From the IMG/VR virus record IMGVR_UViG_3300018421_000015, positions 22,300 through 86,299 of that record: a DNA stretch of 64,000 bases; one strand, 5' to 3'. Shown here in pieces: positions 1 through 64,000 of this stretch. The position numbers and the translations under genes are program-made. The notes under the pieces were generated by a model. It saw only the letters and a list, made by a program, of their open reading frames with translations, made no database searches and was not told the origin of the DNA. How positions within the stretch are numbered: the first letter of the stretch is position 1; every line of letters begins with the position of its first letter. The stretch comes from a virus.

Positions 1-2
1 GC

Positions 3-692
3 TACTCTTGCATTCCTAGTAACAGTAACCAGGATACTAAATGCAGTGTTTGTTCAACTGTTGTTCCTGACCCAACCAAATATTCTGTAAATTCGTATTC
101 TGGCCACTATTTTTGCAATGGATGCTGGATAGTTGCTCCGCCCATAATTAAGAATTCTGAGTCTCATGAACTTCTTAAATGTGCTTGTGGTGAAGAATAT
201 TCTTTTGATGAAATGCAACTATATAAGAATGAACATTTTAACTTTAATTCTTATCCTAGTTCTTTCAATAAAACCCAAACGCATATCTTTAGTCAAGATG
301 ATGGTTATATCATACCTTCTGGTATGGAACCAGATCCTGATGAAGAAGATCCTGATTCTGTAAGCTACTCAGTTATGTATAAAGAAGAAGAACTGTTTGA
401 TAAAATAGTTCAATCTTTCTTTTTAGATTTACCTAATGGAAACTTTTCTTACCATTCAATTTTAGTAAAAACTTTATTCCTTTGTTCCAATTGCAGTGAT
501 CATATTGATGACATTGTAAACAAGCATAAGGCAAAAGATCCCTCTTCTGCTTGGTATCCTCCTCCTATCAGCACATATCTTTTCTTCAAAACTTATTCAG
601 AAGTTTTTGATTACGATAAAGATAAATTCATTTCATACTTAGCTAATTCTAATATTAGCTTTTCTTTTACCTATGGAATAAGTCCATTTTGA
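3..692 (+). CDS. Cys-rich (multi Zn-finger) hypothetical protein, 5'-truncated
   Basis: The frame of ORF 213..692 stays open back to nt 3 (CSVC, CNGC, CAC, later CSNC). The start lies outside the window. Confidence 0.75.
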   Translation, partial: YSCIPSNSNQDTKCSVCSTVVPDPTKYSVNSYSGHYFCNGCWIVAPPIIKNSESHELLKCACGEEYSFDEMQLYKNEHFNFNSYPSSFNKTQTHIFSQDDGYIIPSGMEPDPDEEDPDSVSYSVMYKEEELFDKIVQSFFLDLPNGNFSYHSILVKTLFLCSNCSDHIDDIVNKHKAKDPSSAWYPPPISTYLFFKTYSEVFDYDKDKFISYLANSNISFSFTYGISPF

Positions 693-738
693 GCATTCAG
701 AAACAAGGATCTAATACACTAAATATTATAGGAGTATA

Positions 739-2445
739 ATGTCAACTACAGCCACACAAGAGATCACTCTTGACGATCTCAATCACTTCTGGACTGCCGA
801 AGGACTTCCTGTCTTTTATGCAGACAGAGATGATATTTGCGATATTGTTGAGGGCATGGGATTTAGTATATACTACCTTCTTGCCGATTATCAAAAGAAG
901 GTAAATCCCCCTGCTAACAACAATAAGCATACCAACAACGGTAAGCCGCAAACCCCACCTGCGCCAACCTACACCCATGAAACGCAATGGTTCAAAGTTG
1001 TTAATAACTTTGTTGGCAGAAGTGTTTCCAAATGTGCTCCTTCTCTTCCTGATAATTTTATTTCTGTTGAAGAATTAGCCCATTACAAAATGCCTGCCAT
1101 TCCTCATGTTATTGTTGACAAGCTTGATCAGTTTTTCCGTCTTGTTGACGCTCAGCATGGTACTGAGTCAATTGTAATGCTAACATATGACATTACTAAA
1201 GAGGGCCCTGAAGGCTGGGGTATTCTTGTTCCAGATCAAGAGAACACAGCAGCTCACTGCAATTATGATCCTCACAGTATTGCAGAGATGAAGCCCGATG
1301 ATGTAATGATTGTTGGCTCTGTCCACAGTCATCCTCATATGGCAGCTTACGCATCTGGCACAGATCATGCTGATCAAGCTGACTTTGATGGTATTCACAT
1401 TACTTATGGTTGGCAGAAAAGTGTAAATAACGGAGCTACCCAGTATCACATAGAACTTCAAATGGCTGGTCAAGCTTATACACTTAAGCCTGAAGATGTT
1501 TTTGAAGATTTTGTGATACAAAAAGAGCCCGATCCTGACGTTGTTGAGTGGAGTTCTAAAGTAAAAAAAGAACTCCCCCTGCCAACAAAGGCGGGGGTCT
1601 ACACACCACAGGATCTGTCCGCCCCGCAAATTCTTCTGCAAGCTCCTATCAGTCTTGGTACGGGCCTACCAAAAGCTAACGATTATCAAGACCTTCCTTG
1701 GGTCAAGCACTTGAATAATATTTATTCAAGTTGTGATGTACCTGAAGGTTCTATACTGATTGCAGAAGTCGATGCACAAACTACTCAAAGCCAGTATTGT
1801 CCCTCTTGTGACACTTATCTTGACTACTATTGTATTTACGATGGTTTCTGTGACACTTGTTTTATTCCCATATCTGCTAAAGGTACGTCAAGACAAGAAG
1901 TAATGCAGCTTGCCAACATGTACGCTAAAAGCGTCAACATGTCTAATGACGTACCTGTGTATCTTGTTGGTTATGATTCTTATGAATCTGGTCGCCAGCT
2001 TTTTGTTATGGCTATTTGCGAAACAAGTCTTTTGTCTGAAATTCCTTCTTCAACTTCTTCTACCGATGAAGTTGACGAACAAGATCACGCAAATAGTTTT
2101 GATCCTGACTATCTTATTTGCTGTGGTGTCCACAAAGACGACTACGCATCGTGTTATTGCGATCATCAAATAACATACAATGATTATCTCGATTATGAAG
2201 CTCTTATCCAAACTGAAGATCAGAGCATTTATCTAGATAAAAACGTAAACTGCATTGGATGTGAACACTATTACTCTCCTGTTTGCAGCCAAATGCGTAG
2301 CCTACTTGTTGACTGGATCAAAGATCCCAAGAGCCATGTAGAGTTAATAGTCTCTGGTACAGTCAATAAGATAGATGGTCGTGGCTGTGAACAATTTGAA
2401 CAGTATTACGTACCACTAGATGAAAGTAGTTATTATTATGAGTAA
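739..2445 (+). CDS. JAB/JAMM (Prok-JAB) metallo-isopeptidase with Cys-rich C-terminal region
   Basis: JAMM motif E...HSHPHMAAYASGTD (HxH-x7-S-x2-D). C-terminal CPSC/CDTC/CCG/CYC/CIGC clusters. AGGAG RBS. Confidence 0.88.
   Translation: MSTTATQEITLDDLNHFWTAEGLPVFYADRDDICDIVEGMGFSIYYLLADYQKKVNPPANNNKHTNNGKPQTPPAPTYTHETQWFKVVNNFVGRSVSKCAPSLPDNFISVEELAHYKMPAIPHVIVDKLDQFFRLVDAQHGTESIVMLTYDITKEGPEGWGILVPDQENTAAHCNYDPHSIAEMKPDDVMIVGSVHSHPHMAAYASGTDHADQADFDGIHITYGWQKSVNNGATQYHIELQMAGQAYTLKPEDVFEDFVIQKEPDPDVVEWSSKVKKELPLPTKAGVYTPQDLSAPQILLQAPISLGTGLPKANDYQDLPWVKHLNNIYSSCDVPEGSILIAEVDAQTTQSQYCPSCDTYLDYYCIYDGFCDTCFIPISAKGTSRQEVMQLANMYAKSVNMSNDVPVYLVGYDSYESGRQLFVMAICETSLLSEIPSSTSSTDEVDEQDHANSFDPDYLICCGVHKDDYASCYCDHQITYNDYLDYEALIQTEDQSIYLDKNVNCIGCEHYYSPVCSQMRSLLVDWIKDPKSHVELIVSGTVNKIDGRGCEQFEQYYVPLDESSYYYE
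1550..1597 (+). promoter_or_regulatory. Putative -1 programmed ribosomal frameshift signal
   Basis: GGAG (1550-1553), in-frame slippery A_AAA_AAA (1563-1569), then a GC-rich stem-loop CCCCTGCC-aacaaa-GGCGGGGG (1576-1597). Confidence 0.55.
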
Positions 2446-3190
2446 ACGATTTGTAGTTGTAGGCGCTGGCGGTGTTGGTACCTGGCTATGCGCTGGTCTA
2501 GTACGCTTACTTGAGTGGAAGTATCCAGGCTCTGCTCTTATTATTGTAGATGGAGATACTTATGAAGAAAAGAATAAAGAGCGTCAAGACTTTACTAAAA
2601 TTGGAAACAAAGCCGTTGTCAAAGCAGCGGAACTCACTCCGCAATTCCCTAACACAACCATTATACCTGTGCCAAAGTGGGTGGTCGGAGACGACTTTAG
2701 TGGCGTCGCAGACGAAGATTCACCAAAGATAAAGGCCACTGATCTTATCCATGAAAACGACGTTGTTTTTGCGGTTGTTGATAACTTTGCTGCTCGTGCT
2801 ATACTTTTTGATGCCGCAAGGAAGCTCAATAACATTGACGTTTTTACAGGCGGTAATGATGATGAATTGTTTGGTTCTATTTATCATTATCAAAAGCGTG
2901 ATGGATTAGAAATCACTTGTCATCCAGAAGAGTTCCATCCTGAATATCTTAACCCACCAGATAAGAATCCAGGTGAACTCTCTTGTCAAGAACGATCAGA
3001 AATAGAAGGTGGCACTCAGCTACTAGCTACTAACATGGCGGTAGCTGCCTTCATTCTTGGTCGTGTACAAAAAACAATAGTGTCAAATCAAAACCCTGAT
3101 GAGACAGAGGTCTTCTTTGATCTCGGTCTTGGTAAGGCGGAGCCTTTCAATAGGACTCATGCTCATCTTAATGAACCATCATTAGTATAA
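2438..3190 (+). CDS. ThiF/E1-like Ubl-activating enzyme
   Basis: GAGGVG nucleotide loop, IVDGDTYEEKNKERQ, GNKA, AVVDNFAAR, and candidate catalytic Cys in LSCQE. The ATG overlaps the JAB stop. Confidence 0.9.
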   Translation: MSKRFVVVGAGGVGTWLCAGLVRLLEWKYPGSALIIVDGDTYEEKNKERQDFTKIGNKAVVKAAELTPQFPNTTIIPVPKWVVGDDFSGVADEDSPKIKATDLIHENDVVFAVVDNFAARAILFDAARKLNNIDVFTGGNDDELFGSIYHYQKRDGLEITCHPEEFHPEYLNPPDKNPGELSCQERSEIEGGTQLLATNMAVAAFILGRVQKTIVSNQNPDETEVFFDLGLGKAEPFNRTHAHLNEPSLV

Positions 3191-3202
3191 TAGGAGAATA
3201 CA

Positions 3203-3454
3203 GTGGAAGCTACAAGCAACAATTCACAGCCCACCCCTGCAACTGGTATGGCGAATCTTCGCTATGGCGTTTACAATCAGCCAAGCAACATCGCTGGTAA
3301 AACTGTCAAGGAAGTTCGTGATCAGTTCAGCAAGATTTGGGGTATCCCATCTGATGCTGTCGCATACTGCGGCAAGGAAAAGATGGATGAGAACGCCACA
3401 ATCGAGCCTGGTCAGAACATCGAGTTCCATCGCCGTGCTGGCGAGAAGGGCTGA
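3203..3454 (+). CDS. Ubiquitin-like beta-grasp protein (Prok_Ub/PRTRC protein C-like)
   Basis: 83 aa with GKTVKEVR..., and C-terminus IEFHRRAGEKG ending in Gly. Directly follows E1. AGGAG RBS with GTG start. Confidence 0.85.
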   Translation: MEATSNNSQPTPATGMANLRYGVYNQPSNIAGKTVKEVRDQFSKIWGIPSDAVAYCGKEKMDENATIEPGQNIEFHRRAGEKG

Positions 3455-3474
3455 GATTTCCTCCAACAGGGAAT

Positions 3475-3510
3475 TTAGGGGGGAGTAGGCTAATACCTGC
3501 TCCCCCCTAA
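3475..3510 (+). terminator. Strong stem-loop after the Ubl gene (attenuator or stabiliser)
   Basis: TTAGGGGGGAGTAGG-ctaata-CCTGCTCCCCCCTAA: 15-bp stem with one G:U pair and no U-tract. Confidence 0.6.
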
Positions 3511-3547
3511 CTAAACTCAAACCCAGATTATTAGATTGGTTATTATT

Positions 3548-5131
3548 ATGATTAACAAAATTAAGCTGGGACTACCGAATCTCTGGTTGCAAGATCCAGA
3601 TTTTATTCGCTCAATCGATATAATAGTTTCGGCGGTTCCTGACCGAAACTATTATTACATCGATAGCATTAAAGGCTTCTGTAAATATGTAGACAATGAG
3701 TGGAAGCCAGTACTCGTACAAAATCCTCGCTCTGACGAAGAAGGCGAAAGCGATTACATAACCACTGACCATCCAGAACTTGCTAACGATTACCTGGATA
3801 ATTCCGATGAGCTCAATGTAACTGTCTTCAAGTTTATTGCCGGTGTCGATGCCGAAAGACTTCAGTACAGAATACCTATGCTGTACGATGCCCTTTCTAG
3901 GTATCGCCAAGCATTTTGGTCAGATTCTAAAACCGATCTTCCTCAACAAGTTATTTACATTAGTCCCCAAGAATGTCCAGAACCTCTAACGCCCTGCTTT
4001 GAAGTTCTGGAAAGTGTTTATCCTAACCTGTCAGAACTTGCAACAGTTCTTACACACATTAAAGACCGTGCTCCTAATTCTTTTGATGAAAACAATATCA
4101 AAGAAATTGCTCGCGCAGGTCTAGGCTTTAGTGAAACCGAATTCATATTTGCATGCCTTAATGTCATCAGCGAAGAAAAAACTTTGACCGCTAAGCATGT
4201 TAATGATATTAAAATGTCTAATATTAAGTCTCGTGGTATTCTTGAAATTATCAACCCCAATATAACCTTCGACAACATTGGTGGTCTTGATAATATTAAA
4301 GATATCATTAGGCGCACTTCAGTTCTTCGCCAAAACCCTCAGCTTTCTGAGGACTACGGCATAACTCCTATCAGAAGAATGCTTATGGTTGGTGTTCCTG
4401 GTACTGGTAAATCAGCAATCTGTCAGGCAACTGCTGCTGAGCTTAATCTTGATCTTGCTCGTACTGGTATTGCACAAGTTATGAACAAGTATATTGGCCA
4501 GTCAGAAGCCAACATGCGCGCTGTATTTCAGCAGATCAAACTCATGAATCCTTTATGCGTTTGGATTGACGAGTTTGGCCGTGATCTTTCAGGTAGTGGA
4601 GACGGTGCCGACAGTGGCACCACTGACCGTGTTCATGGTGAGTTCTTAACAGGTCTTCAAGAACTTCCTGAAGAATCATTCCTTTTGTGCGCAGCTAATG
4701 AGCTTCATTCTCTTAAGCCAGAAATGTTACGCGCAGACCGATTTGACAAGATATTCTTTGTCGGTCTGCCATCACATTCCGAGCGTAGCCATATCTTTAA
4801 GATTCATCTTAGCTCAATCAAAAACCAAGAGTATGATTATGACGCGCTTGCTGAATCTTCTGCCTTTATGACCGGTGCAGAGATAGTTTCTCTTATCAAA
4901 GAAACTAAGTTCTATGTTGTTTCTGAACATGCTCGTCCAATCAATACCAACGATATTCTCCAACGCATTCCTACCATCCGTAATACTATCTGGCGTAAGC
5001 ATCCCGATACTGTTAAAAGCATGTATCAATATGCTCTTGAACAGTGGGATTGGGCCTCGACAGAACAGATGGAAGATGCTAAGATAATTCTTGGTAGAAA
5101 TAAGTCTTCAACTAAACTATCATTTGCGTGA
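3548..5131 (+). CDS. AAA+ ATPase (Ycf46/SpoVK/Cdc48-like)
   Basis: FDNIGGLDNIK, Walker A GVPGTGKS, pore loop KYIGQSE, Walker B VWIDE, SRH PEMLRADRFD. Confidence 0.92.
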   Translation: MINKIKLGLPNLWLQDPDFIRSIDIIVSAVPDRNYYYIDSIKGFCKYVDNEWKPVLVQNPRSDEEGESDYITTDHPELANDYLDNSDELNVTVFKFIAGVDAERLQYRIPMLYDALSRYRQAFWSDSKTDLPQQVIYISPQECPEPLTPCFEVLESVYPNLSELATVLTHIKDRAPNSFDENNIKEIARAGLGFSETEFIFACLNVISEEKTLTAKHVNDIKMSNIKSRGILEIINPNITFDNIGGLDNIKDIIRRTSVLRQNPQLSEDYGITPIRRMLMVGVPGTGKSAICQATAAELNLDLARTGIAQVMNKYIGQSEANMRAVFQQIKLMNPLCVWIDEFGRDLSGSGDGADSGTTDRVHGEFLTGLQELPEESFLLCAANELHSLKPEMLRADRFDKIFFVGLPSHSERSHIFKIHLSSIKNQEYDYDALAESSAFMTGAEIVSLIKETKFYVVSEHARPINTNDILQRIPTIRNTIWRKHPDTVKSMYQYALEQWDWASTEQMEDAKIILGRNKSSTKLSFA

Positions 5132-5138
5132 GGTGAGC

Positions 5139-5765
5139 ATGTCAGAAATATTAGATAACATTGACGATTTTATGAGTTCTTTAGATGAAGACTCAGTTCC
5201 CGTCAATAAAGATACCAAAGAATATCAAAGCGATCTTTATAAGAAGTGGTTTAGATCTAAATCTCAATCTGGATTCTTAGCTATTCGTCCTTGGTACGAA
5301 GCGCTAAAATTCAAAATTGATATTGGTAAAACTTCTTCTGATGGAAAACTTCTTAGCAGCACAAATGTTTTTGTTGATGCAATCGATTTCGGTGCCTACC
5401 TAAAGAGCATTGTTAGCGGCACCGCACAGAACAACTATCCTGCAAATGCTAAGATGGGTGTTCCAACTCCTGAAGGTTTTGTATCTTACGGAGGTGCCGT
5501 TGTAGATAACAAACCTGTCTCTAGAATATTTAAGGCGCATCACTGGCAATCAAACGATGAATATGATCCTAATTCATTCGTTTGGAAATGTGGTCATTTT
5601 GCTGCTCGCAAGTCTGACTCTGGCGCCTTTATTCCAGACATGAAGCAGCTTATATCAGCTGACATGATCAAGGTTACTCGTCAAGATGTTTGCTCAATAT
5701 CGTACATTGTCGATATGGCAATATCATCTTACGTTGCTAACAATACGGATTGGTACGAAAAATGA
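5139..5765 (+). CDS. hypothetical protein
   Basis: GAGGTG RBS, ATG at 5139, coupled to its neighbours. Confidence 0.75.
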   Translation: MSEILDNIDDFMSSLDEDSVPVNKDTKEYQSDLYKKWFRSKSQSGFLAIRPWYEALKFKIDIGKTSSDGKLLSSTNVFVDAIDFGAYLKSIVSGTAQNNYPANAKMGVPTPEGFVSYGGAVVDNKPVSRIFKAHHWQSNDEYDPNSFVWKCGHFAARKSDSGAFIPDMKQLISADMIKVTRQDVCSISYIVDMAISSYVANNTDWYEK

Positions 5766-6145
5766 CAGACATTCCCCAAATTGATGAGGCAACAGTTAAG
5801 GCTGTTATGTCTATTGTTGAAGAAGTAATCGGAAGTGCTGTTGTTAGATTTTCTGAAAAACTTCAAGAATTAGAAAATCGTATTAATTCTATTGATGAGC
5901 AAATTGCTACCTTGATCATTGGTTATGGCGAACAAGCTGTATTCATGGAAGCTCTTGTTGCACAAATGGCTTTTGCTACAGATCAGGAAAGAACTTCTTT
6001 CAACAATTCTCTTACAGAGGCTCGTAAGAAAATGCTGGAGGTGATGCGTGATGCCTCAGCAGCAAACCTGGCCGATGAAGATCCAAACCTTGCCTCAGCC
6101 GTTGAGGACCTGGTTAACCAAAAGCTACTTGACTCAAACGACTGA
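5762..6145 (+). CDS. hypothetical coiled-coil protein
   Basis: ATGA overlap with the upstream gene. Helical, heptad-like sequence. Confidence 0.75.
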   Translation: MTDIPQIDEATVKAVMSIVEEVIGSAVVRFSEKLQELENRINSIDEQIATLIIGYGEQAVFMEALVAQMAFATDQERTSFNNSLTEARKKMLEVMRDASAANLADEDPNLASAVEDLVNQKLLDSND

Positions 6146-6341
6146 TAGTTCTTGTGTTCTTTGTCTAGAAAAAGATAGCTATTTAATATTAGATAATTTT
6201 TCTTATCTGTCATTAATTTATTCTGCAGTGCATTCAATATATCCAGATGTAACTTCTTTGCATCTTGTTGAATCTCCGTTTGTTGAACTTTTAAAAACAG
6301 GAAAACTATCTCTAGATTCGCTAGAGGTACTAAGAGATTAG
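6129..6341 (+). CDS. small hypothetical protein
   Basis: Fills the gap between two ORFs. Start is uncertain (TTG 6129). Confidence 0.45.
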   Translation: MTQTTDSSCVLCLEKDSYLILDNFSYLSLIYSAVHSIYPDVTSLHLVESPFVELLKTGKLSLDSLEVLRD

Positions 6342-6351
6342 GTGTTTATAA

Positions 6352-6858
6352 ATGGTAATTTCAAAATTCAATGATCTAAATGATTTTATTTCTTACGTGA
6401 ATTCCAAAATTGAAACTCACTTTTTACCTCTTGATGTTCATGCGGATCCTGATCTCTTATTAACTATTCATACATGCGATATGGATTCTAACAATTATAG
6501 TTTTTATTACAAAGGCAGTAAAACTGACCTTAAAAATAATGTTTTTAATGATCTTCTTCCATCTCTAAGAGATTCTCTTTTGCAAGCTCTGATTACCAGA
6601 ATGCACACCATACATTCCCATTATCTTGTTCCTAATATAATTTCTTATTATGATATTTACAATGATCTAGAAAATGACGATGTTGATTACTCTAATTATT
6701 TTTCAGATATTAAATCCGTAATAAGCAAATTAGCTAATGACAATAAATTTTATAGAAAAAATATAGTTGATTTAAATGTAGAGATTGTTGAACTGCGCAA
6801 ACAAAACGCAGACCTACAACAGCAATTGCAAATTAAATCTATTTCTACTTGGGGATAA
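6352..6858 (+). CDS. hypothetical protein with C-terminal coiled coil
   Basis: ORF track. AGGTG RBS. Confidence 0.7.
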   Translation: MVISKFNDLNDFISYVNSKIETHFLPLDVHADPDLLLTIHTCDMDSNNYSFYYKGSKTDLKNNVFNDLLPSLRDSLLQALITRMHTIHSHYLVPNIISYYDIYNDLENDDVDYSNYFSDIKSVISKLANDNKFYRKNIVDLNVEIVELRKQNADLQQQLQIKSISTWG

Positions 6859-6860
6859 TT

Positions 6861-7823
6861 ATGTTTAAATATGATACAAGTTTCGATACAGACGAAACTT
6901 ATTCTATGCGTCAAAGCTCTACCTATAATCAAACCTATTTCACTGCTAACATATTTAGGGATAACCAATCTCTTAATGCAAATTTCTATCTTAACGAAAT
7001 GTCAGAACTTCCTGAAAATGTTTTGATATATGATTATTTTGGTTCTGGAGAAATGTATTATAGTCCCAATGGAATATCTTCTCCTATTGTTTCTGTATCC
7101 AAAAATTCTCTTGATTACATGTACAAGTGGGTTACCGAAACTTCATCCAATGCTAGCGAGTATGCAAATTCGGTATTATTTTTAGATAAAGATTATTCTG
7201 AAATATTAACTACAACATTTTCTCTTGAAATATTTTCTTGCTGGGTTAAGCCAGCATATGGATTTGAGAATTATCTTTTACTTCATTATATGCCCAATCT
7301 TTTTAATTATGAGTTAAACGATAACTCAGTTAACTCTTCTCCTCCTATTTGTTCTCACGTTACATATGTTTCTCCATCCAAAGAGTACATATCAGATCAT
7401 TATCAGTTTGCAAACATGATTGATGGATATCCTTCATGTTCTCATCCTTCTTTTGCTGACAAGCACATGCCTTGTCACTTCTTTGAAAATTTCTCTCTTT
7501 GTCCTATGCATGAATCTAAATCTGAAATTATTACTCAAGTTTCAGTAAATCATGCAAACACAGATAATTCTACTGTATTTTCTGTAAGAAAAATTCATCT
7601 TTCAAATATGGAATATTCTTATTCCGTATTTAACAATACAGAAAATCAAACTGTCTTTAATGTTACTGTTCCACCAGAAACACCTGAGCTAGAAGTTTCT
7701 TCTCATGTAACTCAACTTCTTGAAGAACTTCTTGATTCATACAAAGAAGACACCATTCAAGTTTTACCAGATAGTCTCCAGCCGGAAAGCAAACAACCTT
7801 TTATAGCCTCTGCATTAAGCTGA
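6861..7823 (+). CDS. hypothetical protein with Cys/His cluster
   Basis: CSH...CSHP...HMPCHF...CPMH, a possible metal-binding site. Confidence 0.7.
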   Translation: MFKYDTSFDTDETYSMRQSSTYNQTYFTANIFRDNQSLNANFYLNEMSELPENVLIYDYFGSGEMYYSPNGISSPIVSVSKNSLDYMYKWVTETSSNASEYANSVLFLDKDYSEILTTTFSLEIFSCWVKPAYGFENYLLLHYMPNLFNYELNDNSVNSSPPICSHVTYVSPSKEYISDHYQFANMIDGYPSCSHPSFADKHMPCHFFENFSLCPMHESKSEIITQVSVNHANTDNSTVFSVRKIHLSNMEYSYSVFNNTENQTVFNVTVPPETPELEVSSHVTQLLEELLDSYKEDTIQVLPDSLQPESKQPFIASALS

Positions 7824-7830
7824 GTTAACT

Positions 7831-9384
7831 ATGTCAAATTTTCCTAATTTTACAGTTCTTACTACAGATTCAGATAACAACCGCTATCAGAAAAACTCTT
7901 TTTACAATGTTTTTCTTCGTGAGAAAAATGATGTTTATTATTATCGCGACACTATAACTAACTCTATTGCAAAATATTTATCCAACCAGGATACTCAATT
8001 TCCTTTAGACTGTTATCCTATTGATGCAGAAAATCGACATGGTCTTACCATTCGTGAAATTATTTCTGGTAATTTTCTTACAGATTTACTTACTGATTCT
8101 TTGTATTTAAATTCGAAACAGAATCTTACCTCGATTCTCTCCAAGGCCTCGCACATTAATCTCACAAAATTACCTTTGTTTTTTAGCGTAGAGTTAAATC
8201 ATGGATATTCTTATGATTACCAAGATGTTATAACTCAATCTTTAAACTACAATAACAGCTTTGCCTTCAATGATTCGACAGACATAAATCCTACATCTTT
8301 AAGGTACTTTTCTTCAAATGGTACAATCTATGTAGAACGTCCTCCTTTTAAGGCTATAGTTAATTATAAGCCTGTTAGGGCTTCTGGTACAACAAAACAT
8401 ATTGAATCATATGAAATATGGGTTCCCTGGACTTTAACTAGAATTTCTACTTCAGAATATCACCATCTATCTGATAGATCTTTTAGGATATATTTTTCAT
8501 CTTCTCCATTAACTGATACTTCCGATGATCAGTATGTTCCTTGTATGTTTCCTAATTCTTATACTGATGGAACAATCTGTTTTTCAAATAGTCTTCAAGA
8601 AATACCTGATTTTGAATCCCAGTCTATTAGATATATATATTCTATGATGATAAATGAATATATATCTGGTGGATGGAATCTTGACCTTGGTCTTCCTGTT
8701 CTTCAAAATTCTGTTTTAAATCCTTCAGATACTTATAAAGAATATTGTAGACCTACTTACAATTCTCTTCTTGCTAGGTTTCCTGACTTAACTGACTCTA
8801 AGATTGCTACCTTAAAGTCACAATCTCTTTCTTCTTCTGGTTCTGCTCACTCAAAATATTTCTTCAAAATGATGTCTAGCTTTAATCTTGAAGAGACTTT
8901 AGATTTTTATAGTTCATTTGAACGTATGTCTTTTGATAAGATTAATTCTACGAATCAATCCTTATCTTTCTCCAATGATATAACTGGTTATATTCGTTCA
9001 AGGAATCATCATCACGAAGTTTTAGCAGGATACACTAATGTCTCTGAGTTAGACAAGAAAATATTTATTACTTGCTTTAACCATAATAATGAAGACTCTG
9101 TTTATAAAGATACTAATAAGTTTATTAGATCTATAAATAAAACAAAAATCTCTTCCACTTGGAACGATTCAGTAGATTATACTGATGAATTTTCTTCTAT
9201 TTTTCAAGAAGAACTTTCTAATATGATGAATATGGAACATAGTTTTATATATTTGTATTACGATAAATCATCTGGAGATTATGAAATTCATAACTCTTCA
9301 AATTCATCAATTGAGACAATTGTCAGTATGGATATTATTTCAGATATCCTTATTGATCAAAGTTTAAAAGAGATTTCAATATGA
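7831..9384 (+). CDS. Prokaryotic E2-like (Prok-E2_D/PRTRC-B-like) domain protein, paralogue 1
   Basis: YVERPP...IWVPW...MFPNSYTDGTICF...WNLDL. The PN-x4-G-x-IC pattern is typical of the E2 active-site Cys region. Confidence 0.65.
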   Translation: MSNFPNFTVLTTDSDNNRYQKNSFYNVFLREKNDVYYYRDTITNSIAKYLSNQDTQFPLDCYPIDAENRHGLTIREIISGNFLTDLLTDSLYLNSKQNLTSILSKASHINLTKLPLFFSVELNHGYSYDYQDVITQSLNYNNSFAFNDSTDINPTSLRYFSSNGTIYVERPPFKAIVNYKPVRASGTTKHIESYEIWVPWTLTRISTSEYHHLSDRSFRIYFSSSPLTDTSDDQYVPCMFPNSYTDGTICFSNSLQEIPDFESQSIRYIYSMMINEYISGGWNLDLGLPVLQNSVLNPSDTYKEYCRPTYNSLLARFPDLTDSKIATLKSQSLSSSGSAHSKYFFKMMSSFNLEETLDFYSSFERMSFDKINSTNQSLSFSNDITGYIRSRNHHHEVLAGYTNVSELDKKIFITCFNHNNEDSVYKDTNKFIRSINKTKISSTWNDSVDYTDEFSSIFQEELSNMMNMEHSFIYLYYDKSSGDYEIHNSSNSSIETIVSMDIISDILIDQSLKEISI

Positions 9385-10484
9385 TTGTTATAACACCAGA
9401 TATTCAAAATTCCTACTATGATAACCGCCTGTACAAAACTCCCGTAAAAGATAATCCTGCGGCTTATAGTAGGCTGAAGAATTTTATGAACTTATTTGAA
9501 TTTATTCCAAATACTTCTATTCTATCTGATACTCTTCTTCCTCCTGGAATACTTTACGCTGACAATTCTGTTGTTGTTTACGAAAAGCCTCCTTGTGTTA
9601 AAAATTATTTTCACATACATGCTCAAGTAGATTCTATTAACGAAGATAATATTGATGAACAATCTATATATTCTTTGCCCATTCCTTGGCAGGTTTATGT
9701 AGTAAAATACGGTTCTCATTCTGATGAAATGTACATAGAAGATGTATACATGTACTTTTCTAACTCAAGTATACAGTCTTTTGATCAGCCTGTATATCTT
9801 CCCCCTATAACTAATTTCTATGCTAACGGCAAGCTTTGCCGACCATATTTTGATAGCATGTCTGATGTTATTGTTCCTAACAATAATCTTCCTGGGCTTG
9901 TTGAACTTTCCTACAATTGGGTTTGGAATTCTGGCTACAACGCTGACCTTACAGAATCTGTTATGCAATCTTTTGTATGGGGCTATGCTAGATCTAAAAA
10001 GTTATTTCCCGATATTAGCAGTTCTATAAGGTACAATCCCTTAACAAATTATTATTGTTCAAACGAAGCTTCTCATAACTTTTTCCGTGCGTGGGAGAAA
10101 ATTTCTATCGACAATATTCTTTTTACAAACTGGTTTCCTCCTCATACCGCTGAAAGATATCACGTATATTACAACAATGTCTTTAATAACAATCGTGTTG
10201 ATTGGAGTCTTCATAATATGTCTGCTCTTTCTATTTCTGATGCATGTTGTGAAGACTGTCAGTATTACGACGAAGACGGAGATCCTGTAGAAGATACTTG
10301 TAGCTACGAAGATTGCTCTTGCCACTCTGAAGTTGTTTTTAACATTGATAATACTTATCAACTTCTTCGCGATTGTGGCGCCTTTGATTTCACTTCTTCC
10401 CTTAGGAAAATGATCTCTACTATTAATACTGGTTCTGTATCTCTTGATTTTAATTTCAGAGATCCTCTATTAATTGCCGGTTAA
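9381..10484 (+). CDS. Prokaryotic E2-like (Prok-E2_D/PRTRC-B-like) domain protein, paralogue 2
   Basis: VYEKPP...LPIPW...YLPPITNFYANGKLC...WNSGYNADL, plus an acidic Cys-rich tail. Confidence 0.72.
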   Translation: MIVITPDIQNSYYDNRLYKTPVKDNPAAYSRLKNFMNLFEFIPNTSILSDTLLPPGILYADNSVVVYEKPPCVKNYFHIHAQVDSINEDNIDEQSIYSLPIPWQVYVVKYGSHSDEMYIEDVYMYFSNSSIQSFDQPVYLPPITNFYANGKLCRPYFDSMSDVIVPNNNLPGLVELSYNWVWNSGYNADLTESVMQSFVWGYARSKKLFPDISSSIRYNPLTNYYCSNEASHNFFRAWEKISIDNILFTNWFPPHTAERYHVYYNNVFNNNRVDWSLHNMSALSISDACCEDCQYYDEDGDPVEDTCSYEDCSCHSEVVFNIDNTYQLLRDCGAFDFTSSLRKMISTINTGSVSLDFNFRDPLLIAG

Positions 10485-10487
10485 CAC

Positions 10488-10516
10488 TTGATTTAATACT
10501 TATTTTGTGCTACTAT
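10488..10516 (+). promoter_or_regulatory. sigma70/SigA-type promoter
   Basis: TTGATT-N17-TACTAT with a TGTG extension. Confidence 0.65.
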
Positions 10517-10549
10517 ATATTTATATAAACTTAAATAAGGGTAGATAAA

Positions 10550-10849
10550 ATGAGTAAAAATCAATACTCAGAACCTAGTTTTACTAGGTCTGAAGTCGCA
10601 GAAATACTCAATGTCACTACGTTGACTATTTCTAATAGAGAAAAAAATAACAAGTATCCTCCCCCAAGAAGAGATCTAAACAACTATAGAATATATACTT
10701 TGAATGATGTTTTTAATCTTCAACTTATAACATATAGTTCTATAGATCCAAAACCAATTATATCAATCTTATATGACAAAGGATATAACGACATCAAACA
10801 ACTTGGCAAAATGATAGACTTAGCACTATCTAAAAGAACAGGTGGTTGA
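10550..10849 (+). CDS. MerR-type HTH DNA-binding protein
   Basis: FTRSEVAEILNVTTLTISNREK...RDLNNYRIYTLNDV. Confidence 0.85.
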   Translation: MSKNQYSEPSFTRSEVAEILNVTTLTISNREKNNKYPPPRRDLNNYRIYTLNDVFNLQLITYSSIDPKPIISILYDKGYNDIKQLGKMIDLALSKRTGG

Positions 10850-10852
10850 TAA

Positions 10853-11089
10853 ATGGCGGAGCATACAAATACTAGTGATTCAGATTATAAACTAGTTGAA
10901 GATGTACCGGATATGGTATCTACTGACACTGTCACCGATATCAAGAATGGTATATATAATTTGTTTATAAATCTTTATCGCTCACAAATACCTCAATTTG
11001 GACCTGAAGGTGCAATGAGAGAATCAATAGAATTTTTAGAAGAAATAGCCTTTAACTTTAAGGCTGCAGTAGATAACAAGGAGACATAA
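10853..11089 (+). CDS. hypothetical protein
   Basis: ORF track. Operon-coupled. Confidence 0.7.
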   Translation: MAEHTNTSDSDYKLVEDVPDMVSTDTVTDIKNGIYNLFINLYRSQIPQFGPEGAMRESIEFLEEIAFNFKAAVDNKET

Positions 11090-11526
11090 TGCTTGATCCT
11101 CAAAATATGGTAAGCATTTCGGGTGGCTTAGTTGCTGATCCCGAAATGGTTGCTAGTGGTAAGATCATGAAATCACGTATTGGCGTTGACTATTCAGGTT
11201 CTGAGAAAGATTCAGATAACAACTCAGGCTATTTTGATGTTGTCTACTACCTCAAGGACAAAGATGGTTACACCTGCAAGAACGCAGGTTTTGTTGATAA
11301 TCAGATTTCTAGCGGCAAAATGAAGAAGGGTACCAGCGTTTCAATTGTTGGTCGCCTTGTTCAGGAGCGCTGGAAGCAAGATGGCAGCTCTCGCTCAAAG
11401 GTTGTTATTGTTATTGAGCACATGTCGTATGGTGCTCGTGCAGGTAAGTCCTCTGATTCCTCATCAGCTTCGTCTTCAAACAGTTCTTCAACTGATAACT
11501 CAGCTTCAATTCCTTCAAGCTTCTGA
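11089..11526 (+). CDS. ssb: single-stranded DNA-binding protein
   Basis: OB-fold signature: ISGGLVADPE, GYFDVV, KKGTSVSIVGRLVQERW...RSKV. Ser-rich tail ending in F. Confidence 0.9.
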   Translation: MLDPQNMVSISGGLVADPEMVASGKIMKSRIGVDYSGSEKDSDNNSGYFDVVYYLKDKDGYTCKNAGFVDNQISSGKMKKGTSVSIVGRLVQERWKQDGSSRSKVVIVIEHMSYGARAGKSSDSSSASSSNSSSTDNSASIPSSF

Positions 11527-12263
11527 TGGATGATGAATTTAACGAAGAAGAACTAGATAAACTTATAGAGTACGCTTTAGGTAAATCAGAATCAGCTAAT
11601 CCCTTTGTAAACTCAGGCTTACATTTGGGACTTGCTGAATCCGAAACCTTATCTAAACTCCATAATTCTTTATCTAAGAGATTCGTTGAATCTGAAGTAA
11701 ATGATATATTCCAAGAAGTTCGTGGTGAATTAAATAATTCTACTTTTAGACTTGATCTGAAATCAATACATACTGTTGCTAGAAATTGCAATAAATGTTC
11801 TATTTCAGCTCAAGCTGAACTTCCTAAATGGAATCTGCAAAACCCAGACATAGTTGTCGTAATAGATTCGCCATCACTACCTTCTGAAGCTATAGCTGTA
11901 ATGCTTAACGCTTTTAAAAATGCTGGCTTATCATCTGATCAACTATGTTTAACATATGTTAACAGATGTCCTGCACAAAGAAAATATGAACCGCAAGAAG
12001 TAATGAACTGCACTCCATATTTGCATTCAGAACTAATTGCTTTTAATCCTAAATTAATTCTTTGCTTGGGCGGAACTCCAACTACAGCTGTATTTGGAGC
12101 ACCCGCAAAGTCCCTTAAAGATTTTAGGGGACAAGTTACCTGGTTAGGTAGCTGGCCTATTATGGCAACCTATTCTCCCATGTACGTTTTACGAGCCGGT
12201 GAGTCTGCCCAGCAGGCGTTTGTTAATGACATAATTACATCCAGAAATTTTATAAATTCATAA
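11526..12263 (+). CDS. Uracil-DNA glycosylase family 4-like protein (degenerate active site)
   Basis: CNKC, YVNRCP, CTPYLHSEL, PKLILCLG, RGQ, ATYSP. The Fe-S cysteines are kept and the catalytic motifs are altered. Confidence 0.8.
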   Translation: MDDEFNEEELDKLIEYALGKSESANPFVNSGLHLGLAESETLSKLHNSLSKRFVESEVNDIFQEVRGELNNSTFRLDLKSIHTVARNCNKCSISAQAELPKWNLQNPDIVVVIDSPSLPSEAIAVMLNAFKNAGLSSDQLCLTYVNRCPAQRKYEPQEVMNCTPYLHSELIAFNPKLILCLGGTPTTAVFGAPAKSLKDFRGQVTWLGSWPIMATYSPMYVLRAGESAQQAFVNDIITSRNFINS

Positions 12264-12270
12264 GGAAATC

Positions 12271-12663
12271 ATGTCAACAGACGTTTGGACAAAAAACTAT
12301 ATCAGAGATTTATCTGAGGCAGAACTTGAAAAATTTCAAGAAATGGTTTCAGATAATGTTAAGGGCTCTTCTTCATCTGAAGAAAGAACTATCCTTAATA
12401 ACAACTTAGAGCTATGGCTTTATTGCCTACAAGTTATGAGACGAGATGTTGAGCTTAAGCTTTCTCGTTTCAAAACTAACTTTAAGATTAAACTTTCTCA
12501 GCTTCAAGAAGCAGGTTCTTCTCATAGGCACATAGAAGACATGCGAATCGCTGAAGAAAAGTGGCGCAGCAATGCCATGAAGTTTTTGAACTCCGTTGAA
12601 AAGAAAATGTTGTACGTCAAACTTATGTTGGACGAAGAAGAAATTATAGATGAAGAAGAATGA
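12271..12663 (+). CDS. hypothetical helical protein
   Basis: ORF track. AAGGA RBS. Confidence 0.7.
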   Translation: MSTDVWTKNYIRDLSEAELEKFQEMVSDNVKGSSSSEERTILNNNLELWLYCLQVMRRDVELKLSRFKTNFKIKLSQLQEAGSSHRHIEDMRIAEEKWRSNAMKFLNSVEKKMLYVKLMLDEEEIIDEEE

Positions 12664-13132
12664 AGATCATTTAATATACAATTTAGAAAATCTTCATATG
12701 ATTGAATCTACTCATGATGAAGAAGATTCATTCTACATATACAACAATTATCAAAATGTACATGAAAATTATCTAAATTATGTCTACCCCAAAATAGACA
12801 TTAGTATTGTTCAGTCTATATTTAATGACTATTGCTTATTCTACGGACGAATTCAAGAGACCTTAAATTCTCCGTCTCATAACTCACCTTTTCCTCTTGG
12901 CGTTATAAGATTTATGATCGATGCAGATCTCAACTGCAATAAATACTATACGCCCAAAAGAAAACCCGGCTGGGTTGTAGAGGGATACTTCTGGACAAAT
13001 GGTTTTGTCCGTAGAATAAGAGAAGACAAAACAAAAGATTTTCAAGTACATGAGATATCTTGTTTACTTCATCCTACTACAGCTCATTTTATGAACCTTT
13101 CTTTGCCGGAGAAATATGCAACAGCCAATTAA
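12650..13132 (+). CDS. hypothetical protein
   Basis: ORF track. Overlaps its neighbours. Confidence 0.65.
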   Translation: MKKNEDHLIYNLENLHMIESTHDEEDSFYIYNNYQNVHENYLNYVYPKIDISIVQSIFNDYCLFYGRIQETLNSPSHNSPFPLGVIRFMIDADLNCNKYYTPKRKPGWVVEGYFWTNGFVRRIREDKTKDFQVHEISCLLHPTTAHFMNLSLPEKYATAN

Positions 13133-13382
13133 AGATTACAAGTTTTTTAAAGCTGATTCTAGCTTTATAAAAGCCGTTATATGGAACATCAATACGGAAA
13201 CTTTAGCCGTTATATTTTCTAGCGGATCCATATGGGTATACTATAATGTGCCGGAAAATGTTTACGACGAACTAGAATCAGCTGAATCAACAGGAAAATA
13301 TTTTAATACTACCATCAGAGACGTTTACCAATCAGAAAAAGTAAACGATAAGCTGAAGAAAACTCAGACCGCTGATGGCTAA
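13116..13382 (+). CDS. KTSC domain protein
   Basis: SSFIKAVIW...LAVIFSSGSIWVYYNVPENVYDELESAESTGKYFNTTIR. Confidence 0.9.
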   Translation: MQQPIKDYKFFKADSSFIKAVIWNINTETLAVIFSSGSIWVYYNVPENVYDELESAESTGKYFNTTIRDVYQSEKVNDKLKKTQTADG

Positions 13383-13563
13383 GAAGAAAAAAAGGAATAA
13401 GAAAAGACATTACTTGTCCGAATGGGATGGACATTTCTTTGGAAACTCTTCATATGGCTATGGTGGATTCTCTCTTTACTCTACCAAGCCGGAAGATATT
13501 CACAAAATTGCCACAGAAGTTTTCGGACAAACTTACTATGTAGACTTCACTGAATCTTCCTGA
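13375..13563 (+). CDS. small hypothetical protein
   Basis: ORF track. Basic N-terminus. Confidence 0.6.
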   Translation: MAKKKKRNKKRHYLSEWDGHFFGNSSYGYGGFSLYSTKPEDIHKIATEVFGQTYYVDFTESS

Positions 13564-13569
13564 TATAAT
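13561..13569 (+). promoter_or_regulatory. extended -10 promoter, probably leaderless
   Basis: TGATATAAT lies 7 nt upstream of ATG 13577. Confidence 0.5.
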
Positions 13570-13576
13570 ATTGGGG

Positions 13577-13894
13577 ATGAAAAAAGTCGTATATTCCCCT
13601 TCTAATAAAAAAAATATTGTACATACAAAAAAAGATTCTTCTGTAACTAATAAGAAAATCTACACTATAGTATGGCGAGATGCCTATTCGAGCGAAGACA
13701 TATGGTATTCAGAAGATGAACACGATAATTCTGACTACTTAGTAGAAACAACAGGATACCTAATAGAATCTCCTGAATCTAATCCTAACTACTACACAAT
13801 AGCTTCTACCATAACTCAGTCTGGGAACTTTTGCTCTGTAATTAACATACCAAAAGATATGGTAGTCACAAAAACAAGACTAGTTAGGAATTGA
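13577..13894 (+). CDS. hypothetical phage protein
   Basis: IVWRDA...TTGYL...IPKDMV pattern. Confidence 0.7.
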   Translation: MKKVVYSPSNKKNIVHTKKDSSVTNKKIYTIVWRDAYSSEDIWYSEDEHDNSDYLVETTGYLIESPESNPNYYTIASTITQSGNFCSVINIPKDMVVTKTRLVRN

Positions 13895-13895
13895 C

Positions 13896-14117
13896 ATGAA
13901 CCAACCGTGTAATATAGAAGATGCTCTCGCACACGCAGTTCCAGGACCAGTAACATCTTATATTGTCGTTGCCGCTTACATAGATGAATACGGTGAAACA
14001 ATACTGTACGCCGATTCGCCAAACAACCAACCTATACATTCCTCAATGGGATTGTTAGAATTTGGAAAAATATACTTACATAATAAAGTATCAAGAATTA
14101 TTGATGATATTATATAA
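13896..14117 (+). CDS. hypothetical protein
   Basis: ORF track. Confidence 0.65.
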   Translation: MNQPCNIEDALAHAVPGPVTSYIVVAAYIDEYGETILYADSPNNQPIHSSMGLLEFGKIYLHNKVSRIIDDII

Positions 14118-14137
14118 GTATACATGTAGGAGTCCAA

Positions 14138-14563
14138 ATGAAAGAAACACTGACTTGCACTCAGTGCGAGAAACGATGGAGAAGAGAAAGATCTCGCGGA
14201 AGAAAACCGCATCTTTGCCCTAAATGCACAAAGGCTGCAGCCAATATACAACCAAAGAAAAAAGCTGTCGTTGAAGTAGCAGAAGTTTCAAAGAAGAAAA
14301 AATTCCGTAAGGTAGAACCTAAACGAATCGAAGTAAAAGCTTCTGATCAAAAAGATGATAGCCCACAAGAGCTTAGTGTTGGCAAAGTGCTTAGCTATTA
14401 TCACCCAACTGATGAGAAGCTTAGAGAGCAAACCAAAGGTGGATCTCAATGGAAATGTAGATGCGGCTACATCTTTGAAACTAAATTTTCTCTCACTGCT
14501 GTTCCTACACACAAGTGTACCGAGAACGGCAAATCAATACCAATGACCCGTACAGACAAATGA
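14138..14563 (+). CDS. basic Zn-ribbon protein
   Basis: CTQC...RGRKPHLCPKC and CRC...HKC. AGGAG RBS. Confidence 0.75.
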   Translation: MKETLTCTQCEKRWRRERSRGRKPHLCPKCTKAAANIQPKKKAVVEVAEVSKKKKFRKVEPKRIEVKASDQKDDSPQELSVGKVLSYYHPTDEKLREQTKGGSQWKCRCGYIFETKFSLTAVPTHKCTENGKSIPMTRTDK

Positions 14564-14775
14564 CATATATACAAAATACAATAATTGTATGTGACTTCTG
14601 CTGTCAAGAAGAAGTATTCGATGGCCTTACGCAAGGTCAAGCATTTAGGCTACTAGAACCACGAGGCTGGAAGTATTATCCAGACACTCAAAGCCACTAC
14701 TGTAGCCGTACATGCTCAGCTAATGACAGAACAGTCACATACAACGATTCCAATCAAATAACAACCCAACCATAG
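14560..14775 (+). CDS. small Zn-finger protein
   Basis: CDFC...GW...HYCSRTC. Confidence 0.65.
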   Translation: MTYIQNTIIVCDFCCQEEVFDGLTQGQAFRLLEPRGWKYYPDTQSHYCSRTCSANDRTVTYNDSNQITTQP

Positions 14776-14791
14776 TACATTAAGGATTACA

Positions 14792-15175
14792 ATGTCGTTC
14801 GGCAGACATACTAGATATAATGGTAATCACAACAACCTTAGCTTATCAATAGGTGCTATCAACACCGAAGAGCGTGAAAAAATACGCTCAATCAACATAA
14901 AGTACAACTCCAGACCTTACCTTATGTTGACATATGCCAAGATGAATGCACCAAACTATGTTTCCGTCGAAGACGCAATATCTATCAATCCAAATAAATT
15001 CAAAGGTCGAGACGCCGTACCCAGCGCAAAAAACAGGACACTAGAAAACCTGTACAAACACGGACTCATAGAAGAAAACCCCGACGACCCACAAGAATTT
15101 CGCATTACACACTTTGGAATAAAGTACCTTTACGCTAAACATTATTTTAGATATAGAAAAAAAACAAATGCTTAA
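14792..15175 (+). CDS. hypothetical protein (possible winged helix)
   Basis: LENLYKHGLI...FRITHFGIKYL resembles a wHTH wing. Confidence 0.6.
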   Translation: MSFGRHTRYNGNHNNLSLSIGAINTEEREKIRSINIKYNSRPYLMLTYAKMNAPNYVSVEDAISINPNKFKGRDAVPSAKNRTLENLYKHGLIEENPDDPQEFRITHFGIKYLYAKHYFRYRKKTNA

Positions 15176-15347
15176 CACATAAAGGAAACAATGCTGGCAA
15201 TAATCAGACAAAAACTTATATTATTTTTTAGATCTATTATTGTCAAAGTAAAGAGTTTCACCGAACTCCTAAGAGTATGCGAACAAGTTGCAACGCTACT
15301 TGTAATCCTCATAACCTATACTCTCAAACCCATTTAAGGAGACCATC

Positions 15348-15818
15348 ATGGGAATGGACGTCTACGGTAAAAACCCCACCTCAGAAAAAGGGGAATACTT
15401 CCGCAACAACGTATGGTGGTGGCGACCGCTATGGAACTATTGTTGTCTAGTTGATCCAGAGTTAGACCAAAAAGTACCATACGGTCACTCCAACGACGGA
15501 GACGGACTAGACTCCGAAGGCGCAAAAGAACTAGGGATAAAACTTCAAGCAGAGATCATCACAGGACGCGCCCTGACCTACGTAGAACAGTACGAAAAAG
15601 CACGCCAAGCCATACCAAAAGAAGACTGTAAATACTGCGACGAAAACGGTGAACGTACCTGGCAACAAGAAAACGGTGAACCCTACACCAAAATATGTAA
15701 CGCATGTAGCGGAACAAAAAAGGTAGATTCATGGGAAGTACACTACCCAATGAACCTAGAAAACATAAAAGAATTCTCAGAATTCCTACTAGAATCCGGA
15801 GGATTCCAAATATGTTAA
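15348..15818 (+). CDS. conserved-type hypothetical phage protein with Zn-finger insert
   Basis: MGMDVYG, YFRNNVWWWRPLW, CKYC/CNACSG, EFSEFLLESGGFQIC. Confidence 0.8.
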   Translation: MGMDVYGKNPTSEKGEYFRNNVWWWRPLWNYCCLVDPELDQKVPYGHSNDGDGLDSEGAKELGIKLQAEIITGRALTYVEQYEKARQAIPKEDCKYCDENGERTWQQENGEPYTKICNACSGTKKVDSWEVHYPMNLENIKEFSEFLLESGGFQIC

Positions 15819-16462
15819 GCTTCTTCGCAGCCACAACAACAAGTCTATGGCCTAGAATAAAAAAAATTTTACGCCGCGATTTTTCAAGGCATGATGTGGG
15901 TGAGCCGGAGAAGTTCAAACAGTTCAATGTCAAAGATGAACTCAAAGAACTTCCAGTAACATCAATACGTAGCTGGCAACAGGGTCATTCTATTCCTTAC
16001 TCTGTGGCCATGTACAATACGGTAAGAGATTTCAATCTAGCTTCAGTCATACGTAACGCTTCAGCGTTTGCCATCCAGGAAATAAATATTATAGGATGGA
16101 AAAAATATGATAAGCGTGGGGCTGTTGGTGCTTATAACTACGTTAAAATAAATCACTTTGTTGATTTTGACGCTTTCTCTCGTTATATCAGCCCTCACAA
16201 TCTTGTGGCTTTAGAGCTTCCAGAACACTACCCAAATGTTCCTGACGCAGCTTTTATGGAGCTTTCAAACTTTGAATGGCGTCCTGGCTACTGTTTATTA
16301 ATAGGCGAAGAGGGAGCCGGTATACCAGAAGATGATCTTCGCAAATGTTTTCATAAAGTAAAAATAACTATACCAGGATCAATGAGATCTTTAAATGCAG
16401 CTACTGCTGCTGGTATTGCAATGTACAGTGCAAGTCGATCAAACGTGAGGGAATATGTCTAG
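15812..16462 (+). CDS. SpoU/TrmH-family (SPOUT) RNA 2'-O-methyltransferase
   Basis: NLASVIRNA, IGEEGAGI, IPGSMRSLNAATAAGIAMY. GGAGGA RBS before ATG 15812. Confidence 0.9.
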   Translation: MLSFFAATTTSLWPRIKKILRRDFSRHDVGEPEKFKQFNVKDELKELPVTSIRSWQQGHSIPYSVAMYNTVRDFNLASVIRNASAFAIQEINIIGWKKYDKRGAVGAYNYVKINHFVDFDAFSRYISPHNLVALELPEHYPNVPDAAFMELSNFEWRPGYCLLIGEEGAGIPEDDLRKCFHKVKITIPGSMRSLNAATAAGIAMYSASRSNVREYV

Positions 16463-16700
16463 TCCACAGTATCAAAAACTTACTGATCAAGATAAAGATT
16501 GGAAGCTTAAATACTACTCTTTCTTAAAGGGCGCTAAAATAATCAATGTAGAAATATTTGAAGACGACCTTTTTACTGGCACTGATCAGAATTGGCCTGT
16601 AATCATTATAGAGAAAAATGGTCAAACATTTGAACTTCAGCTTTCTCGCGATGAAGAAGGCAATGGTCCAGGCTTTATGTTTGGTCTTCCCTATGTCTAG
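16455..16700 (+). CDS. hypothetical phage protein
   Basis: LSRDEEGNGPGF motif. Confidence 0.7.
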   Translation: MSSPQYQKLTDQDKDWKLKYYSFLKGAKIINVEIFEDDLFTGTDQNWPVIIIEKNGQTFELQLSRDEEGNGPGFMFGLPYV

Positions 16701-16890
16701 ATTCGATAAAACACCTACTAGAGCAGAAGAATATTTTGAACTTAAGGACTGGCTCCAATCTTCTGCTGAGCATGCGCGCTCTGTTCTTCGTGGAGATGAA
16801 CCTCTTGACAAAGAGGCTTATGAGAATCTATACTATGCTTTAATGGATTTAGCAGACTGGTACAGGATAGATCTCATATATGATACGTAA
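16693..16890 (+). CDS. hypothetical protein
   Basis: ATG 16693 overlaps the previous stop. Confidence 0.6.
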   Translation: MSRFDKTPTRAEEYFELKDWLQSSAEHARSVLRGDEPLDKEAYENLYYALMDLADWYRIDLIYDT

Positions 16891-17107
16891 AAACTACGGA
16901 GAACTTACTCCACATCAAGTAGACAAAGCTCGTGATGCGTGGCTTGATCCTGGTAATCTTTTTGATGAACAAGAACATCATGAAGACTGCGAAGATGAAG
17001 ACTGCGAAGGCGATTGTGTTGAAATTGGCGAACCAGACTGGGGCCAGATAATACAAGATCGAGAAGATTACGAGGCAGATAGGTGGCTAGATAATAATGG
17101 ATACTGA
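16880..17107 (+). CDS. small acidic protein
   Basis: HHEDCEDEDCEGDC, a possible metal site. Confidence 0.65.
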   Translation: MIRKNYGELTPHQVDKARDAWLDPGNLFDEQEHHEDCEDEDCEGDCVEIGEPDWGQIIQDREDYEADRWLDNNGY

Positions 17108-17267
17108 AGTTAATGATGAAAACTGGAATCATTTTTTCGTGACAGAAATTGATGACGCATACTGGGAAAGCCTGTTGCATTGGGTTGATCTCAATATAGA
17201 TTCTCTTGAGTACGCACTTTATGATGATTATCAAGAACCATTTAACGATAGACTGGAGGACTCATGA
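17097..17267 (+). CDS. small acidic hypothetical protein (not in ORF track)
   Basis: 56-aa ORF MDTEVNDENW...RLEDS, overlapping both neighbours. Confidence 0.55.
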   Translation: MDTEVNDENWNHFFVTEIDDAYWESLLHWVDLNIDSLEYALYDDYQEPFNDRLEDS

Positions 17268-17710
17268 AAGATAGGTTTAAAAAGACAAAACCTGATTCTT
17301 ACTCAGATGTAATTAAAACATCTCCCTACAAAAGCTCTTCTTATGATCCAAGAACTTTTGGTTCCAAAAACTACTCAGATACTTTTTTTAAAATGAAAAA
17401 GACTCCTTTAGAAGAAGTTATTGAACTTCGTGATATTTTAAGATCTGCCTATGCAAATAGGCCATCTGATGGTCATATAGAAAAAGTTCTTACTCACGCT
17501 CTTGCTGAAATCACTAATCTTGAAAAGAAGATTCAACGTCTTGAAAAAGATTTGGATGAAGCTAATAAAGATTTAATTGAAATACAAGTTGGTGACGAAA
17601 CTGTTGTTATAAATGGCGATCTAGCATCACAGGTTATTTCTTCTGGTGTTAAAAAATATATCACAGAAGCTTTGGAGGCTTATTGTGACTCTCAAACCGT
17701 TCAAGAATAA
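17264..17710 (+). CDS. hypothetical coiled-coil protein
   Basis: GGAGG RBS. ORF track. Confidence 0.7.
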   Translation: MKDRFKKTKPDSYSDVIKTSPYKSSSYDPRTFGSKNYSDTFFKMKKTPLEEVIELRDILRSAYANRPSDGHIEKVLTHALAEITNLEKKIQRLEKDLDEANKDLIEIQVGDETVVINGDLASQVISSGVKKYITEALEAYCDSQTVQE

Positions 17711-17909
17711 CATTGGTCCTTCTGGCGAAAAACCAGGTGACAGAATACAGCTAAGATTTACAAATGATCAGTACACCACCTTAAAACCTGGTGACAAAGG
17801 TACCGTAAACTTTGTAGATGATTACGGCACTGTACATATAAACTGGGATGAAGGATCTACATTAGGTCTTGTTCCTGATCACGATAAATGGATGGTTATA
17901 TCAAAATGA
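17685..17909 (+). CDS. DUF4314-like protein
   Basis: PGDRIQL..TND....PGDKGTVNFVDDYGTVHINWDEGSTLGLVP..D. Confidence 0.8.
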   Translation: MTLKPFKNNIGPSGEKPGDRIQLRFTNDQYTTLKPGDKGTVNFVDDYGTVHINWDEGSTLGLVPDHDKWMVISK

Positions 17910-18103
17910 TAGAGAACCTTATTTGCCCAAGGTGTGAGGGCCTAGTACCTAATAACGGCTCTCCTGGAGCATATCCGGGGGCTCTCAGCAGGACTGACAA
18001 CAATACAGAGATATGCTCTAGGTGTGGTGAAATGGAAGCCCTAGAAGAAATGATGTGGGGATCTCCCCTTCCTCAAACAGATTGGATTATTAACAATATA
18101 TGA
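17906..18103 (+). CDS. small Zn-ribbon phage protein
   Basis: CPRC...GALSRTDN.TEICSRCG..EALE. Confidence 0.75.
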   Translation: MIENLICPRCEGLVPNNGSPGAYPGALSRTDNNTEICSRCGEMEALEEMMWGSPLPQTDWIINNI

Positions 18104-18502
18104 TTACCATTCTGTACATCATGGCATTTATAACATTGTTATCTGTAATTGGTTTTCTCTCAGTTACAATAACACTTATATTACATGAAGCTTACCAGCA
18201 TACTATTTCTTTCTTTAGGCGTTATCGCTATAGGAAAACAAAATGAGGTTAAATAAAGGTCAACCTTTGTGGTTGCCAGAAATGATATGCCCGAAATGCC
18301 AGGTTGCTTGGTCTCCAACTTTAACGTTACTATGTTGGATATGCAATGAACAAGGAGTCCCTAAATGAAAATAATAGGATATACAGTATTGGTTTTTGCT
18401 TTCATATTGAGCATACCAGTCCTACTGTGGGCTGGCGCCTGATTTTTTTGTACATACAAAATATTATTTAATATGGTATTTTTTTTCAAATAGAGCCTTA
18501 GG

Positions 18503-18907
18503 TTACTGCCTATAGAAAATAGAGCCACTAGGTGTACCGGAATCTACTTCTACATAAATTCCATCCGGGCAGTAAATGCCGTTAGGTCCGAACCAGTGAC
18601 TGTCGTGGTCACCGTTAGGTGGCACAGCTCCAGCAATCAAGTCACCAGTTGCATCTGCTCCATTATAAATATGGATATGAACGTTACCTGAATCATCGTC
18701 ATTAACATCAAGTCCCATAAAGATCGCTGCACTAGAAACTACCTGCTCACTAGAACCACTCAAGGTAAATATTCTGCTAGCTTCCGTAAAATGACCTATT
18801 GGTCTTTCATGATCGTAAAGCTTAGGTGTAGTAGTGCTATTTTTTGATGGTGCTGGTTTTTGCGATGCCGGTCTTGCAGTGCTATTTGATGCATTTACTA
18901 ATGCCAT
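18503..18907 (-). CDS. hypothetical (probable virion/late) protein
   Basis: AGGAG RBS. Preceded by the TTACTATATA motif. beta-rich GIYCPDGIYV. Confidence 0.7.
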   Translation of the reverse strand: MALVNASNSTARPASQKPAPSKNSTTTPKLYDHERPIGHFTEASRIFTLSGSSEQVVSSAAIFMGLDVNDDDSGNVHIHIYNGADATGDLIAGAVPPNGDHDSHWFGPNGIYCPDGIYVEVDSGTPSGSIFYRQ

Positions 18908-18937
18908 ATTAATCTCCTTGAGTTTTAGGTGATATAA

Positions 18938-18947
18938 TATATAGTAA
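18938..18947 (-). promoter_or_regulatory. putative phage late-promoter motif TTACTATATA
   Basis: The motif recurs upstream of structural-type genes (also 24223, 28657, 57862, 61727, 63382). Confidence 0.55.
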
Positions 18948-19001
18948 CATCCATATTTCGGGTACTATAAATTCTGATAGTGAATAAAGTTTGGAGATTA
19001 A

Positions 19002-19358
19002 ATGGGAATGTTTGACTACGTCCGCACTAATTATAGATTGCCAAATATTGAAGTTAACGAAGATCTAACCCTAATATTTAATGCAGGTAATACCAGGCAT
19101 TTTGGATATGAAACAGAATTTCAAACAAAAGATTTTGAGCAGCAGTTTGATCAATATCTAATAACCTCCCATGGGATACTTTTTGTTAGGGAGGGAGTCA
19201 GTAACGTTGAAACCGATTACACTGGCAGCCTCAGCTTCGCTACAATCGTTCCACATCCTACTGGTGGAGGATATTACGTAGAATATCATTCAAGCTGGTT
19301 AGACGGCAAAATAGCTAGCATTGGCGGGGAATGCATTAGGGCCACAGGTGGGGCATGA
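19002..19358 (+). CDS. hypothetical phage protein (MGMFD...FQTKD type)
   Basis: MGMFDYV, EFQTKD, YTGSLSF. Confidence 0.75.
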   Translation: MGMFDYVRTNYRLPNIEVNEDLTLIFNAGNTRHFGYETEFQTKDFEQQFDQYLITSHGILFVREGVSNVETDYTGSLSFATIVPHPTGGGYYVEYHSSWLDGKIASIGGECIRATGGA

Positions 19359-19675
19359 TAGAAGAAGAGTTTGATATTAGGTTAGTAGATTTTAGTGAAT
19401 TATCAAACGAAGATGCTTTAGAACTATTAGAAGCCTCTAAAATAATAGCTCTTAAAGATTTATACTCGGGCCTTTTACTGTGGGGCATAATTGAGGTACA
19501 TAAGATTGAGAATCTAGATGAGTTGCATCATTTTCTCTTTGACCCCGAAAGCTTAGCTGCCGTTGAATATTATAATTCCTTTAAAGAATTAGGATACGAT
19601 AAAGCCTACTACAATATGAGGGATAGTTACGATAAGCTTACCTTTATTGAATCAGTAGTTAAAGAATTATCTTGA
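19355..19675 (+). CDS. hypothetical protein
   Basis: ATGA overlap. Confidence 0.65.
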   Translation: MIEEEFDIRLVDFSELSNEDALELLEASKIIALKDLYSGLLLWGIIEVHKIENLDELHHFLFDPESLAAVEYYNSFKELGYDKAYYNMRDSYDKLTFIESVVKELS

Positions 19676-20500
19676 CCACCTATTTGCTATCCATTCCAAC
19701 ATTCTAGAGAGCCAATTTCCTTTTCCATCTTTTTTTTCAAGAAGTTCATCTTTATCTCGCTGCTCTTTTTTGTATCTAGATTTTTGATTAATTGGAATAA
19801 ACGTAGATTTAAAACCACGCTGAGAAAGAAGATCGTATATACTACCGTCACCCCAAATGTAATTAATCCCTTTTTGCCTAGGAATAGGTACCACATGCTG
19901 CATAATTTCACCTATTTCTATAGTAAATTCTTTATCAGTCAATATGTTCAAAACTATATTTGCATGATGGTAATAATCGGTATTTACTAATGCTGGCAAA
20001 AGTGTATAGTTTGGATTAGGTTCCCAAAGTGGAGGAAGGAAAATGGAAGACCACCCTGGTGCCGTTTTAAATAGCCAGGGATTTATTATTTTAATATAAT
20101 TTGCTCTCTCAAGTTTTCTTACCCTAGTCACTGGGCATTCTCCACTTTGATGAAAACCAAAACCTTCAACATGAAATTCGTGATTACCAGCAATGTCAAA
20201 TCTACTTTCCCAAAATGAACCATCTGGAGATGGTCTGAAATGCAGTCTTGCCCACATCGGTATATTGAAACCAAGAGATATATAATCAGCTGTCCCAGAA
20301 CATCTTCTCAATGCACCATCTCCAGAATCTAAATCTTTCCACCAATCTGGCCAATTTCTCCAGTTATCAATTGGCATTACTTCAGGGTCATAGAGCATTT
20401 GTGTATTCGGAGTAATTAAAACCTCACCTGGTTTTACTTTTGGTATATTATAAAAAGAATTAGCTGTCTCTATTTTTAGTTCTCTCAATGGCTTCTCCAT
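19667..20500 (-). CDS. DUF6065-like protein
   Basis: RC...GF.IP, PWLFKTAPGWS, LPALVNTDYY. Parallels the motifs of 48458..49183. Confidence 0.65.
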   Translation of the reverse strand: MEKPLRELKIETANSFYNIPKVKPGEVLITPNTQMLYDPEVMPIDNWRNWPDWWKDLDSGDGALRRCSGTADYISLGFNIPMWARLHFRPSPDGSFWESRFDIAGNHEFHVEGFGFHQSGECPVTRVRKLERANYIKIINPWLFKTAPGWSSIFLPPLWEPNPNYTLLPALVNTDYYHHANIVLNILTDKEFTIEIGEIMQHVVPIPRQKGINYIWGDGSIYDLLSQRGFKSTFIPINQKSRYKKEQRDKDELLEKKDGKGNWLSRMLEWIANRWSR

Positions 20501-21968
20501 GATCTATCATCTTTAAATTAATTAGATTAGAATTTGTCTCGCTTAGATGTTGAGTTGCTATTCTTCTGGATAGGTGTGCATTCAGCGAAACCGTTGCGGA
20601 TTCACTATTTAGAACTCCTTGACCCTGGGCAACGTGCCAGAAATGAGGTATAAAGAAGAGCTCAAATCCATTAGCAGTTATATCATGATCTTCGGGAGGT
20701 CGTTCTGACCATATTTCCAAAAGCTTCTGTAGCATTAGAGGCTTAGGTCTATTTTGTTGATCTAACCACATCTTAGTGTCATTTCTGTCAGAAATATAAT
20801 GTAAACAAATCATACTCAAAGCATTTTCCATAACTTCATTCATTATCTTATTATATTCTCTTATGGAGAATTCTGTCTTTTCGTTAAAGTTTGCTATATA
20901 TGAGCATAGTAATCTGGCCTGCTGTATCCCTATTGATATGGTTGTAGCCTCTAAAGGTTCGATGAAGCTATACGATAGGCCTATTGATACACAGTTTTTT
21001 TGCCAAGGTTCGCTATAATAGCCGGGTCTGAACTTAATGAATCTAGGATTTTCTATTTCAATACCATGAAACTCTTCAGCCTCAATAATCGCCTCCTCTT
21101 CAGTTATATAAGAGGAAGAGAAAACATATCCATTACCTTTTCTTTCTTGAGTTGGTATTTCCCACATCCACCCAGCATTCATGCTGATAGCTCTTGTGTA
21201 TGGGTGAATCTTTCCAAATATGTCTTTATCAGTTTGAAAAACTAGAGCTGTATCACAAGGTAAGTATTCGCTAAATGAATTAAACTCCACATTCTGCATT
21301 TTACTGGACAGCACTCTTGCAAATCCTGTTGCATCTATAAAAAAATCTCCAGATATTTTACTATCGAAACCATTAACTTTTATATATTTTATATGACCAT
21401 TTGAACCCTTATTTACAGATTCAATTTCACCTTCAACAAATCTTATGCCCATGTTATTGGCAAAGTTCTTAAGATATTTGTTGAGAAGAAATGTATCAAA
21501 ATGATATTGATTTGTTCCAAGATGAGTTTTATCTGGCTCTGTATCATCTTCACTAATCCCATCTATAACCTGATCCTCAATCATGCCTTTCCAGGAAAGT
21601 GAATTTGTTAAAAGGATTTCATTTTCTAGCAAAAAGCTATAGGTTGCATAGAAGGAGTTTCGTTTAATTCCTGTACCAGAAACAGAATGGATATACTTTG
21701 GCGTATGATTATTCCATCCCTCAAACATGATTCCATATTTGTGGGTGACGCCTGCAAATTTAATCATATCATCTACATTTATTCCAACAAAATCCTGAAA
21801 CCATCTCCAATGTTCCGTAGACCCCTCTCCTACGCCTATAATAGGGCTTTTTTCGGAAAAGCATACGGTTATGTCATATAAGGGGAATGTTTTTTTTAGA
21901 ATTATTGCAGTTGTCAATCCCGATGTACCAGCTCCGGCGATGACGATATGTTTTTGATCTATCTTCAT
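20460..21968 (-). CDS. Flavin-dependent (tryptophan halogenase family) halogenase
   Basis: GAGTSG, IGVGEGS, catalytic-type Lys in THKYGI, FFIDATGF, GWMWEIP (WxWxIP), FIEPLEAT. Confidence 0.92.
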   Translation of the reverse strand: MKIDQKHIVIAGAGTSGLTTAIILKKTFPLYDITVCFSEKSPIIGVGEGSTEHWRWFQDFVGINVDDMIKFAGVTHKYGIMFEGWNNHTPKYIHSVSGTGIKRNSFYATYSFLLENEILLTNSLSWKGMIEDQVIDGISEDDTEPDKTHLGTNQYHFDTFLLNKYLKNFANNMGIRFVEGEIESVNKGSNGHIKYIKVNGFDSKISGDFFIDATGFARVLSSKMQNVEFNSFSEYLPCDTALVFQTDKDIFGKIHPYTRAISMNAGWMWEIPTQERKGNGYVFSSSYITEEEAIIEAEEFHGIEIENPRFIKFRPGYYSEPWQKNCVSIGLSYSFIEPLEATTISIGIQQARLLCSYIANFNEKTEFSIREYNKIMNEVMENALSMICLHYISDRNDTKMWLDQQNRPKPLMLQKLLEIWSERPPEDHDITANGFELFFIPHFWHVAQGQGVLNSESATVSLNAHLSRRIATQHLSETNSNLINLKMIDHGEAIERTKNRDS

Positions 21969-21969
21969 A

Positions 21970-22563
21970 TCATTTAAACCAGGTAACTAAAGAGTACTTC
22001 ACCGTTTCATCATCTGCACCAGCTGGTTTGGCTATATGCAAATACGGGAAATTGGATGGGAATAAGACACAGGATCCAGCTTGCGGCTTTATCTCAACAT
22101 CGAAATGAGGAAATACTAATTCGCCACCAGAGAAATCATCATTAAGAAAACAAACTAAGCTTAAAACTCTTTCATTATTTGGACCATGATCTTGATGAGC
22201 CCTATACTCTGCCCCTTTTCCATATCTTAATACTCTATAATTTTCGTCACCACTTAACTCCAATTCAAAGTCATCCCTATAGTCCCAGACGGTTTTATCT
22301 ATAGATTGGAAAATATCTATCCAAGTTGAATGCAATTCACTAATCCTCGAAGAGTGACCATCATAATTTGATAAAGGGGACAATTCACACGACATAGATG
22401 TTCGAACATCTGATATGTATCCATCACCCACTTGAGCTCTAACCCAATTAAGAAAAGACCACTCCTGAGAACACTCGCTTTCTAGTAGGTCTATAAATTT
22501 TTTACCAGAATCAAAAACATTAGTATATAACCTAATGCAAGTTCCTAAATCTTCTTTTTTCAT
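21970..22563 (-). CDS. 2OG-Fe(II) oxygenase, prolyl-4-hydroxylase-like
   Basis: HQD...LNDDFSGGELVF...H...KYSLVTW. Confidence 0.9.
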   Translation of the reverse strand: MKKEDLGTCIRLYTNVFDSGKKFIDLLESECSQEWSFLNWVRAQVGDGYISDVRTSMSCELSPLSNYDGHSSRISELHSTWIDIFQSIDKTVWDYRDDFELELSGDENYRVLRYGKGAEYRAHQDHGPNNERVLSLVCFLNDDFSGGELVFPHFDVEIKPQAGSCVLFPSNFPYLHIAKPAGADDETVKYSLVTWFK

Positions 22564-22564
22564 A

Positions 22565-23188
22565 TTAATACAAGCTTTCTCTATATTCTTGTTCTTTCTT
22601 CCTTATCACGGAGTGATGTGCCTGGCCTATCGTTTTACTCCAATGGTTACCGGGTACAAAGTGATAAAATATAACACTAACTTCATTAGTCTTGGGATTT
22701 GGAAAATCTGGTCTCCAATGATATTGATCTTCACCATAGTATATTATAGCATCATTAGGGTCAACCGTAAACTCCTTACCTTCAACAAAAAGGGGCCAGG
22801 CATCCTTGTGGTCGATAGAAACATCTATCGTATACGTACATGCGTTGTCATCTACATGCTCGAACAGTCTAGCCTTATAACCTCTGTAGGTAGAAAATAT
22901 AGCATAGGACGCCTCAATGGTATCGTCCAAAAAAAGTTCTTTAGCCAAAGGAACTAATTTTTCAAGCGACTCTCTGAGCATGCAATCAGGGCCGCTATTC
23001 TGGGTATGATAGGTTAGTCTACCGAAACCTTCGTCATAAATAAATAGGGGTCTATTATTATTCCTTAAGTTAAGTAAATAATCCTTTAGAGAATTAAAAT
23101 ATGATACATCAAATACCCCCTCATAGACGAAAGCATCAGGTCTTAGTGTTAGGTTTCTGCCTGTTCTTTTATCAAAATAAGTTTCCAA
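22565..23188 (-). CDS. 2OG-Fe(II) oxygenase-like
   Basis: HVD...HWR...IFYHF. Confidence 0.75.
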   Translation of the reverse strand: METYFDKRTGRNLTLRPDAFVYEGVFDVSYFNSLKDYLLNLRNNNRPLFIYDEGFGRLTYHTQNSGPDCMLRESLEKLVPLAKELFLDDTIEASYAIFSTYRGYKARLFEHVDDNACTYTIDVSIDHKDAWPLFVEGKEFTVDPNDAIIYYGEDQYHWRPDFPNPKTNEVSVIFYHFVPGNHWSKTIGQAHHSVIRKKEQEYRESLY

Positions 23189-23194
23189 AATATA

Positions 23195-23899
23195 TCACTT
23201 AGACTCCTTCTTAGCCTTTTCTTCTGGTGCATCATCTTTAACCTCTGGATCTTCTTGAATTGAACACAGGTAAAATGTGCTAATCATCCATTTATCACCG
23301 GATATTGGAGGATTTCCCTGGTGTGGATGTGTCCAATGCGCAGGAAAAATAGCTATGCTACCAGCTCGTGGCTTTACGCTTTGTTCGTATATTGGAAAAT
23401 ATGTCTCGCCCCCAACCTCTACATCGTTAAGGTATACTATTCCAGCTAAAACTCTTTTGCCTACAGAACCGGACAGAGGGTTAGGCGATGACCACGGAGT
23501 GCCATCAACATGCTGTCGATAATGCCCCCAATTAGTTCCATAATGTTGAAGCCTAAAACCAGTATCAGTAATTCCTGGCCAATGCCACAATTCATTATAT
23601 GTTTTTTGATAATAAGCGATACAGCCAAAAAGGGCTTGATTTATTGTCGACTCGGCGTTAGCAAAGATCATGGAATTTATCCCGAGTTCCTGAAGTGCAT
23701 ATGAACTAAAATTAAAATCCATACTAGATTTAACGAATGGATTAATCCCACCAATTGTCGGTCCAGGAGAAAACAAATCCTTGTAATACTTATTGCATTC
23801 CCCAATAAGCTCTGAACATAAATCTGGATCTATTGCGTTTTTTGCCTCTAGAATATAACTTTGCTTTCCACCAAGAAAGTTTAACTCTACATTTTTCAT
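23195..23899 (-). CDS. 2OG-Fe(II) oxygenase, P4H-like
   Basis: HVD...YLNDVEVGGETYF...HPHQG...GDKW. Confidence 0.9.
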   Translation of the reverse strand: MKNVELNFLGGKQSYILEAKNAIDPDLCSELIGECNKYYKDLFSPGPTIGGINPFVKSSMDFNFSSYALQELGINSMIFANAESTINQALFGCIAYYQKTYNELWHWPGITDTGFRLQHYGTNWGHYRQHVDGTPWSSPNPLSGSVGKRVLAGIVYLNDVEVGGETYFPIYEQSVKPRAGSIAIFPAHWTHPHQGNPPISGDKWMISTFYLCSIQEDPEVKDDAPEEKAKKESK

Positions 23900-23937
23900 T
23901 AATATCTCCTAAAGTAATCAGGAGATATTATATCACA
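23900..23937 (-). promoter_or_regulatory. extended -10 promoter overlapping an RBS-sequestering hairpin
   Basis: TGTGATATAAT (23937-23927). A perfect 11-bp inverted repeat 23900-23910/23920-23930 contains the AGGAG RBS. Confidence 0.65.
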
Positions 23938-23939
23938 AA

Positions 23940-24200
23940 CTACGAAGGCGTCGCTGCATTGAGTGAGTTTTCAGCTAAGAGCAGTGTTTCATATAACGAA
24001 ATTTGAATCATGAGCATCTCTTGGTTACTATTCTTATTCGAATCTTCATAATCAACTTCAACGTATTCTGAAGGAACAAAAGATTCAGGATTTATACCTA
24101 TTCTAAGGCAGCAGGTATACATCTGTTCTAGTACAAAAGTTTTCTGAGAGTCAACCAAATTCTGTCTAACTTCTAATGAAAGATCTGAAAATATGGACAT
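23940..24200 (-). CDS. small acidic hypothetical protein
   Basis: AGGAG RBS. TTACTATATA upstream. Confidence 0.75.
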   Translation of the reverse strand: MSIFSDLSLEVRQNLVDSQKTFVLEQMYTCCLRIGINPESFVPSEYVEVDYEDSNKNSNQEMLMIQISLYETLLLAENSLNAATPS

Positions 24201-24241
24201 TATTTCTCCTTAATAAGATATTTATATAGTAAAGCAAAAAG

Positions 24242-27200
24242 TTAAGCGTCTAATATTTTAGAGAAATTAGAATGCCCTATCTGATTCTGAACATTTCCGG
24301 AATCTCTAGAAACTATTAAAACACCACCCTGGTATCCTGGATCATACGTTGAAGGATCTGCGGTACCTCCAGCTCCTCCAGCTCCTCCAGCTCCACCAGT
24401 TCCGCCTAAGTATTCAAGGTTATCATAGGATTCATTATGGCCAGCATTATAGGGGTTTCCATGGTGAGGACCAGACGGAAGTGCCCCACCAGTAGCATGA
24501 TGTACATTATAGGATGGATGGTGATGGTATCCAGCTGTAAAAGTGGTTGGATTCTGAGATCCACCTGTTGACTGAACAAACCTCCTACCTATAAGCGGAA
24601 CACCAGGTACTAAAGCATGTGCCGCGAAGTTTACTCCATCATTCGTACCGACAAAGTGATAAATACCAGCTGCACCTACATGTGAACCCGGAGTATGACC
24701 TCTTAAATGCCTCGTCCCAGTATGGTTCTCGTCATTAAAGTCAGTAGTGTAAAGATACCTAACTGTTGGAGTTGTCGGATCATTTAATGGCGATATAGGT
24801 CCCGCAGTATGATCATGATTCCCTTCAGGCCAACTGCCAGAATGGTAATCGCCAGTGTGCCCATTGGCAGTTCCAGTATGAGTAACGGGAGTGTGGCCAG
24901 CAATATTTGCTGCCGTAGGAGCACCATGAATATTTAGCCCATTTATATCTCCATGAGGGTAATACCCTGCGTTGTGTAGATATTCCTTGTTTCCACTATG
25001 TCCAGAATAGTTAGTAGGAAGATTAGAATTTTGCCCATGATTCACATCGGGATTATGCCCTGGTGTATGGTGTACCCACTCTCCAGAATTCCACCCTTCA
25101 TTATAATGTGCGCTATGATTGTGGGTAGACCTCGGATAAAATGGTGCACTAGAGGGATGGCCATTGTAATTATTGTGATTATGATTATAGTCATGGTTAC
25201 CTGCGTTATGGCTATAGGTATTAGTGTGTTGATGAGGATTATTTGCCGGTAAGTTTGGTGAATTATAGTGACCAGAAGTATGGGGGTGAGTATGATTAGG
25301 ATTGTGTCCTGGATTATGATTTATGTGATCACCAGCATTAAATGATAAAAAGGTATAAGCATTACCATTGTACACCTGATTAGCTGGAACACCAAGCGCC
25401 GGATTAGCATGGGGAGCAGAGTTATGGTTGCTGTTACCCGAAACAGCAGGGCCATTTCCCGACCCAGGGTTTACTCTATGCCAGTAAGTCTGAATGCCAG
25501 TTAGTGGTCCAGTATAATGATTTTGATGGCTTCCACTATGGTTATGATTATTTGTGGGCCATATCGGAGAATTGCTAGGAAGGATCTGCAAGTGATGTGG
25601 TTTAGTGGAGTAATAAGTGGTATGGCTTCTGCTGTGTGTATTGTGAGATCCATAATTATGTGAATTATAGCCGGAGCTGTGCCAGGGTGTCACGTTACCT
25701 GTATGACCTACAGGATTATCATTTGTTGAATTATATGTACCATGGCCAAGACTGATAGCAGGTGAGGGTATAGATGGGCCAACGTTTGCATGATTACCTG
25801 CGTTGTGGGGGTGCTCGCTCTTTGTATGAAACTCGGTACCCGCTATATGATAATGGCCTGCAGGATGGGTGGCATTTGATGGATTGCCCGGCAAAGTACC
25901 GGCACTGTGGGGATGATTACCAGGATGATAACCATGCCCGTGCTGATTATGTACGGTAGCAGTGTGGCCATTATGCCCGGTGGGAAGATTAACTGATGGC
26001 GTATGATGCTGGTTTGCAGGAAAAACAGGTGCATGAGCGTCATCGAAAGTGGTATGCGAGGGCCACGATCCATCTCCTGCATGAGGATGTGTAAGCTGCT
26101 GATGAAAAGGTGTACCTGGGATTGTTCCAGGAGTATGGTGATGATACATGTTTCCCGCATTACTTGGAGCGGCAACAGTTGAGGGAAGATGTATGTTGGC
26201 ATTGGTGCCAGTTGAATTATGCGCGTGAGATATCTCACTACCCAAAAAAGGATATGAAGAATTAACACCAGCCGGATGATCATGATACCCCGGATTATGA
26301 CCCTGTGGGTCATAAATAGCGTTATGGTTTGAAACATTTGGTCTTTGATTTGCTGGTAGTCCACTAAAAGCTGGATAGTTTGTTGGGGCTATACTTACTG
26401 CCGGATGAGGATGTTCACCCTCATTTATTCCCTGGTTAAAAAAAGTTGCATCAGTGGGAAATGGATTAGCGTTCCTTATATCATATAAGTCTGAAATGTC
26501 ATATAAATTACCATGGTTATGAGTAGAGGGATTAAAAGTACCACCAGAAGTAGTAGCGTTATGACTTAACTTGCCCCCTGTTGCTGCAAAAATTGATCCG
26601 GTTCCTGATCCATGAGGGTGATTTCCTGCCGATACATGATGGTAACCCTGATTTACGCCAGAATCGTAAGGGCTACCTAAGTTAGCAAATGAGTCTATGT
26701 TTGGTGCAGGGTTGCCTGGGTTGCCATCTACGCCATCCAATCCCTGGGAAGGGCTACTCTCTGAAGTGGAAGATGTTCCTCTTGATTCAATTATTCCAGA
26801 ACCATCTATAGTTTTAGCTACTATAAGAACAACTCCACCACCAGAACCCCTTTGCCCACCACTACCTCTTGCAGCAGCGTTTCCATCTTGACCTGGGTTG
26901 CCTGGGTTGCCAGGGCCACCAGGAGATCCTGGTGGTAGTGATATAAATGCACCAGGGTTACCCGGCTGTCCAGGTTGACCTTCACCGGGATCTTCTAGGT
27001 CACCAACTTGTTGATCACCAGGTTGGCCACCAGAAACGGCGTGTATATTTCCATCAGCGGAGACTAGAAAACCATTAACAGCTACATCTAGGTCTTTAAC
27101 AATATTTTCAGATAAAGCTTCATTAGCAGATCCTTCACCCCAAGCATAACTCTTAACTACATCAGATCTCCTAGAAACAGTAGAAGCATTGGCTGTTTCT

Positions 27201-27466
27201 AAGATATTATTAGGCATTCCTATAGTGCCATTATTGGTTAGAGTACCATTAACCAATATTCTAAACCCATTGGTAAATAATGTTGCACCGGATTGAATTG
27301 TTAAATCTTGGTAATACATATCTGATGATAGGTATATTGTTTGACCAGAAGAAATGGTCAAACTCCCATCTGACCCGTCTCCGAACATCTCATCTACACC
27401 GGCAGTCATAGTCTGCTCGGCCTTAGTCAGGCTAAATTTATTGTTTACTCTTCTTACTCTAGCCAT
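24242..27466 (-). CDS. Gly-rich virion-type protein with collagen-like segment and ~740-aa His/Asn/Gly/Pro-rich insert
   Basis: N-terminal FGDGSDG...LTIQSG..L.TNGFR shared with 27468..28247. GQPGNPG repeats. About 100 His by hand count. Confidence 0.85.
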   Translation of the reverse strand: MARVRRVNNKFSLTKAEQTMTAGVDEMFGDGSDGSLTISSGQTIYLSSDMYYQDLTIQSGATLFTNGFRILVNGTLTNNGTIGMPNNILETANASTVSRRSDVVKSYAWGEGSANEALSENIVKDLDVAVNGFLVSADGNIHAVSGGQPGDQQVGDLEDPGEGQPGQPGNPGAFISLPPGSPGGPGNPGNPGQDGNAAARGSGGQRGSGGGVVLIVAKTIDGSGIIESRGTSSTSESSPSQGLDGVDGNPGNPAPNIDSFANLGSPYDSGVNQGYHHVSAGNHPHGSGTGSIFAATGGKLSHNATTSGGTFNPSTHNHGNLYDISDLYDIRNANPFPTDATFFNQGINEGEHPHPAVSIAPTNYPAFSGLPANQRPNVSNHNAIYDPQGHNPGYHDHPAGVNSSYPFLGSEISHAHNSTGTNANIHLPSTVAAPSNAGNMYHHHTPGTIPGTPFHQQLTHPHAGDGSWPSHTTFDDAHAPVFPANQHHTPSVNLPTGHNGHTATVHNQHGHGYHPGNHPHSAGTLPGNPSNATHPAGHYHIAGTEFHTKSEHPHNAGNHANVGPSIPSPAISLGHGTYNSTNDNPVGHTGNVTPWHSSGYNSHNYGSHNTHSRSHTTYYSTKPHHLQILPSNSPIWPTNNHNHSGSHQNHYTGPLTGIQTYWHRVNPGSGNGPAVSGNSNHNSAPHANPALGVPANQVYNGNAYTFLSFNAGDHINHNPGHNPNHTHPHTSGHYNSPNLPANNPHQHTNTYSHNAGNHDYNHNHNNYNGHPSSAPFYPRSTHNHSAHYNEGWNSGEWVHHTPGHNPDVNHGQNSNLPTNYSGHSGNKEYLHNAGYYPHGDINGLNIHGAPTAANIAGHTPVTHTGTANGHTGDYHSGSWPEGNHDHTAGPISPLNDPTTPTVRYLYTTDFNDENHTGTRHLRGHTPGSHVGAAGIYHFVGTNDGVNFAAHALVPGVPLIGRRFVQSTGGSQNPTTFTAGYHHHPSYNVHHATGGALPSGPHHGNPYNAGHNESYDNLEYLGGTGGAGGAGGAGGTADPSTYDPGYQGGVLIVSRDSGNVQNQIGHSNFSKILDA

Positions 27467-27467
27467 A

Positions 27468-28247
27468 TCAAGAAACCTGACAATAAACTACTCTTCCGTT
27501 AGCTCCGCCTGTGCCACCGCTAACATCCGTTGTTACACTACTATTTAGTACATCATTAGAAGAAACAACAACAACTACACCACCGCCACCACCACCGGAA
27601 CCGGAATCACCTGGAGCGCTAAAATAGGCTGTTCCTGATTTGACAACAATATATCTAGCAGCGATTATCACAACTCCACCACCTGCACCAGTTTGACCAC
27701 CAGCACCACCCCTAAGAAAGACTGGTGCACCAATACCTGCAGTAATTGAATAGCCACGAGCAGCATTTAAGGGTTGATTGTAAAAGTTTGCACCACCTTC
27801 TTCTGGAGTAGGTTCTGTTGCTGATCTATATGTGGTTGATCCACCAAGGCTATGCGTCACTGCTTCGGCTTGAGCTCCACCCTGTCTTATTGATCCATCT
27901 GTTGAGAATCCAGAAGTAAAACCTATCCTAGAGTTAGAGTTAAGGATTAAAGTATTCCTAACGAATAATCTATAACCACTTGTTTTAAGATGAATTCCTG
28001 AATTTATGGTTAAATTATGGAAAAACAAATCTCGGTTCATACTATAAACATTAGAGGAAGGCGACATACCAAGGACAGAGGAACTTCCATCAAGAGTTGC
28101 ACTTCCGTCAGCTGCTGAACCAAAAAGGGCATTAGCAACATCTAGATTATTTAAAAAAGCTAATGTCTCATCTTCCAGTGAAGATGATGAATCAAAATAG
28201 CTCTTTCCTACACCAAATCTGTTATTCCTTCTAAATCCAGTCATCAA
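27468..28247 (-). CDS. Gly-rich virion-type protein (short paralogue of the His-rich protein)
   Basis: FGSAADGS...NLTINSG..LKTSGYRLFV, GGGVVIIAAR, GGGGGGVVVV. Confidence 0.8.
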   Translation of the reverse strand: MMTGFRRNNRFGVGKSYFDSSSSLEDETLAFLNNLDVANALFGSAADGSATLDGSSSVLGMSPSSNVYSMNRDLFFHNLTINSGIHLKTSGYRLFVRNTLILNSNSRIGFTSGFSTDGSIRQGGAQAEAVTHSLGGSTTYRSATEPTPEEGGANFYNQPLNAARGYSITAGIGAPVFLRGGAGGQTGAGGGVVIIAARYIVVKSGTAYFSAPGDSGSGGGGGGVVVVVSSNDVLNSSVTTDVSGGTGGANGRVVYCQVS

Positions 28248-28603
28248 CTTTCCTCTATTCCATTAATAATTAAATTCACAGAGGCACCGGCGTCGCAAAC
28301 TGCTACTATTTGATCAGAATTAGAAGCGCCCGCTGTTGAACCATTATTATTAAGGACTAGAGAAGTAGAAAGTGATAAAGTTTCATCTGCAGATATTGAT
28401 ATATCGCTGAAAAATATATGAGAACTGGATAATGTCTCTCCAGCTGGCTTACAATACAATTTAACAGTTCTTGTACTCGCAGAATAATTACAAAGTATTA
28501 TTTCTTTTATTATAGTCACAGTATTCTGTGGAACCGTGTAATAATCTGCATTTGACGCAGTTAATGTAGAAGGTCCAACAAGACGCTTTTGAATGAGGGG
28601 CAT
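28244..28603 (-). CDS. small beta-rich putative virion protein
   Basis: YTVP..T.TIIKEIILCN...SVNLIINGIE. Confidence 0.7.
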   Translation of the reverse strand: MPLIQKRLVGPSTLTASNADYYTVPQNTVTIIKEIILCNYSASTRTVKLYCKPAGETLSSSHIFFSDISISADETLSLSTSLVLNNNGSTAGASNSDQIVAVCDAGASVNLIINGIEES

Positions 28604-28697
28604 GCTAACTCCTAAATATAGTTAAAGTATTTTAGCACATGGCGAATCAATCTTTCAATATAGTAATCGATTTATCCACTAACACTTAAAACCTTTA

Positions 28698-28708
28698 TGT
28701 GGTATAGT
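28698..28708 (+). promoter_or_regulatory. extended -10 promoter, leaderless
   Basis: TGTGGTATAGT lies 7 nt upstream of ATG 28716 and there is no SD. Confidence 0.6.
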
Positions 28709-28715
28709 ATAGCTT

Positions 28716-29141
28716 ATGAATGAGTATATGTATTTAGAAAAATTGACATTTGCTACTGCTGTTTCTTACACTGTAGCTGAAACTATTTATAAAATCAAGG
28801 AAAACAGATTTACTCAGCCTAAAAATGTTAAAAAATGGCAAATGGTAATCAGTGATGCACTTCATCATTTTCAATACGACTTATCTGCAGTGGTGGAACA
28901 AAAAGGGTATCAATTTACAAAAATACCATTTGCATACTGCCACGTAGATTCAAGAACATTGATAAGTAATCGATACAGTGGATGTGATGCAAGAATATAT
29001 CTAAACATTGGACCTGGTACAATAAACCTACCAATGGATTTAGAAGTTGGTGATGCGATGATCACGACAACAAGAGAAAACACATTTTACTCAAAACCAC
29101 AAAGTATAGTTTTTTATAGAGATTTAGTAAAAAATGACTAA
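28716..29141 (+). CDS. hypothetical protein (possibly degenerate DSBH oxygenase)
   Basis: Contains HVD but no clear distal His. Co-oriented with the P450. Confidence 0.6.
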   Translation: MNEYMYLEKLTFATAVSYTVAETIYKIKENRFTQPKNVKKWQMVISDALHHFQYDLSAVVEQKGYQFTKIPFAYCHVDSRTLISNRYSGCDARIYLNIGPGTINLPMDLEVGDAMITTTRENTFYSKPQSIVFYRDLVKND

Positions 29142-30357
29142 GGATGCAATAAGTGATCAATGGATACTTGACCTATCTGTTGATCACCATGATCGCGAAA
29201 TAAGATCCTCAATCTTTAAAGCGTATACTGAATTAAGAAAACCCGTATGGTTTAATGACCATAAAAGGCCAGATGTAAACTATTTATCAGTTTTTACCTG
29301 GGATGACGTAAGCTTAGTTAGTTCAAAATCAGATATTTTTCACTCTAAGGAGGGTTATCTTATAAATGACAACTTTGACAGAATGTCTTTTGATGGCTCA
29401 CTCTTGTCAATGAATGGGGAAGAGCACAAGAACATGAGGGCAATTGTTTCTTTCATATTTACAAATAAAATGGTCCAAGAACTGGAGCCTATGATAAGAA
29501 GAATAGCCAAAAAAGCCTTTGAGCAGGTTTTGTCACAAAATGATAAAATTGATATATTTAAAACTGTATGTACAGATATACCTTTAAATATAAATGCAGA
29601 AATGATGGGCATGCCGGAAGAGTTGAAGTATGAAATTTTAAATTTAACAAAATTTATAGTTGTAAATGATGATCCCGACTATGGGAATAGTAAACCACTA
29701 AAATGGCTCCAAGCGACAAAAAGAATGAAAAACCATGCCCTGTCTATTGGTGAGTTAAACAAAAATTCTCAAAACACTAATATGACGACTATGCTCCTAA
29801 ATTCCATGGATAACTCCAAGAATCTTACCTTAGAAGAATACTCTCAATTTTTCATGCTATTAGTCATTGCGGGCATGGAAACAACTACTCATTCCCTGGC
29901 TCATGGAATAAAGTTGTTGTATCAAAATCCGGATCAACTTGATTTACTTAAAAATAATTTCGACACCTATATAGAAACAGCTTGCGAAGAAATACTAAGA
30001 GTTGAACCAACAGTGCTACACTTCAGAAGAACTGCGACTATTGATACCGAAATATCTGGTGTACCAGTAAAAAAGGGTGACAGAATACTTACCTGGTACA
30101 ATTGTGCGAATAACGATTCGGAAAAATTTAATAACCCCTATGAATTTGACATAACAAGGCCCAAAAGACCTCCCCATACAACCTTCGGTGGACCTGGCAT
30201 ACACCATTGCCTGGGGGCCGGACTAGCTAGACTTGAAATGAAAATATTTTACGAATATTTATTTGAATATATTCCTGAAATAAAGTTAGACCTTGATAAC
30301 ATTAAATATGTTAAAACACGCTGGGCAAATGGTTACAAATCAATGCCACTAAAATAA
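29134..30357 (+). CDS. Cytochrome P450 (CYP125/124-like signature)
   Basis: I-helix AGMETT, ExxR (EEILR), heme motif FGGPGIHHCLGAGLARLE. Confidence 0.95.
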   Translation: MTKDAISDQWILDLSVDHHDREIRSSIFKAYTELRKPVWFNDHKRPDVNYLSVFTWDDVSLVSSKSDIFHSKEGYLINDNFDRMSFDGSLLSMNGEEHKNMRAIVSFIFTNKMVQELEPMIRRIAKKAFEQVLSQNDKIDIFKTVCTDIPLNINAEMMGMPEELKYEILNLTKFIVVNDDPDYGNSKPLKWLQATKRMKNHALSIGELNKNSQNTNMTTMLLNSMDNSKNLTLEEYSQFFMLLVIAGMETTTHSLAHGIKLLYQNPDQLDLLKNNFDTYIETACEEILRVEPTVLHFRRTATIDTEISGVPVKKGDRILTWYNCANNDSEKFNNPYEFDITRPKRPPHTTFGGPGIHHCLGAGLARLEMKIFYEYLFEYIPEIKLDLDNIKYVKTRWANGYKSMPLK

Positions 30358-30430
30358 AAAACCCTATAGGGACAAAAAATAGGAAAAAATTTTAAGGCCC
30401 TTTTTTGTTTTACAGTTTTTTAAATAATTT
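30355..30430. repeat. Non-coding ~75-bp element, copy 1 (palindrome CCCTATAGGG plus A-tracts and T-tracts)
   Basis: AAAAACCCTATAGGG..AAAAATAGG.AAAAATTTT...TTTTTGTTTT, similar to 32604..32678. Confidence 0.75.
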
Positions 30431-30445
30431 GAAAACTATACATAA

Positions 30446-31426
30446 TTAAAGGTTGAAATTGTTACCATTATAATTCCTAAAAAAAATTCTATCATACTTT
30501 ATATCGTATAATAAATTTAGAATTTCGTGAGCGGAGACCCAAAAATTTTCTCCATGCTTCCAGTTGTGTAAATCTAAAGTAACAGCTTCACCTTGATGTG
30601 GACCGTCACCGGTAAATACGCCTACAGTATTAAAACCAGCTTTAATTATCTGTTCTATCTTTTCTTGTAATTCTTCTTCGTTTTTAGATTCAGCTTTTAG
30701 CTCATAATAATAGTCTTTGTAGTCAGTTTCATACTGAATATACGATCTAGTGAAATACTTTTCCCCACCAGAAACCAGTCCTACGGCGTGGAAGTAGGGA
30801 TTTCTATTTGGAAATTCTGGATAAAGAGGAGATCCTGATGGAAATACTATGAGATCACCTTTTACAGGTTTATAAGGAATAATGCTATCGTCATGATAAA
30901 ATATAATCTCCCCACCCTCATAGTCATCATTAATGTAAAGATTAGCGGTCAATAAAAACTGACGAGACTCCAAAAACCATTTACCAATTTCATAATCTGT
31001 GTGAAACTGCATGGCTAAACCGCCCCATCTTGAATCCCTAGTGTCATCAAGCCATTCGGCTCTAATGTATTTAGCTATATTAGGACTAGTGATTATATGA
31101 TTATCGGGAATGTTTACTTTTTTCAGGTCAACATAATGGTCGATACAGTTTTTGGTAGCATTGCTGATTACTTCTACAATTTCTCTTTCTGCTAAAGCTA
31201 CGGGATTGTCAGGATTTTTTTCAACAATGTCATCATAGTCAGCATATTTAACACCTGTTAAAATATTCGTATACGTCCCGAAAACAAACCACTGAGACCA
31301 CTCTTCTAAAATAAACTCCCCATGACTATTATTCTCACTGTATTTAATCTTGTCCAGCAAAGAGTCAATGTCATCTACAGAATTTTTATATACAATTATT
31401 GATGGGTGTATTTCTTCGAAATCCAT
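30446..31426 (-). CDS. 2OG-Fe(II) oxygenase, P4H-like
   Basis: HTD...YINDDYEGGEI...FHAV...GEKY. Confidence 0.9.
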   Translation of the reverse strand: MDFEEIHPSIIVYKNSVDDIDSLLDKIKYSENNSHGEFILEEWSQWFVFGTYTNILTGVKYADYDDIVEKNPDNPVALAEREIVEVISNATKNCIDHYVDLKKVNIPDNHIITSPNIAKYIRAEWLDDTRDSRWGGLAMQFHTDYEIGKWFLESRQFLLTANLYINDDYEGGEIIFYHDDSIIPYKPVKGDLIVFPSGSPLYPEFPNRNPYFHAVGLVSGGEKYFTRSYIQYETDYKDYYYELKAESKNEEELQEKIEQIIKAGFNTVGVFTGDGPHQGEAVTLDLHNWKHGENFWVSAHEILNLLYDIKYDRIFFRNYNGNNFNL

Positions 31427-31437
31427 ATAAATCTATA

Positions 31438-32025
31438 TCAATTAGGGCTTCTAAAGTTTGCGTAATGATCAATATCTATTACTGTTGGATCGACCCACCA
31501 ATCTTCATGTATGTCTTTAAACAAGAGCGTATAGCCCAAACAGTCTAATATCTCTCTTTGGGAATCGCGCATTCCTGCATTTCTAAAATACATATTAGTG
31601 TCATGCTCGAAAGTAATAACATTAAATCTATACTTACTTAACGGTAAACTAATTAGTCCTAACAAAGTTGTATAATGATTACCAAAAGGTCTTTGAGCGG
31701 GATCATAACCGGCATCTATATCTACCTGCAAAAAATCTATTTGATTGGGAAAATTGTTTTCTTCAAAGTAGCACAGGTAATCAAAACTAAGGGCATCTCC
31801 CAAACACGGGTTTGATCTATTGGAAATAAACTCCTGTCTTCTTTCATCTTCAATTTCAAAAGAAACACCCTTCCAATCAAAATCTCTTTCAAGATAATAG
31901 GTATTACTGCCATGAGTCGAATGAAATGCTCCCAGTTCAACGTAATATCCATTTTTTTTATATTTATTAATATCTAATACAAACTTTTCCTGTCTGCTAT
32001 TTCCATTATAATTCATTGTTTTCAC
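31438..32025 (-). CDS. FkbM-family SAM methyltransferase
   Basis: GYYVELGA...SNTY.LE...WKGV, IDFLQVDID, VITFEHD. Confidence 0.85.
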   Translation of the reverse strand: MKTMNYNGNSRQEKFVLDINKYKKNGYYVELGAFHSTHGSNTYYLERDFDWKGVSFEIEDERRQEFISNRSNPCLGDALSFDYLCYFEENNFPNQIDFLQVDIDAGYDPAQRPFGNHYTTLLGLISLPLSKYRFNVITFEHDTNMYFRNAGMRDSQREILDCLGYTLLFKDIHEDWWVDPTVIDIDHYANFRSPN

Positions 32026-32552
32026 TCAACTTCCCAAAAATAGTTTACTGATATTTTTTGACCTTCTATAACTTCCATTGAACCGTGCAGCAGCTTTGCA
32101 TCAAAAGCTACCATTCTATTTCTTTTAGAATCTATTTTTATATCTAAATCTGGAAAATATAGCTCCCCACCTTCTCTCGGCTGCTCCACAAAGTGAACAG
32201 CTGAGAACACATGTATATCATGATTAACACCATCACCATCTTTATGGTAATTATCTACATGATACCCCTTACTTCCACCTACTGGATATATTATAGCACT
32301 AATGTGGCTTTTTCTTTTTAATTTAGAAAGAAAAATACCCTCAACGTATCCCTGAATAGTGCCACAATAGTCTTCTATGAGCTTGCCCATTTTATGATCA
32401 TGATGAGATGTAAACATATTGGCTCTGTCGCCAGAATGATACTCGTAGCTATCGGGATAGCTTTTAATATACGATTCAACTTGATCTATGTTGTCATACA
32501 TATCATCAATTACAAATATTTTTTCATTTACCTTCTCAATATACTTTAACAT
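32022..32552 (-). CDS. 2OG-Fe(II) oxygenase
   Basis: HVD...EGGELYFP...LHG...GQKIS. Confidence 0.85.
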   Translation of the reverse strand: MLKYIEKVNEKIFVIDDMYDNIDQVESYIKSYPDSYEYHSGDRANMFTSHHDHKMGKLIEDYCGTIQGYVEGIFLSKLKRKSHISAIIYPVGGSKGYHVDNYHKDGDGVNHDIHVFSAVHFVEQPREGGELYFPDLDIKIDSKRNRMVAFDAKLLHGSMEVIEGQKISVNYFWEVE

Positions 32553-32603
32553 AACTATCACAACCTTAAACGCATTTTACCATTTCTGATGGAATCTATC
32601 AAG

Positions 32604-32678
32604 TAAAAACCCTATAGGGTTAAAAATAGGGAAAAATTTTATAAGGGGTTTTTGTTTTTAAACTTTTTTTCTAAATTT
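32604..32678. repeat. Non-coding ~75-bp element, copy 2
   Basis: 14-bp palindrome AACCCTATAGGGTT (32608-32621) followed by the same A/T-tract pattern as copy 1. Confidence 0.75.
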
Positions 32679-32683
32679 GGTTT

Positions 32684-33601
32684 TTACAGAAAATCTATCC
32701 ATTCCCTGTTGTAATCTAAGGTGGATAAAAAGTTTTCCTCCATACTTATATCCAATAGGCTTTCAGTATAATGCAAGTGATGATGTAGTCCTGGATGAGC
32801 TTGAGTATCTACAGCCGAGTCCCAGAAATATTTTAGATGATCTGGAATATCGTAGGCGTGTTTGCCGCAGGGGGCTTCAAATGACCAATGTGTATCTTCA
32901 TAATTAAAACAGCCTGTTGAATCAAGACCTTTTATGTATCCAAGATTATAGAAAATATTTTGAGTGTACAAATCCCATGATGATACTGTCACCTCTACTC
33001 CCAGACTCTTACAGATGGCTAAACATAGTTCTAAAGTTTTTATAGTGTCATGAAGCTTGTATTCAACCGATGGAAAATATTTCTTTAAATATGTATCATT
33101 TAACCAAGCTATACGCTTATTATTTATAGTAAAACCCGCTTTAGGATTGAACTCTAAATGTTTCGTATGCATTGTTTTCAGATCGGTAATCTGCGTCCTA
33201 AAAATATCTGGCATGAGGATATAGACCTGTTTCGGTGTTGCTAAATCTTTACAAGAAAGATAGCCCACCAATAGCTCTAGTATAGAAATAATATTAAGGC
33301 CCGGTTGTGCAACAACATTAACTTTATTGCCAGTAATTTGCTGAAGCATATAAGGCCAAGTTAACTGATGGGGAATTCCGACAGAAGCAGTAACTGAACA
33401 GCCAAGCGCAACAACTTCAGCATCGCATGCTATATCTTCTCCTACTATATTAAGGGAATTTTTTTGGTAGGGAAAATCACCGTATACCACTTTATCAATA
33501 TTACCGTATTGTTTAAAGAAAAAATCTACTGACTCGGATTCATGATCCACTGCCAGAACCCTTGCCTCTATTAAAATATTATCTATGTTTATACTTCTCA
33601 T
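32684..33601 (-). CDS. SGNH/GDSL-like protein
   Basis: ALGCSVT block I, WP, and C-terminal D..HPG..HH. Confidence 0.7.
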   Translation of the reverse strand: MRSINIDNILIEARVLAVDHESESVDFFFKQYGNIDKVVYGDFPYQKNSLNIVGEDIACDAEVVALGCSVTASVGIPHQLTWPYMLQQITGNKVNVVAQPGLNIISILELLVGYLSCKDLATPKQVYILMPDIFRTQITDLKTMHTKHLEFNPKAGFTINNKRIAWLNDTYLKKYFPSVEYKLHDTIKTLELCLAICKSLGVEVTVSSWDLYTQNIFYNLGYIKGLDSTGCFNYEDTHWSFEAPCGKHAYDIPDHLKYFWDSAVDTQAHPGLHHHLHYTESLLDISMEENFLSTLDYNREWIDFL

Positions 33602-33609
33602 TACTACTC

Positions 33610-35052
33610 TTAGACTATTCTTACGTGTGGATTAACTTTTTTCCATCTTATTACATCTTTTTCAGAATTTATAAGTGGTTCACCTTTTATGTTTAAACTG
33701 GTATTCAATAATATGGGTATTCCGGTATGATTTTCCCATTCTTTTAAAGTGTGATACAGCCCGGGATGCTGTTGTTCGTTAACTGTTTGAACCCTAGATG
33801 TCCCGTCAACATGTACAACAGACGGTATTTCTTCAGGTCTTTTACACCTGACTGCATATTGCATGTATGGAGAAGGTTTATCAAGATCAAACCAATCACT
33901 AAAAGCATCTTCGGTAACTACGGGTGCAAAAGGTCTAAACATTTCCCTCTTCTTTACCGTGTTCACCTTATCCTTTATGCCTGGATCTCTCGGATCAGCA
34001 AGTATGCTTCTATTACCCAATGCCCTAGGGCCAAACTCTGCCCTACCTGAAGCTACAGCTACGACTGACTTAGATTTAAGCTCTGCTAATATTTTTTCAA
34101 CTGGATACTCTCCAGGAATGTTATGCCCAAGATAAGGACCATTCCAGTTAACATGCTTTTGATCATAGAGCAGAGCTGCACCCAGGCTTGAACCAGCATC
34201 ACCTGGGTTTGGCATAATCCATATATCGTTCCAGTGTTGAATTAATTTTGCATTGGCTGAGCAGTTGAGTGCGCAGCCACCCATATAAACAAGGTTCTTG
34301 CAGCCTGTTAAATTTCTAGCAAACGACATAAATTCTATTAACCTATTCTCAAATACCACCTGAACAGCGGCTGCTATATCAAACTTATCTTGATCTGACC
34401 TTATTTTAAACGGGAAATTATTAACTCCAATGTGAAAGTTTTGAGATTGACTATCAAAAGATGGGAAACTATCGTTTATGTATGAAAAATATCTCCCAGG
34501 ACTGCCAAACCCAGCCATTCCCATAAGAATATATTCCTCTGTTCCAGGAACAAGTCCAAGGAGTTGAGTGTACGCACTATAAAACAGTCCAAAACTAGCG
34601 GGATAATTTATAGAGTATTTTTTTTCTATACTAAAACCATTAGCGTACCAAATGGTAGCAGTTTCAAATTCCCCTATAGCGTCTATGACGACCACTGTTG
34701 CTTCATTAAAGGGGCTTGTATAGTACCCGGCGCACGCATGAGAAAGGTGATGATCTGATTGATACTCCCTTATACCTTTTAGTGAATCAATATTTTTTTT
34801 ATATAATTTATTATATTCACCATTTATTCCACCATATATAAGTCTTCTAATTCTTTTGCTAATTCTGTTTTCATAGTAAGCTATAAAATCTGGAGTACCA
34901 TACGTAAGAGCATCGTTGATCAAGCCATTGCTTATCTGCCAGTCATTTTTAACTCTAGAGTACCTTTCGGAATGACCAGCAAAAAGTATATCAGAGTCAT
35001 GTATCAAAGCAATAGCGGCGTCGTGGCTACAGTCGTTTATCCCCAGTATCAT
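33610..35052 (-). CDS. Carbamoyltransferase (NodU/CmcH/TobZ family)
   Basis: HDAAIAL, ERYSRVK, HHLSHA, GGCALNC, PGDAGSSLG, EFGPRALGNRS, FRPFAP, HVDGTSRVQT, LNTSLN. Confidence 0.95.
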   Translation of the reverse strand: MILGINDCSHDAAIALIHDSDILFAGHSERYSRVKNDWQISNGLINDALTYGTPDFIAYYENRISKRIRRLIYGGINGEYNKLYKKNIDSLKGIREYQSDHHLSHACAGYYTSPFNEATVVVIDAIGEFETATIWYANGFSIEKKYSINYPASFGLFYSAYTQLLGLVPGTEEYILMGMAGFGSPGRYFSYINDSFPSFDSQSQNFHIGVNNFPFKIRSDQDKFDIAAAVQVVFENRLIEFMSFARNLTGCKNLVYMGGCALNCSANAKLIQHWNDIWIMPNPGDAGSSLGAALLYDQKHVNWNGPYLGHNIPGEYPVEKILAELKSKSVVAVASGRAEFGPRALGNRSILADPRDPGIKDKVNTVKKREMFRPFAPVVTEDAFSDWFDLDKPSPYMQYAVRCKRPEEIPSVVHVDGTSRVQTVNEQQHPGLYHTLKEWENHTGIPILLNTSLNIKGEPLINSEKDVIRWKKVNPHVRIV

Positions 35053-35076
35053 ACGGGCATCCAATCATTAAATCTT

Positions 35077-35190
35077 TTAGTATATAAACCTATTTGGTTC
35101 TTTATACTTTTTATTTTTTGTTATGAGAAACATTATTTTTTTAAAACTTTTTTTAATTCTAAATTTAATTAGATTATAAGAAATATTCAC
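35077..35190 (-). CDS. 37-aa basic peptide ending RFIY (not in ORF track)
   Basis: GAGGT RBS, GTG start, MNISYNLIKFRIKKSFKKIMFLITKNKKYKEPNRFIY*. Fills the gap before the carbamoyltransferase. Confidence 0.6.
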   Translation of the reverse strand: MNISYNLIKFRIKKSFKKIMFLITKNKKYKEPNRFIY

Positions 35191-35192
35191 AG

Positions 35193-36305
35193 TTATTTAC
35201 CTCTTTCATTACTAGGTTTGCGAACGACTTTAACATCTGGGAGTGGTTCAGATATTATACTTAAAACTCTTTCAGAAATAGGTCTTTTTAGAAATCTTTC
35301 AGCGTAATGTAATTGTGCATGTATACCGGGATGTGATTTATCAGCTGCTATAGACCAGTAGTTGTGACCAGACATGGGGTGATGTAGGTGGCAATTTTCA
35401 TTGTCAATCTTATCCACAAACCAATGAACTGTATTCATATATGAGTCTAGCTCATCGAGAGAGTCAAAATCCTCGATAGTTTTTACCACTTCTGATTCAC
35501 TCTTATAAATATCATTACACAAAGCTTCATCCGAAATACACAATTTAAGAACCTCGTTGGTAATCATGTCCCATGAAGATACTTTAAGTTCTATACCCAT
35601 GTTACGACATAGTGACTCAATTCTGCATAGTTCAGATATATTCTGCAGTATACCTGATTCAATCGGGTAACTATATCTTTTACCATACAGACCTCTGTAG
35701 GTGTGTGGACCAAGATTCATGTTAGTGGAATAGTCTTTAAAATCTGTAAACCAACTAAAAGACTTTGTGTTAAAAACGTAGTTATCTTTAGAGATAGGAT
35801 CAATTTCCATAACTTTTAATCTAAAAATATCTGGAGAAAGTAAGAACACTTTTTCTGGCTTACCATATAAATCTATATATTTATAAAAACTGTCTAGGCA
35901 GTACGCAATACCCTTTCCTGGATTAGCTAAGACATTGATTGGGTAACCAAGTTCTTTAGATAATATGTAAGGCCATGTCCATTTATGCCAAAGCCCGCAC
36001 CCAGCAGTTACAGAGCAACCAAGTGCTAAGGCAGGGGCTCCCTCTACGAAATCTTCTCCGGGTATACCCAAATTGTTAACTCTATAAAACATATCCTCAA
36101 CGGGAGGATGCCAATGTGAGCCATCAGCATAGAAGGGGGTATCTCCCGCTCTTAAGTAATTAACGTCCCACAAATACTCTGTAATTTGACCATTATCAGA
36201 TGGATCCTTTATTATTCCAACTATCTGAGGTATATCAGAAATTTTGATATTTAAATTTTGAATTGATTTTCTTTTAAAAAAATTCCACATACTAAAACTC
36301 ATCAT
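35193..36305 (-). CDS. SGNH/GDSL-like protein (paralogue of 32684..33601)
   Basis: ALGCSVTAGCG, TWPY.L, PDIFR, VSSWD, DKSHPGIHAQLHY. Confidence 0.72.
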   Translation of the reverse strand: MMSFSMWNFFKRKSIQNLNIKISDIPQIVGIIKDPSDNGQITEYLWDVNYLRAGDTPFYADGSHWHPPVEDMFYRVNNLGIPGEDFVEGAPALALGCSVTAGCGLWHKWTWPYILSKELGYPINVLANPGKGIAYCLDSFYKYIDLYGKPEKVFLLSPDIFRLKVMEIDPISKDNYVFNTKSFSWFTDFKDYSTNMNLGPHTYRGLYGKRYSYPIESGILQNISELCRIESLCRNMGIELKVSSWDMITNEVLKLCISDEALCNDIYKSESEVVKTIEDFDSLDELDSYMNTVHWFVDKIDNENCHLHHPMSGHNYWSIAADKSHPGIHAQLHYAERFLKRPISERVLSIISEPLPDVKVVRKPSNERGK

Positions 36306-37329
36306 CTATATCTACTAGCACATCTTTTAGCTTTATCCCAACTTTATTCTGAAAATCCTTAAAACTTTCTTCATCTGGTGCACCCCAATATCCTATCTCT
36401 TTTCCGGTAAGGATCCTATGTAGTCTAGAAGAAGACCTATTCATCGGATCGTCCGTTTTTATTTCATTATAGAAAAACTTTTCTCTTCTTCTATCAGTTA
36501 AACGACGCCAAGAAATATCGCCATCTTCATAATTAAATCCATTTTCATCGAACTCTTTACCTTTATGATAAAAGTAATTTAAATCAGGAACAAAAATTCT
36601 ATAGCCCCTAGATACAGCCCTTAAAGAAATGGCCTCTTCTTCTCCATAAAAGAATATTTCAGGATCCCATACACACTCAGATAAAAAAGATGTCTTTGCA
36701 AACAAAAAGTTACCAGAAATTATATGGTGCTCCACAACTCCAGAAACCCTTCTATCTACAGTGGTATGAACTTTATTGATATAGTCATAGTTATCATAAA
36801 CTATAGAATCCTCATACATAACATCATTAATAATGATACTACGATACAGAATGTCATCATAGCTAGTATTAAATTGCAACCCTAAGCCTAATGTTGATCT
36901 TGCAAAAGAATAATTATCTTTAATAATTTCATTATTTTTACCTCTACTAAAATTAGGTATCCTATAACTTATAATAGGCTTATCTGCATATCCAAGCAGT
37001 TTCTTAAAGTACTCGACAATATATGTATCCCAGCCCTCATCGAAGATAGTATGAGCATCGACAGCAAGGCAATATTCTTCACCATTGTTTAGATAGTAGG
37101 CGTTGATTCTTGCTAGTCCGGTACCCAACAAGTCTTCTGTTAACACCTTAACGTGTTTTACGTTATCAAACTTGCTAAAATCTGTAAATTTATTATCTGT
37201 TCTTTGTTCATATATCCCAAAAAATAATCTATCCGGATCATCCGCGTTCTCGATAGCTGATTCTACTGTCGTAAATATCTCTTTTTCATCGAATCCATTC
37301 AAGGGAATAAATATACTATCTTTCTGCAC
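36292..37329 (-). CDS. GT60-like glycosyltransferase (Skp1 hydroxyproline GlcNAc-transferase family)
   Basis: A..PDRLFFGIYEQ, G.GLAR, EEYCLAVDAHTIFDEGWD, SGNFLFA, WDPEIFFYGEE..ISLRA..RGY.IFVP. Confidence 0.8.
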   Translation of the reverse strand: MQKDSIFIPLNGFDEKEIFTTVESAIENADDPDRLFFGIYEQRTDNKFTDFSKFDNVKHVKVLTEDLLGTGLARINAYYLNNGEEYCLAVDAHTIFDEGWDTYIVEYFKKLLGYADKPIISYRIPNFSRGKNNEIIKDNYSFARSTLGLGLQFNTSYDDILYRSIIINDVMYEDSIVYDNYDYINKVHTTVDRRVSGVVEHHIISGNFLFAKTSFLSECVWDPEIFFYGEEEAISLRAVSRGYRIFVPDLNYFYHKGKEFDENGFNYEDGDISWRRLTDRRREKFFYNEIKTDDPMNRSSSRLHRILTGKEIGYWGAPDEESFKDFQNKVGIKLKDVLVDIDDEF

Positions 37330-37331
37330 TG

Positions 37332-37961
37332 CTAGACTTCCTGGGTAATAATTGGCCTATCCCAATACACAGACCAATCAGCGTTGGGAGATTTGTTCGG
37401 AGTTACTGGACCCCAATTCATACTAACCACTAAACGAGATTCTTCTGACTGGTTTCTGGAAGTCATATGCTGTATAAAAGAATTAAAGATAACCAGTGTA
37501 CCAACCTCTGGTTTGATACTCTTTACTCCATTTATTATACCACAATAATTATAGGTGAAGACCAGTTCCGCTGAACCTTCTGGAACCTGTGGATAATATG
37601 TTACACTGTAATACTCAGACGGATCTAAATGGAGATTTGAGTGATGAGTATGTGATATTACACTTTGATTTTTAACCAGATCAACAGCCCACGTATCATT
37701 TAATTGATATTCTTTTCCGAATAAAAATTTAAGCCTGTCTGCCACAGTTGATTCAAGTTTTGAAATTTCAGGAGTTACGGGCATAACCAGATCTTCAAAC
37801 TGAACAAAACCCCTTGAAACCACACCGTAATCTGGGCAGTCTTGGTCTATTGTTTTAGAATACTTTTTAATATCATTAGATATAATTTCTGGATCAACCT
37901 CATCAAGCTTATCGGTCCAAATGCAAAGATCTATTAATGGGATTTGATTAATCTTATTCAT
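37332..37961 (-). CDS. 2OG-Fe(II) oxygenase (TIGR02466-like)
   Basis: WAV...SHTH...SVTYY...LVIFNS...H...RLVVSMN. Confidence 0.8.
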   Translation of the reverse strand: MNKINQIPLIDLCIWTDKLDEVDPEIISNDIKKYSKTIDQDCPDYGVVSRGFVQFEDLVMPVTPEISKLESTVADRLKFLFGKEYQLNDTWAVDLVKNQSVISHTHHSNLHLDPSEYYSVTYYPQVPEGSAELVFTYNYCGIINGVKSIKPEVGTLVIFNSFIQHMTSRNQSEESRLVVSMNWGPVTPNKSPNADWSVYWDRPIITQEV

Positions 37962-38640
37962 AATAAAAATCCCCAGTTGAAAGAGCAGAAGGTGGACTAT
38001 CCTTATGCCACACATTGACAACCATTACTTGCCTAATGCCAGAATTGGTTACAGTAGTTTCATGCAACCTTCTACCGGCATCAAAGCATATCAACCTGTT
38101 AGGGACATAGGCCAATCTTTCTCTTTTTTCTGGCGGAGATGTTAGTCTATCAACATTCTCTCTCTCCAGAGCGTCTTCTGGACTTCCCTCTATCCATCCC
38201 TCATGAAGTTCTAGAAAGCCAGGATCTACACTTTCTTCAAAGCCATACCAAACACAACCATATGCTGGAGCATTGAAGCGTCGCTCCTTCTGGTACGCAA
38301 AAGTATCTTCGTCTACATGGATCCTTAGATACTGCCCTTGCATAAAAGTTCTAGTCCAGTATTCAAATCCACATATTTCCGAAAGTGGGAAAGGAAGAAA
38401 AGATTCATTACCCCATATTTCTTGGACAACTTTCTTACGTAAAGTATCGGCCTCAGAATTCCACCAACCATCCCAAAACATATATGGGGCGTAGCAGTCG
38501 GCGGCTTCATCGTGGAAATGGTTATTAGTTTCACCTATATTATAAACATCACCCATTGTCTCAGGAAAAAAGGTTTTATCATTTTTAATTGAATTGATTA
38601 GATTAGCATCTTTGATAAAATTATCTATAACTATCATCAT
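37954..38640 (-). CDS. 2OG-Fe(II) oxygenase-like
   Basis: GFEYW, HVDED, PNRLICFD...LHET...RQVMVVNVW. Confidence 0.8.
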   Translation of the reverse strand: MMIVIDNFIKDANLINSIKNDKTFFPETMGDVYNIGETNNHFHDEAADCYAPYMFWDGWWNSEADTLRKKVVQEIWGNESFLPFPLSEICGFEYWTRTFMQGQYLRIHVDEDTFAYQKERRFNAPAYGCVWYGFEESVDPGFLELHEGWIEGSPEDALERENVDRLTSPPEKRERLAYVPNRLICFDAGRRLHETTVTNSGIRQVMVVNVWHKDSPPSALSTGDFYYE

Positions 38641-39464
38641 GCCTCACTCATTATGCTAAATGTATACTCATCGTGTTTGAACCCCCATCTTCCAGTAAAC
38701 TTTCTGTCTTCGGAAGAAAAACCACCTAAGACAGCATGGTAGCAGCAGAACGTATCAACAAAGACTAAATCACCTTGACTCCATGATAGGTAGTGAATCA
38801 CTTCAGGGTAGTCGTCCTGCACGGCATCTGACACACCTGGAATATCATCAAAGAATCTTTCTTCCTTTGCGGTCGGCTTTTTGCCATCAACGGAATGAAG
38901 ACAGTCACCCCCTCTTGGGCTAAGCCTTAAGCACATGTCGCCTGTTACCGGATGTTCTGCTATAGCAGATCTGATTTCGCTTGAAAAGGAATTTCCCTTT
39001 TCATCTGGATCACTAGATTTTACTTTAACTTCACATTTCTTTAAAAAATTTAATTGATCCGCTGATAGTAGATTAAGAATGTCGGCACTATCTATAAAAA
39101 TTGTTCTACCACTAGTGGTTTCGCATGAAAAGCTATGCATGTTCCAGCTTCCAATCACAGGAGGAGTACTAGACTGAATATGTTCTAGGTGCCAATCTAT
39201 TAAAAGTATATTAGGTTCATTTATTTTTTTAGAGGTAACGTGAGAATGATCTTCATCATAAGAGAAATCTAATATCTTGTTGTGCTCTGGTGCCGGAAAA
39301 TATCCCAGTCTGGAATGGAACTGTTGAGATATTAGCCTGTGCTGATCTTCTGTAATGTTTATTTTCTTGAACTGTAAAACTTTGTTTTGTTTAAATAAAT
39401 CTATATAATAATCTATATTTGACTCTAACTCATCATAAGATGTATCTATCTGAACTATGCGCAT
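38637..39464 (-). CDS. TauD/TfdA-family dioxygenase
   Basis: WHLE, GRTIFID, HPVTG, WSQGDLVFVD...YH...R. Confidence 0.85.
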   Translation of the reverse strand: MRIVQIDTSYDELESNIDYYIDLFKQNKVLQFKKINITEDQHRLISQQFHSRLGYFPAPEHNKILDFSYDEDHSHVTSKKINEPNILLIDWHLEHIQSSTPPVIGSWNMHSFSCETTSGRTIFIDSADILNLLSADQLNFLKKCEVKVKSSDPDEKGNSFSSEIRSAIAEHPVTGDMCLRLSPRGGDCLHSVDGKKPTAKEERFFDDIPGVSDAVQDDYPEVIHYLSWSQGDLVFVDTFCCYHAVLGGFSSEDRKFTGRWGFKHDEYTFSIMSEA

Positions 39465-40543
39465 GTTGTACTATATTCCTTTAAGGCTGTAACAATTCTT
39501 TTTACCTGATAAGTTTCAAGAGAAGGATATCCAGGTATACTAACCACTTCCTCGCAGCAGGCGCTGGTATTCTTTAGATGTATTTTATCATTATACCAAG
39601 CTGGCTGCAAATAATCTGGAGTAGGGTAATGGATAGCTGTACTGACACCCGCCTCACTCATGTAATGACAAAAGTCTATTCTATTTTTGACTCTTAAAAC
39701 ACTTAAATGAAATATACTAGTGGCGATGTTGCCAACCCAGGGTAAGTTGGGTAAAGAATTTTGATAAATCTCATTTAGTATTTTTCTTTTAGTATTATTG
39801 TTATCTAGTAACTGCAATTTTTCTACTAAACATGCGGCCTGAAACTCATCCATTCTTGAGTTTATTCCATCTTTGGTAGAAGCAACAAATCTATTAACCC
39901 ATCCATACTGTCTTAGGATTCTTACTTTTTCGGCTATTCCATAATCCGAAGTGCAAACTGCCCCTGCGTCACCATTTGATCCAAGATTTTTTGTTGGATA
40001 AAAACTGAAGGCTGAGCAGTCCCCCATAGAGCCAGCCCTTACTCCGTTAATTTCTGAACCGTGAGCTTGTGCACAGTCTTCTATTATCATGATATTACCT
40101 GGAAGATTTTTCCTAATTGCTTCCACGTCAACACATTGACCATATAAGTGAGTTATGATAATAGCTTTAGTTTTATCTGTTAAACTTAAATTAATCATCT
40201 CGGGTTCGATAAGGCAGTGTTCATCAACATCTATATAAATAGGAGTTGCTCCCAGCCTGGATATAGCTAAACTTGAATACCCCCCAGCGTTTGCTACGGT
40301 CATAACTTCATCGCCAGCAGTAACGCCACATGCAGCTAGACATATTTGAATGGCATCTGTTCCATTTGCTAACCCGCAACAGTATTTAGTTCCAATATAA
40401 TCAGAAAACATAGATTCAAATTGATATACATATTTAGAATTTAAATATAATCCTGAATCTATAATATTAAATATGTTAATCTTTATCTTATCTTCTACGG
40501 ATTGAAAATCTTTCCTAGGATTATGTAACGGTATCAACTCCAT
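39455..40543 (-). CDS. DegT/DnrJ/EryC1/StrS PLP-dependent sugar aminotransferase
   Basis: ANGTDA, HLYGQ, IEDCAQAHG, SFYPTKNLG..GDAG, NSRMDEFQAA. Start set at ATG 40543. Confidence 0.93.
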   Translation of the reverse strand: MELIPLHNPRKDFQSVEDKIKINIFNIIDSGLYLNSKYVYQFESMFSDYIGTKYCCGLANGTDAIQICLAACGVTAGDEVMTVANAGGYSSLAISRLGATPIYIDVDEHCLIEPEMINLSLTDKTKAIIITHLYGQCVDVEAIRKNLPGNIMIIEDCAQAHGSEINGVRAGSMGDCSAFSFYPTKNLGSNGDAGAVCTSDYGIAEKVRILRQYGWVNRFVASTKDGINSRMDEFQAACLVEKLQLLDNNNTKRKILNEIYQNSLPNLPWVGNIATSIFHLSVLRVKNRIDFCHYMSEAGVSTAIHYPTPDYLQPAWYNDKIHLKNTSACCEEVVSIPGYPSLETYQVKRIVTALKEYSTTCA

Positions 40544-40547
40544 ATAT

Positions 40548-41366
40548 TTAAAGGTTACCCCATTTGTGGTGGGGCACTGTGAATCCGCCCTGAAGCCTAG
40601 TAAAGACTCTTTCGCCATCTTTCCACCCGGAAGAATATGTGTGCAATAAGTTTGTATTATCCCATATGATAGCTTTACCTTCTTGCCATTCCCAGGTGAT
40701 CCAATTTGAATTGTCATGAAAGTAGTCATCGATAAACTCTTCATACTCTGACTCCAAGGACATATCTTCAGCAATAACCTTGTGTTTATAGCTAGTGAAA
40801 GCAAAGTTATCTATTCCGGTAACTGGGTGACTTATTATTCCTGGCATGTTTCTTAGGGGCCATCTTTTTCCACCCCAGTCTATACCGTTAACTCCACCAG
40901 TATCTTTTTCACCGATTAAGCCTACGACATGTATTTGCTTCATCCATTCCCTTATATGATCTGGAGTTTGCTGTAACATTTTTTCTCTGTCTAAGAAAAA
41001 AGTTTTACCATACTCACCTGAACACGTGAAGACGTCCATGACCATGCCTATCAATCGACATACTGCCAGGTTAGGGTTAGCTACTTCAGCGATATCGGAG
41101 TGAATGTTATACCAAATAAAATCTTTATGTTCGTTTTCGTAACCTTCAGGAGCAATCCTCTCTTGTCCATTGTGCTGATTATTTGGACTGACGACAACCT
41201 GATTTGCTTCGCAATCTGCCATGTGCATTATTAAGGTATTTAATCCAACTTCATTAAATACACTAAATTTGTTGAAGCCAATTATTTTTTCCTCGATAAA
41301 TAAGTTCCTAAGATAATCTATCTTATGAGGTATGTCATCATCTTTTAATTCATCTAAAACTATCAT
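40548..41366 (-). CDS. TauD/TfdA-family dioxygenase
   Basis: HSD, GKTFFLD, HPVTG, WQEG..IIWDN...H...R. Confidence 0.85.
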   Translation of the reverse strand: MIVLDELKDDDIPHKIDYLRNLFIEEKIIGFNKFSVFNEVGLNTLIMHMADCEANQVVVSPNNQHNGQERIAPEGYENEHKDFIWYNIHSDIAEVANPNLAVCRLIGMVMDVFTCSGEYGKTFFLDREKMLQQTPDHIREWMKQIHVVGLIGEKDTGGVNGIDWGGKRWPLRNMPGIISHPVTGIDNFAFTSYKHKVIAEDMSLESEYEEFIDDYFHDNSNWITWEWQEGKAIIWDNTNLLHTYSSGWKDGERVFTRLQGGFTVPHHKWGNL

Positions 41367-42139
41367 AACTCTTTAAGACCAACTTTCTGAGAGTCAGATA
41401 TTAGGTCTGGCATCCAGATCTTATACGGATTGTCTGATCCTATATATTCCTGATCGTTAGAGAAATCGACACCATAACATGCCATAGTTAAAAATGCATA
41501 TCGGGCCCCTTCAGTCACGGGGAACACTTCATGTCTTCCAATATAGTTAGAAGGATATATTAAAACAGTTCCAGCCTTAGGCGCATAGACTGTTCCTATA
41601 TTGGGGAAGTGCATTTCTCCACCCTGGTAATCTTCGCCACAGTTATTCAGATACAAATTGACACTAGTACTATTGTGCATGGAAACTTGATTTTGTGGAC
41701 GAGTGCCCCAATCCCATGGTACCTGATCATCACAATGCGGACCTATATGTTGACCATCCTCGTAGCCAGCAATATGGCCTCTGGGTCTCCACCAGGCAGT
41801 CGTAGCAGCGTCGGGGAAATAAGCGCAGTACTCAACCAGGGCATCATAAATTGCGTCTTCGCATTGCTGAACAAACTCCACCCATTCAGGTTTAGGTTCA
41901 CGGCCTACTTGCTCACCTTTTAGATCTAAAAATCTTTGAGGTGCTAACTGAACATCGTCTACCTTAAACTTGAATCCAGTCTTATTCTTGGCATATTTGA
42001 TACCGTCTTCTTCATAGTAAGTAAAACTATCTTCCTCATTTTTCTTAAGCCAAGATGTATACTCCATAAGTAGGTTGTTGTCTATTTTTATAACGTCTTC
42101 GCATGCGACGATTCCCATTCCTAAGTGTTCTGATTTCAC
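41363..42139 (-). CDS. 2OG-Fe(II) oxygenase (tandem paralogue 4)
   Basis: WWRPRGH...HCD...GGE..F...HEV...R. Confidence 0.9.
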   Translation of the reverse strand: MKSEHLGMGIVACEDVIKIDNNLLMEYTSWLKKNEEDSFTYYEEDGIKYAKNKTGFKFKVDDVQLAPQRFLDLKGEQVGREPKPEWVEFVQQCEDAIYDALVEYCAYFPDAATTAWWRPRGHIAGYEDGQHIGPHCDDQVPWDWGTRPQNQVSMHNSTSVNLYLNNCGEDYQGGEMHFPNIGTVYAPKAGTVLIYPSNYIGRHEVFPVTEGARYAFLTMACYGVDFSNDQEYIGSDNPYKIWMPDLISDSQKVGLKEL

Positions 42140-42148
42140 AATATTCCT

Positions 42149-43030
42149 TTACGTATTTAAATTTGTTACCTTATATTGATCTGAACTTGTGTCATAGCCC
42201 TTTTCTTGCAGGTAAGATCTGTAATCTTCTCTCAAAGTAGGTAGGTAAACATTGGTACTAATTCTACCCAACTCTGGCTCTTTAACTGGGTCACATACAG
42301 CTTCATACACATCTGAATTAGGTGTACCTTGACTATACCACCCCAAGTAACTGACCCTATGCCCTTTCCCTACTGGCTTAACCTCGTGTGCAGCCATATA
42401 ATTTGAAGGAAACATCATAATATCTCCGGCCTGCGGTTTATAGTCTATATTTAAATAGTTGAAGTAATGATGACCTTCGGTAAAGTTATTCTCGCTTAAT
42501 TCATCTTCTGAATCAACAGAATCATTTACATATACTATGCAAGATATCACATTGCGTAAAGCTAACTCATTAGATGTTTGGTGGACTCCGTAAATATACT
42601 CTGCACTTATATCAGAATGCGAACCCAGGTAAACGCCATCCTTGTACGATACAACATGACCCTTGACCTTCCACCATACACAGTTGTATGCTAGGGGAAA
42701 TAGTTCAAAATATTTAAGTAAGTATCTATCTTTAGACTGCTCTAAAAAATCAAATAATGTATGAACTTCCTCCCTACCATCTTGATGCATCATAGATGCT
42801 CTTCTGGGCATTGCGTCAACTGACTGCTTACTAAACAGGTAGCCACTCTTATTTATGTAAGCTTCCTCACCAGTCTCGGGATCAATAGTTAACTTATACA
42901 TATCGGCGTGCTCTTCATCAAGAGCCCTACAGAATATCTCGTAGGTCCAGTCATAATCATAGCTTACAGCCCCCCTAAATATGACTACACCTCCACCAAG
43001 ATGCTCCGCATCTACATCATTGAAAATCAA
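42149..43030 (-). CDS. 2OG-Fe(II) oxygenase (tandem paralogue 3)
   Basis: WWKVKGH...HSD...FPSNYMAAHEV...R. Confidence 0.9.
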   Translation of the reverse strand: MIFNDVDAEHLGGGVVIFRGAVSYDYDWTYEIFCRALDEEHADMYKLTIDPETGEEAYINKSGYLFSKQSVDAMPRRASMMHQDGREEVHTLFDFLEQSKDRYLLKYFELFPLAYNCVWWKVKGHVVSYKDGVYLGSHSDISAEYIYGVHQTSNELALRNVISCIVYVNDSVDSEDELSENNFTEGHHYFNYLNIDYKPQAGDIMMFPSNYMAAHEVKPVGKGHRVSYLGWYSQGTPNSDVYEAVCDPVKEPELGRISTNVYLPTLREDYRSYLQEKGYDTSSDQYKVTNLNT

Positions 43031-43914
43031 CTGCTTACCTCTTCTTTTGTATTGGAACTATGAAAAATTCTATTTACAGGGAGAAGTTTATGTTCATCAT
43101 AATTTTCTCCATAGTATTCTATCACATAATTCTTATAGTCGCTAAATAGGTTTGGCATCCAGGTTTGACCACTAGTTTTACCTGGACTAGGTTCGGAAAC
43201 ATTCACACCCCTATCTGGATCAGATGACCCCTGACCAAAGTATTCTAGAAAAGCATACCTATTGCCTAGAGAAACACCAGCTACTTGATGAGTGCACATA
43301 TAATTTGCTGGAAACATAAGGATATCACCCTTACTTGGAACATATGTTACTCCAGCGTAGGGGAAGTGTATCTCTCCACCAACAAAGTTGTTTCCTTCAA
43401 TTGTATTTTTTGAAGAATTAAAATATGTAATAGCGGCTAACACATGCCTAATACCAAGTTGAAAATCTGGTTCAAATCCAGGAGAAAAGTTGATATCATT
43501 ATCGCAATGAAGCCCTAAGTCTGAGCCGGGCCCATAAGCTAAAACATGACCGTGAGTTTTCCACCATAAACATGGAAGAACCATAGGATATATTGATGCA
43601 TACTCGATCATAGATTGATATATTGCTAGTTCACATTCCCTAAAGAAAGAAGTCTGCCAATCTTCAGTGCAAGATGAGTAGAAATCTGTGATTCTACTAC
43701 AATTTTTATCTATATCCTCAAGCTTAAACCTATGACCGCTTTTATTTGTAGCATAGAGAACATGACCTTCGTCATCATAAACGTACGAATAGTGTTTTTT
43801 TCTCGCCTCTTTTTTTAGAGACAAAAGAAAATCTGCTAGTCCATCAGGTACATTGATTTTATTTTTAAATAAAACTATACCAGAACCCAGTAGCTCTGCG
43901 CCTATGGGTAACAT
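43027..43914 (-). CDS. 2OG-Fe(II) oxygenase (tandem paralogue 2)
   Basis: WWKTHGH...HCD...FPANYMCTHQV...R. Confidence 0.9.
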   Translation of the reverse strand: MLPIGAELLGSGIVLFKNKINVPDGLADFLLSLKKEARKKHYSYVYDDEGHVLYATNKSGHRFKLEDIDKNCSRITDFYSSCTEDWQTSFFRECELAIYQSMIEYASIYPMVLPCLWWKTHGHVLAYGPGSDLGLHCDNDINFSPGFEPDFQLGIRHVLAAITYFNSSKNTIEGNNFVGGEIHFPYAGVTYVPSKGDILMFPANYMCTHQVAGVSLGNRYAFLEYFGQGSSDPDRGVNVSEPSPGKTSGQTWMPNLFSDYKNYVIEYYGENYDEHKLLPVNRIFHSSNTKEEVSS

Positions 43915-43916
43915 GA

Positions 43917-45032
43917 TTACCCCTGATCTATAGCTACTGGATCAGTTCCACAGTTTGCTGAATCACCTGTGTCCAAAGACTCCGCTTCGTGTGTTTCTCC
44001 GTACTGAGCTACGCATCTGCCTTGATAAACCGGGTTAAGACCTATGTAAGTTTCCTCTCCCGTAGTAAACCTAGAGTATTCCGATTTACAATATCTCTCA
44101 TAATCATCATATATTGTATTCATCCACATAGCTGGGCACCACTGTATCGAATCTTGTGGTTCGACTATCTGGATATTTGCTTCTGCGTGACCGGAGCCCT
44201 GACCGAAGAAAGATAGATAACTATAACGAACACCTCCGGTCATTCTGTCAACCTCATGTGAAGCCATATAATTAGTTGGAAAAAATACTATATCACCTTT
44301 TTGTGGCTTGTATTCAACATCTAGGTGGAAAAATCTAAGATGACCACCCATAAAAGTATTTCTACCATCCATCTCTTCTTCTGTGTCTACACAATCATTG
44401 AGGTAAACTAACGCACCACATGTTTGTCTAGCAGCCATTTGGCCTCTTGGCATGTATCGAACGCCTTCGGTCACTTTATAGTTTGTATCATTATCGCAGT
44501 GTGCTCCAAGGACACCATCACCCTCGTATCTTAATATATGGCCACGATTTCTCCACCACAAGCAGCCGACTATTAAAGGATAATAATCAGTGTATTTAAT
44601 CAGGCACTTGTAAATCGTATCTTCCATATTGTAAAAGAAGTCACGAACAACGTCTGGGGTTTCATCATGAATAGGATGAAGAATTCTTACCGGAGTTGCA
44701 GGAATATCTTCTGGTCTATACCTAAACCCATCTTCATTGATACCATAGGTTTCACCATCTTCAGCCTCAATATATTCCCACCTATGATGATGAGATATAG
44801 AAGCCATGTGGTCTAAATAATCAAAAACTGGTTCTCTATCGAACTTAAGAACATCTTTAAACACTAGAATACCCGGACCAATTACATCAACTTTGTAGCC
44901 TGATATTTCCTTAATATCTTCATCGGTTAATTTTGGTGTGTCAGGAAAAGCTGTATTAGCAACGTATCTTTTACCGACTTCATTTTCACTGGCTGGATCA
45001 AAAGTCTGATCCTCTAAAACATCATTAGACAT
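43917..45032 (-). CDS. 2OG-Fe(II) oxygenase (tandem paralogue 1)
   Basis: WWRNRGH...HCD...FPTNYMASHEV...R. Confidence 0.9.
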   Translation of the reverse strand: MSNDVLEDQTFDPASENEVGKRYVANTAFPDTPKLTDEDIKEISGYKVDVIGPGILVFKDVLKFDREPVFDYLDHMASISHHHRWEYIEAEDGETYGINEDGFRYRPEDIPATPVRILHPIHDETPDVVRDFFYNMEDTIYKCLIKYTDYYPLIVGCLWWRNRGHILRYEGDGVLGAHCDNDTNYKVTEGVRYMPRGQMAARQTCGALVYLNDCVDTEEEMDGRNTFMGGHLRFFHLDVEYKPQKGDIVFFPTNYMASHEVDRMTGGVRYSYLSFFGQGSGHAEANIQIVEPQDSIQWCPAMWMNTIYDDYERYCKSEYSRFTTGEETYIGLNPVYQGRCVAQYGETHEAESLDTGDSANCGTDPVAIDQG

Positions 45033-45055
45033 TATAACCTCTTTCTACATTAAAC

Positions 45056-45066
45056 ATTATACCACA
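45056..45066 (-). promoter_or_regulatory. extended -10 promoter
   Basis: TGTGGTATAAT upstream of 45032 (GAGGT RBS). Confidence 0.65.
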
Positions 45067-45081
45067 CAGAAAAGTAGCTAT

Positions 45082-45828
45082 CTATTTCTTTATGCAGATT
45101 TGATACCCAATACCATTAGGCATGTGGTAGGTTGTTATGTCATTTCTTCCTAAAATGGTTTCAAAAATTTCAACTATTGGCTCCACATAAAAGTCATCGG
45201 TATATAATCTACCTGACTCATTAGCGTAGGCAACATACAGAACTCCACCCGGGTTTAATCTATCTATGTAGGCATTTAGCAATTCATCGTCATTAACTAT
45301 AAAATAAGTTGGAACTATTACCATATCATATGTCCCAGAAAAGCTTTGATCCAATATGTCGCTGGAGTCGACAGTGCTATATGGGTATGTGGGTGTGTGC
45401 GAACTAGCATCTCTGACAAAACTCTCATAGTAGTATAGCGCTTCATTGTTTATGAATGTTATATTAGCGCCCCTATCAGCAAGAAGCGCTGAAACCTTGA
45501 AGTAGGCATCGGCTTCACAAATTAGGACCTCAGATGGATTAAGCATATCTATTACCATTTCTGCGTATATGCCCATAGCTAACTCCATATGATCTTTCCA
45601 TCCATCTACATTTGGAGAAAATATATCCCATAGATTTATTCTTGGCTCCGCACCTGTTGCTATAACTCTTCTATCAATATTTGATGAAGCTACAAATTCT
45701 GAAACAGATCTTGCGACGTCTTGTATAACCTCCCAAGGGTCATAGTCCAAAGAGGAAGAAGAGTTTTTCTTTAGCTGATTAGTGACAGCAGCCATCATTA
45801 AGAATTTATTATTTAATACTTCACGCAT
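45082..45828 (-). CDS. Rossmann-fold methyltransferase-like protein (degenerate)
   Basis: YDMVIV...LNPGGVLYV. No clear GxG motif I. Confidence 0.6.
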   Translation of the reverse strand: MREVLNNKFLMMAAVTNQLKKNSSSSLDYDPWEVIQDVARSVSEFVASSNIDRRVIATGAEPRINLWDIFSPNVDGWKDHMELAMGIYAEMVIDMLNPSEVLICEADAYFKVSALLADRGANITFINNEALYYYESFVRDASSHTPTYPYSTVDSSDILDQSFSGTYDMVIVPTYFIVNDDELLNAYIDRLNPGGVLYVAYANESGRLYTDDFYVEPIVEIFETILGRNDITTYHMPNGIGYQICIKK

Positions 45829-46144
45829 TATCTCTAACCGCCTTAGCTACATTGTACCTATACCAATGCCTTCTTGCACTGGAGACCAACCTAATATTCA
45901 AGGCATTAAGTTCTGTGCCCCCAGCAGTAATAGTGTAGACACCATTATCCATATCTAACCTAGTAAAAGGTATGGTACCTCTTACGCCTGCGACTATTTC
46001 ATCTATGGTAAGCTCTGAAATATCTACATCTGACATACCTATGTAGGCAAGTATTTCGTATATTTTATCTTCACAATAGGAAATTTCTGCATCAGCGTTA
46101 TAGGTGTTAGTGGGACTTGCGGGATCGTAGGATCTTAATGTCAC
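45821..46144 (-). CDS. hypothetical protein
   Basis: ORF track. Coupled. Confidence 0.7.
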   Translation of the reverse strand: MTLRSYDPASPTNTYNADAEISYCEDKIYEILAYIGMSDVDISELTIDEIVAGVRGTIPFTRLDMDNGVYTITAGGTELNALNIRLVSSARRHWYRYNVAKAVRDNA

Positions 46145-46398
46145 AGGAATCTCCTATCATCTATAGTTTCTTTGTCATCTATAACTTCCCCAGAATCAAA
46201 TCTTACACAGTTAAAGAAGCTTGAGTCATCAGTTACCCAGGCTAAATTGCTTGGATTAAATCTTATAGTTCTGTTTTGTAGTTCGTTTTTATCTATTGGA
46301 TCCATAGAGTTTTCTGACTGACCGTACAACTCTTCACTCGCCCCACTTGCTCTAGCCATAGACTCTAATGTGTAGTTTGTCTTAAGTATCTTTTCCAT
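46141..46398 (-). CDS. hypothetical protein
   Basis: ORF track. Coupled. Confidence 0.7.
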   Translation of the reverse strand: MEKILKTNYTLESMARASGASEELYGQSENSMDPIDKNELQNRTIRFNPSNLAWVTDDSSFFNCVRFDSGEVIDDKETIDDRRFL

Positions 46399-46402
46399 TA
46401 TA

Positions 46403-46603
46403 TCAAACCAATAAAGATTGCAGATTATTGTACATAGAGACTAAAGAAACATAAGCCTTGTAGTCTAAATGATCTTCCGTAACCGGTATCTCGTAATCGG
46501 AACCAAGTTCTTCGGCGCTTACACCTAGCGCCATACGCAATGAAGAAATTGATACCTCTAATAGATCAATACTCTTCTGTCTAGATTTATCTGAAATAGC
46601 CAT
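46403..46603 (-). CDS. small hypothetical protein
   Basis: AGGAG RBS before ATG 46603. Confidence 0.7.
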   Translation of the reverse strand: MAISDKSRQKSIDLLEVSISSLRMALGVSAEELGSDYEIPVTEDHLDYKAYVSLVSMYNNLQSLLV

Positions 46604-46619
46604 TAAAACTCCTTTATAA

Positions 46620-47531
46620 TTATAATCTAGATAATACAGCCTTGTAATCATGGGCAAATGTGATTAATTCCATTATACCCTTGCACCAAGCAGTGAATTC
46701 TGCGGGACACTCTGGCTCTTCTACATTTATCTGACAATCGCCAGTTTTAATCTGCTGAGCTAAAGATTGATCCGGTAAAGACATCAACGCACCAACTACC
46801 TCATCGGTTGATTCGTTTAAATAATTTAAGCCTAGCGCATTTAAAAAATCATTAGCCATAACAGCCATATACTCATCATAACCATGCTCATTGTAAGCCC
46901 ATTGCCACTCAAGGAGAGTTTTAAATAACTCATGCATAGTCGGGTTTACACAATATGGAGAAGATGTAATCATGGTTTCATAATAATGTCTAGAATCAAA
47001 GTCCATAAAGGGTCTACTTATATTTGTATAAATTAATGAACCTATTCCACGTACATCAAGATAAGATTCATGCTCAGTTATAACTGCTAGTATATTTTCT
47101 TCTACATCTTTTCCAGAAGTGTGATCAAGATTATTGTCAACAAAATAATCACCAGGAGTATAAGAATCAAGACCATCAACCCTATAAACTTCAGAGATCA
47201 TATTCTGATAGAAGCCTTCATCTACATCGCATGACATAAAATCTCTATTGTTCTGCAGTGTCCAAAGATTACTCTCAACACCTACAGGGCTAGACTTAAA
47301 AAATCTTACCTCTTTTTTAAATCTATCCCCATCTTTTACCGGATTAATGGTATCACTTCCACGAGTCATAAACAAAGAAGATGTAATCATTGGATACAGC
47401 AGAGGTGTTTCTGATCCTTCTGGAGCAATAAACCAAGCTGGATCTATGCCTTTTAAAGCGCATGAATCTAATATTTTATTTTTAAGAACATCTATCTTAC
47501 TGGTTAGAAGTTTTGTGGCTAACGTTGACAT
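46620..47531 (-). CDS. hypothetical protein
   Basis: GGAGG RBS. TTACTAGTATA variant motif upstream. Confidence 0.75.
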   Translation of the reverse strand: MSTLATKLLTSKIDVLKNKILDSCALKGIDPAWFIAPEGSETPLLYPMITSSLFMTRGSDTINPVKDGDRFKKEVRFFKSSPVGVESNLWTLQNNRDFMSCDVDEGFYQNMISEVYRVDGLDSYTPGDYFVDNNLDHTSGKDVEENILAVITEHESYLDVRGIGSLIYTNISRPFMDFDSRHYYETMITSSPYCVNPTMHELFKTLLEWQWAYNEHGYDEYMAVMANDFLNALGLNYLNESTDEVVGALMSLPDQSLAQQIKTGDCQINVEEPECPAEFTAWCKGIMELITFAHDYKAVLSRL

Positions 47532-47560
47532 GATTACCTCCATGTATACTAGTAACTTAA

Positions 47561-48181
47561 TTAGCCCAATATCTCATTTATGCACTCTCTAACTGTCCAG
47601 CTTTCACCGGTTGTAAGAGGCACTGTATCGAGTGGCATTGATTGCCAATTAAATCTTCCAATCATAGTTCCTGATCTACCGACAACAAACATCTCCCAGG
47701 CATGAGGTATTCTAGCCAGGGCTGCACCTTCCTGATTCCATCCATCTTGCGCTTCCTGAGAGTTGTCGGCCATGTTGTCAGACTTGTTTCTTAGAGCTTT
47801 ACCCTTCAATAGGGAATAAACTTCACATTCATCTGGCCCATTAACATCAACCTTTTCAGCTATAGGAAAAGTAACGAAAGGATATGTTTCTTTCATGAAG
47901 GAACTTATCTCCTCATTTGTACCAGTTTCCATTAGACCCTGAACAAACTGATTACAGGGAAATGCAACTACGCTAAACCCTCTATTCTCAAACTCTTCTT
48001 GTAGCTTTTGCAGCTGCCAGAAATGCCTAACAGATCTTGCGTATGACCAGAAGGTGGAGCACTGTGGTGTGTAGTTATACTTAGAAACTGTATTAACTAT
48101 AAGAGTAACTTTACCCTTGAATTGCTCCATAAAATTATCTTCGCCATCTATTGACTTAACTGGCACATCGTAAATAGACAT
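47561..48181 (-). CDS. Glutathione peroxidase-family protein (atypical)
   Basis: GKVTLIVN, GFSVVAFPCNQF, TFPI..KVDVNG. The canonical Cys position reads Tyr. Confidence 0.88.
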   Translation of the reverse strand: MSIYDVPVKSIDGEDNFMEQFKGKVTLIVNTVSKYNYTPQCSTFWSYARSVRHFWQLQKLQEEFENRGFSVVAFPCNQFVQGLMETGTNEEISSFMKETYPFVTFPIAEKVDVNGPDECEVYSLLKGKALRNKSDNMADNSQEAQDGWNQEGAALARIPHAWEMFVVGRSGTMIGRFNWQSMPLDTVPLTTGESWTVRECINEILG

Positions 48182-48465
48182 TATATTACCTCACACTTTG
48201 CTTCAATATATACCTGTTCCAAAAGTGGATCTTCCACCTTTATTACACTGCTATCGCTACCTAGGGAAAAGATTAACCTACAATCAAAAGGAACGGTCAG
48301 ATCCCCTTCTGCCAACAAGCCCTTTTCATCATTAAAAACTATATTTAAATCTGCAGAACCTTTAAATATAGATAAGGTTAACTCAGTATCACTTTTCTTC
48401 TCAATAGAAAACTCTTCATCACCAAGCGGCGTAACTACTTTCATCTTAGATGGGATGCTATCCAT
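48181..48465 (-). CDS. hypothetical protein
   Basis: ORF track. GAGGT RBS. Confidence 0.65.
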   Translation of the reverse strand: MDSIPSKMKVVTPLGDEEFSIEKKSDTELTLSIFKGSADLNIVFNDEKGLLAEGDLTVPFDCRLIFSLGSDSSVIKVEDPLLEQVYIEAKCEVI

Positions 48466-49183
48466 TGTATTCAACCTCTTTCATTTCTGGTTCTTGCAGG
48501 TCGGGTAGACCATCATGTCTAGGACCTATTCTTTCACCTTTTTCATTTAATCCTGTGCGTATTCCGTTCATCCACGTCCAGGGCTCATCACGAAGCTTTT
48601 TCATCTTGGCCTCGCTGTAGGACATTCTTTCATCCATAAGATCTGGTTTATCCCAAAGGTATTCAACCTCAACTTCCATTTCTGGCATCAAGTTAGAGGG
48701 GTATACTGAAAAGAATATGAACGGCATCCCTGCAGGAAATACCACTGGCTCATTAACCTTAGTTATCTTCCAACCAGCTTGAACCTCATCTGGCCACCAA
48801 TCAGAGGGGATGCTAGCCGTAAGTGGTACAGCGCCATCAATAAAATAGTTTGGTGAACCACTAATCCATGTATGATATCCAGGCTCTGTCTTAAAAGCCC
48901 ATCCAATATGAAAATCGATCATACCTATCTTATTGCAATTCGCAATAGTTCTACCACGGTAGACATCACCTTCAACGATTTTAGGGACACTGTTGCCACC
49001 TTCCCAAGTGACAACAATGTCCTGCTGCAAAATGGCTTCCCAACCATTTACATTTGCAGCACTGAGTGGAAGACATCTATAAGCATGTTTGTTATAGGTG
49101 TCATCCATCCAGTCTCTTTTCAGTCTCGACTGCTTTATTTCAGGCGAGATCTGATGTGTTCTTATTAAGGTAAGCTTTGACAT
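48458..49183 (-). CDS. DUF6065-family protein
   Basis: RDWMD.T..KHAYRCLPL..AN..GW, FKTEPG...GSPN, PL...I.SDW, F..G.PF. Confidence 0.8.
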   Translation of the reverse strand: MSKLTLIRTHQISPEIKQSRLKRDWMDDTYNKHAYRCLPLSAANVNGWEAILQQDIVVTWEGGNSVPKIVEGDVYRGRTIANCNKIGMIDFHIGWAFKTEPGYHTWISGSPNYFIDGAVPLTASIPSDWWPDEVQAGWKITKVNEPVVFPAGMPFIFFSVYPSNLMPEMEVEVEYLWDKPDLMDERMSYSEAKMKKLRDEPWTWMNGIRTGLNEKGERIGPRHDGLPDLQEPEMKEVEYNG

Positions 49184-50070
49184 TATTTAGCGCCTGCCAC
49201 ATATTGTTGATATTGACCCATATTAGCCATGTCCCCACCATGGGTTTGCCACTGCCTATAGCTTTCCATCGCATACTTTTGGATCTCTTCTAGTATTATC
49301 TCCCTAAGTCTAACCTCATCCATGTTGATCGGCTCATTACCCTTCTTAAGGGTCGCTGACCCACCAGACTTTACCACCGGCACTTCGTCAGCATTAAAAG
49401 AAGGTTTCTCTGGCTGCGAATACGACTGACCAAAATCTCTGGAGAATCCACCATGCTGATGAGCGTCATCATTATAATCAAACATTGTTACAGCACTATA
49501 CTTTATACCTGAAGTAACTGGTTTTGAAGCGTGGGCAAACAAAAAGGTTGACGGGAAAAAAACGCTGTCTCCAGCTTTAGGATAGTATGTTAAGTCCAGG
49601 TAAGGAAAATACAACTCTCCACCTTCGTAGTCATCGTTCAGATATGTAACACAAGACACTGTGCATATGTAGGAGAACCCATGATCAGTATGGGTACTGA
49701 AGTGCTCGTTTACGCCGTATCTGACAAAGTTAATAGCCTCCATATAGTTCATTGTTATACCATATGCCGAGCAGTAATCTTTTAAGCATTCCTTTTGTGC
49801 TCCGGCTACCGATGTATAAACATCAATAATATCAGAAAACTCTTCTGGAGTACCAGATATATACTTATCATCCATCTTAAAATCGACACAGTCCCTATAG
49901 TCTGGCATCTTTACGCCTTCGCCAACAAGAGAATCATGCCACTTAAAATAGTCATGAGTACTATCACGAAGAGCTGTCTCCAATCTAATTGGAACATTAA
50001 CTTCTGGTGATACAGAATCATTATATACTACTATCCCCATTTTGGGATCTCCTAGGTATTCTTTTTTCAC
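49183..50070 (-). CDS. 2OG-Fe(II) oxygenase, P4H-like
   Basis: HTD...YLNDDYEGGELYF...FAHAS.PV.SG.KY. Confidence 0.92.
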   Translation of the reverse strand: MKKEYLGDPKMGIVVYNDSVSPEVNVPIRLETALRDSTHDYFKWHDSLVGEGVKMPDYRDCVDFKMDDKYISGTPEEFSDIIDVYTSVAGAQKECLKDYCSAYGITMNYMEAINFVRYGVNEHFSTHTDHGFSYICTVSCVTYLNDDYEGGELYFPYLDLTYYPKAGDSVFFPSTFLFAHASKPVTSGIKYSAVTMFDYNDDAHQHGGFSRDFGQSYSQPEKPSFNADEVPVVKSGGSATLKKGNEPINMDEVRLREIILEEIQKYAMESYRQWQTHGGDMANMGQYQQYVAGAK

Positions 50071-50639
50071 TTTGTCTCCTTATTTAGTATGTGCCAAAAT
50101 CCAGTACATGCTGATCTATCTCCAGATTCTACCTCAATAACGGTATGCATGTGGTCTTCATCTGAGGGAAAGTATATTGCTGAACCAGCCAATGGCTGTA
50201 TTTCAATATCCAAGTCTGGGAACACTAAACTACCTCCCTCAAAATTCTCTGTCAAATAAAGTATAGAGCTTATATCTCTGCTTGGGAGCCCACTGTATGT
50301 AGGTAAATCAGACCAGCAATCTGCATGATATTCGAGAACCCATCCGGGAGTATATCTAACAACAGTACCAATACCCTCTTCACCCACTGTGCAGTTAAAA
50401 TCTTTTTCTATATTTTCTTTTATTATTTTATTTTTTTCCTCTAGAATCAAGGAGGCCATACAACAACTGCTTCCCTCCCCAAGAATCTCTCCTTGTTCTC
50501 CCACTTCGAAAAACTGATTGTCACTAAGCTCATCTTTGTTCCAGACAGCTTCACCTATACAATCGTGTACAGTCTTTAATTCTTCATGAGTAAATAAGCT
50601 AGCAATAATATATATATCTTTTATCTTAATTTTTCTCAT
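50067..50639 (-). CDS. 2OG-Fe(II) oxygenase, P4H-like
   Basis: HAD...FEGG.LVF...HMHTV..V.SG.R. Confidence 0.9.
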   Translation of the reverse strand: MRKIKIKDIYIIASLFTHEELKTVHDCIGEAVWNKDELSDNQFFEVGEQGEILGEGSSCCMASLILEEKNKIIKENIEKDFNCTVGEEGIGTVVRYTPGWVLEYHADCWSDLPTYSGLPSRDISSILYLTENFEGGSLVFPDLDIEIQPLAGSAIYFPSDEDHMHTVIEVESGDRSACTGFWHILNKETK

Positions 50640-51259
50640 AGAAGCTCCGTGATGGTATAAAAAGAGGGTGTAGTCCATCTTTCACCCTGAATCACAGGCT
50701 TAACACCATGCAGGTAGTGAATATCACCTGGATGAGCAACAGCTAGACCCGGTTTTATCTTTAGCTCAATGTCAAACTCTGGGTAATAGAATTCTCCACC
50801 CTCAAAGTCTTCATTCCAGTATATTATGGAATTAATATCATAAGTAGGAAATGGATTTGGTGATCCATCATTCAACTGTTTATCAGCATGAGGTTGCTGC
50901 TCGTTACCCGGTAACCATCTAATTAAAACTGGCGGTCTCTGATATAACTTCACTTTAAATTTATCTTCAAGCGCTCTTTGCATCTTGACAATATATGAAT
51001 CGATGAGATTATATATATCAGGATTTAATTCACCTATTATTCTTCCAGAACACATTCTGTCCCACCAATACGATGCGTCGTAGGTGCAAGTACCATCTTC
51101 GTTGAACTCATCTTCCATAGGATTCTCCCACTTATCTATAGTTGGAAAGAAGTCCTGAAGGATTTTGAGATCAGACGGCTCCACGAAGTCTTCAATAATA
51201 AGTATATTATCTAAAGAGTCACCAAAATGACCAGGCTGAATTAAAGATTTTTCTTCCAT
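50636..51259 (-). CDS. 2OG-Fe(II) oxygenase, P4H-like
   Basis: HAD...DFEGGEFYYP...YLHGV.PV..GER. ATG at 51259. Confidence 0.92.
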   Translation of the reverse strand: MEEKSLIQPGHFGDSLDNILIIEDFVEPSDLKILQDFFPTIDKWENPMEDEFNEDGTCTYDASYWWDRMCSGRIIGELNPDIYNLIDSYIVKMQRALEDKFKVKLYQRPPVLIRWLPGNEQQPHADKQLNDGSPNPFPTYDINSIIYWNEDFEGGEFYYPEFDIELKIKPGLAVAHPGDIHYLHGVKPVIQGERWTTPSFYTITELL

Positions 51260-51265
51260 AAAAAC

Positions 51266-51276
51266 AGTATACCACA
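51266..51276 (-). promoter_or_regulatory. extended -10 promoter, leaderless
   Basis: TGTGGTATACT lies 6 nt upstream of ATG 51259 and there is no SD. Confidence 0.6.
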
Positions 51277-51308
51277 ACCTACCCCGGACTATCAATCCGG
51301 GGTAGGTT
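51276..51308 (-). terminator. intrinsic terminator-like hairpin after the FN3/PPFF gene
   Basis: Perfect 13-bp stem AACCTACCCCGGA/TCCGGGGTAGGTT with a 7-nt loop. Confidence 0.75.
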
Positions 51309-51314
51309 TACTTC

Positions 51315-53471
51315 TCACTTAAATGATGGTGGGAAGAATGGCGGGAAGAATGGTGGGAAGAATGGCGGGAAGAATGGCGGGAAATAAGGTGGGAAGTAAG
51401 GCGGGAAGAACGGTGGGAAGAACGGTGGGAAATAGGGTGGGAAGAACGGTGGGAAGAACGGTGGGAAGTAAGGCGGGAAGAACGGCGGGAAGAACGGTGG
51501 GAAGTAAGGCGGGAAAAACGGCGGGAAGAATGGTGGGAAATATGGTGGGAAGAATGGTGGGAAGAACGGTGGGAAGTAAGGCGGGAAGAACGGTGGGAAA
51601 TATGGCGGGAAGAATGGCGTAATAGTTGTACCATCACCAGACCTTTCGTAATACCCATTCCAAGGATTAACAGAAATAAACCACTCTCTATTATCCAAAC
51701 CTGATATAGTACCACTCCAAGTATTAGCAGCATTGGGGATGATAGCCTTCAATGTAAAAACACTACTCCCAGTTAGTGGCGTTGGAGATGCATATATTTT
51801 GTAATTATTCGGCGCGTAACTAGACCCACCGAATCCTCCACCAGTCCAGCTAACAGTAACCTGACCTTCAGTAGCGGTGTTAGTTAAGGTAACATTACTA
51901 ATGTCCCCCGGTACACCAGCTGACTGAACCTCTGTTGTACTTGTTCTCCAACCAGAGCTTGCCACATCATTATTTGATCTAACCCTATATTCGTATATAG
52001 ATCCTTGTGTGGTACTATGGGTATACGACGTGCTAGAAGTAGTAGTTACAGTTGACCATGAGCCAGAATTGTTTACATTTGCCTGCAATGTATAGGTAAT
52101 GCTTGAGTCACCAGCACCATCAGAAGCTGACCAGCTAATATTAATCTTATTACCATAGCTAGTGCTATCTCCAATGACATGACCCTGACCAGTAATCGTT
52201 TCCCCAACAGTATCTACACCACCATCGCCAGTAGCCTCATGTGAATATGAAATACTCGCTGGTGTTGAAGGAGTTCCGAAAACTAAAATACTAGCTGAAG
52301 CTGAATAATTAGAACCGGTATTAGTGTTATTATTGAACGTTTTTAATCTTACATAATATGTAGTATTAGAAGATAATCCACTTAAGGACGAAGATGTGCC
52401 GATGGTTGATGTAGAATAAAGCCAAGTTGCATTGTCGGTTGAATAATATACGTCAGTAACTATGTTACCTGCAGCTGCGCCGCCATAGTTTCCTGTTTTC
52501 GTCCAAGAAATATATATAGATCCAGAACTTAATCTTGACAAAGAAGGAGTACCCGGTGCACCAGGCTCATCGTAAGCTGTGGCCGAAGCACTAGAGCTGT
52601 ATGATGAACTGCCAACAGAGTTATTTGTTCTAACTCTAAAGTAATACACTTGACTTGCACTAGTATCATCAGGGACATCGTACCCAAGTGTAGCACTGGT
52701 TCCAGTCACACCTGTTGAAAGATTAAACCACGTGGCATTATCTGTAGAGTATTGAACGTCGTAAGTTCTATTAGCAGTGGTGTCTCCACCTAAAGAGGTA
52801 ACATGAGACCACGAAACAGTTAGCGTAGCTGGATCTGCGGTAGTGGTTGCTGAGGCAGAAATGGAAGGAGCAGAAGGAGTAGTAAGTGGGGTAGCAGTGG
52901 ATCCACCCTGAACATAAGAGGATTGATATAAACTATTTTCAGTTCTAACACGATAATAATAGGCGGTGCCGTTAGTTAGAGATGTTATAGTCTTAGAGTT
53001 TGTTCCAAAAGCAACTGTTCCAGCACTTGTCCAAGTAGAACCATTTGTAGAATACTCTACCCTGTAAACAGTGTTTGCATTTGTGTCTCCACCGGTATCG
53101 CCTGCCGACCAAGAAACTGTAATCTGACCGTTGCCTACTGATGCACTAAGTGAAGAAGGAGCTCCAGGTGTTGTTATGAAAGATAATAATGAAACAGGCG
53201 TATAGGCTTCACTGACTACGCCAGAATCAGTAGTAGCAACAACAGTGATAGCGGGGGTAGTACCTGCAGATATGTCGCTAGAGGTAAAAGTAATTACGTT
53301 GCTTGTTGAAGACTTTTCGACAACACCATTTGAAGCCTTATAAGTGATTGCATCTTCCCCGTCTCTACCGGCATACTCCAGGGTTACGGTTACTACAAAA
53401 TTACCATCACTGTTTGCTAAAGAAACATCACTAATTATTGGTTGCTTACCACCATAATCTTTAACTGCCAT
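51315..53471 (-). CDS. Multi-fibronectin type III virion-type protein with C-terminal (PP[F/Y]F)n tail
   Basis: About five FN3 repeats (P.AP...I.VSW...Y.V.YS...W...L...T.YY.RVR..N) followed by a Pro/aromatic repeat. Confidence 0.88.
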   Translation of the reverse strand: MAVKDYGGKQPIISDVSLANSDGNFVVTVTLEYAGRDGEDAITYKASNGVVEKSSTSNVITFTSSDISAGTTPAITVVATTDSGVVSEAYTPVSLLSFITTPGAPSSLSASVGNGQITVSWSAGDTGGDTNANTVYRVEYSTNGSTWTSAGTVAFGTNSKTITSLTNGTAYYYRVRTENSLYQSSYVQGGSTATPLTTPSAPSISASATTTADPATLTVSWSHVTSLGGDTTANRTYDVQYSTDNATWFNLSTGVTGTSATLGYDVPDDTSASQVYYFRVRTNNSVGSSSYSSSASATAYDEPGAPGTPSLSRLSSGSIYISWTKTGNYGGAAAGNIVTDVYYSTDNATWLYSTSTIGTSSSLSGLSSNTTYYVRLKTFNNNTNTGSNYSASASILVFGTPSTPASISYSHEATGDGGVDTVGETITGQGHVIGDSTSYGNKINISWSASDGAGDSSITYTLQANVNNSGSWSTVTTTSSTSYTHSTTQGSIYEYRVRSNNDVASSGWRTSTTEVQSAGVPGDISNVTLTNTATEGQVTVSWTGGGFGGSSYAPNNYKIYASPTPLTGSSVFTLKAIIPNAANTWSGTISGLDNREWFISVNPWNGYYERSGDGTTITPFFPPYFPPFFPPYFPPFFPPFFPPYFPPFFPPFFPPYFPPFFPPFFPPYFPPFFPPFFPPYFPPFFPPFFPPYFPPYFPPFFPPFFPPFFPPFFPPSFK
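51321..51617 (-). repeat. 12-bp coding tandem repeat: PFF + 24 x PP(F/Y/S)F
   Basis: Direct translation. Higher-order PPYF-PPFF-PPFF (36-nt) period. Variation is mostly synonymous. Confidence 0.95.
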
Positions 53472-53504
53472 TTTCTACACCTATCTTAAATTTAAACCTA
53501 AACA

Positions 53505-53513
53505 ATTATAACA
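53505..53513 (-). promoter_or_regulatory. extended -10 promoter
   Basis: TGTTATAAT upstream of 53471. Confidence 0.45.
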
Positions 53514-53521
53514 TTTTTTAG

Positions 53522-56500
53522 CTATGCCGACAAGTCGCCGGTAACTATCCAGGTATCTGAACCCCTCTTAATCAACGTGGCCATAGAATACTGATCTCTT
53601 AACTTCAAGCCTGGCGTTGCATGAGCAGAAACTCCAGAACCAGCAGCTATAGTAGTTTGACCAGCATTGGTTTGAAGAACCATAATTTGCGTACCAATTG
53701 GGAAGTTTACACTCGACTCAGGTGGTATGGTTAAGGTATTGGTGCTCGTGTGGCTCATCTCAATCATCTTATCTTTATCAGATAATGCTAAAGTATATGA
53801 AGCTGTCTGCTGATTAAACTTAACTAGTGAAGAACTAAATTCTATTTCGTCAGTACCATTACCAACAACAATCTTGTCCTCGGTTGTATCCCAAGCAATC
53901 CTTCCATCTGTAGATGAAGTTGTTGTCGACAAAGTTAACTCTGGCGTATTTACTACGGGTGAAGTCAAAGTTTTATTAGTCAAAGTCTCAGTACCGGCGA
54001 CAGTCGCTGCAGTCCCTGAAGCTGGAAGTGTAATGCTAGATCCGGAGGCATCAGCCGTAAATGTTACATTCCCAGTGTTAAGGGTAATTGTTCTACCCGC
54101 ATTGTTCACACCTGTGCCGCCATAAGCAGAGTCTATTACAGTTGCGTTCCATGTGCCGGATGTAAGAGTTCCTACTCCGGTAATCTGAGTTTGACTTGCA
54201 TTAACTGAAAATTCTGTACCAGTTAAAGTTAATCCAGTTCCAGCAGTGAATGCTCCTGCACCAGAGAACTGAATAAACGTAACATCACTTGATCCAACAC
54301 TTGTTACTGGCTCAGACAAAACCCATCCAGTATCAGCGTAAGAAGACCCATGGGTAACAAATATAAAGTCACCACCAGCCATTTCCGTAGGTGTATCGAA
54401 ATCATCTGCACGCGTCAAAACTGTTGTTGAAGTAACAACGTAAACACCATTGTGTGCAGATGTAGACTCACCTGCAATAAGAACTCTATCATCAGTTGTG
54501 AGATCAGTATCTCCGTCAATGTCACCACCAGATAAATCAAGAGCGGTTGAAAGCGTTAATGTTGCACCAACTCCATCAGTTCCATTGTCATAAGTTACCG
54601 TATCTCCAGTAATAGTGGCCAAAGATGTTGTTGTTATCGCATGAACCTGCTCGTGAACGTGTAAACCTTCCGAGACAGCATCAACGTAGCCCTTGGTTGC
54701 GGCATCCGTTGACTGCGTTGGAGTAGACAGATTAGTAATCTTGTTGCTATTGGCATCTATATCTCCACCGGCTTGAATGGTACTACTAAACACTGCTGCA
54801 CCAGTTACATCCAAAGTCCCAGTTACGGTAAGATTATCATCAACAGTGGTCTCTCCGCTAGCAGAATCAAGTGTTAGACCATCAGAAGATGTATCAATTT
54901 CGTTGTCTCCAGTGACCCCGACCTGAATATTACCAAGTGTTCCACCAGCAAACGTAGGACTGTCTCCAGTTGCCACAGACTGACCAATAGCAACTGTCGT
55001 TGCTGCACCTTCTCCGGTGCCAGAAGTAACTGTTACACCAGTACCAGCTGTAATTGATTCAATATAGTCTCCTGTAGTATCAGTACCCAGGGCAACGCTG
55101 TCTGCTGCAACTGTAGCCGTTAGTGTTACATCTGCTGAGCCATTTACTGATACAGAACCAGTTAAATCACCGGCCAATGTAATAGTTCTTGCTGTTGCCC
55201 AAGTTGATGCGGTGCTTGCATTTCCTGTAACATCCCCAGTTAAGTTAGCAGTAACGGTATTAAACGTAACATTTGAGGTGGTTTCAACTGCTTGACCTAT
55301 GGAAACTGTTGGGGTTTGACCCTCTCCAGTATCTACGGAAACTGCGATACCTGTTCCAGCTACCAGGTTCTGAACATAATCCCCTGTAGTATCGGTTCCC
55401 AAAGCAACACTGTTGGCAGATATTGTTGTGCTAATCGAAACATCTGCTGATCCATCTATTAAAACGTCGCCTGTGACATCACCTGTAAGCGCTATCTGCC
55501 TAGAAGTGGCCCAAGTTGATGCTGTGTCAGCGTTACCAGTGACATCACCCGTGACATCTCCAGTGACATCTCCAGTGACATTTCCAGTTACGTTGCCAGT
55601 AAGATTGCCAGTGACATTACCTGTTACATCACCCGTGACGTCACCAGTAACATTTCCGATAAGGTTACCGCTAACATCACCAGTAACATCACCAGTAACA
55701 TCTCCAGTTAGATTCCCCGTAACATTACCTGTAAGATTACCCGTGACATCTCCGGTGATGTCACCAGTGACGTTACCAGTAACATTACCGGTAATATCAC
55801 CAGTGACATCTCCGGTAAAAGTTTTGTTTAATGAGTCTACTATTTTTACTGGGGTAGCATCCTGAGAGTAAACATCTCCTGTTAGATCACCATCAACATT
55901 ACCGGTTAGGTTACCGGTCACATTACCGGTCACATTCCCAGTTAGGTCTCCGGTTACATCTCCAGTTAAGTCACCAGCGACATTACCGTTAACACTTCCC
56001 GTTACATCACCTGTAACATCTCCAGTTAAATTACCAGTAACATTACCGGTTAAATTACCCGTAACATCACCGGTTACATCACCGGTAACATCACCTGTAA
56101 CATTTCCAGTTACGTTTCCAGTTACATTGCCCGTAACGTTACCGGTCAAATCACCAGTAACACCACCAGTAAATGAAGCGTTTGTGCCATCTGTTCCGCT
56201 ATGTAATACTCGTGACGTTCCGTTAGATGCGTAAACATCTCCGATCACATTACCGGTCACATTACCAGTCACATTACCTGTCACATTACCAGTCACATTA
56301 CCAGTTAGGTCTCCGGTTACATCTCCAGTTAAATCACCAGTGACATTACCGGTAACGTTACCGTTCAAGTCACCAGTAACATCACCGGTAAATGAAGCGT
56401 CTGTACCATCTGTTCCGCTATCTAATATTTGTGATCCATTACTCGAATAAACATCTCCCGTTACATTACCGGTCACATTACCGGTTACATTACCTGCAAC

Positions 56501-57826
56501 GTCACCAGTTACATCACCTGTCAGATCACCAGTAAATGATGTCGAAGTTACGGAAGATAAACCCGTTAATGATGAATCTAAATTGATTGTATTATCAGAT
56601 TTCGATAGATTATCTCCAGCTGTTAATGTATTAGTTCCAGTAAACTGTGTATATGTAATACTATCTGTGCCTAGCACATGCACATTGTTTGTACCAGAAC
56701 CATAAGAAACTATAATAAAACCCTGATTACCATTTAATGTTCCAGCAGTAGCAAAAACGGCATCGCCGGTATTAATCGATTCAGGTGAGCCATCAGCATC
56801 TGTTGCCCTTGTCAATTCCCAGGTCGTAGTTGACGAACCCTGATCTGTTACTTCGTATATACCATTCTGTGACGCAGTTGACTGATTCTTAATCAGAACC
56901 CTATCACCCGTAGTAGCATTTGATCCATCTATAGATAACCTACCATTAGTAGTTGCAGAAAGTGTAGCACCTACGCCACTAGTACCGTTATCATATGAGG
57001 GGCTATTTGACAGGGCACCAGCTGAAGCATACCTGACGGCTTCGTGCCAGTGCACACCGGCTGCAATAGAGTCAGCATAGGCTTTGGTAGCTATTTCACC
57101 AGTGTTAACTGCTATAGTAGGGGTTGAGTTTTCTCCAGAATTATTAGTTAAACTAATACCGGTGCCTGCAACAAGTGAGGCTACATAATCACCAGTTGTA
57201 TTGGTTCCAAGCTCAATGCTATCAGCCTGAATTGTGGCAGTTATGTTTATATCTGTTGAGCCATTAAACGAAGCTGAACCTGCAACATCACCAGATATTT
57301 GAATAGTACGAGAGTTCGCAAGCGTAGTAGCAGTACCAGCATTCCCGCTTACATTACCAGTTACATCACCAGTAACATCACCAGTAAGATCACCAGTAAC
57401 GTTGCCGGTAACATTACCAGTAACATTGCCGGTTACGTTGCCACTTAAATCGCCAGTAATATCGGCGGTAACGGTATTAAAAGTAACATCTGAGGTTGTT
57501 TCAACAGCTTGACCAATTGCAACTGTAGGGGTGGCATTTTCGCCAGAATTGTCGGTAAGAGTTATGCCCGTACCGGCAACAAGTGACTGAACATAGCTTC
57601 CAACAGTGTCTGTTGCCAAATCTACTGGATCATTAATCCAATTAGATCCATTATGCCTAAGAAAGTCGCCACTTGCGACATCTTCAATTACAACATCACC
57701 GATACTATTAATACTATCAGCTATAGTTACTTCTCTTATCCACGCGGTTCCATTCCATATCCAAGATGCTCCATCTACAGAATATGTGTCATTGACCGAA
57801 GGATTGTCAGGAAAATTTAAAGCCAT
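53522..57826 (-). CDS. Long tail fibre-like protein with G(N/D)(V/L)T tetrapeptide arrays
   Basis: Extensive GNVT/GDVT/GDLT runs, four T.T.G.Y..SL.AGTG modules, a duplicated DRVL...NG.Y.V...LTRA.D domain and a C-terminal YTL..D...QYS.ATLIKR..DTW domain. Confidence 0.85.
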   Translation of the reverse strand: MALNFPDNPSVNDTYSVDGASWIWNGTAWIREVTIADSINSIGDVVIEDVASGDFLRHNGSNWINDPVDLATDTVGSYVQSLVAGTGITLTDNSGENATPTVAIGQAVETTSDVTFNTVTADITGDLSGNVTGNVTGNVTGNVTGDLTGDVTGDVTGNVSGNAGTATTLANSRTIQISGDVAGSASFNGSTDINITATIQADSIELGTNTTGDYVASLVAGTGISLTNNSGENSTPTIAVNTGEIATKAYADSIAAGVHWHEAVRYASAGALSNSPSYDNGTSGVGATLSATTNGRLSIDGSNATTGDRVLIKNQSTASQNGIYEVTDQGSSTTTWELTRATDADGSPESINTGDAVFATAGTLNGNQGFIIVSYGSGTNNVHVLGTDSITYTQFTGTNTLTAGDNLSKSDNTINLDSSLTGLSSVTSTSFTGDLTGDVTGDVAGNVTGNVTGNVTGDVYSSNGSQILDSGTDGTDASFTGDVTGDLNGNVTGNVTGDLTGDVTGDLTGNVTGNVTGNVTGNVTGNVIGDVYASNGTSRVLHSGTDGTNASFTGGVTGDLTGNVTGNVTGNVTGNVTGDVTGDVTGDVTGNLTGNVTGNLTGDVTGDVTGSVNGNVAGDLTGDVTGDLTGNVTGNVTGNLTGNVDGDLTGDVYSQDATPVKIVDSLNKTFTGDVTGDITGNVTGNVTGDITGDVTGNLTGNVTGNLTGDVTGDVTGDVSGNLIGNVTGDVTGDVTGNVTGNLTGNVTGNVTGDVTGDVTGDVTGNADTASTWATSRQIALTGDVTGDVLIDGSADVSISTTISANSVALGTDTTGDYVQNLVAGTGIAVSVDTGEGQTPTVSIGQAVETTSNVTFNTVTANLTGDVTGNASTASTWATARTITLAGDLTGSVSVNGSADVTLTATVAADSVALGTDTTGDYIESITAGTGVTVTSGTGEGAATTVAIGQSVATGDSPTFAGGTLGNIQVGVTGDNEIDTSSDGLTLDSASGETTVDDNLTVTGTLDVTGAAVFSSTIQAGGDIDANSNKITNLSTPTQSTDAATKGYVDAVSEGLHVHEQVHAITTTSLATITGDTVTYDNGTDGVGATLTLSTALDLSGGDIDGDTDLTTDDRVLIAGESTSAHNGVYVVTSTTVLTRADDFDTPTEMAGGDFIFVTHGSSYADTGWVLSEPVTSVGSSDVTFIQFSGAGAFTAGTGLTLTGTEFSVNASQTQITGVGTLTSGTWNATVIDSAYGGTGVNNAGRTITLNTGNVTFTADASGSSITLPASGTAATVAGTETLTNKTLTSPVVNTPELTLSTTTSSTDGRIAWDTTEDKIVVGNGTDEIEFSSSLVKFNQQTASYTLALSDKDKMIEMSHTSTNTLTIPPESSVNFPIGTQIMVLQTNAGQTTIAAGSGVSAHATPGLKLRDQYSMATLIKRGSDTWIVTGDLSA

Positions 57827-57914
57827 GGTTACCTCATAGAATAGCTATACTTGGTCTCTACTAAATAGTAACAAGATTGTGCTATAACACAATAGATAAG
57901 TTTGGGCAATATAC

Positions 57915-58955
57915 TTACTGTAGAGAGTCTGACATCATGTTCAAATTATTAGAAAATCTTTCATTATCTGGCTCTAATAAAAGAGCCGCTTTACAGTACT
58001 TTATCGCTAATTCATGCATTCCGAGATTCCAAGATGCTATTGTTGCCATATCATATGGGTGTGAACCCCAAGCTTCCGCCTCACATAGATATTCTAAAGG
58101 TTTCTCTTTAATAACTAAAGCACTCTCTACGGCAGACAGGCACTCTATCCACCTAGAATTTACATAATAATATCCAGCTAACTCAATCCAAGGCTCTCTC
58201 CTGTCGGGAGACTCTGCACACGCTTTTAATAGCCAGGGATATCTTTCCCCGCTTACTCTAGACAAATACCTCATTGCGGTAGCTCTTTCGGGCTTCCATT
58301 TAGATATTTCTAAGTACTTTAGAAATTGCTCTTCAGCCTGATTATTCAATCCGGCGAACATATATTCTCTGCCTAAGTAAAATCTATTTCTGTCATCACT
58401 TGGATCTTCCCTAATTGACAATTCTAACAGTGGGAGATACTGAGATCTTGACTTAGTGGAATCTGGATAGTGGTGAATCTCTAAATCTATCCAACCCTGA
58501 TTTTCTTCTATGGAAGGCTTTAAAACTTCGTGAACAGGATGCTTCCATCTGTACCCATTCCTGGAATGAATTTTGTCACCAGAATACACAAGACCTTCTG
58601 ATGAATCCTCGTTCCAAGACCAAACATATTTATACCTGGGACGAGTAACTAATGGGTCAACACGCTCTAAATGGTCGCGCCAACCTTTTGTTAAAATTTC
58701 GTCTGCATCTAAAGCTATACAGTAATCGTAATCAGAAGGAATCAAAGACAATGCTACGTTCCTGGCATCATCAAACCGCCAAGGCATCACTGATGCTGAG
58801 TGTACGGTACATCCTGCCAGTAGAGCTTTCTCTACTGTTCCATCAGACGAACCAGTATCTAGTATCAACCTGAGATCGGCTTCTGCACAAGATTCTGCCC
58901 AGCGTTCAATAAACTTCTCTTCATTTTTTGCAATTGTATAGACAGCTATTTTCAT
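57915..58955 (-). CDS. GT2 glycosyltransferase with TPR domain
   Basis: IAKNEE, LDTGSSDGT, FDDARN, LDADE, VHE, followed by TPR-like helices. Confidence 0.9.
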   Translation of the reverse strand: MKIAVYTIAKNEEKFIERWAESCAEADLRLILDTGSSDGTVEKALLAGCTVHSASVMPWRFDDARNVALSLIPSDYDYCIALDADEILTKGWRDHLERVDPLVTRPRYKYVWSWNEDSSEGLVYSGDKIHSRNGYRWKHPVHEVLKPSIEENQGWIDLEIHHYPDSTKSRSQYLPLLELSIREDPSDDRNRFYLGREYMFAGLNNQAEEQFLKYLEISKWKPERATAMRYLSRVSGERYPWLLKACAESPDRREPWIELAGYYYVNSRWIECLSAVESALVIKEKPLEYLCEAEAWGSHPYDMATIASWNLGMHELAIKYCKAALLLEPDNERFSNNLNMMSDSLQ

Positions 58956-58958
58956 TTA

Positions 58959-59519
58959 TTACACAGAATTCCAAGTACTTCCATCATAAACATTTAATGT
59001 TCCACTAGAAGTATTATACCACAATTGACCAGTCTGTGGATTGGAAGGCTGTGAAGCAGCAACATCTGCTAACTGAGCTGGACCAGTAGGCCCGGTGGGA
59101 CCTTGGGTTCCCCTTCTACCTGATATCTCCACCCAGTAGGAATCGTAGTATGAAAATAAACTTGCACTTGAAGAATCGAACCAAAGATCACCAGAGTTAG
59201 GTGATGAAGGAGCTGTATCAGAAACAGATAATCTGTCCGGTCCAGTGGGACCAGTGGGACCAATTGGCCCAGATATCTCAACCCAGGTAGAATCATAGTA
59301 TACGAAAAGCCTACCAACAGAAGAGTCAAACCACATATCTCCACTAGAAGGAGAGGAAGGCTCAGAATCCGATACTTCAGGTGCCCCAGATGCTACAGAT
59401 GCTGCGACGAACTTAGTTCCATTAAAGGTTAAAACCTGATCAGTACTTGCCCCAGATAGATCTAATTCAATACCTTGTATAACAATAGAGTTTTTAACTT
59501 TGAAACTATTATCTGCCAT
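58959..59519 (-). CDS. short collagen-like fibre protein
   Basis: GPTGPT triplets and three GD/Q.WF/YDS...L..YYD..W modules. Confidence 0.8.
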   Translation of the reverse strand: MADNSFKVKNSIVIQGIELDLSGASTDQVLTFNGTKFVAASVASGAPEVSDSEPSSPSSGDMWFDSSVGRLFVYYDSTWVEISGPIGPTGPTGPDRLSVSDTAPSSPNSGDLWFDSSSASLFSYYDSYWVEISGRRGTQGPTGPTGPAQLADVAASQPSNPQTGQLWYNTSSGTLNVYDGSTWNSV

Positions 59520-59561
59520 CAGTTCACTGTCCCTTTAGGCTTTTTAAATTATATTATATTA

Positions 59562-61688
59562 TTATAGCAGAACTGTTCTAAGAACTCTACATGTTACGGT
59601 TGAAGTATTTGCATCAGTTACAGTAACCTGCAACTCTATATTTGTACTATTAAGAGCAGCCTCGACAGCAACACCGGCCATATCACTTGAACCAGTTTCA
59701 ATAATGCCATACTCTGTATAATCAACTACACCGGTTCCAGAATTATAATGAGCCAGAACCTTTGATGTACGCATCTTCATGCCAGTCGAAGTGCCCTGCA
59801 TAAGTGAAACTGTGTACTCAATTGTTTGGACACCAGAAGCTGCTATTGTATCAACAGCTGTCGCAGTAGCTGCAGTTAAAGAATATGCTGTACCCTCAAC
59901 CTTTGCGGTATCGGTATTGCTATCCTTAAGGGTAATGACGCCATTAACATTAAGGGCTGACAATGTTCCTAAGCTTGTAAGGCTTGAATAAAGAACATTT
60001 GAGGCAATGGTGTCGCCGGTCAAATCACCTGCCGCACCAGTCGGAACCTCTGCCCATGAAGCATCTGTGCCATCAGACTTTAAGTAGTATCCGCTTGCAC
60101 TTCCCTGTGCAGGAAGAAGGTTATTCAACGCACCATTTGCAGTTGTTGAACCAGTTCCACCATAAGAAACTCCTATGGTTGTTCCATTCCATGTACCGGT
60201 AGAGATTGTGACAAGAGTTGTTGTAGAAGTACTGCCAGTATATGTTTCTGCTGCAACATCGTCCAAGACCGAATCATACGCCTGCACATCAGAACCGATT
60301 GCAACACCAAGATTTGTTCTGGCGTCAGCAGCTGTGCTTGCGCCCGTACCACCATGAGATATAGCAACATCTGTTGCCTCCCATGTACCGGTTGCAATTG
60401 TGCCCACAGCTGTTAAGCTAGAGGAGGTAACTCCAGAGCCAAGCGTTGAAGCATTTAGTACGCTAGTGCCATTTATGTAGAAGGCTTTACCCGAAGCTAA
60501 ATCCATATGCTCCGAAGATGTCCAGGCATCAGTTGAGTCTACCCAGTTAAAGGTCTTATCTGAAGTACCTTTAACCGTAATACCTGCACCATCTGCTGCG
60601 GCATCTGATGGGCTTTCTGTTGAAGCAAGTTCGATATTCTTATCGTCAACAGTTAATGTTGTAGAGTTAATTGAAGTTGTTGTACCATTGACGACCAAGT
60701 CACCCTGGACTGTAAGATCATTATTAACTGTAACTGTTCCACCTTCTGAAGAACCCAAGTTAACATCAGTTGTAGAACCAGATGCTCCACCTGTACCAAT
60801 ATTAACTGTCTTAGTATTGCCACTTCCAGTAGCTCCTGTTGAAACATTTGTTGTTGAATCAGCAGTACCGGTATAACCAACAGTAAGGGCATCTGAGCTT
60901 GCAAAAGCTCCAAATGTTGCTCCACCATCAATACTAGTTGTAAACGTCGGTGCGGTACCAAAAACTAAAGCGCCTGATCCAGTTTCATCTGAGATGACAC
61001 CAGCGAGTTCAGCAGAAGTTGTTGATGAAAGGTCTGCAAGATTGTTACCAGTGTAAAGAACTGTACCACCAGCACCAAAAGCAACTGATGAAGAATCTGT
61101 TCCAGTAAATGTTAAAGTATTGCTTACGGTAGCTGTTTTACCATTGGCAATTGTCAAGGTACCAGTGCTGCTACTGATTGTAAGACCGTTAATTGATGTG
61201 GCTGTCGCCGCACCGATTGCTGGTGTGGTTAAAGTTGGGCTTGTTGCCAGGACAACATTGCCAGAACCAGTCGTCGCAGTGACGCTCAGTGTGCCATCTC
61301 CACCCGAGGTGGTAACAATACCATTGGAGGTTAGGCTGCCAAGCTTTTTATTGGTAAGCGACTCAGCACCGGCTAAAGTGGCTAAGGTTCCAGAGGCTGG
61401 TAAAGTAATGGAAGTATTACCACTAGTTGCAAAAGCGACTGTGTGCGTACTTGAACCAATCGTTGTTGCACCAGAAGTGACAAGATTACCGCCAACAGTA
61501 ATCGTTGAGGAGCCATTATTAATTCCTGTACCACCCTTAGAGGCAACGAGTACGCCAGTAATATCTGAAGACGGAACTGTAGCAGATGTTGTAACAGCAG
61601 ATCCTGCCGTGGAAACCTTTACGTATCCAGTACTTGTAAGGTCTCCAATAATAAGACCCTTTTTAACTTTGAAATCTTTCTCAGCCAT
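59562..61688 (-). CDS. tail fibre-like protein
   Basis: Thr/Gly/Ser-rich, with GDLVVNGTTT...TVDDKNIEL and GGTG motifs. C-terminal domain shared with 61742..63340. Confidence 0.82.
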   Translation of the reverse strand: MAEKDFKVKKGLIIGDLTSTGYVKVSTAGSAVTTSATVPSSDITGVLVASKGGTGINNGSSTITVGGNLVTSGATTIGSSTHTVAFATSGNTSITLPASGTLATLAGAESLTNKKLGSLTSNGIVTTSGGDGTLSVTATTGSGNVVLATSPTLTTPAIGAATATSINGLTISSSTGTLTIANGKTATVSNTLTFTGTDSSSVAFGAGGTVLYTGNNLADLSSTTSAELAGVISDETGSGALVFGTAPTFTTSIDGGATFGAFASSDALTVGYTGTADSTTNVSTGATGSGNTKTVNIGTGGASGSTTDVNLGSSEGGTVTVNNDLTVQGDLVVNGTTTSINSTTLTVDDKNIELASTESPSDAAADGAGITVKGTSDKTFNWVDSTDAWTSSEHMDLASGKAFYINGTSVLNASTLGSGVTSSSLTAVGTIATGTWEATDVAISHGGTGASTAADARTNLGVAIGSDVQAYDSVLDDVAAETYTGSTSTTTLVTISTGTWNGTTIGVSYGGTGSTTANGALNNLLPAQGSASGYYLKSDGTDASWAEVPTGAAGDLTGDTIASNVLYSSLTSLGTLSALNVNGVITLKDSNTDTAKVEGTAYSLTAATATAVDTIAASGVQTIEYTVSLMQGTSTGMKMRTSKVLAHYNSGTGVVDYTEYGIIETGSSDMAGVAVEAALNSTNIELQVTVTDANTSTVTCRVLRTVLL

Positions 61689-61741
61689 TTAATATGCCTT
61701 CCTTTAAAACAGTGTGGTAACTGTTATATATAGTAATAATC

Positions 61742-63340
61742 TTAAACTTTAATAGCAGTCTTGTTTACTGTAACTTTTGCAGTGGTTGAGGCACCGTCGG
61801 TGACTGTTACGTATAGCAGTCCGTTAATTCCACTGGTCGAAACATCTACTGAAACTCCAGATATTGAACCATTCAATTCGAGGACCCCGTATTCTGTTTT
61901 GTCGATACTTGACCCATCAGTAATGACATGAACTTTGGAACAGCGAACCTTGCTGCCCTGTTTAATTTGCACAAAATACTCTACACTTGGATAATTGGAC
62001 ATTACAAAAGAATCAATAAGTGTTTGAGTGTTACTATTAATATTTACAGTAATTGACTCCACTATAGAATTACTAAGGTCCAGGTAACCAGATACAAGAG
62101 CATCACCCACAACGTGGAGATCGTGAGAGGGGGAAGTGGTTCCTATTCCAACTCTATTGTTATCTGAGTCAACGTGGAGGGTGCTAGTGTCAACGGTAAA
62201 ATCTCCATCTATAGATGATATTGGTGGCATACTCAGGCTCGTACCGTCAGAAGTAATTTGTACCCCTCCAAGATTTATGCTATTTCCACTTAAATAAAGA
62301 TCCCTAAAACGATAAGTAGAAGAACCAAGATCATAAGCCTCATTAGTATCTGGTATTAAAGAACCACCAACAGACCTTGATCCATCAGCTAGCAAATATT
62401 GAGTATGGTCATCGTCAGAGAGACCTGTCATAGATCCATGATCACTAGTGGGGATTGTTGCATTAACCCATCCTGAACCAGAGTACTTAAGAAACTCACC
62501 CGAAGTAGCGCTTGTTATTGATACGTCAGATAAGTCATCTAGCGCTCCAGCAACACCACTTGCACCGGTAGGGCCAGTTGGTCCAGTTGAACCAGTTAAA
62601 CCCGTTGGACCCGTTGGCCCCGTTGGACCATCTTGACCAATAGATCCAGTGGGTCCAGTAGGACCAGATAAACCTGTGGGTCCTGTCGGTCCAGTAGGTC
62701 CAATTGCCCCTGAAATTTCTACCCAAGTTGAATCGTAATATGAAAAAAGCCTAGCACTAGATGAGTCAAACCACAGATCACCTGAAGCAACAGGGGAAGG
62801 AGCGCTATCTGAAACTTGCAATCTATCTGGACCAGTTGGACCAGTAGGTCCAATTGCCCCTGAAATTTCTACCCAAGTTGAATCGTAATACGAAAAAAGC
62901 CTACCCTGATTAGAATTAAACCACAGATCGCCAACATTAGATGACGAGGGCGCTGAGTCTGAGACGGATAATCTATCCGGACCAGTAGGTCCAGTAGGTC
63001 CAGTAGGTGCTGGAGCTGGAGCAAACTTTGTACCATCAAAGGCTAACACGTAGTCTGTGGTTGCACCACTAGTATTTAATTCAATATTGTCGACAAAGAG
63101 GGAAGAAATGTATACAGAATTCGGTAATGAAAAAGTAAACTCACCAGAAGATTCTGAAACATTTATCTCATTTGAAGTACCACTTATAGACCTAACTAAC
63201 TTTGTCGTAACAATATCTTCTACAGAATCTTTATAAAAAAGATTTCCATCATTATAGTTTAGAGCTATTTCACCATACTCTAAAGATGAAGGGGTATTAG
63301 TAGCTGTACCTGAATTTTTAATTTTAACGACATTAGCCAT
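61742..63340 (-). CDS. collagen-like tail fibre protein
   Basis: N-terminal P..L.YGEIALN...G.LF, GPT collagen runs, [24 protein letters not shown]...LHV.G. Confidence 0.85.
62691..62903. repeat. 63-bp near-perfect direct repeat, 150 bp apart
   Basis: 62691-62753 versus 62841-62903, one mismatch. Confidence 0.9.
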
Positions 63341-63451
63341 AAAAGCCTCAAGGATTAGTGCACATTTTCAGAGATCTTTAATTAATAGTAATCATTTTAT
63401 ACCCACGTAACACATCTTCTATTACTATTCTATATATGGAATGGAGGAAAA

Positions 63452-64000
63452 TTGAGACCACTTATAAAAGTACTGCCGATGATTATTGCCTTTATGGCAT
63501 TTTTTGTGCCGGGTATAGCCAACGCAACTTCCTACACGGTCACCGAGGAATCCGACTGGTACTTTGAAGTAGAGCAAGACAACACCGATGTTGTCATCTA
63601 TGGTAACTCAAACTCTGCGTGCGCTGGTAGTTTTGCTGATCCGTATCTTTGGGTATACGACCTATCCGGTAATACTCTAGCCCAGAATGATGATGGTAAT
63701 CACAACAGTACGGACCAATGCGTGTCGTCAAAGATTGACACCACGTTGGACGCTGGTGTTTATCGCCTTAGAGCAGGATACTGCTGTAGTTCGTATGGTT
63801 TAGGCTCTAACCCCAGTGGTAACAACTACGAACTTGTTACTAATCTAACACTTGCAACGAACTTCAGCACATACAACGGTGTCAGGTTCTCTTATGTTCC
63901 TGCGTACATTGAGCAGACGATTGACGTTTCTTCGTATGCGGGAGAAATTGATGCAATCATTGTCACTCCGCTTGTAAGGCGTTCTGGCGATGTAAATGAT
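63452..64000 (+). CDS. Secreted protein with signal peptide and PPC-like domain, 3'-truncated (not in ORF track)
   Basis: GGAGG RBS, TTG start, MRPLIKVLPMIIAFMAFFVPGIANA|TS..., DPYLWVYD..G..LAQNDDG. Open to the end of the window. Confidence 0.75.
   Translation, partial: MRPLIKVLPMIIAFMAFFVPGIANATSYTVTEESDWYFEVEQDNTDVVIYGNSNSACAGSFADPYLWVYDLSGNTLAQNDDGNHNSTDQCVSSKIDTTLDAGVYRLRAGYCCSSYGLGSNPSGNNYELVTNLTLATNFSTYNGVRFSYVPAYIEQTIDVSSYAGEIDAIIVTPLVRRSGDVND

What the first reader, a model, noticed from the sequence alone, without database searches (positions are those of the whole stretch)
19667..58955. A ~39-kb tailoring super-cluster interleaved with fibre genes: candidate virion-protein modification system
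Seen: 16 2OG-Fe(II) oxygenases (two of them TauD-type), a halogenase, a P450, a carbamoyltransferase, two glycosyltransferases, a sugar aminotransferase, two methyltransferase-like genes, two SGNH-like genes, two DUF6065-like genes and a GPx. No NRPS, PKS or other scaffold synthase is present. The only obvious substrates are adjacent structural proteins rich in Pro, His, Asn, Tyr and Thr. Inference: this is a RiPP-like or extensin-like pathway that hydroxylates, glycosylates, carbamoylates, halogenates and cross-links virion fibres. DNA hypermodification is the main alternative.
Basis: partly seen in the sequence, partly recalled or inferred. Interest (0 to 1): 0.9.

Follow-up and report, generated by a model that had tools for sequence, protein, structure and literature searches.

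The report
Phage fibre tails beside hydroxylase battery
A fragment of a large uncultured estuarine phage packs about 16 collagen-hydroxylase-like enzymes, a halogenase and sugar-tailoring enzymes among its fibre genes, next to a fibre protein ending in a pure proline-phenylalanine tail that is the likeliest, still untested, target.

Summary
The inventory is real. Pfam confirms 13 2OG-Fe(II) oxygenases above cut-off, and three more are supported by motif. It also confirms a flavin halogenase, a P450, a carbamoyltransferase, a GT60 glycosyltransferase, a DegT aminotransferase, a GPx-like gene and DUF6065. The SGNH, methyltransferase, second-GT and second-DUF6065 labels are weak.

The 39 kb is composite:
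- A core cassette is conserved in 51-69 of 69 IMG/VR relatives: a (PP[F/Y]F)n-tailed fibre-region protein, oxygenases, DUF6065 and GPx.
- An end module resembles the Syn9 array: a His-rich protein, oxygenases, halogenase and a gp43-like gene.
- Between them lies a plastic filler of sugar and lipid-type enzymes.

Tail and oxygenases travel together in both directions (57 of 89 loci and 28 of 30 loci). One large paralogue models as a protein prolyl hydroxylase. Complete relatives have no NRPS, PKS, TET/JBP or thymidylate-synthase-like genes.

The fibre-modification reading is therefore partly supported, at about 0.5, and only for the core. No chemistry has been shown. The P450 resembles lipid/sterol hydroxylases.

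Tandem dioxygenase, halogenase and dUTPase-fold arrays were described in cyanophage Syn9 in 2010 (PMC2938197). This scan has already reported the Pro-Phe tail link on other genomes.

The parts
19667..20500 (-). 277-aa protein, homologue of Syn9 gp43 (the dUTPase-fold, conserved-Cys protein of the Syn9 array). It is the last gene of the block.
   Evidence: BLASTP against Syn9 gp43, E 3e-5 over 156 aa. phrog_7084, E 3e-19. Only a 35-aa local match to DUF6065. Syntenic in G004 at 54% identity.
20460..21968 (-). Flavin-dependent (Trp-halogenase family) halogenase.
   Evidence: PF04820, E 1.3e-98. GxGxxG and WxWxIP motifs are visible. About 33-35% identical to cyanomyovirus and pelagiphage halogenases. 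A 59% orthologue occupies the same position in G004.
21970..23899 (-). Three genes: a 2OG oxygenase (21970-22563), a protein matching the PHROG labelled 'ferrochelatase' that has an HVD motif (22565-23188), and a 2OG oxygenase (23195-23899).
   Evidence: PF13640, E 1.6e-15 and 6.4e-11. phrog_2954. Motifs. Syntenic in G004.
23940..28603 (-). Candidate substrate or structural set of the end module: an 86-aa ORF, a 1074-aa His/Asn/Pro/Gly-rich protein (24242-27466), a 259-aa Gly/Ser-rich protein (27468-28247) and a 119-aa protein (28244-28603).
   Evidence: Sequences. No Pfam hit. The 119-aa protein hits phrog_20100. The same order occurs in G004 and L007, with a 1123-aa counterpart.
28716..30357 (+). 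Plus-strand insert: a 141-aa ORF and a cytochrome P450.
   Evidence: PF00067, E 3.2e-26. The nearest solved sequences are CYP125/CYP124, E 5e-65 to 5e-57.
30446..37329 (-). Plastic accessory filler: oxygenase (30446-31426), FkbM-like (31438-32025, weak), oxygenase (32022-32561), two unclassified paralogues called SGNH-like (32684-33601 and 35193-36305), carbamoyltransferase (33610-35064) and a GT60 glycosyltransferase (36292-37329).
   Evidence: Pfam. Paralogy. Presence in relatives is low and variable.
37332..38640 (-). 2OG-FeII_Oxy_5 oxygenase (37332-38021) and a cryptic 2OG oxygenase (37954-38640). Both belong to the conserved core.
   Evidence: PF13759, E 7.9e-8. Invariant H108, D110, H193 and R203 in 12 sequences. 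Present in 37 and 51 of 69 loci.
38637..41366 (-). A TauD-type oxygenase, a DegT/EryC1 sugar aminotransferase and a second TauD-type oxygenase.
   Evidence: PF02668, E 1.6e-14 and 2.7e-7. PF01041, E 3.1e-83. The TauD genes occur in 21-23 of 69 loci and DegT in 0 of 69.
41363..45032 (-). Four large paralogous P4H-like oxygenases (258, 293, 295 and 371 aa). This is the most conserved part of the cassette.
   Evidence: PF13640 in all four. Present in 68-69 of 69 loci. Invariant HxD...H...R. The AF2 model of the 371-aa member (pLDDT 75.4) matches protein prolyl hydroxylases.
45082..47543 (-). Conserved non-oxygenase genes: a 248-aa protein (O-methyltransferase look-alike, a lead only), three ORFs of 84-107 aa and a 307-aa protein of unknown function.
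   Evidence: No Pfam hit. Atlas features. Present in 6-51 of 69 loci.
47561..49183 (-). A GPx-like protein (47561-48181), a 97-aa ORF and a DUF6065 protein with a dUTPase-like fold (48458-49183).
   Evidence: PF00255 and PF19541. Present in 63 and 58 of 69 loci. AF2 model pLDDT 77.6. dUTPases are the top hits in Foldseek (E 1.7e-4) and VIA (Z up to 10.5). The canonical GPx Cys is replaced by Tyr.
49183..51295 (-). Three small P4H-like oxygenases directly downstream of the repeat-tailed gene.
   Evidence: PF13640. Alignment A4. The 50636 type is the commonest first neighbour of PP[F/Y]F tracts, in 35 of 57 loci.
51315..53471 (-). 718-aa FN3-rich fibre-region protein. Its last ~100 residues (DNA about 51315-51620) are a pure PP[F/Y]F repeat ending PPSFK. 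This is the candidate substrate.
   Evidence: Sequence. fn3. phrog_31, 'central tail fiber J', E 1.9e-17. The same tail occurs on unrelated N-terminal parts in relatives.
53522..63340 (-). Fibre genes upstream in the same orientation: a 1434-aa fibre, a GT2-like/TPR protein (57915-58955, weak) and three fibre proteins with collagen-like GPT repeats.
   Evidence: Tail-fibre PHROG hits. Pfam. Sequences.

Best explanation
The block is the fibre-proximal, probably late-expressed region of a fragment of a large aquatic myovirus. The record is 41% complete, and complete relatives are 170-210 kb. The lineage encodes WhiB, so the host is probably an actinobacterium.

The conserved core is a protein-modification cassette. 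A fibre-region protein ends in about 24 PP[F/Y]F units. It is followed at once by small prolyl-hydroxylase-like 2OG/Fe(II) oxygenases, a DUF6065 protein with a dUTPase fold, a GPx-like protein and four large P4H-like paralogues.

The inferred mechanism is that these enzymes hydroxylate prolines in the tail during virion assembly. They may also hydroxylate other residues, the collagen-like GPT repeats and the His/Asn/Pro-rich protein. Where a GT60 gene is present, the hydroxyl groups would then be O-glycosylated, and the sugars may be tailored further by DegT, the carbamoyltransferase and the other accessory genes.

The end module (His-rich protein, oxygenases, halogenase, gp43-like gene) is the counterpart of the Syn9 array and may treat a second fibre-associated protein.

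What is shown: the gene content, intact catalytic motifs, the P4H-like fold of one family, the position inside the structural region, and tail-oxygenase linkage in both directions. What is inferred: the substrate, the chemistry, and any role of the accessory enzymes.
For: - Oxygenases are confirmed with intact HxD...H...R/K motifs.
- The core is conserved in 51-69 of 69 relatives. Identity of the query oxygenase (43917-45032) in those loci is 54-90%.
- In the complete 210-kb relative, the cassette lies between tail-sheath/virion genes and fibre genes.
- A DNA-pattern scan that ignores enzymes gave 119 loci. Of these, 89 have at least 1.5 kb beyond the tract. An oxygenase homologue lies within 1.5 kb on the 3' side in 57 of those 89, and somewhere in the locus in 72 of 89.
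- In the reverse direction, 28 of 30 loci with a 50636 orthologue and at least 3 kb on both sides have a tract within 3 kb.
- Tracts that end the protein are followed by an oxygenase in 48 of 62 loci, against 9 of 25 for internal tracts (Fisher p = 4e-4; the loci are not independent).
- The tail sits on different N-terminal parts, with 0-791 residues before it, and 65 of 133 complete frames end in FK, 58 of them PPxFK.
- PF13640 hits in complete relatives cluster beside the tract.
- The 43917-family model's best PDB matches are protein prolyl, lysyl and HIF hydroxylases, including PBCV-1 vCPH and Dictyostelium PhyA (E 3.6e-8 to 1e-6, TM on target 0.5-0.6).
- A GT60 family gene is interleaved in 12 of 69 loci, twice between oxygenases.
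- No NRPS or PKS core domain, no TET/JBP over cut-off and no thymidylate-synthase-like gene was found in 4 records, 2 of them complete.
- Syn9 shows the same order: fibre genes, then halogenases, then a gp43-like gene, then dioxygenases.
Against: - No chemistry has been shown for any phage of this kind. My literature searches found no report of hydroxyproline in a phage virion.
- The relatives share ancestry, so conserved gene order alone does not prove an enzyme-substrate relation.
- Eight to sixteen oxygenases are many for one simple repeat.
- 17 of 89 tract loci have no oxygenase homologue in the DNA held.
- P-SSM2, HTVC008M and the Syn9 stretch I examined have oxygenase rows but no such tract. 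The tract therefore cannot be the general substrate of phage oxygenases.
- The P450 resembles lipid/sterol hydroxylases.
- TauD-type enzymes, DegT and the carbamoyltransferase usually act on small molecules or nucleotide sugars (general knowledge).
- DUF6065 has a nucleotide-enzyme fold.
- PF13640 also covers non-protein hydroxylases such as PiuC, which ranks among the top structural matches.
Confidence: 0.5

Rival explanations
1. Small-molecule tailoring. The array hydroxylates, halogenates and otherwise decorates a host-made metabolite or peptide natural product during infection. This is the reading of Iyer et al. 2010 for the Syn9 array.
For: - The gene set of many dioxygenases, a halogenase and a dUTPase-fold protein is the one that paper describes and reads as organohalogen or peptide-metabolite synthesis (PMC2938197, passages read).
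- The P450's nearest solved relatives are CYP125/CYP124 lipid/sterol hydroxylases.
- Two TauD-type enzymes are present.
- The viral halogenase VirX1 accepts many free aromatic compounds in vitro (PMC8407142, passages read).
Against: - No NRPS adenylation or ketosynthase domain was found in 4 records, including 2 complete relatives.
- The cassette sits inside the structural region.
- It is linked in both directions to a repeat-tailed fibre protein.
- The best structural matches are protein hydroxylases.
Confidence: 0.17
2. The oxygenases modify proteins, but not the repeat tail. Targets would be other phage or host proteins such as translation factors, ribosomal proteins or other virion proteins. 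The adjacency to the tail would then be inherited gene order.
For: - The top structural match is the bacterial P4H that hydroxylates EF-Tu (5v7y).
- Cyanophage and pelagiphage oxygenase rows exist without any PP[F/Y]F tract.
- All loci with the pairing share the same overall cassette, so they may represent one lineage.
Against: - The tail is kept next to the oxygenases although its N-terminal part is swapped and the first oxygenase is sometimes inverted.
- Terminal tracts are linked to an oxygenase more often than internal ones.
Confidence: 0.15
3. Auxiliary metabolism or host-envelope remodelling. The oxygenases would adjust 2OG, succinate or nitrogen status (Sullivan et al. 2010). The sugar enzymes would alter the host's surface glycans, for instance to block superinfection.
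For: - This is the standard reading in the cyanophage literature (PMC3037559 and PMC9602691, passages read).
- DegT, the carbamoyltransferase and the GTs are typical of cell-surface glycan pathways (general knowledge).
- The accessory genes vary between close relatives, as surface-related genes do.
Against: - Four ancient paralogues are each kept in 68-69 of 69 relatives with intact active sites, which argues for distinct specific substrates rather than bulk 2OG turnover.
- The cassette has the position and orientation of the fibre genes.
Confidence: 0.1
4. DNA or nucleotide hypermodification.
For: - DUF6065 has a dUTPase-like fold (Z 8.4-10.5 for 14 dUTPase-fold chains, 13 dUTPases and HCMV pp71).
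- GTs, an aminotransferase and a carbamoyltransferase occur in known base-modification pathways (general knowledge).
Against: - TET/JBP was over cut-off in 0 of 4 records and thymidylate-synthase-like genes were found in 0 of 4, including 2 complete genomes.
- The oxygenases are P4H-type, not TET or AlkB type.
- No dUTPase catalytic motif is evident among the invariant DUF6065 residues (the motifs themselves are recalled, not from a call).
Confidence: 0.05

Closest known systems
Tandem dioxygenase array of Synechococcus phage Syn9, gp41-gp54 (Iyer, Abhiman, de Souza, Aravind, NAR 2010, PMC2938197; passages read; Syn9 record read)
   Same: - Many tandem classical 2OG/Fe(II) dioxygenases from several families.
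- Trp-halogenase-type gene(s).
- A protein with a dUTPase fold and a conserved Cys. Window gene 19667-20500 matches gp43 at E 3e-5, and the DUF6065 model matches dUTPases with C37 invariant.
- The array lies directly downstream of fibre genes in the same orientation.
- A protein matching the PHROG labelled 'ferrochelatase' lies among the oxygenases.
   Different: - Here the phage is a WhiB-encoding lineage without psbA, not a T4-like cyanophage.
- A PP[F/Y]F-tailed protein heads the array, and none is present in the Syn9 stretch.
- Pfam found no JmjC/MINA-type member.
- There are added GPx-like, GT60, DegT, carbamoyltransferase, P450 and TauD genes.
- The paper read the Syn9 array as secondary-metabolite synthesis, not virion modification.
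Chlorovirus PBCV-1 prolyl 4-hydroxylase (vCPH, PDB 5c5t) and that virus's proline-rich repeats (Eriksson et al. 1999; seen only as a citation in PMC9301287; details recalled)
   Same: A virus-encoded P4H-type enzyme together with virus-encoded proline-rich repeat proteins. vCPH is among the best structural matches of the 43917-family model (E 9.2e-8).
   Different: PBCV-1 is a eukaryotic virus with a single enzyme. Its repeats are Pro-Ala-Pro-Lys-like (recalled). No gene linkage of this kind is known there, and there is no battery of paralogues.
Skp1 modification in Dictyostelium: prolyl hydroxylase PhyA, then the GT60 GlcNAc-transferase Gnt1 (recalled; PhyA structure 6t8m appears)
   Same: A P4H-type oxygenase and a GT60 family glycosyltransferase (PF11397, E 9.2e-27) occur in one gene set. 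The DAH motif is readable in the sequence.
   Different: The Dictyostelium target is one proline of a cytoplasmic protein. Here the candidate is a long repeat on a virion protein. GT60 is accessory, present in 12 of 69 relatives. The acceptor is unknown.
Virion glycosylation of mycobacteriophages by phage glycosyltransferases (Freeman et al. 2023; seen only in a reference list)
   Same: An actinophage-encoded enzyme set that decorates structural proteins, with the enzyme genes placed near the structural genes (recalled).
   Different: That system has no hydroxylases, halogenase or repeat tail. Its glycans go on capsid and tail-tube proteins (recalled).

Membership tests
Protein prolyl 4-hydroxylase type 2OG/Fe(II) oxygenase (PF13640) | Profile match above the curated cut-off | tested here: met
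   Ten genes match PF13640 above 27 bits, and 37332 matches PF13759. Gene 50636 is below cut-off at 22.9 bits.
Protein prolyl 4-hydroxylase type 2OG/Fe(II) oxygenase (PF13640) | His-x-Asp...His iron triad and a basic residue about 10 residues after the distal His | tested here: met
   Invariant in alignments A2, A3 and A4. The pattern is found in 15 of 16 candidates, and 22565 is ambiguous.
Protein prolyl 4-hydroxylase type 2OG/Fe(II) oxygenase (PF13640) | Fold closest to solved peptidyl-prolyl hydroxylases | tested here: met
   Tested only for the 43917 family. The top Foldseek matches are 5v7y, 2jig, 3itq, 7zsc, 5c5t and PHD2 at E 3.6e-8 to 1e-6. PiuC/PKHD proteins, whose substrate is unknown, rank equally.
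Protein prolyl 4-hydroxylase type 2OG/Fe(II) oxygenase (PF13640) | Hydroxylation of peptidyl proline | not testable with these tools
   This needs an enzyme assay or mass spectrometry.
Syn9-type tandem dioxygenase/halogenase array (Iyer et al. 2010) | Tandem dioxygenases from several families together with a Trp-halogenase-type gene | tested here: met
   Description in the paper.
Syn9-type tandem dioxygenase/halogenase array (Iyer et al. 2010) | A protein with a dUTPase fold and a conserved Cys | tested here: met
   DUF6065 model: 14 top chains of the dUTPase fold, 13 dUTPases and HCMV pp71, Z 8.4-10.5. C37 is invariant. Gene 19667-20500 matches Syn9 gp43 at E 3e-5.
Syn9-type tandem dioxygenase/halogenase array (Iyer et al. 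2010) | A JmjC/MINA-type member (Syn9 gp49) | tested here: inconclusive
   No JmjC or Cupin_4 hit at E up to 0.01 among the 40 proteins scanned. A divergent member among the unassigned genes is not excluded.
GT60 protein O-GlcNAc transferase (PF11397) | Profile match above cut-off and a DxH/DxD motif | tested here: met
   E 9.2e-27, 94.9 bits against a cut-off of 21. 'VDAH' is readable. No solved relative was found by sequence.
GT60 protein O-GlcNAc transferase (PF11397) | Transfer to hydroxyproline or Thr of a protein | not testable with these tools
   This needs biochemistry.
RiPP pathway | A short precursor with leader and core, a recognition element, and a leader protease or exporter | tested here: not met
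   The candidate substrate here is a 718-aa FN3 fibre-region protein. No protease, exporter or RRE family was hit. Some relatives do have tailed ORFs as short as 75-124 aa.
Phage DNA hypermodification system | A pyrimidine hydroxymethylase (thymidylate-synthase-like) or a TET/JBP oxygenase as entry step | tested here: not met
   PF00303 was found in 0 of 4 records, and PF12851 was over cut-off in 0 of 4, including 2 complete relatives.
Flavin-dependent halogenase | Profile match, GxGxxG and WxWxIP motifs | tested here: met
   PF04820, E 1.3e-98. GAGTSG and GWMWEIP are in the sequence. That these motifs define the family is taken from PMC8407142 (passages read) and from recall.
Glutathione peroxidase | Peroxidatic Cys or Sec at the canonical position | tested here: not met
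   The Pfam match is above cut-off. The position is Tyr here and Y/F/L/A/C across 12 orthologues, and a Cys five residues on is kept in 10 of 12. The canonical position is recalled.

The most novel reading that the evidence does not exclude
The cassette may be a phage-borne 'extracellular-matrix' factory. Each conserved oxygenase paralogue would hydroxylate a different position of the Pro/Phe/Tyr tail (Pro C3, Pro C4, aromatic or side-chain carbons). GT60 and the sugar enzymes would glycosylate the product. The halogenase would act on a second, His-rich fibre protein. The result would be a chemically hardened or adhesive fibre tip, comparable to extensins or mussel foot proteins, that sets host attachment. 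This would give the abundant orphan 2OG oxygenases of aquatic phages their first defined substrate class.
Probability: 0.15. Interest if true: 0.85.

Novelty: new variant of a known kind. Interest (0 to 1): 0.62.

Why it matters
2OG/Fe(II) oxygenase genes are among the commonest 'auxiliary' genes of aquatic phages, and no substrate is known for them. The literature I read assigns them to 2OG/nitrogen balance, DNA repair or metabolite synthesis, or calls their use cryptic.

This window and its relatives offer a concrete, testable candidate substrate encoded next door. If hydroxylation of the tail were shown, it would establish collagen- or extensin-like post-translational chemistry on bacteriophage virions. 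It would also explain the battery of paralogues and prompt a re-reading of the Syn9-type arrays.

If the tail is not modified, the cluster remains a large member of a kind already described in 2010.

Tried and rejected
- Megablast of 19667-44000 against GenBank phages gave only a 40-base chance match.
- tblastn of the 42149 oxygenase and of DUF6065 against cultured phages found nothing. The 50636 oxygenase and 19667 found only distant cyanophage and haloarchaeal virus matches, at most 32% identity over at least 40% of the query. No cultured member of this lineage was found.
- Profile searches of A1, A2 and A3 against PDB sequences gave only weak hits with E of 0.025 or more. The GT60 protein found no solved relative.
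- hhalign of 22565-23188 against the 37954 family showed no relation.
- The 259-aa Gly-rich protein showed no similarity to Syn9 gp38.
- Pfam at E up to 5 gave nothing usable for ten unassigned proteins.
- Complex prediction with the 50636 oxygenase and residues 596-718 of the tailed protein returned 'no answer' (score 0.00 in two runs, controls not run). This counts neither for nor against binding.
- Terminal 'FK' tails were not more often followed by an oxygenase than all other tract types (28 of 38 against 29 of 49, p = 0.18). Only the split between tract-ending and internal tracts was significant.
- The genome-contig scan gave 14 stretches. Six carry this phage cassette or its fibre genes in MAG contigs filed under four unrelated taxa (four with oxygenase or DUF6065 genes), and eight show no such genes and are mostly short junk frames. 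It therefore gave no host and no cellular counterpart.
- RNA libraries: four salt-marsh metatranscriptome runs hold near-identical contigs over parts of the oxygenase genes, the tailed gene and the 1434-aa fibre gene. DNA carry-over is not excluded, contigs cannot rank expression, and parts without cover mean nothing. I do not count this as evidence of transcription.
- Literature searches that found nothing relevant: hydroxyproline + bacteriophage + virion + prolyl hydroxylase; actinophage + whiB + freshwater + oxygenase; DUF6065; PPFF + phage (unrelated papers only); phage + proline-rich + tail fiber + prolyl hydroxylase.
- The Arch Virol 2025 lineage paper (PMC12619734) holds none of the terms oxygenase, WhiB or halogenase.
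- Weigele et al. 2007 on Syn9 is not held. I could not check whether any Syn9 array protein was found in virions.
- Supplementary files were not opened. The supplementary data of Iyer et al. 2010 and the tables of the S-SCSM1 paper may bear on the family assignments.

Full report
WHAT IS THERE

The window is bases 22300-86299 of a single 86,299-base virus record, which CheckV rates 41% complete. It has no tRNA genes. From 19667 to 63340 nearly every gene lies on the minus strand with short gaps. The exception is a plus-strand pair at 28716-30357.

- a flavin halogenase (E 1.3e-98)
- a P450
- a two-domain carbamoyltransferase
- a GT60 'GlcNAc' glycosyltransferase (E 9.2e-27)
- a DegT aminotransferase (E 3.1e-83)
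- a GPx-family protein
- a DUF6065 protein
- 13 2OG/Fe(II) oxygenases above Pfam's cut-off, 11 of the P4H type (Oxy_3/Oxy_5) and two of the TauD type

Gene 50636-51295 scores 22.9 bits, but H136-x-D138, H196 and R206 are invariant in 15 orthologues. Gene 37954-38640 has no Pfam hit, but H108, D110, H193 and R203 are invariant in 12 sequences. Gene 22565-23188 has only an HVD motif and a match to a PHROG labelled 'ferrochelatase'.

Several labels are weak. These are the second glycosyltransferase, the two 'methyltransferase-like' genes, the two 'SGNH-like' genes and the second 'DUF6065-like' gene. The two SGNH-like genes are true paralogues (E 7e-35) but match no family.

The structural neighbours are as described:
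- a 718-aa FN3 protein that hits tail-fibre PHROGs and ends in about 100 residues of pure PP[F/Y]F
- a 1074-aa protein rich in His, Asn, Pro and Gly
- four fibre genes at 53522-63340, three of them with collagen-like GPT repeats

WHAT KIND OF PHAGE

A search of IMG/VR with the 371-aa oxygenase gave 69 related loci, in which the query oxygenase is 54-90% identical. Three lie on contigs of 210, 171 and 170 kb. Two of these are rated complete, and one has terminal repeats.

In the 210-kb genome the cassette is flanked by tail-sheath and virion-protein genes on one side and fibre genes on the other. All four records examined encode WhiB above cut-off, and none encodes a photosystem reaction-centre protein. 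The lineage is therefore a large myovirus, probably of actinobacteria.

Public runs that hold the stretch are salt-marsh, estuary and marine metagenomes. Seventeen runs hold at least half of the sampled words.

THE 39 KB IS COMPOSITE

tblastn of 46 window proteins against the 69 loci, each limited to about 10 kb either side of the anchor, separates a core from accessories.

Core genes (coverage at least 50%), as loci out of 69:
- the four large oxygenases: 68-69
- GPx-like: 63
- DUF6065: 58
- the three small oxygenases: 53-64
- the cryptic oxygenase 37954: 51
- the 248-aa protein: 51
- the Oxy_5 oxygenase: 37

Accessory genes, as loci out of 69:
- halogenase: 0
- DegT: 0
- carbamoyltransferase: 2
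- P450: 3
- FkbM-like: 4
- GT60: 12
- the His-rich protein: 2

Close relatives fill the space between core and end module differently.

The end module is nevertheless a unit. In a 45-kb relative the order is 119 aa, 258 aa, a 1123-aa His/Gly-rich protein, 87 aa, oxygenase, a 22565-like gene, oxygenase, halogenase (59% identity) and a 19667-like gene. That order is identical to the window's.

THE REPEAT TAIL AND THE OXYGENASES TRAVEL TOGETHER

Among the 69 loci, 29 ORFs carry a PP[F/Y]F tract.

A scan of IMG/VR for DNA encoding four such units ignores enzymes altogether. Of these, 89 have at least 1.5 kb beyond the 3' end of the tract. In 57 of the 89, a homologue of one of this window's oxygenases lies within 1.5 kb on that side. 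In 72 of the 89, one lies somewhere in the locus. The nearest neighbour is 50636-like in 35 loci and 21970-like in 15.

In the reverse direction, 52 of the 69 oxygenase-anchored loci have a 50636 orthologue. Thirty of those have at least 3 kb on both sides, and 28 of the 30 carry a tract within 3 kb.

Across all loci there are 133 distinct complete tract-bearing frames. The open frame before the tract ranges from 0 to 791 residues, the tract has 4-26 units, and 65 frames end in FK, 58 of them PPxFK. In others the tract is followed by Cys-rich, FN3 or Hint-like domains.

Tracts that end the protein are followed by an oxygenase in 48 of 62 loci. Internal tracts are followed by one in 9 of 25 (Fisher p = 4e-4). 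The loci are related, so this is not a clean probability.

In the three large relatives the PF13640 hits cluster beside the tract. The broader set keeps one architecture: fibre, tailed protein, three to nine oxygenases, DUF6065, small proteins, the 248-aa protein, the cryptic oxygenase, and the four large oxygenases. This may therefore be one widespread cassette rather than many independent unions, which limits the weight of the counts.

WHAT THE ENZYMES LOOK LIKE

The AlphaFold model of the 371-aa oxygenase was built from 16 sequences and has a mean pLDDT of 75.4. Its best PDB matches are almost only protein hydroxylases: bacterial EF-Tu P4H, algal and Bacillus P4H, human collagen P4H-II, PBCV-1 vCPH, PHD2, P3H1, LH3 and Dictyostelium PhyA. 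The uncharacterised PKHD/PiuC type ranks among them (E 3.6e-8 to 1e-6, TM on target about 0.5-0.6).

The DUF6065 model (pLDDT 77.6) matches dUTPases first in Foldseek (E 1.7e-4). It also matches them in the search that does not use Foldseek: 14 chains of the dUTPase fold (13 dUTPases and HCMV pp71) at Z 8.4-10.5, then dCTP deaminases at Z 6-7.

The P450's nearest solved sequences are CYP125/CYP124 lipid and sterol hydroxylases of actinobacteria (E 5e-65). That fits an actinobacterial gene pool but argues against a peptide cross-linking role.

The GPx-like protein lacks the canonical Cys, which is Tyr here and varies among orthologues.

ALTERNATIVES TESTED

No adenylation or ketosynthase domain occurs in the four records.

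No TET/JBP hit reaches cut-off and no thymidylate-synthase-like gene is present. This removes the usual entry steps of oxygenase-linked DNA hypermodification, although the dUTPase-like fold of DUF6065 keeps a small doubt alive.

The genome-contig scan found the cassette only on contigs binned into MAGs of four unrelated taxa, which is most simply mis-binned phage DNA.

COMPARISON WITH WHAT IS KNOWN

Iyer et al. [quoted passage not shown] They proposed secondary-metabolite synthesis.

The Syn9 record shows that this array follows the fibre and fibre-assembly genes directly. Window gene 19667-20500 is a homologue of Syn9 gp43 (E 3e-5). The window is therefore a variant of that known kind.

It differs in four ways: the lineage, the scale, the conserved repeat-tailed protein at the head of the array (absent from the Syn9 stretch, P-SSM2 and HTVC008M), and the added GPx, GT60, sugar and P450 genes.

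Cyanophage papers assign such oxygenases to 2OG/nitrogen balance or DNA repair, or state that their functions have not been investigated (PMC3037559, PMC9602691; passages read). A Baltic virome paper calls viral P4H use 'cryptic' (PMC9301287).

My searches found no report of hydroxyproline in phage virions and no report of the repeat. This does not prove absence from the literature, because subscription journals are mostly not held.

The viral halogenase VirX1 is a trimer with a large open active site and no known natural substrate (PMC8407142; passages read).

EARLIER NOTES OF THIS SCAN

A look-up by words showed that follow-up agents have already reported Pro-Phe fibre tails beside hydroxylase batteries on at least seven other genomes, with the same cautious reading and the same pointer to the Syn9 paper. 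I took the pointer from there and checked the paper and the Syn9 record myself. My linkage counts were made before that look-up.

This window adds two things to those notes: the Syn9-type end module with a His-rich protein, and the plastic block of sugar and lipid-type enzymes.

VERDICT

The core cassette most likely modifies the phage's own fibre-region proteins, with the PP[F/Y]F tail as prime candidate (about 0.5). That the halogenase, P450, carbamoyltransferase, DegT and TauD enzymes act on virion proteins is unsupported and in part unlikely.

I rate the finding as a new variant of a known kind. It is of good but not exceptional interest, because it turns an old open question into a direct experiment.

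Noticed in passing
window 47561-48181; alignment A5: The GPx-family protein has Tyr where the peroxidatic Cys is expected (position recalled). Orthologues have Y/F/L/A/C there, and a Cys five residues downstream is kept in 10 of 12. A second, more canonical paralogue exists in the 210-kb relative.
   Followed up: partly
L121, L103, L138, L153 (IMG/VR loci): In some phages the PP[F/Y]F tract is followed by what looks like a Hint/intein-type autoprocessing domain (a 'C-I/L-x-x-D-T' start). That could release the tract as a free C-terminus. In others a Cys-rich domain or FN3 domains follow. The Hint assignment is by eye only.
   Followed up: no
L207, L210, L212, L213, L215, L219 (GTDB contigs): Contigs carrying this phage cassette or its fibre genes are binned into MAGs labelled Verrucomicrobiales, Gammaproteobacteria, Acidibacter and Cyclobacteriaceae. 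They are probably mis-binned viral DNA.
   Followed up: partly
L220 (Syn9 NC_008296, 36-43 kb): RefSeq labels genes of the Syn9 dioxygenase array 'minor coat protein', 'DNA endonuclease V' and 'ferrochelatase'. Iyer et al. class these genes as dioxygenases, so the names look like propagated misnomers. Window proteins 22565 and 37954 hit the PHROGs that carry the same names.
   Followed up: partly
L003 6415-7662: A close relative (query oxygenase 90% identical) has a different P450, 31% identical to the window's, inserted between the 248-aa gene and the first large oxygenase. P450 genes have therefore entered the cassette at least twice.
   Followed up: no
G000:C1:18649-18849 (outside the window, upstream): A WhiB-family gene is present, and all three large relatives have one too. 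This hints at an actinobacterial host.
   Followed up: partly
window 739-10484: Other first-stage notes describe a ubiquitin-like conjugation operon here. I saw only that 3536-5131 is an AAA-type ATPase with phage relatives.
   Followed up: no
window 51308-51733 and 51323-51622: Two long ORFs in other frames over the repeat DNA (Ser/His/Arg-rich and Gly/Arg/Met-rich) are most simply by-products of the repeat, not genes.
   Followed up: no
window 39500-59400: Four salt-marsh metatranscriptome libraries hold near-identical contigs over parts of the oxygenase genes, the tailed gene and the 1434-aa fibre gene. DNA carry-over is not excluded.
   Followed up: partly

What the first reader, a model, noticed from the sequence alone, without database searches (positions are those of the whole stretch)
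19667..53471. Two parallel 'substrate + 3 oxygenases + DUF6065' modules
Seen: module A is the FN3-(PPxF)n gene, a hairpin, a TGTG-10 promoter, three oxygenases (51259, 50639, 50070), DUF6065, a small ORF and GPx. Module B is the His-rich gene, a small ORF, a TGTG-10 promoter with hairpin, three oxygenases (23899, 23188, 22563), the halogenase and a DUF6065-like gene. Inference: this is a repeated cassette design in which each low-complexity fibre travels with its own modifying enzymes. It also suggests a role for DUF6065 in protein modification.
Basis: partly seen in the sequence, partly recalled or inferred. Interest (0 to 1): 0.8.

Follow-up and report, generated by a model that had tools for sequence, protein, structure and literature searches.

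The report
Two fibre-linked phage enzyme cassettes
An uncultured large phage carries two separately inherited gene blocks, each pairing an odd repetitive tail-fibre-region protein with collagen-type hydroxylase-like enzymes and a dUTPase-shaped partner protein, so the repetitive proteins are testable but unproven candidate targets of phage oxygenases and halogenases whose role is unknown.

Summary
Module A runs 47561-53471 and module B 19667-28603, both on the minus strand of an 86-kb IMG/VR phage record.

- 19667-20500 is a remote DUF6065 relative. A PF19541-bearing intermediate bridges the two genes (E 2e-23 and 8e-7), and both models have a dUTPase fold.
- Linkage is conserved. A (PPxF)n tract lies upstream of DUF6065 in 26 of 31 relative clusters. 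A halogenase is adjacent to the DUF6065-like gene in 44 of 54 clusters.
- The blocks are present or absent as units. Five module-A-only records have no halogenase, no Gly-rich fibre homologue and no B-type gene. Three module-B-only records have no PPxF tract.
- A bacterial prophage repeats Gly-rich protein, oxygenase and DUF6065.

Limits:
- The two modules are picked out of an array of at least 12 oxygenase genes.
- Only the third oxygenases pair up across modules.
- Chromosomal bacterial DUF6065 shows no such linkage.
- No chemistry has been shown.

The array, with its halogenase and a "dUTPase-fold protein with a conserved cysteine", was described in silico for phage Syn9 in 2010 and read as metabolite synthesis. 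This scan has also noted both cassette types before on other DNA. I rate it a new variant of a known kind.

The parts
51315..53471 (-). Module A candidate substrate: 718-aa FN3-repeat protein ending in 24 PP[F/Y/S]F units (the tract is about 51333-51620).
   Evidence: A homologous tract-bearing gene lies upstream of DUF6065 in 26 of 31 relative clusters.
51276..51308 (-). 15-bp GC-rich hairpin directly after the FN3-PPxF stop codon.
   Evidence: z -4.7.
51266..51276 (-). TGTGGTATACT extended -10-like element, 6 nt before the ATG at 51259.
   Evidence: 5 sites in the window, all on this strand, against 0.62 expected..
50636..51259 (-). A_ox1, a 2OG-Fe(II) oxygenase-like gene. The ORF tool starts it at TTG 51295.
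   Evidence: PF13640 at 22.9 bits, below the cut-off. E 8e-15 to A_ox2. HAD motif.
50067..50678 (-). A_ox2, a 2OG-Fe(II) oxygenase. An alternative ATG lies at 50639.
   Evidence: PF13640, 47.4 bits.
49183..50070 (-). A_ox3, a prolyl-4-hydroxylase-like 2OG oxygenase and the constant upstream neighbour of DUF6065.
   Evidence: PF13640, 45 bits. The only solved relatives are three Bacillus anthracis P4H sequences (E 1.4e-7). Adjacent to DUF6065 in 27 of 31 clusters and within two genes in 31 of 31.
48458..49183 (-). DUF6065 protein with a dUTPase-fold domain (residues 1 to about 175) and a helical tail.
   Evidence: PF19541, 140.9 bits. AF2 pLDDT 81.4. VIA Z 10.1 to EIAV dUTPase, 119 of 120 residues aligned.
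48181..48474 (-). 97-aa ORF with no family hit.
   Evidence: Homologues follow DUF6065 in close relatives.
47561..48181 (-). Glutathione-peroxidase-like gene.
   Evidence: PF00255, 86.6 bits. Within three genes downstream of DUF6065 in 22 of 31 clusters.
27468..28603 (-). Two genes, g119 (28244-28603) and the Gly-rich 259-aa protein (27468-28247), that always precede the variable fibre-type protein.
   Evidence: A Gly259 homologue lies within 10 genes in 47 of 54 clusters.
24242..27466 (-). Module B candidate substrate: a 1074-aa Gly/Asn/His-rich protein. Its N-terminus resembles Gly259. It has ten Pro-Gly dipeptides in residues 140-215 and 102 His in residues 271-1010.
23940..24200 (-). 86-aa ORF with no family hit.
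   Evidence: Weak homologues at the same place in some relatives.
23900..23937 (-). TGTGATATAAT (23927-23937) overlapping a 13-bp hairpin (23900-23930) that pairs the AGGAG ribosome-binding site of B_ox1.
23195..23899 (-). B_ox1, a 2OG-Fe(II) oxygenase.
   Evidence: PF13640, 43.5 bits.
22565..23188 (-). B_ox2, a probable DSBH protein; oxygenase status not shown.
   Evidence: No Pfam hit. phrog_2954 at 4.8e-11. HVD motif. No BLASTP match to any other window protein.
21970..22563 (-). B_ox3, a prolyl-4-hydroxylase-like 2OG oxygenase and the counterpart of A_ox3.
   Evidence: PF13640, 58.3 bits. 32% identity over 165 aa to A_ox3, E 6e-22. B. anthracis P4H at 2.9e-6.
20460..21968 (-). Flavin-dependent halogenase.
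   Evidence: PF04820, 331 bits. GAGTSG and WMWEIP motifs. VirX1 (6qgm) at 6e-35.
19667..20500 (-). DUF6065-like protein, a remote relative of PF19541 with a dUTPase fold.
30446..45032 (-). Enzyme genes between the modules. They include oxygenase-like genes 30446-31426, 32022-32561, 37332-38021, 41363-42139, 42149-43030, 43027-43914 and 43917-45032, a glycosyltransferase, a carbamoyltransferase and an aminotransferase.

Best explanation
Shown:
- The window holds two separately inherited gene cassettes inside the tail-fibre region of an uncultured large phage.
- Cassette A is a (PPxF)n-tailed FN3 protein, two or three P4H-like 2OG oxygenases, DUF6065 and often a GPx-like gene.
- Cassette B is g119, a Gly-rich protein, a variable Gly/His-rich protein, a P4H-like oxygenase, a flavin-dependent halogenase and a DUF6065-like protein, sometimes with two more DSBH genes.
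- The two DUF6065-type proteins are remote homologues. They share a dUTPase fold and an invariant Cys.

Inferred:
- The oxygenases hydroxylate prolines of the co-encoded repetitive protein. The candidate sites are PPxF units in A and X-Pro-Gly triplets in B.
- The halogenase halogenates aromatic or His side chains of the B protein.
- The DUF6065-type protein is a non-nucleotide partner, either a scaffold or a Cys-dependent subunit, of the ox3-type oxygenase or the halogenase.
- The product would be a chemically tailored virion fibre.
For: Homology and fold:
- P0092 carries PF19541. It matches the B gene at E 2e-23 (34% over 183 aa) and the A gene at 8e-7.
- Both AF2 models give only dUTPase-family top hits (pLDDT 85.8 and 81.4).
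- W25, C37, G47 and G102 are invariant across 20 superfamily members.

Cassette A, from 80 loci forming 31 clusters at 95% identity:
- An A_ox3-type gene is adjacent in 27 of 31 clusters and within two genes in 31 of 31.
- A_ox1-type is within five genes in 30 of 31.
- A (PPxF)n tract of at least 5 units lies on the same strand 1.5-6.5 kb upstream in 26 of 31.
- Three of the five misses have under 2.2 kb of upstream sequence. One has a 4-unit tract.

Cassette B, from 80 loci forming 54 clusters:
- The halogenase is adjacent in 44 of 54.
- A B_ox3-type gene is near in 46 of 54.
- Gly259 is within 10 genes in 47 of 54.
- In 7 clusters the fibre trio sits downstream instead of upstream.

Presence/absence:
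- Five module-A records, one of them a complete 202-kb genome, hold no B-type gene, no halogenase and no Gly259 (0 of 5 each).
- Positive controls gave 3 of 3 and 5 of 5.
- Three module-B records lacking PF19541 hold no PPxF tract. The one with PF19541 has a tract 1.7 kb upstream.

Independent instance:
- Prophage L216 reads SU10 adaptor, 360-aa gene, Gly-rich 210-aa gene, PF13640 oxygenase, DUF6065, DUF6065-like, DUF4376.

Chemistry leads:
- The only solved relatives of A_ox3 and B_ox3 are B. anthracis collagen-type P4H sequences.
- Ten Pro-Gly dipeptides lie in residues 140-215 of the B protein.
- VirX1 is trimeric with a large open active site, and no natural product is listed for it (passages of PMC8407142).
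Against: - No modification has been measured anywhere.
- All counts come from related phages, so shared ancestry could give much of the synteny. The presence/absence sample is ten records that may fall into two lineages.
- One cluster (22) keeps A_ox1, A_ox3 and DUF6065 with no PPxF tract in a 104-kb contig estimated 50% complete.
- His is among the four commonest residues of the B fibre in only about 15 of 54 clusters.
- B_ox1 and B_ox2 are often missing.
- At least six oxygenase genes in the window do not adjoin any low-complexity gene.
- In cultured relatives the halogenase-oxygenase pair sits between terminase genes (HTVC008M). The S-RIM4 DUF6065-like gene sits by ribonucleotide reductase.
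- Chromosomal bacterial DUF6065 has a PF13640 gene within 2 kb in 1 of 20 genomes. Its neighbours are housekeeping genes.
- The PBCV-1 precedent is weak: no hydroxyproline was found in its virions (passage of PMC7019647).
- Direct profile comparison of the two DUF6065 alignments is weak (E 0.15).
Confidence: 0.45

Rival explanations
1. The oxygenase-halogenase-dUTPase-fold array makes or alters a small molecule, such as an amino-acid-derived or halogenated metabolite or a sugar. The fibre genes are only neighbours.
For: - This is the published reading of the Syn9 array: 10 dioxygenases, 2 halogenases and a dUTPase-fold Cys protein (passages of PMC2938197).
- The window also has an aminotransferase, a carbamoyltransferase and two glycosyltransferases in the same run.
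- Characterised flavin halogenases mostly act on free or carrier-bound small substrates (passages of PMC8407142).
Against: - No peptide synthetase, carrier protein or transporter was seen among the ORFs annotated. Not every ORF was annotated.
- The repetitive proteins are lost together with the enzymes.
- Prophage L216 has only an oxygenase and DUF6065 genes beside a Gly-rich tail-region protein.
Confidence: 0.2
2. The enzymes are general host-takeover genes, for example drawing down 2-oxoglutarate. They accumulate in the hyperplastic region next to fibre genes, and the linkage is inherited synteny without shared function.
For: - Sullivan et al. 2010 proposed that the many cyanophage 2OG oxygenases act on host 2OG levels (passages of PMC3037559).
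- There are at least 12 oxygenase-like genes here, most not beside a repetitive gene.
- Placements vary in cultured phages.
- The TGTGnTATAmT element is not kept in relatives: 11 sites in 417 kb, only one before an A_ox1-type gene.
Against: - Linkage survives inversion of A_ox1/A_ox2 and relocation of the B fibre trio.
- The blocks are gained or lost as units.
- An unrelated prophage type repeats the triad.
- The oxygenases are old, diverged paralogues rather than recent amplifications.
Confidence: 0.15
3. The enzymes do modify protein, but the target is another virion or host protein. The DUF6065-type protein could instead be a trimeric assembly chaperone of the neighbouring fibre rather than an enzyme partner.
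For: - dUTPases are trimers (recalled knowledge), and the fold match covers a whole dUTPase chain.
- Non-enzymatic dUTPase-fold viral proteins are in the match list, namely HCMV pp71 and the ORF10 complex.
- Collagen-like and Gly-rich tracts also occur in other fibre genes of the window.
Against: - The invariant Cys argues for chemistry or metal binding rather than pure scaffolding.
- Chromosomal bacterial DUF6065 occurs without any fibre gene.
Confidence: 0.15

Closest known systems
Syn9-type cyanophage dioxygenase/halogenase gene neighbourhood (Iyer, Abhiman, de Souza and Aravind 2010, Nucleic Acids Res; PMC2938197; passages read; Figure 4 and the supplementary data not seen)
   Same: [quoted passage not shown] All three features are met here.
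   Different: That paper reads the phage array as secondary-metabolite synthesis and names no protein substrate. Here the array resolves into cassettes that are co-inherited with a (PPxF)n protein or a Gly/His-rich protein. Whether a JmjC/MINA-type member is present here was not tested.
Chlorovirus PBCV-1 prolyl 4-hydroxylase acting on Pro-rich repeat peptides (Eriksson et al. 1999, seen only as cited in PMC7019647, passages)
   Same: Both are virus-encoded small P4H-type 2OG oxygenases with proline-rich repeats in viral ORFs as proposed targets.
   Different: That is a eukaryotic virus with a single enzyme, no DUF6065 partner and no halogenase. Hydroxyproline was not found in its virions. No sequence comparison with that enzyme was made here.
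Bacillus anthracis collagen-type prolyl 4-hydroxylase (PDB 3itq, 5hv0)
   Same: These are the only solved structures that A_ox3 and B_ox3 match by sequence (E 1.4e-7 and 2.9e-6).
   Different: The matches cover only the catalytic core (about 65-95 residues). Substrate-binding parts are not shown to be shared.
Viral flavin-dependent halogenase VirX1 of cyanophage Syn10 (PDB 6qgm)
   Same: Both belong to the same family (E 6e-35) and both are phage-borne. No natural product is listed for VirX1 in the review's table.
   Different: The match covers residues 152-401 only. Other bacterial tryptophan halogenases score higher. Halide preference is unknown here.
Bacterial operons pairing beta-hydroxylase-type 2OG dioxygenases with collagen-like or tail-collar proteins (Iyer et al. 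2010, passage)
   Same: The logic is the same: the co-encoded Gly-rich or collagen-like protein is proposed as the substrate of the neighbouring dioxygenase.
   Different: Those are bacterial, involve other dioxygenase families and sulfotransferases, and have no DUF6065 or halogenase.

Membership tests
DUF6065 (Pfam PF19541) | Score over the curated cut-off (26.6 bits), tested on 48458-49183 | tested here: met
   140.9 bits, profile positions 2-194 of 236. 140.2 bits in the genome search.
DUF6065 (Pfam PF19541) | Score over the curated cut-off, tested on 19667-20500 | tested here: not met
   No hit at E <= 0.01. 2 of 28 family members hit at E <= 1, best 0.0017. It is a relative at superfamily level only.
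dUTPase-like fold superfamily | Fold of the trimeric dUTPase/dCTP deaminase jelly-roll | tested here: met
   For the A protein, VIA Z is 10.1 to 6.2 for the top 22 rows, all dUTPase, dCTP deaminase or herpesvirus dUTPase-like. Foldseek gives 69 hits at E <= 0.001, with every listed row a dUTPase entry. For the B protein, Foldseek gives 4 hits at E <= 0.001, all dUTPases.
dUTPase (enzyme family, PF00692) | Sequence membership and catalytic motifs | tested here: not met
   No PF00692 hit for either protein. 1 of 28 B-type members hits at E 0.17. No PDB sequence match. By eye, and from recalled motif knowledge, the motif-III catalytic Asp position is not Asp. This was not aligned residue by residue.
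2OG-Fe(II) oxygenase (PF13640, P4H-like) | Score over the cut-off (27 bits) and an HxD...H iron triad | tested here: met
   A_ox2 47.4, A_ox3 45.0, B_ox1 43.5 and B_ox3 58.3 bits. HxD is present in each.
2OG-Fe(II) oxygenase (PF13640, P4H-like) | The same test applied to A_ox1 (50636-51259) and B_ox2 (22565-23188) | tested here: inconclusive
   A_ox1 scores 22.9 bits, below the cut-off, but matches A_ox2 at E 8e-15. B_ox2 has no Pfam hit, matches only phrog_2954, and has no BLASTP match to any other window protein. HxD is present in both.
Collagen-type prolyl 4-hydroxylase | Hydroxylation of peptidyl proline | not testable with these tools
   There is only sequence likeness to B. anthracis P4H.
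Flavin-dependent (tryptophan-type) halogenase | Pfam PF04820 plus the GxGxxG and WxWxIP motifs | tested here: met
   331.3 bits. GAGTSG at residue 12 and WMWEIP at residue 267. The catalytic Lys was not checked.
Syn9-type dioxygenase/halogenase array (Iyer et al. 2010) | Several distantly related tandem dioxygenases, halogenase(s) and a dUTPase-fold protein with a conserved Cys | tested here: met
   At least 12 oxygenase-like genes falling into separate paralogue groups. One halogenase. Two dUTPase-fold proteins with an invariant Cys.
Syn9-type dioxygenase/halogenase array (Iyer et al. 2010) | A JmjC/MINA-type member in the array | not tested
   No search for JmjC families was made.

The most novel reading that the evidence does not exclude
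DUF6065-superfamily proteins are Cys-bearing, dUTPase-fold specificity subunits. They dock a P4H-like oxygenase, or in cassette B the halogenase, onto a repetitive fibre tract. On this reading, phages carry swappable cassettes of 'substrate tract plus tailoring enzymes' that yield hydroxylated and halogenated virion fibres. That would be a kind of virion chemistry not yet described. It would also name the natural substrate of viral halogenases and of the cyanophage-type oxygenase arrays.
Probability: 0.2. Interest if true: 0.85.

Novelty: new variant of a known kind. Interest (0 to 1): 0.58.

Why it matters
Tandem 2OG-oxygenase arrays and halogenases of T4-like marine and lake phages have had no known substrate. 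This has been so since they were described (2005-2010) and since VirX1 was characterised.

Co-inheritance of each enzyme block with one unusual repetitive fibre-region protein turns that open question into a bench test. The test is to co-express tract and enzymes and look for +16 Da and halogen mass shifts.

The work also gives DUF6065 its first context. No paper in the searched library names the family. The context is a dUTPase fold, an invariant Cys, and a constant pairing with a P4H-like oxygenase in phages.

Tried and rejected
- Near-identity searches of both modules against GenBank phages found nothing useful. tblastn of the A DUF6065 against those phages found no match.
- Direct BLASTP and hhalign of the two DUF6065-type genes were weak (E 0.004 over 35 aa; E 0.15). 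Homology rests on the intermediate and on the shared fold.
- A PDB sequence search with the DUF6065 profile gave only chance-level hits.
- T4-type late promoter TATAAATA is not enriched: 10 sites against 7.9 expected. I dropped the idea that the site at 24219-24226 shows late timing.
- The TGTGnTATAmT element is significant in the window but is not kept before A_ox1-type genes in relatives. It cannot be used as a cassette feature.
- The small ORFs of the two modules are not homologous to each other or to 46620-47543.
- The genome-contig scan gave only three hits at 63-67% identity in metagenome-assembled genomes, probably binned phage DNA. They served only to obtain a bacterial handle.
- The ORF caller in my scripts mis-called some ORFs. 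It picked wrong-frame or opposite-strand ORFs over repeat tracts and in high-GC bacterial loci. I therefore counted tracts by six-frame regular expression and checked L216 with the ORF listing and Pfam.
- Gene labels are best phmmer hits to window proteins at E <= 1e-3. They are not independent annotations.
- Only the best 80 of 379 (A-type) and 80 of 199 (B-type) IMG/VR relatives were examined.
- Supplementary files and figures of papers were not seen. Figure 4 and the supplementary data of PMC2938197 may list the dUTPase-fold family and its neighbours.
- Searches behind 'not in print'.

Full report
**What the DNA is.** The window is bases 22300-86299 of an 86,299-bp IMG/VR virus record that CheckV rates 41% complete. 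From 19667 to 63340 almost every long ORF is on the minus strand. The ends of this run hold tail-fibre-type genes. These are 53522-57826, 58959-59519, 59562-61688 and 61742-63340, with PHROG tail-fibre, baseplate and virion-protein hits. No close relative is in GenBank phages. The halogenase and the oxygenases find Kyanoviridae cyanophages and pelagiphage HTVC008M at about 30-35% identity.

Module A (unless stated):
- The first gene is a 718-aa FN3 protein ending in 24 PP[F/Y/S]F units. Its last 105 residues hold 49 Pro, 41 Phe and 8 Tyr.
- Three oxygenase-type genes follow. Two are over the PF13640 cut-off. The first scores 22.9 bits against 27 but matches the second at E 8e-15.
- Then come DUF6065 (140.9 bits), a 97-aa ORF and a GSHPx-domain gene.

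Module B (unless stated):
- The first gene is a 1074-aa protein with 104 His. An 86-aa ORF follows.
- Three putative oxygenase genes follow. Two are over the cut-off. The middle one has no Pfam hit and matches only a PHROG family labelled 'ferrochelatase'.
- A Trp_halogenase gene (331 bits) and 19667-20500, which has no Pfam hit, complete the block.

The hairpins are real (z -4.7 and -4.4, 0 of 200 shuffles each). The element TGTGnTATAmT occurs 5 times in the window, all on the coding strand, against 0.62 expected (0 of 100 shuffles reach 5).

**Qualifications to the observation.**
- Only two of the five TGTGnTATAmT sites belong to the two modules. Two more precede other enzyme blocks, before 45032 and before 58955. 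One lies inside a gene.
- The hairpin precedes the -10 element in A. In B it follows the element and covers the ribosome-binding site.
- The small ORFs are unrelated.
- Between the modules lie at least six or seven more oxygenase-like genes, two glycosyltransferases, a carbamoyltransferase and an aminotransferase.

The 'two modules' are therefore a selection from a larger array.

**Is 19667-20500 a DUF6065 homologue?**
- Directly, the evidence is thin. BLASTP gives E 0.004 over 35 residues. hhalign of a 28-row against a 27-row alignment gives E 0.15.
- The gene's own homologue search ends in proteins that carry PF19541, P0092 at E 4.3e-13 and P0094 at 2.5e-11.
- P0092 matches the B gene at 2e-23 (34% over 183 aa) and the A gene at 8e-7 (23% over 146 aa).
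- Both AF2 models are confident (pLDDT 85.8 and 81.4), and both find dUTPases first.
- For the A protein, a search independent of Foldseek gives Z 10.1 to EIAV dUTPase with 119 of 120 residues aligned. The top 22 rows are all dUTPase, dCTP deaminase or herpesvirus dUTPase-like proteins.
- A 20-sequence alignment of both types, the intermediates and bacterial members keeps W25, C37, G47 and G102 of the A protein invariant.

The homology claim holds at superfamily level. The B gene is not a member of PF19541 as the model is drawn.

**Are the modules parallel copies?** Only in part.
- A_ox3 and B_ox3 are each other's best cross-module match (32% over 165 aa, E 6e-22).
- A_ox1 is closest to A_ox2. 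B_ox1 is closest to B_ox3. B_ox2 matches nothing in the window.
- The four genes at 41363-45032 form a separate tight group.

The shared core is one P4H-like oxygenase plus one DUF6065-type protein next to a repetitive fibre-region protein. The rest differs.

**Conservation of cassette A.** The DUF6065 profile finds 379 relatives in IMG/VR. I examined the best 80, which have 63-100% identity and form 31 clusters at 95%.
- An A_ox3-type gene is immediately upstream in 27 of 31 clusters and within two genes in 31 of 31.
- An A_ox1-type gene is within five genes in 30 of 31, sometimes inverted.
- A GPx-type gene is within three genes downstream in 22 of 31.
- A coding tract of at least five PPxF-type units lies on the same strand 1.5-6.5 kb upstream in 26 of 31.
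- Of the five misses, three have less than 2.2 kb of upstream sequence. One has a four-unit tract 2.5 kb upstream.
- The last, cluster 22, has none in a 104-kb contig rated 50% complete.
- In the one complete genome (202 kb, terminal repeats), all 15 forward pattern matches form one tract at 199880-200083. It lies within the locus that holds DUF6065.

**Conservation of cassette B.** The B-type profile finds 199 relatives. I examined the best 80, which have 36-59% identity and form 54 clusters.
- The halogenase is adjacent in 44 of 54.
- A B_ox3-type gene is near in 46 of 54.
- The Gly259-type gene is within ten genes in 47 of 54.
- B_ox1-type and B_ox2-type genes are near in only 29 and 21 of 54.
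- In seven clusters the g119-Gly259-fibre trio lies just downstream of the DUF6065-like gene instead of upstream. The association therefore survives rearrangement.
- The variable protein after Gly259 is always Gly-rich. His is among its four commonest residues in only about 15 clusters.

**Presence and absence.**
- Five large records with cassette A are 49, 50, 71, 84 and 100% complete. They have no B-type gene (0 of 5), no halogenase (0 of 5) and no Gly259 homologue (0 of 5).
- The same queries find their targets in 3 of 3 and 5 of 5 records known to hold cassette B.
- Of four large records with cassette B, three have no PF19541 gene and no PPxF tract. The fourth has both, 1.7 kb apart. A fifth record, that of L083, was not held.

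Each repetitive protein thus comes and goes with its enzymes. The sample is small and may fall into two lineages, so this is not a phylogeny-corrected test.

**Outside these phages.**
- PF19541 is found in 26 of 401 sampled genomes of the phylum of G001, 24 of them over the cut-off. One of these is a genome flagged unpublished.
- In 20 of them a PF13640 gene lies within 2 kb of the DUF6065 gene once, and within 10 kb twice.
- The recurrent neighbours are an aminoacyl-tRNA editing domain, a thioredoxin-TPR protein and a Lon substrate-binding domain, in 5-6 of 19 loci. Chromosomal DUF6065 therefore shows no such linkage.
- One weak hit turned out to be a prophage tail region. It reads SU10-type adaptor, a 360-aa gene, a Gly-rich 210-aa gene, a PF13640 oxygenase (61.3 bits), DUF6065 (29.9 bits, over the cut-off), a second DUF6065-like gene and a DUF4376 protein. 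This is a third instance of the triad, in a different phage type.
- In cultured phages the picture is mixed. HTVC008M has a 2OG oxygenase and halogenase between the terminase genes and four oxygenases beside head-tail genes. S-H38 has the halogenase about 6.6 kb downstream of the end of a tail-fibre gene, among genes annotated 'endonuclease V'. The S-RIM4 relative of the B-type gene sits by ribonucleotide reductase.

**Mechanism.** These points are shown:
- There are two conserved, separately inherited cassettes.
- Their oxygenases' only solved relatives by sequence are three Bacillus anthracis collagen-type P4H sequences.
- The halogenase belongs to the flavin-dependent family and has its two signature motifs.
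- The DUF6065-type proteins have a dUTPase fold and match no dUTPase family model at a significant E-value.

These points are inferred:
- The PPxF tract and the X-Pro-Gly stretch of the B protein are hydroxylated. That stretch has ten Pro-Gly dipeptides in residues 140-215.
- The His/Tyr/Trp-rich middle of the B protein is halogenated.
- The DUF6065-type protein is a partner of these enzymes.

I put this at 0.45. The rivals are metabolite synthesis, which is the published reading of the Syn9 array; general 2OG-consuming host takeover; and another protein target or a chaperone role for DUF6065.

**Comparison with what is known.**
- Iyer et al. 2010 described the Syn9 neighbourhood. [quoted passage not shown] They suggested organo-halogen metabolite synthesis (passages).
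- For other, bacterial operons the same paper proposed that co-encoded collagen-like or tail-collar proteins are dioxygenase substrates.
- The fold and Cys of DUF6065-type proteins, and the array as such, are therefore in print, though not under the name DUF6065 (0 papers).
- I found no paper that links the phage arrays to a fibre-region protein. This rests on the searches, and on the passages read. Supplements and figures were not seen.
- This scan has already noted both cassette types on other DNA, with similar follow-up verdicts. It holds 64 notes in at least 53 genomes for the halogenase type, and several for the PPFF type. A withheld report also covers this same stretch.

**Verdict.** This is a new variant of a known kind of phage gene array. 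Its value is that it names two concrete, testable protein substrates and a context for DUF6065. Interest is 0.58.

Noticed in passing
window 23927-23937, 37534-37544, 45056-45066, 51266-51276, 59013-59023 (all minus strand): A shared element, TTGTGGTATAAT-like, occurs 5 times against 0.62 expected. Four of the sites lie just upstream of enzyme gene blocks (B_ox1, the four-oxygenase group, A_ox1 and the glycosyltransferase at 57915-58955). It may be this phage's promoter type for the tailoring genes. It is not kept at these places in relatives.
   Followed up: partly
window 47561-48181: The GPx-like protein reads VNTVSKYNYTPQC where, from memory, glutathione peroxidases have their peroxidatic Cys/Sec motif. 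By eye the usual Cys position is not Cys. It may be a non-canonical or inactive peroxidase.
   Followed up: no
window 41363-45032: Four tandem oxygenase paralogues (258, 293, 295 and 371 aa) are 28-33% identical to each other. They are kept in the same order downstream of cassette A in most relatives.
   Followed up: partly
L216 (G057:C1:813678-826232), about 4767-9607 minus strand: A prophage tail region in a bacterial genome reads SU10-type adaptor, 360-aa gene, Gly-rich 210-aa gene, PF13640 oxygenase, two DUF6065-type genes and a DUF4376 protein.
   Followed up: partly
window 58959-59519 and 61742-63340: The 186-aa and 532-aa tail-fibre-type proteins share a 145-residue segment at 65% identity, a sign of module exchange among the fibre genes.
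   Followed up: no
window 51308-51733 (minus) and 51323-51622 (plus): The His/Ser/Arg-rich and Gly/Arg/Met-rich ORFs over the PPxF tract are other-frame readings of the repeat, not genes. The same artefact appears in relatives as 'SSHRSSHR' and 'WWEEWWEE' ORFs.
   Followed up: yes
L198-L215 (bacterial DUF6065 loci): Chromosomal DUF6065 genes of the sampled proteobacterial genomes often lie next to a divergent aminoacyl-tRNA-editing-domain gene. A thioredoxin-TPR gene and a Lon substrate-binding-domain gene follow, in 5-6 of 19 loci.
   Followed up: partly
G412:C1:112872-128559: A 98%-complete 156-kb relative holds both cassette types within about 16 kb: a short PPxF tract, an A-type DUF6065 at 114634-115227 and a B-type gene at 127792-128559.
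   Followed up: partly
window 24219-24226: A T4-type late-promoter-like TATAAATA lies in the 41-nt gap before the 86-aa ORF. The motif is not enriched in the window (10 against 7.9 expected), so this may be chance.
   Followed up: yes

Follow-up and report, generated by a model that had tools for sequence, protein, structure and literature searches.

Large aquatic phages encode many 2OG-Fe(II) oxygenases and flavin halogenases. Metal sites formed by six histidines, as in P2 gpV and the R-pyocin fibers, are related to those of T4 gp37. The receptor-binding tip of gp37 has a collar-needle-head organization, with seven iron ions held by its HxH motifs (Bartual et al. 2010, as cited in PMC11705849), and HxH motifs have also been reported in marine phage fibers (Bonnain 2016, as cited in PMC11705849). 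A flavin-dependent halogenase, VirX1, has been described from cyanophage Syn10 (Gkotsi et al. 2019, as cited in PMC10452541), and halogenase-like genes are recorded there in 20 of 153 cyanophages. The Nereis jaw proteins Nvjp-1 and Nai11527, as summarized in PMC13120676, are Gly/His-rich and largely unstructured, bind Zn via their imidazoles and are halogenated and cross-linked. Here we analyze a 64,000-nucleotide stretch of DNA from an uncultured large phage (the window; IMG/VR record IMGVR_UViG_3300018421_000015, positions 22,300 to 86,299) that encodes a protein with a very long His/Asn-rich insert. We propose, at a probability of roughly 0.45, that the insert is a metal-binding adhesive or host-contact projection on a β-helix, running out and back, probably enzyme-tailored and virion-borne.

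The protein, P0001 (1,074 aa), is encoded on the minus strand at 24242..27466, stop codon included, as read from the list of open reading frames and its translation. It contains 149 Gly, 120 Asn, 104 His (9.7%), 99 Ser and 93 Pro residues, and, like the insert as described in the first-pass annotation, it is free of Cys and poor in Lys and Arg (Cys 0, Lys 10, Arg 20). Intact reading frames are present in 14 full-length metagenomic homologs (1065–1332 aa), and all 15 long family members, P0001 among them, lack Cys and contain 8.5–11.0% His; this composition departs strongly from chance expectation and is maintained across the family. The His/Asn-rich stretch that had been marked at 24420–26645 corresponds to residues 274–1016 (743 aa) and does contain 102 His and 95 Asn. 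The four motifs that had been named for it all occur, each rarely: HNAGNH and GNHPH twice, HTPGH once and GHNP three times. HxH motifs number 19, six of them within a GxHxH context, and an invariant W-P-x-G-x-H-x-H segment is located near residue 879. Identity with the pneumococcal histidine-triad motif (HxxHxH) was considered and dropped, this motif occurring a single time. Neither P0001 nor P0002, its 259-aa neighbor, matched any family in Pfam (E ≤ 0.01), PHROGs or NCBIfam, tblastn of both against 50,697 phage records returned nothing at E ≤ 1e-3, and megablast of the locus gave two 40-base chance matches and nothing else. An ESM Atlas search yielded no usable match containing the P0001 insert. 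At the nucleotide level, Tandem Repeats Finder detected four arrays only, with 9–12-base units in 2–4 copies, and the T4-type late-promoter word TATAAATA was not enriched (10 found vs. 7.9 expected).

AlphaFold2 folded residues ∼30–260 and ∼1016–1057 of P0001 together as one single-chain β-helix, so that the earlier description of an insert inside a domain holds. The scaffold, as delimited by AlphaFold2, VIA-align and conservation, consists of an N-terminal part (residues 1–270; 26657..27466, minus strand) and C-terminal strands (residues 1016–1074; 24245..24421, minus strand). In 10-residue blocks, pLDDT values are 82–93 for residues 31–90, dip to 43–67 over residues 91–160, and reach 68–92 for residues 161–260 and 77–88 for residues 1021–1050. 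Residues 1–25 are a conserved N-terminal peptide that is unmodelled, while the C-terminal strands comprise GGxGG repeats and a hydrophobic strand followed by a conserved GHSNFxKI tail; in both scaffold parts, 51% of columns show conservation across 12 or more of the 15 sequences. The Gly-rich paralog P0002 (27468..28247, minus strand), located one base upstream of the His protein gene, was also modeled as a single-chain β-helix (AlphaFold2 pLDDT 84.3, pTM 0.80). The N-terminal resemblance of the two neighbors, pointed out in the first-pass annotation, is real: BLASTP aligned P0001 residues 27–79 with P0002 residues 41–103 (32% identity, E 6e-7), and hhalign of the two family alignments returned a match of 98.5% probability (E 2e-15) that is confined to 63 columns. 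The common module (FGDGSDG...LFTNGFR...) spans P0001 residues 23–85 (27212..27400, minus strand), and this ∼60-residue unit was found again in 3608 representative proteins at E ≤ 1e-3. At the C termini, sequence comparison shows no significant similarity (BLASTP E 2.7 and 25); the likeness survives as the AlphaFold2 placement of residues ∼1016–1057 in the same helix.

By VIA-align, the P0001 model, with alignments covering residues 31 to 1059, matched bactofilin (6ria; Z 8.1) and pertactin (2iou_H; Z 6.6), pertactin and autotransporter helices falling at Z 5–6.6, and the P0002 model matched pertactin, bactofilin and a tapirin adhesin (Z 7.5), its matches being mostly surface adhesins. The fold matches of scaffold and paralog, at Z 7.5–8.1 with rmsd 2.1–3.7 over 72–121 residues, are middling, in a range that according to the tool is usual among unrelated solenoids. 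The P0001 scaffold and P0002 are thus each predicted to be a right-handed parallel β-helix of one chain, a fold in common with bactofilin and β-helix adhesins (2iou_H, 6ria, the Caldicellulosiruptor tapirin-like 4wa0, autotransporter and two-partner-secretion proteins). Unlike P0001, none of these has a His-rich insertion of this kind. The bactofilin profile PF04519 matched neither P0001 nor P0002 (Pfam scan, E ≤ 0.01), Foldseek of the P0002 model against the PDB gave nothing at E ≤ 0.001, and a PHROG scan of 16 paralogs gave phrog_13336 (function unknown) in 3 and nothing else. In BFVD, the best Foldseek matches of P0002 were Pandoravirus dulcis S4VX73, Orpheovirus A0A2I2L380 and A0A2I2L5F3, and the uncultured tailed-phage protein A0A6J5LEU1 (E 3e-11 to 1e-7, TMq 0.50–0.58, 20–25% identity). 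Giant-virus and phage "collagen-like" proteins resemble P0001 in joining Gly-X-Y-like stretches to a Gly-rich β-helix, but they have no known His-rich insert and are predicted structures of unstudied proteins; their kinship to real collagen triple helices is putative. The collagen-like stretch that had been assigned to the insert of P0001 exists, as 4 plus 6 Gly-X-Y triplets with X-Pro-Gly at residues ∼163–198 (26873..26980, minus strand), but it lies inside the scaffold. Pfam Collagen (PF01391) did not match P0001, with its 4 plus 6 triplets only, and matched 3 of the 37 distant relatives scanned.

The insert itself comprises residues 271–1015 (24422..26656, minus strand; 745 aa, 102 His), as delimited by pLDDT and conservation, and is rich in His, Asn, Gly and Pro. 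In the structure and disorder predictions called for in the first-pass annotation, the scaffold folds as a β-helix, residues 261–1015 stay at pLDDT ∼30, and the insert has block pLDDT values of ∼28–48 throughout, with no predicted structure, and falls in the disordered region of the charge-hydropathy plot. Shorter relatives (388–689 aa, among them a 542-aa form in L013) have smaller inserts at the same scaffold site. The His-type paralogs can be as short as 388 aa (2.8% His) and as long as 1332 aa, and insert length across the family grades from ∼65 to ∼1000 residues on one scaffold. In one natural variant, P0150 (371 aa), the insert is almost absent; a single 211-residue gap separates this protein from the 582-aa P0147, to which it is otherwise 95% identical. 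The insert may, as an alternative to an ordered projection, simply be a flexible brush. Such a metal-independent, disordered polar brush or spacer would act in bulk, by sticking to polysaccharide, preventing aggregation or shielding, with His as merely an uncharged polar residue, and hydroxylation and glycosylation might make it resemble a mucin or extensin coat. The low pLDDT, the charge-hydropathy result, the extreme variation in length and the near-insertless variant all fit this idea, as do a GlcNAc transferase (PF11397), further enzymes of sugar metabolism and ten oxygenases of family PF13640 encoded in the window. However, the insert contains 32 His, 27 Gly and 7 HxH pairs that are invariant in 15 of 15 sequences down to ∼40% identity, and bulk-property regions seldom keep exact positions. 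Conservation in at least 12 of the 15 homologs extends to 45 of the 102 insert His; by residue type, the positions so kept are 44% for His, 40% for Gly and 36% for Pro, compared with 7% for Thr, 5% for Ser and 0% for Gln. When the inserts were realigned alone, conserved His occupied 46 columns and HxH pairs numbered 7, vs. 13–20 columns and no pairs in five shuffle controls. The sequence conservation thus marks the insert as something other than random low complexity. Together with the avoidance of His spacings 3 and 4 and the paired equal-length indels described below, it leads us to regard the brush as unlikely.

The preferred metal-binding projection draws on the same conserved positions, which fit metal binding and make the His residues candidate ligands. 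Across 33 family members, His–His spacings of 2, 5 and 7 residues are enriched and the helical spacings of 3 and 4 are depleted, with spacing 2 observed 471 times vs. 386 expected; taken by itself, P0001 has only a weak surplus of HxH (19 observed, z 1.6). GxHxH, which we liken to the T-even "His boxes," and HxH are conserved here, as in T4 gp37, in a phage protein from a fiber gene neighborhood with a variable distal part, and in both the chain appears to leave a base domain and come back. A literature search for a GXHXH "His box" in tail fiber found no paper. These likenesses raise the question of a T4 gp37-type needle, in which the outgoing and returning strands of three chains would form a six-stranded structure with one iron per HxH set (six His) along its axis, making a very long "Ferrojan horse" fiber. 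The seven invariant HxH pairs, the GxHxH context of 6 of the 19 HxH motifs, the enrichment of spacing 2, the hints of an out-and-back layout and the iron-binding HxH precedent of gp37 and marine phage fibers speak for such a structure. Nevertheless, the scaffold and paralog are predicted as self-contained single-chain helices rather than interwoven trimers or a trimeric collar, and P0001 has no detectable sequence relation to any PDB fiber: a profile of 15 homologs searched against all PDB chain sequences found no fiber protein at E ≤ 10, the two matches alone being to pullulanases (E 0.75–0.93) through a Pro/Gly-biased linker. Moreover, only ∼14 of the 102 His in the ∼745-residue insert fall in invariant HxH pairs, most lying outside them, and relatives substitute HHHH octads or His-poor GGNVNP units at the HxH site. 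P0001 is therefore not demonstrably a T4 gp37-type iron needle, and we consider that identity quite unlikely.

For the projection proposed here, an out-and-back course is suggested by the pattern of indels and repeats, although the evidence is mixed. Conservation peaks at the two insert bases and falls to its minimum around the middle, with blocks 576–625 and 651–700 the least conserved. These blocks flank residues 631–643 (25538..25576, minus strand), a putative turning point that contains the invariant residues P637, H641 and H643 and is located at the midpoint between the paired duplications of the homolog P0004. We infer from the sequences that the chain would turn near these residues. Between the loci L006 and L007, the two insert halves differ by +27 and +26 residues, and P0004 exceeds P0005 by +83 and +83, the result of two separate tandem duplications. 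Smaller paired indels occur in L013/L047 (+11/+12), P0138/P0139 (−7/−7), L024/P0157 (5/5) and P0164/P0168 (7/8). Among 16 two-indel signatures of the same sign, 7 agree to within 1 residue (permutation P = 0.002, in a test dominated by 5–8-residue indels and uncorrected for shared ancestry). Repeat units on either side of the center number 8 and 8 in L029 and 8 and 8 in L007; in L006 they number ∼7 vs. 9, counted by eye. The matching of arms does not hold throughout. Other pairs are unmatched, including L046/P0159 (30 vs. 18), P0152/P0153 (21 vs. 5) and P0015/16 vs. P0009 (∼45 vs. ∼115), the difference between P0009 and P0012 lies almost wholly in the second insert half, and of the 9 two-indel events that include an indel of 10 or more residues, only 1 is matched. 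A diagonal window scan detected no internal repeats in the P0001 insert above those of shuffles. A complex prediction of arm pairing, with the insert bases (residues 262–400 and 866–1010) and four Zn, scored 0.17 (mark 0.32), a value that tips the balance in neither direction.

The cassette to which P0001 belongs has the order 119-aa protein, 259-aa paralog, His protein, three 2OG oxygenase-type genes, halogenase and DUF6065-like gene, all on the minus strand. The 119-aa protein (28244..28603; phrog_20100, E 2.3e-9, function unknown) is the first gene of a tightly packed trio, its stop overlapping the paralog start. In most related loci it precedes the pair, but it was not detected in L032, L034–L044 or L045. 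The paralog has the His-type gene as its neighbor in 44 of the 45 related loci. The His protein gene is separated from the enzyme genes by an 86-aa ORF (23940..24200) that has no family match and is kept only in L003, at 43% identity. The first enzyme, a prolyl-4-hydroxylase-like 2OG-Fe(II) oxygenase of 234 aa (23195..23899; PF13640, E 6.4e-11; HxD at residue 130), is kept in the cassettes of related loci. It is followed by a probable third 2OG-type oxygenase of 207 aa (22565..23188; phrog_2954, E 4.8e-11; HVD at 111; no Pfam match), which is kept in many loci, and by a second prolyl-4-hydroxylase-like 2OG-Fe(II) oxygenase of 197 aa (21970..22563; PF13640, E 1.6e-15; HQD at residue 123), found in every related locus extending far enough. 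The flavin-dependent, tryptophan-type halogenase (20460..21968; 502 aa; PF04820, E 1.3e-98) contains GAGTSG at residues 12–17, K77 and GWMWEIP at residues 266–272, corresponding to the GxGxxG, Lys and WxWxIP motifs of cyanophage halogenases. That the downstream enzymes are truly linked to the His gene across diverged relatives is borne out by the presence of the halogenase in 33 of 45 related loci; among the other 12, 11 end within 3.3 kb downstream of the His gene start, at contig ends. The DUF6065-like protein (19667..20500; 277 aa; phrog_7084, E 3e-19), the last conserved member, comes after the halogenase in related loci; its nearest ESM Atlas clusters are DUF6065 (score 0.96–0.97), and its profile gave weak dUTPase-like matches only in the PDB (E ≥ 0.12). 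A cytochrome P450 on the plus strand beside the trio (29134..30357; PF00067, E 3.2e-26) is a possible cassette member, P450s of 24% identity being present in the cassettes of L039, L040, L041 and L043. In L029, L032 and L033 the enzyme cassette lies on the opposite side of the trio, indicating that the adjacency outlasts rearrangement. The enzymes retain intact catalytic motifs.

Because the genes always occur together with a halogenase and proline-hydroxylase-like enzymes, P0001 is probably a metal-binding, enzyme-tailored host-contact structure. Two of the adjacent, co-inherited enzymes are PF13640 proteins with an HxD motif, and "PG" sites number 22 in P0001 (11 in the first 270 residues, the scaffold containing N-P-G repeats) and 4–29 in 33 of 33 His-type proteins, vs. 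0–2 in 16 paralogs. The first-pass annotation had suggested β-hydroxylation of His or Asn; since the oxygenases are prolyl-4-hydroxylase-like, Pro in X-Pro-Gly is the likelier target. Nor is its suggestion of His as an enzyme substrate supported, because relatives with only 2.8–3.4% His retain the same cassette and related halogenases occur where P0001 has no relative. The best phage matches of the cassette halogenase are in cyanomyoviruses and pelagiphage HTVC008M (33–35% identity), cultured phages that, unlike the present locus, encode no relative of P0001 or P0002; the halogenase of S-H38 sits instead among small hypothetical genes and misnamed oxygenases. The enzymes thus need not act on P0001, although, on the genomic evidence, it is probably tailored by them. 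A literature search found nothing joining a flavin-dependent halogenase to phage tail fiber and histidine.

An intracellular, nonstructural role would give the enzymes a different connection to P0001, as an Fe(II) store or chaperone for 2OG oxygenases or as a precursor or scaffold for modified peptides or small molecules. It would suit a window that encodes TauD-type and Oxy_5-type oxygenases, the P450 and the halogenase besides its ten PF13640 enzymes, and a cassette that resembles peptide-tailoring gene sets. Yet the paralog fold is adhesin-like, P0001 has no repeated core peptides, and the insert tip is its most variable part, which is typical of a host-contact surface rather than a metal store. 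Relatives, in addition, are fused to an Lcl_C domain or located behind a tail-fiber gene: in P0236 a lectin-like Lcl_C domain is C terminal to the scaffold, and at L012 the trio directly follows a 1394-aa collagen-like tail-fiber gene. We regard the intracellular role as very improbable. The nearest recognizable fiber genes in the window are ∼24 kb away, and it is from gene context that we infer a virion location for P0001.

In the virion-borne projection that we favor, P0001 would be a small single-chain β-helix "display" protein, the second of the two paralogs of the trio, bearing a 745-residue, uncharged, Cys-free projection that grew out of a loop close to the C-terminal end of the helix. 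The chain would run out and back with its halves side by side and its variable middle as the far tip, and conserved His, many in GxHxH or HxHxAG, would clamp the arms, or several chains, via transition-metal ions. The whole would serve as an adhesion or host-recognition device. The co-inherited enzymes would modify the projection, with proline hydroxylation at X-Pro-Gly as the likeliest change; aromatic or imidazole side chains might also be halogenated or cross-linked. By analogy only, P0001 shares with the Nereis jaw proteins a Gly/His-rich composition (16% His and 29% Gly in those proteins, as given in PMC13120676, vs. 13.7% His and 11.8% Gly in the insert), and its gene stands beside a halogenase, oxygenases and a P450. 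Extended to its limit, the analogy would make the insert a hardened, metal-loaded His hairpin on a virion protein, hydroxylated, halogenated and cross-linked by the halogenase, oxygenases, DUF6065 protein and possibly the P450; this seems to us a distinctly unlikely outcome. If true, the zinc- and halogen-sclerotized His/Gly-rich jaw proteins of marine worms would have a viral counterpart in such a hardened projection.

For phage biology, enzymes tied to one protein family across deep divergence and rearrangement provide a concrete, cloneable candidate substrate. If the unlikely hardened projection is real, P0001 would be the first native protein substrate of viral halogenases, and a function would be at hand for the many orphan 2OG oxygenases in large phages of marine and fresh waters. 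The gradation of inserts from ∼65 to ∼1000 residues is a natural length series for structural and binding work. With ∼100 His per chain, the insert would be by far the most His-dense and the longest metal-binding module proposed for a phage, which bears on the trace-metal load of virus particles in iron- or zinc-poor waters.

P0001 (gene 24242-27466 on the minus strand) comprises 1,074 residues, among them 104 His, 120 Asn, 149 Gly, 93 Pro, 10 Lys, 20 Arg and no Cys. The first-pass annotation had described a His-rich, Cys-free and Lys/Arg-poor stretch, and this description is accurate: the stretch it delimited corresponds to residues 274-1016 and contains 102 His. The motifs it named, HNAGNH, GNHPH, HTPGH and GHNP, are all present, though in low numbers (two, two, one and three copies, respectively). 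The collagen-like stretch it placed in the insert is real insofar as Gly-X-Y triplets occur (4 plus 6), but these are located in the scaffold, outside the insert (residues 271-1015), and fall below the Pfam Collagen model. The likeness to the neighboring 259-residue Gly-rich paralogue, P0002 (27468-28247 on the minus strand), is significant at the N terminus (BLASTP E 6e-7; hhalign 98.5%, E 2e-15), where it is confined to about 63 residues, but not at the C terminus by sequence.

AlphaFold2 modeling of P0001 with a 33-sequence family alignment as input gave pLDDT values, averaged over 10-residue blocks, of 82-93 for residues 31-90, 43-67 for residues 91-160, 68-92 for residues 161-260 and 77-88 for residues 1021-1050, with values of about 28-48 throughout residues 261-1015. 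The confidently modeled parts are predicted to form one β-helix, to which VIA-align matches extend from approximately residue 31 to residue 1059. The best match is bactofilin 6ria (Z 8.1, rmsd 2.1, 72 aligned residues), and pertactin and autotransporter helices give Z values of 5-6.6. As the split scaffold forms one helix around the insert in the model, the picture of an insertion inside a Gly-rich domain is borne out, and we regard the scaffold-plus-insert architecture as very probable. The 259-residue paralogue is also modeled confidently (pLDDT 84.3, pTM 0.80), as a single-chain helix of the same class, with Z 7.5 to pertactin, bactofilin and a Caldicellulosiruptor adhesin domain. Because the alignment tool rates such Z values as middling, the models assign scaffold and paralogue to the β-helix fold class, with no kinship claimed. 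A Foldseek search of solved structures with the paralogue model returned no match, and among predicted viral structures it matched "collagen-like" proteins of Pandoravirus and Orpheovirus and uncharacterized proteins of uncultured tailed phages (E 3e-11 to 2.5e-5).

The family profile matched 3,608 proteins at E ≤ 1e-3, and 79 at E ≤ 1e-30, among 1.84 billion representatives. Most of the weaker matches share with P0001 just the ~60-residue N-terminal module FGxGxDG...LFTNGFR (residues 23-85, window 27212-27400), which occurs in thousands of otherwise differing proteins, often in mid-chain, and which looks like a widespread, unnamed β-helix start. One protein with this module also contains a type IV pilin-like N-methylation motif. 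Pfam scanning of 37 module proteins identified true collagen repeats in three and a lectin-like Lcl_C domain in five, with P0236 alone above the Pfam cut-off; in P0236, the scaffold with a His-rich insert is followed by the Lcl_C domain.

A search of 5.8 billion protein clusters yielded 14 long homologues of P0001 (1,065-1,332 residues, with inserts of 735-1,003 residues), all metagenomic and none named. All 15 long proteins lack Cys and contain 8.5-11.0% His. In the insert (residues 271-1015), all 15 sequences agree at 32 His, 27 Gly and 11 Pro positions; retention in 12 or more of them reaches 44% of positions for His, 40% for Gly and 36% for Pro, compared with 7% for Thr, 5% for Ser and 0% for Gln. 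Because alignment programs readily pair His with His in sequences of this kind, every insert was shuffled and realigned, five times over. The real inserts gave 46 His, 36 Gly and 21 Asn conserved columns and seven conserved HxH pairs, whereas the shuffles gave 13-20, 1-5, 0 and 0, respectively. The insert is conserved by position, beyond mere compositional bias. When His-His spacings were totaled across 33 family members, with 300 shuffles of each as reference, there was an excess at 2, 5 and 7 residues (471, 505 and 526 observed, with ~385 expected) and a deficit at 3 and 4 residues (249 and 280); P0001 by itself shows a weak excess at spacing 2 (19 observed, z 1.6). The insert plots as disordered by charge and hydropathy and is no lower than the scaffold in sequence entropy, and a diagonal window scan of P0001 found no internal repeats above shuffled controls.

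Across the 45 related loci found in the IMG/VR scan, the gene that follows the 259-residue-type paralogue (the His-type gene) varies widely in length and His content, from 388 residues and 2.8% His (L018) and 471 residues and 3.4% His (L029), through 542-611 residues and 6-13% His (L013, L008 and similar loci), to 625 and 689 residues, both with 16% His (L007:10663-12537 and L006:10001-12067). The insert centers of L006 and L007 consist of about 16 tandem "NHHHH" octads, eight-residue units with HHHH tracts, and resemble natural His-tags strung together. In L029 the insert site is occupied by His-poor GGNVNP units. Further searching added 73 mid-size members, and two metagenomic proteins, P0150 (371 residues) and P0147 (582 residues), are 95% identical outside a single 211-residue gap, P0150 retaining just ~65 residues at the insert site. 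P0150 could serve as a ready-made natural control, or could be an assembly artifact, given its origin on a 2.4-kb contig. The range of lengths and the near-insertless P0150 suggest that the insert is a discrete, dispensable and fast-evolving module.

Length changes within the insert also bear on its path. Pairwise indel comparison of 84 unique full-length members provided 178 pairs at ≥70% identity. Between L006 and L007 (83% identical) the first insert half changes by +27 residues and the second by +26, and between P0004 and P0005 (70% identical) the changes are +83 and +83; a diagonal scan showed that the extra length of P0004 reflects two tandem duplications that arose separately, one with a period of 88-90 residues and the other of 83-84. 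Matching on a smaller scale is seen in L013/L047 (+11/+12), P0138/P0139 (-7/-7), L024/P0157 (5/5) and P0164/P0168 (7/8), and eight repeat units lie on each side of the central gap in both L029 and L007. Of 20 distinct two-indel signatures, 16 are same-sign and seven of these agree within one residue (permutation p 0.002, a value that ignores kinship and reflects a narrow range of small indels). Other pairs are unmatched: L046/P0159 (30 versus 18), P0152/P0153 (21 versus 5) and P0015/16 versus P0009 (~45 versus ~115), while P0009 and P0012 differ almost entirely in the second half. Among two-indel events with an indel of at least 10 residues, only one of nine is matched, and by eye L006 has ~7 and 9 units on its two sides. 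The P0004 duplications correspond to P0001 residues ~462-554 and 717-800, which would place a turn near residues 631-643, a segment in which P637, H641 and H643 do not vary; the least conserved blocks of P0001, 576-625 and 651-700, lie on either side. An out-and-back layout is suggestive but unproven, and we propose with moderate confidence that the insert would extend as a long, hairpin-like stalk whose distal part is variable.

The His-type gene is the last of a tightly packed three-gene set: the 119-residue gene runs into the start of the 259-residue gene, which stops one base ahead of the P0001 ATG. Comparison of the window's cassette proteins with the 45 loci by tblastn (many are near-duplicates; 27 distinct N-termini among 28 loci analyzed) revealed a recurring order of 119-residue protein, 259-residue paralogue, His-type protein, PF13640 oxygenase, halogenase, DUF6065-like protein, second PF13640 oxygenase and 207-residue HxD protein. 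By what we take to be the defining motifs, the halogenase contains GAGTSG, K77 and GWMWEIP, and HxD is present in all three oxygenase-type proteins. The halogenase is found in 33 of the 45 loci; in 11 of the remaining 12, the sequence ends within 3.3 kb downstream of the His-gene start, and the twelfth, L045, lacks the paralogue and encodes a distant relative of 368 residues. The enzymes are still adjacent to the trio in L029, L032 and L033, but on its upstream rather than its downstream side. From gene order, linkage of the His-type gene to the enzymes appears nearly certain. A simple reading would make His the target of these enzymes, but low-His members retain the cassette, and halogenases 33-35% identical occur in cultured cyanomyoviruses and pelagiphage HTVC008M (63 records) without a P0001 or P0002 relative, that of S-H38 lying among small hypothetical genes. 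X-Pro-Gly sites number 4-29 in all 33 His-type proteins versus 0-2 in 16 paralogues. That the His-type protein is a cassette substrate at all is a tentative proposal, which we consider somewhat doubtful. Our literature search found no report linking a phage halogenase with a His-rich fiber protein. A cytochrome P450 gene (window 29134-30357, plus strand) adjoins the trio, and in another lineage (L039, L040, L041 and L043, at about 17050-17904) the cassette is directly followed by a distant P450 of 24% identity. Peptide cross-linking through aromatic and imidazole side chains is a reaction that P450s can perform.

The source, an IMG/VR viral contig, is 86.3 kb long and rated 41% complete, and the window covers bases 22300-86299. 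A ~30-kb cluster at window 20460-50678 harbors ten PF13640 2OG oxygenases, one TauD-type and one Oxy_5-type oxygenase and a glutathione peroxidase (47564-48181), an oxidative-enzyme density that is exceptional among phages. With the P450, the flavin halogenase, two DUF6065-type genes, a PF11397 GlcNAc transferase, a DegT aminotransferase and a carbamoyltransferase, the oxidative and sugar-modifying set of the window is unusually large. The second DUF6065 gene (PF19541, E 6e-41), within window 48461-53471 on the minus strand, is a strong match that lies beside two further PF13640 oxygenases and directly 3' of an fn3-containing, tail-fiber-J-like gene (51318-53471), so that DUF6065 paired with 2OG oxygenases adjoins a fiber-type gene twice in this phage. 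Elsewhere, a 568-residue protein with a prokaryotic JAB deubiquitinase-type domain adjoins a ThiF/E1-like protein and an AAA ATPase (window 739-3187 and 3536-5128, plus strand); these may form a ubiquitin-like conjugation or counter-defense set. Upstream of the window are a WhiB-type transcription factor (PF02467, E 1.2e-11) at G000:C1:18634-18990 (L049:18634-18990) and a weak DUF732 match at L049:13673-14161. Such genes are characteristic of actinobacteria and of phages that infect them; the present phage may thus infect an actinobacterium, not a cyanobacterium, even though its halogenase is cyanophage-like. The T4-type late-promoter word TATAAATA occurs at window 24219-24226 (minus strand), between the His-gene stop and the start of an 86-residue ORF; with 10 copies in the window where 7.9 are expected, it shows no enrichment and may be meaningless.

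Because no cultured relative exists, we infer the virion location of the His protein from gene context. In L012, from a 194-kb contig, the trio begins 198 bases past a 1,394-residue collagen-like tail-fiber gene on the same strand (phrog_5073, E 2e-136); in the present window it lies within the enzyme island, ~24 kb from the fiber genes, with fiber-like and baseplate-like genes at 51-63 kb. According to excerpts of PMC11705849, T4 gp37 binds seven iron ions via HxH motifs, and the "Ferrojan horse" idea rests on such motifs in marine phage fibers. Like gp37, the P0001 family has conserved HxH and GxHxH motifs and perhaps an out-and-back path. Unlike gp37, it shows no sequence relation to any solved fiber in a profile search of the PDB, its base is a predicted single-chain helix, and most of its His lie outside HxH pairs; for these reasons P0001 was not classified as a gp37-type needle. 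The nearest analogy to the His/Gly-rich insert, and an analogy only, is the Nereis jaw protein family, described in excerpts of PMC13120676 as His/Gly-rich, largely unstructured, metal-binding and halogenated. On balance P0001 probably binds metal, and a role in virion adhesion is favored by a slight margin; to the composite explanation of the protein we assign a probability of roughly 0.45. We conclude that P0001 is genuine, conserved and out of the ordinary, and that no longer form of its unstudied family is known.
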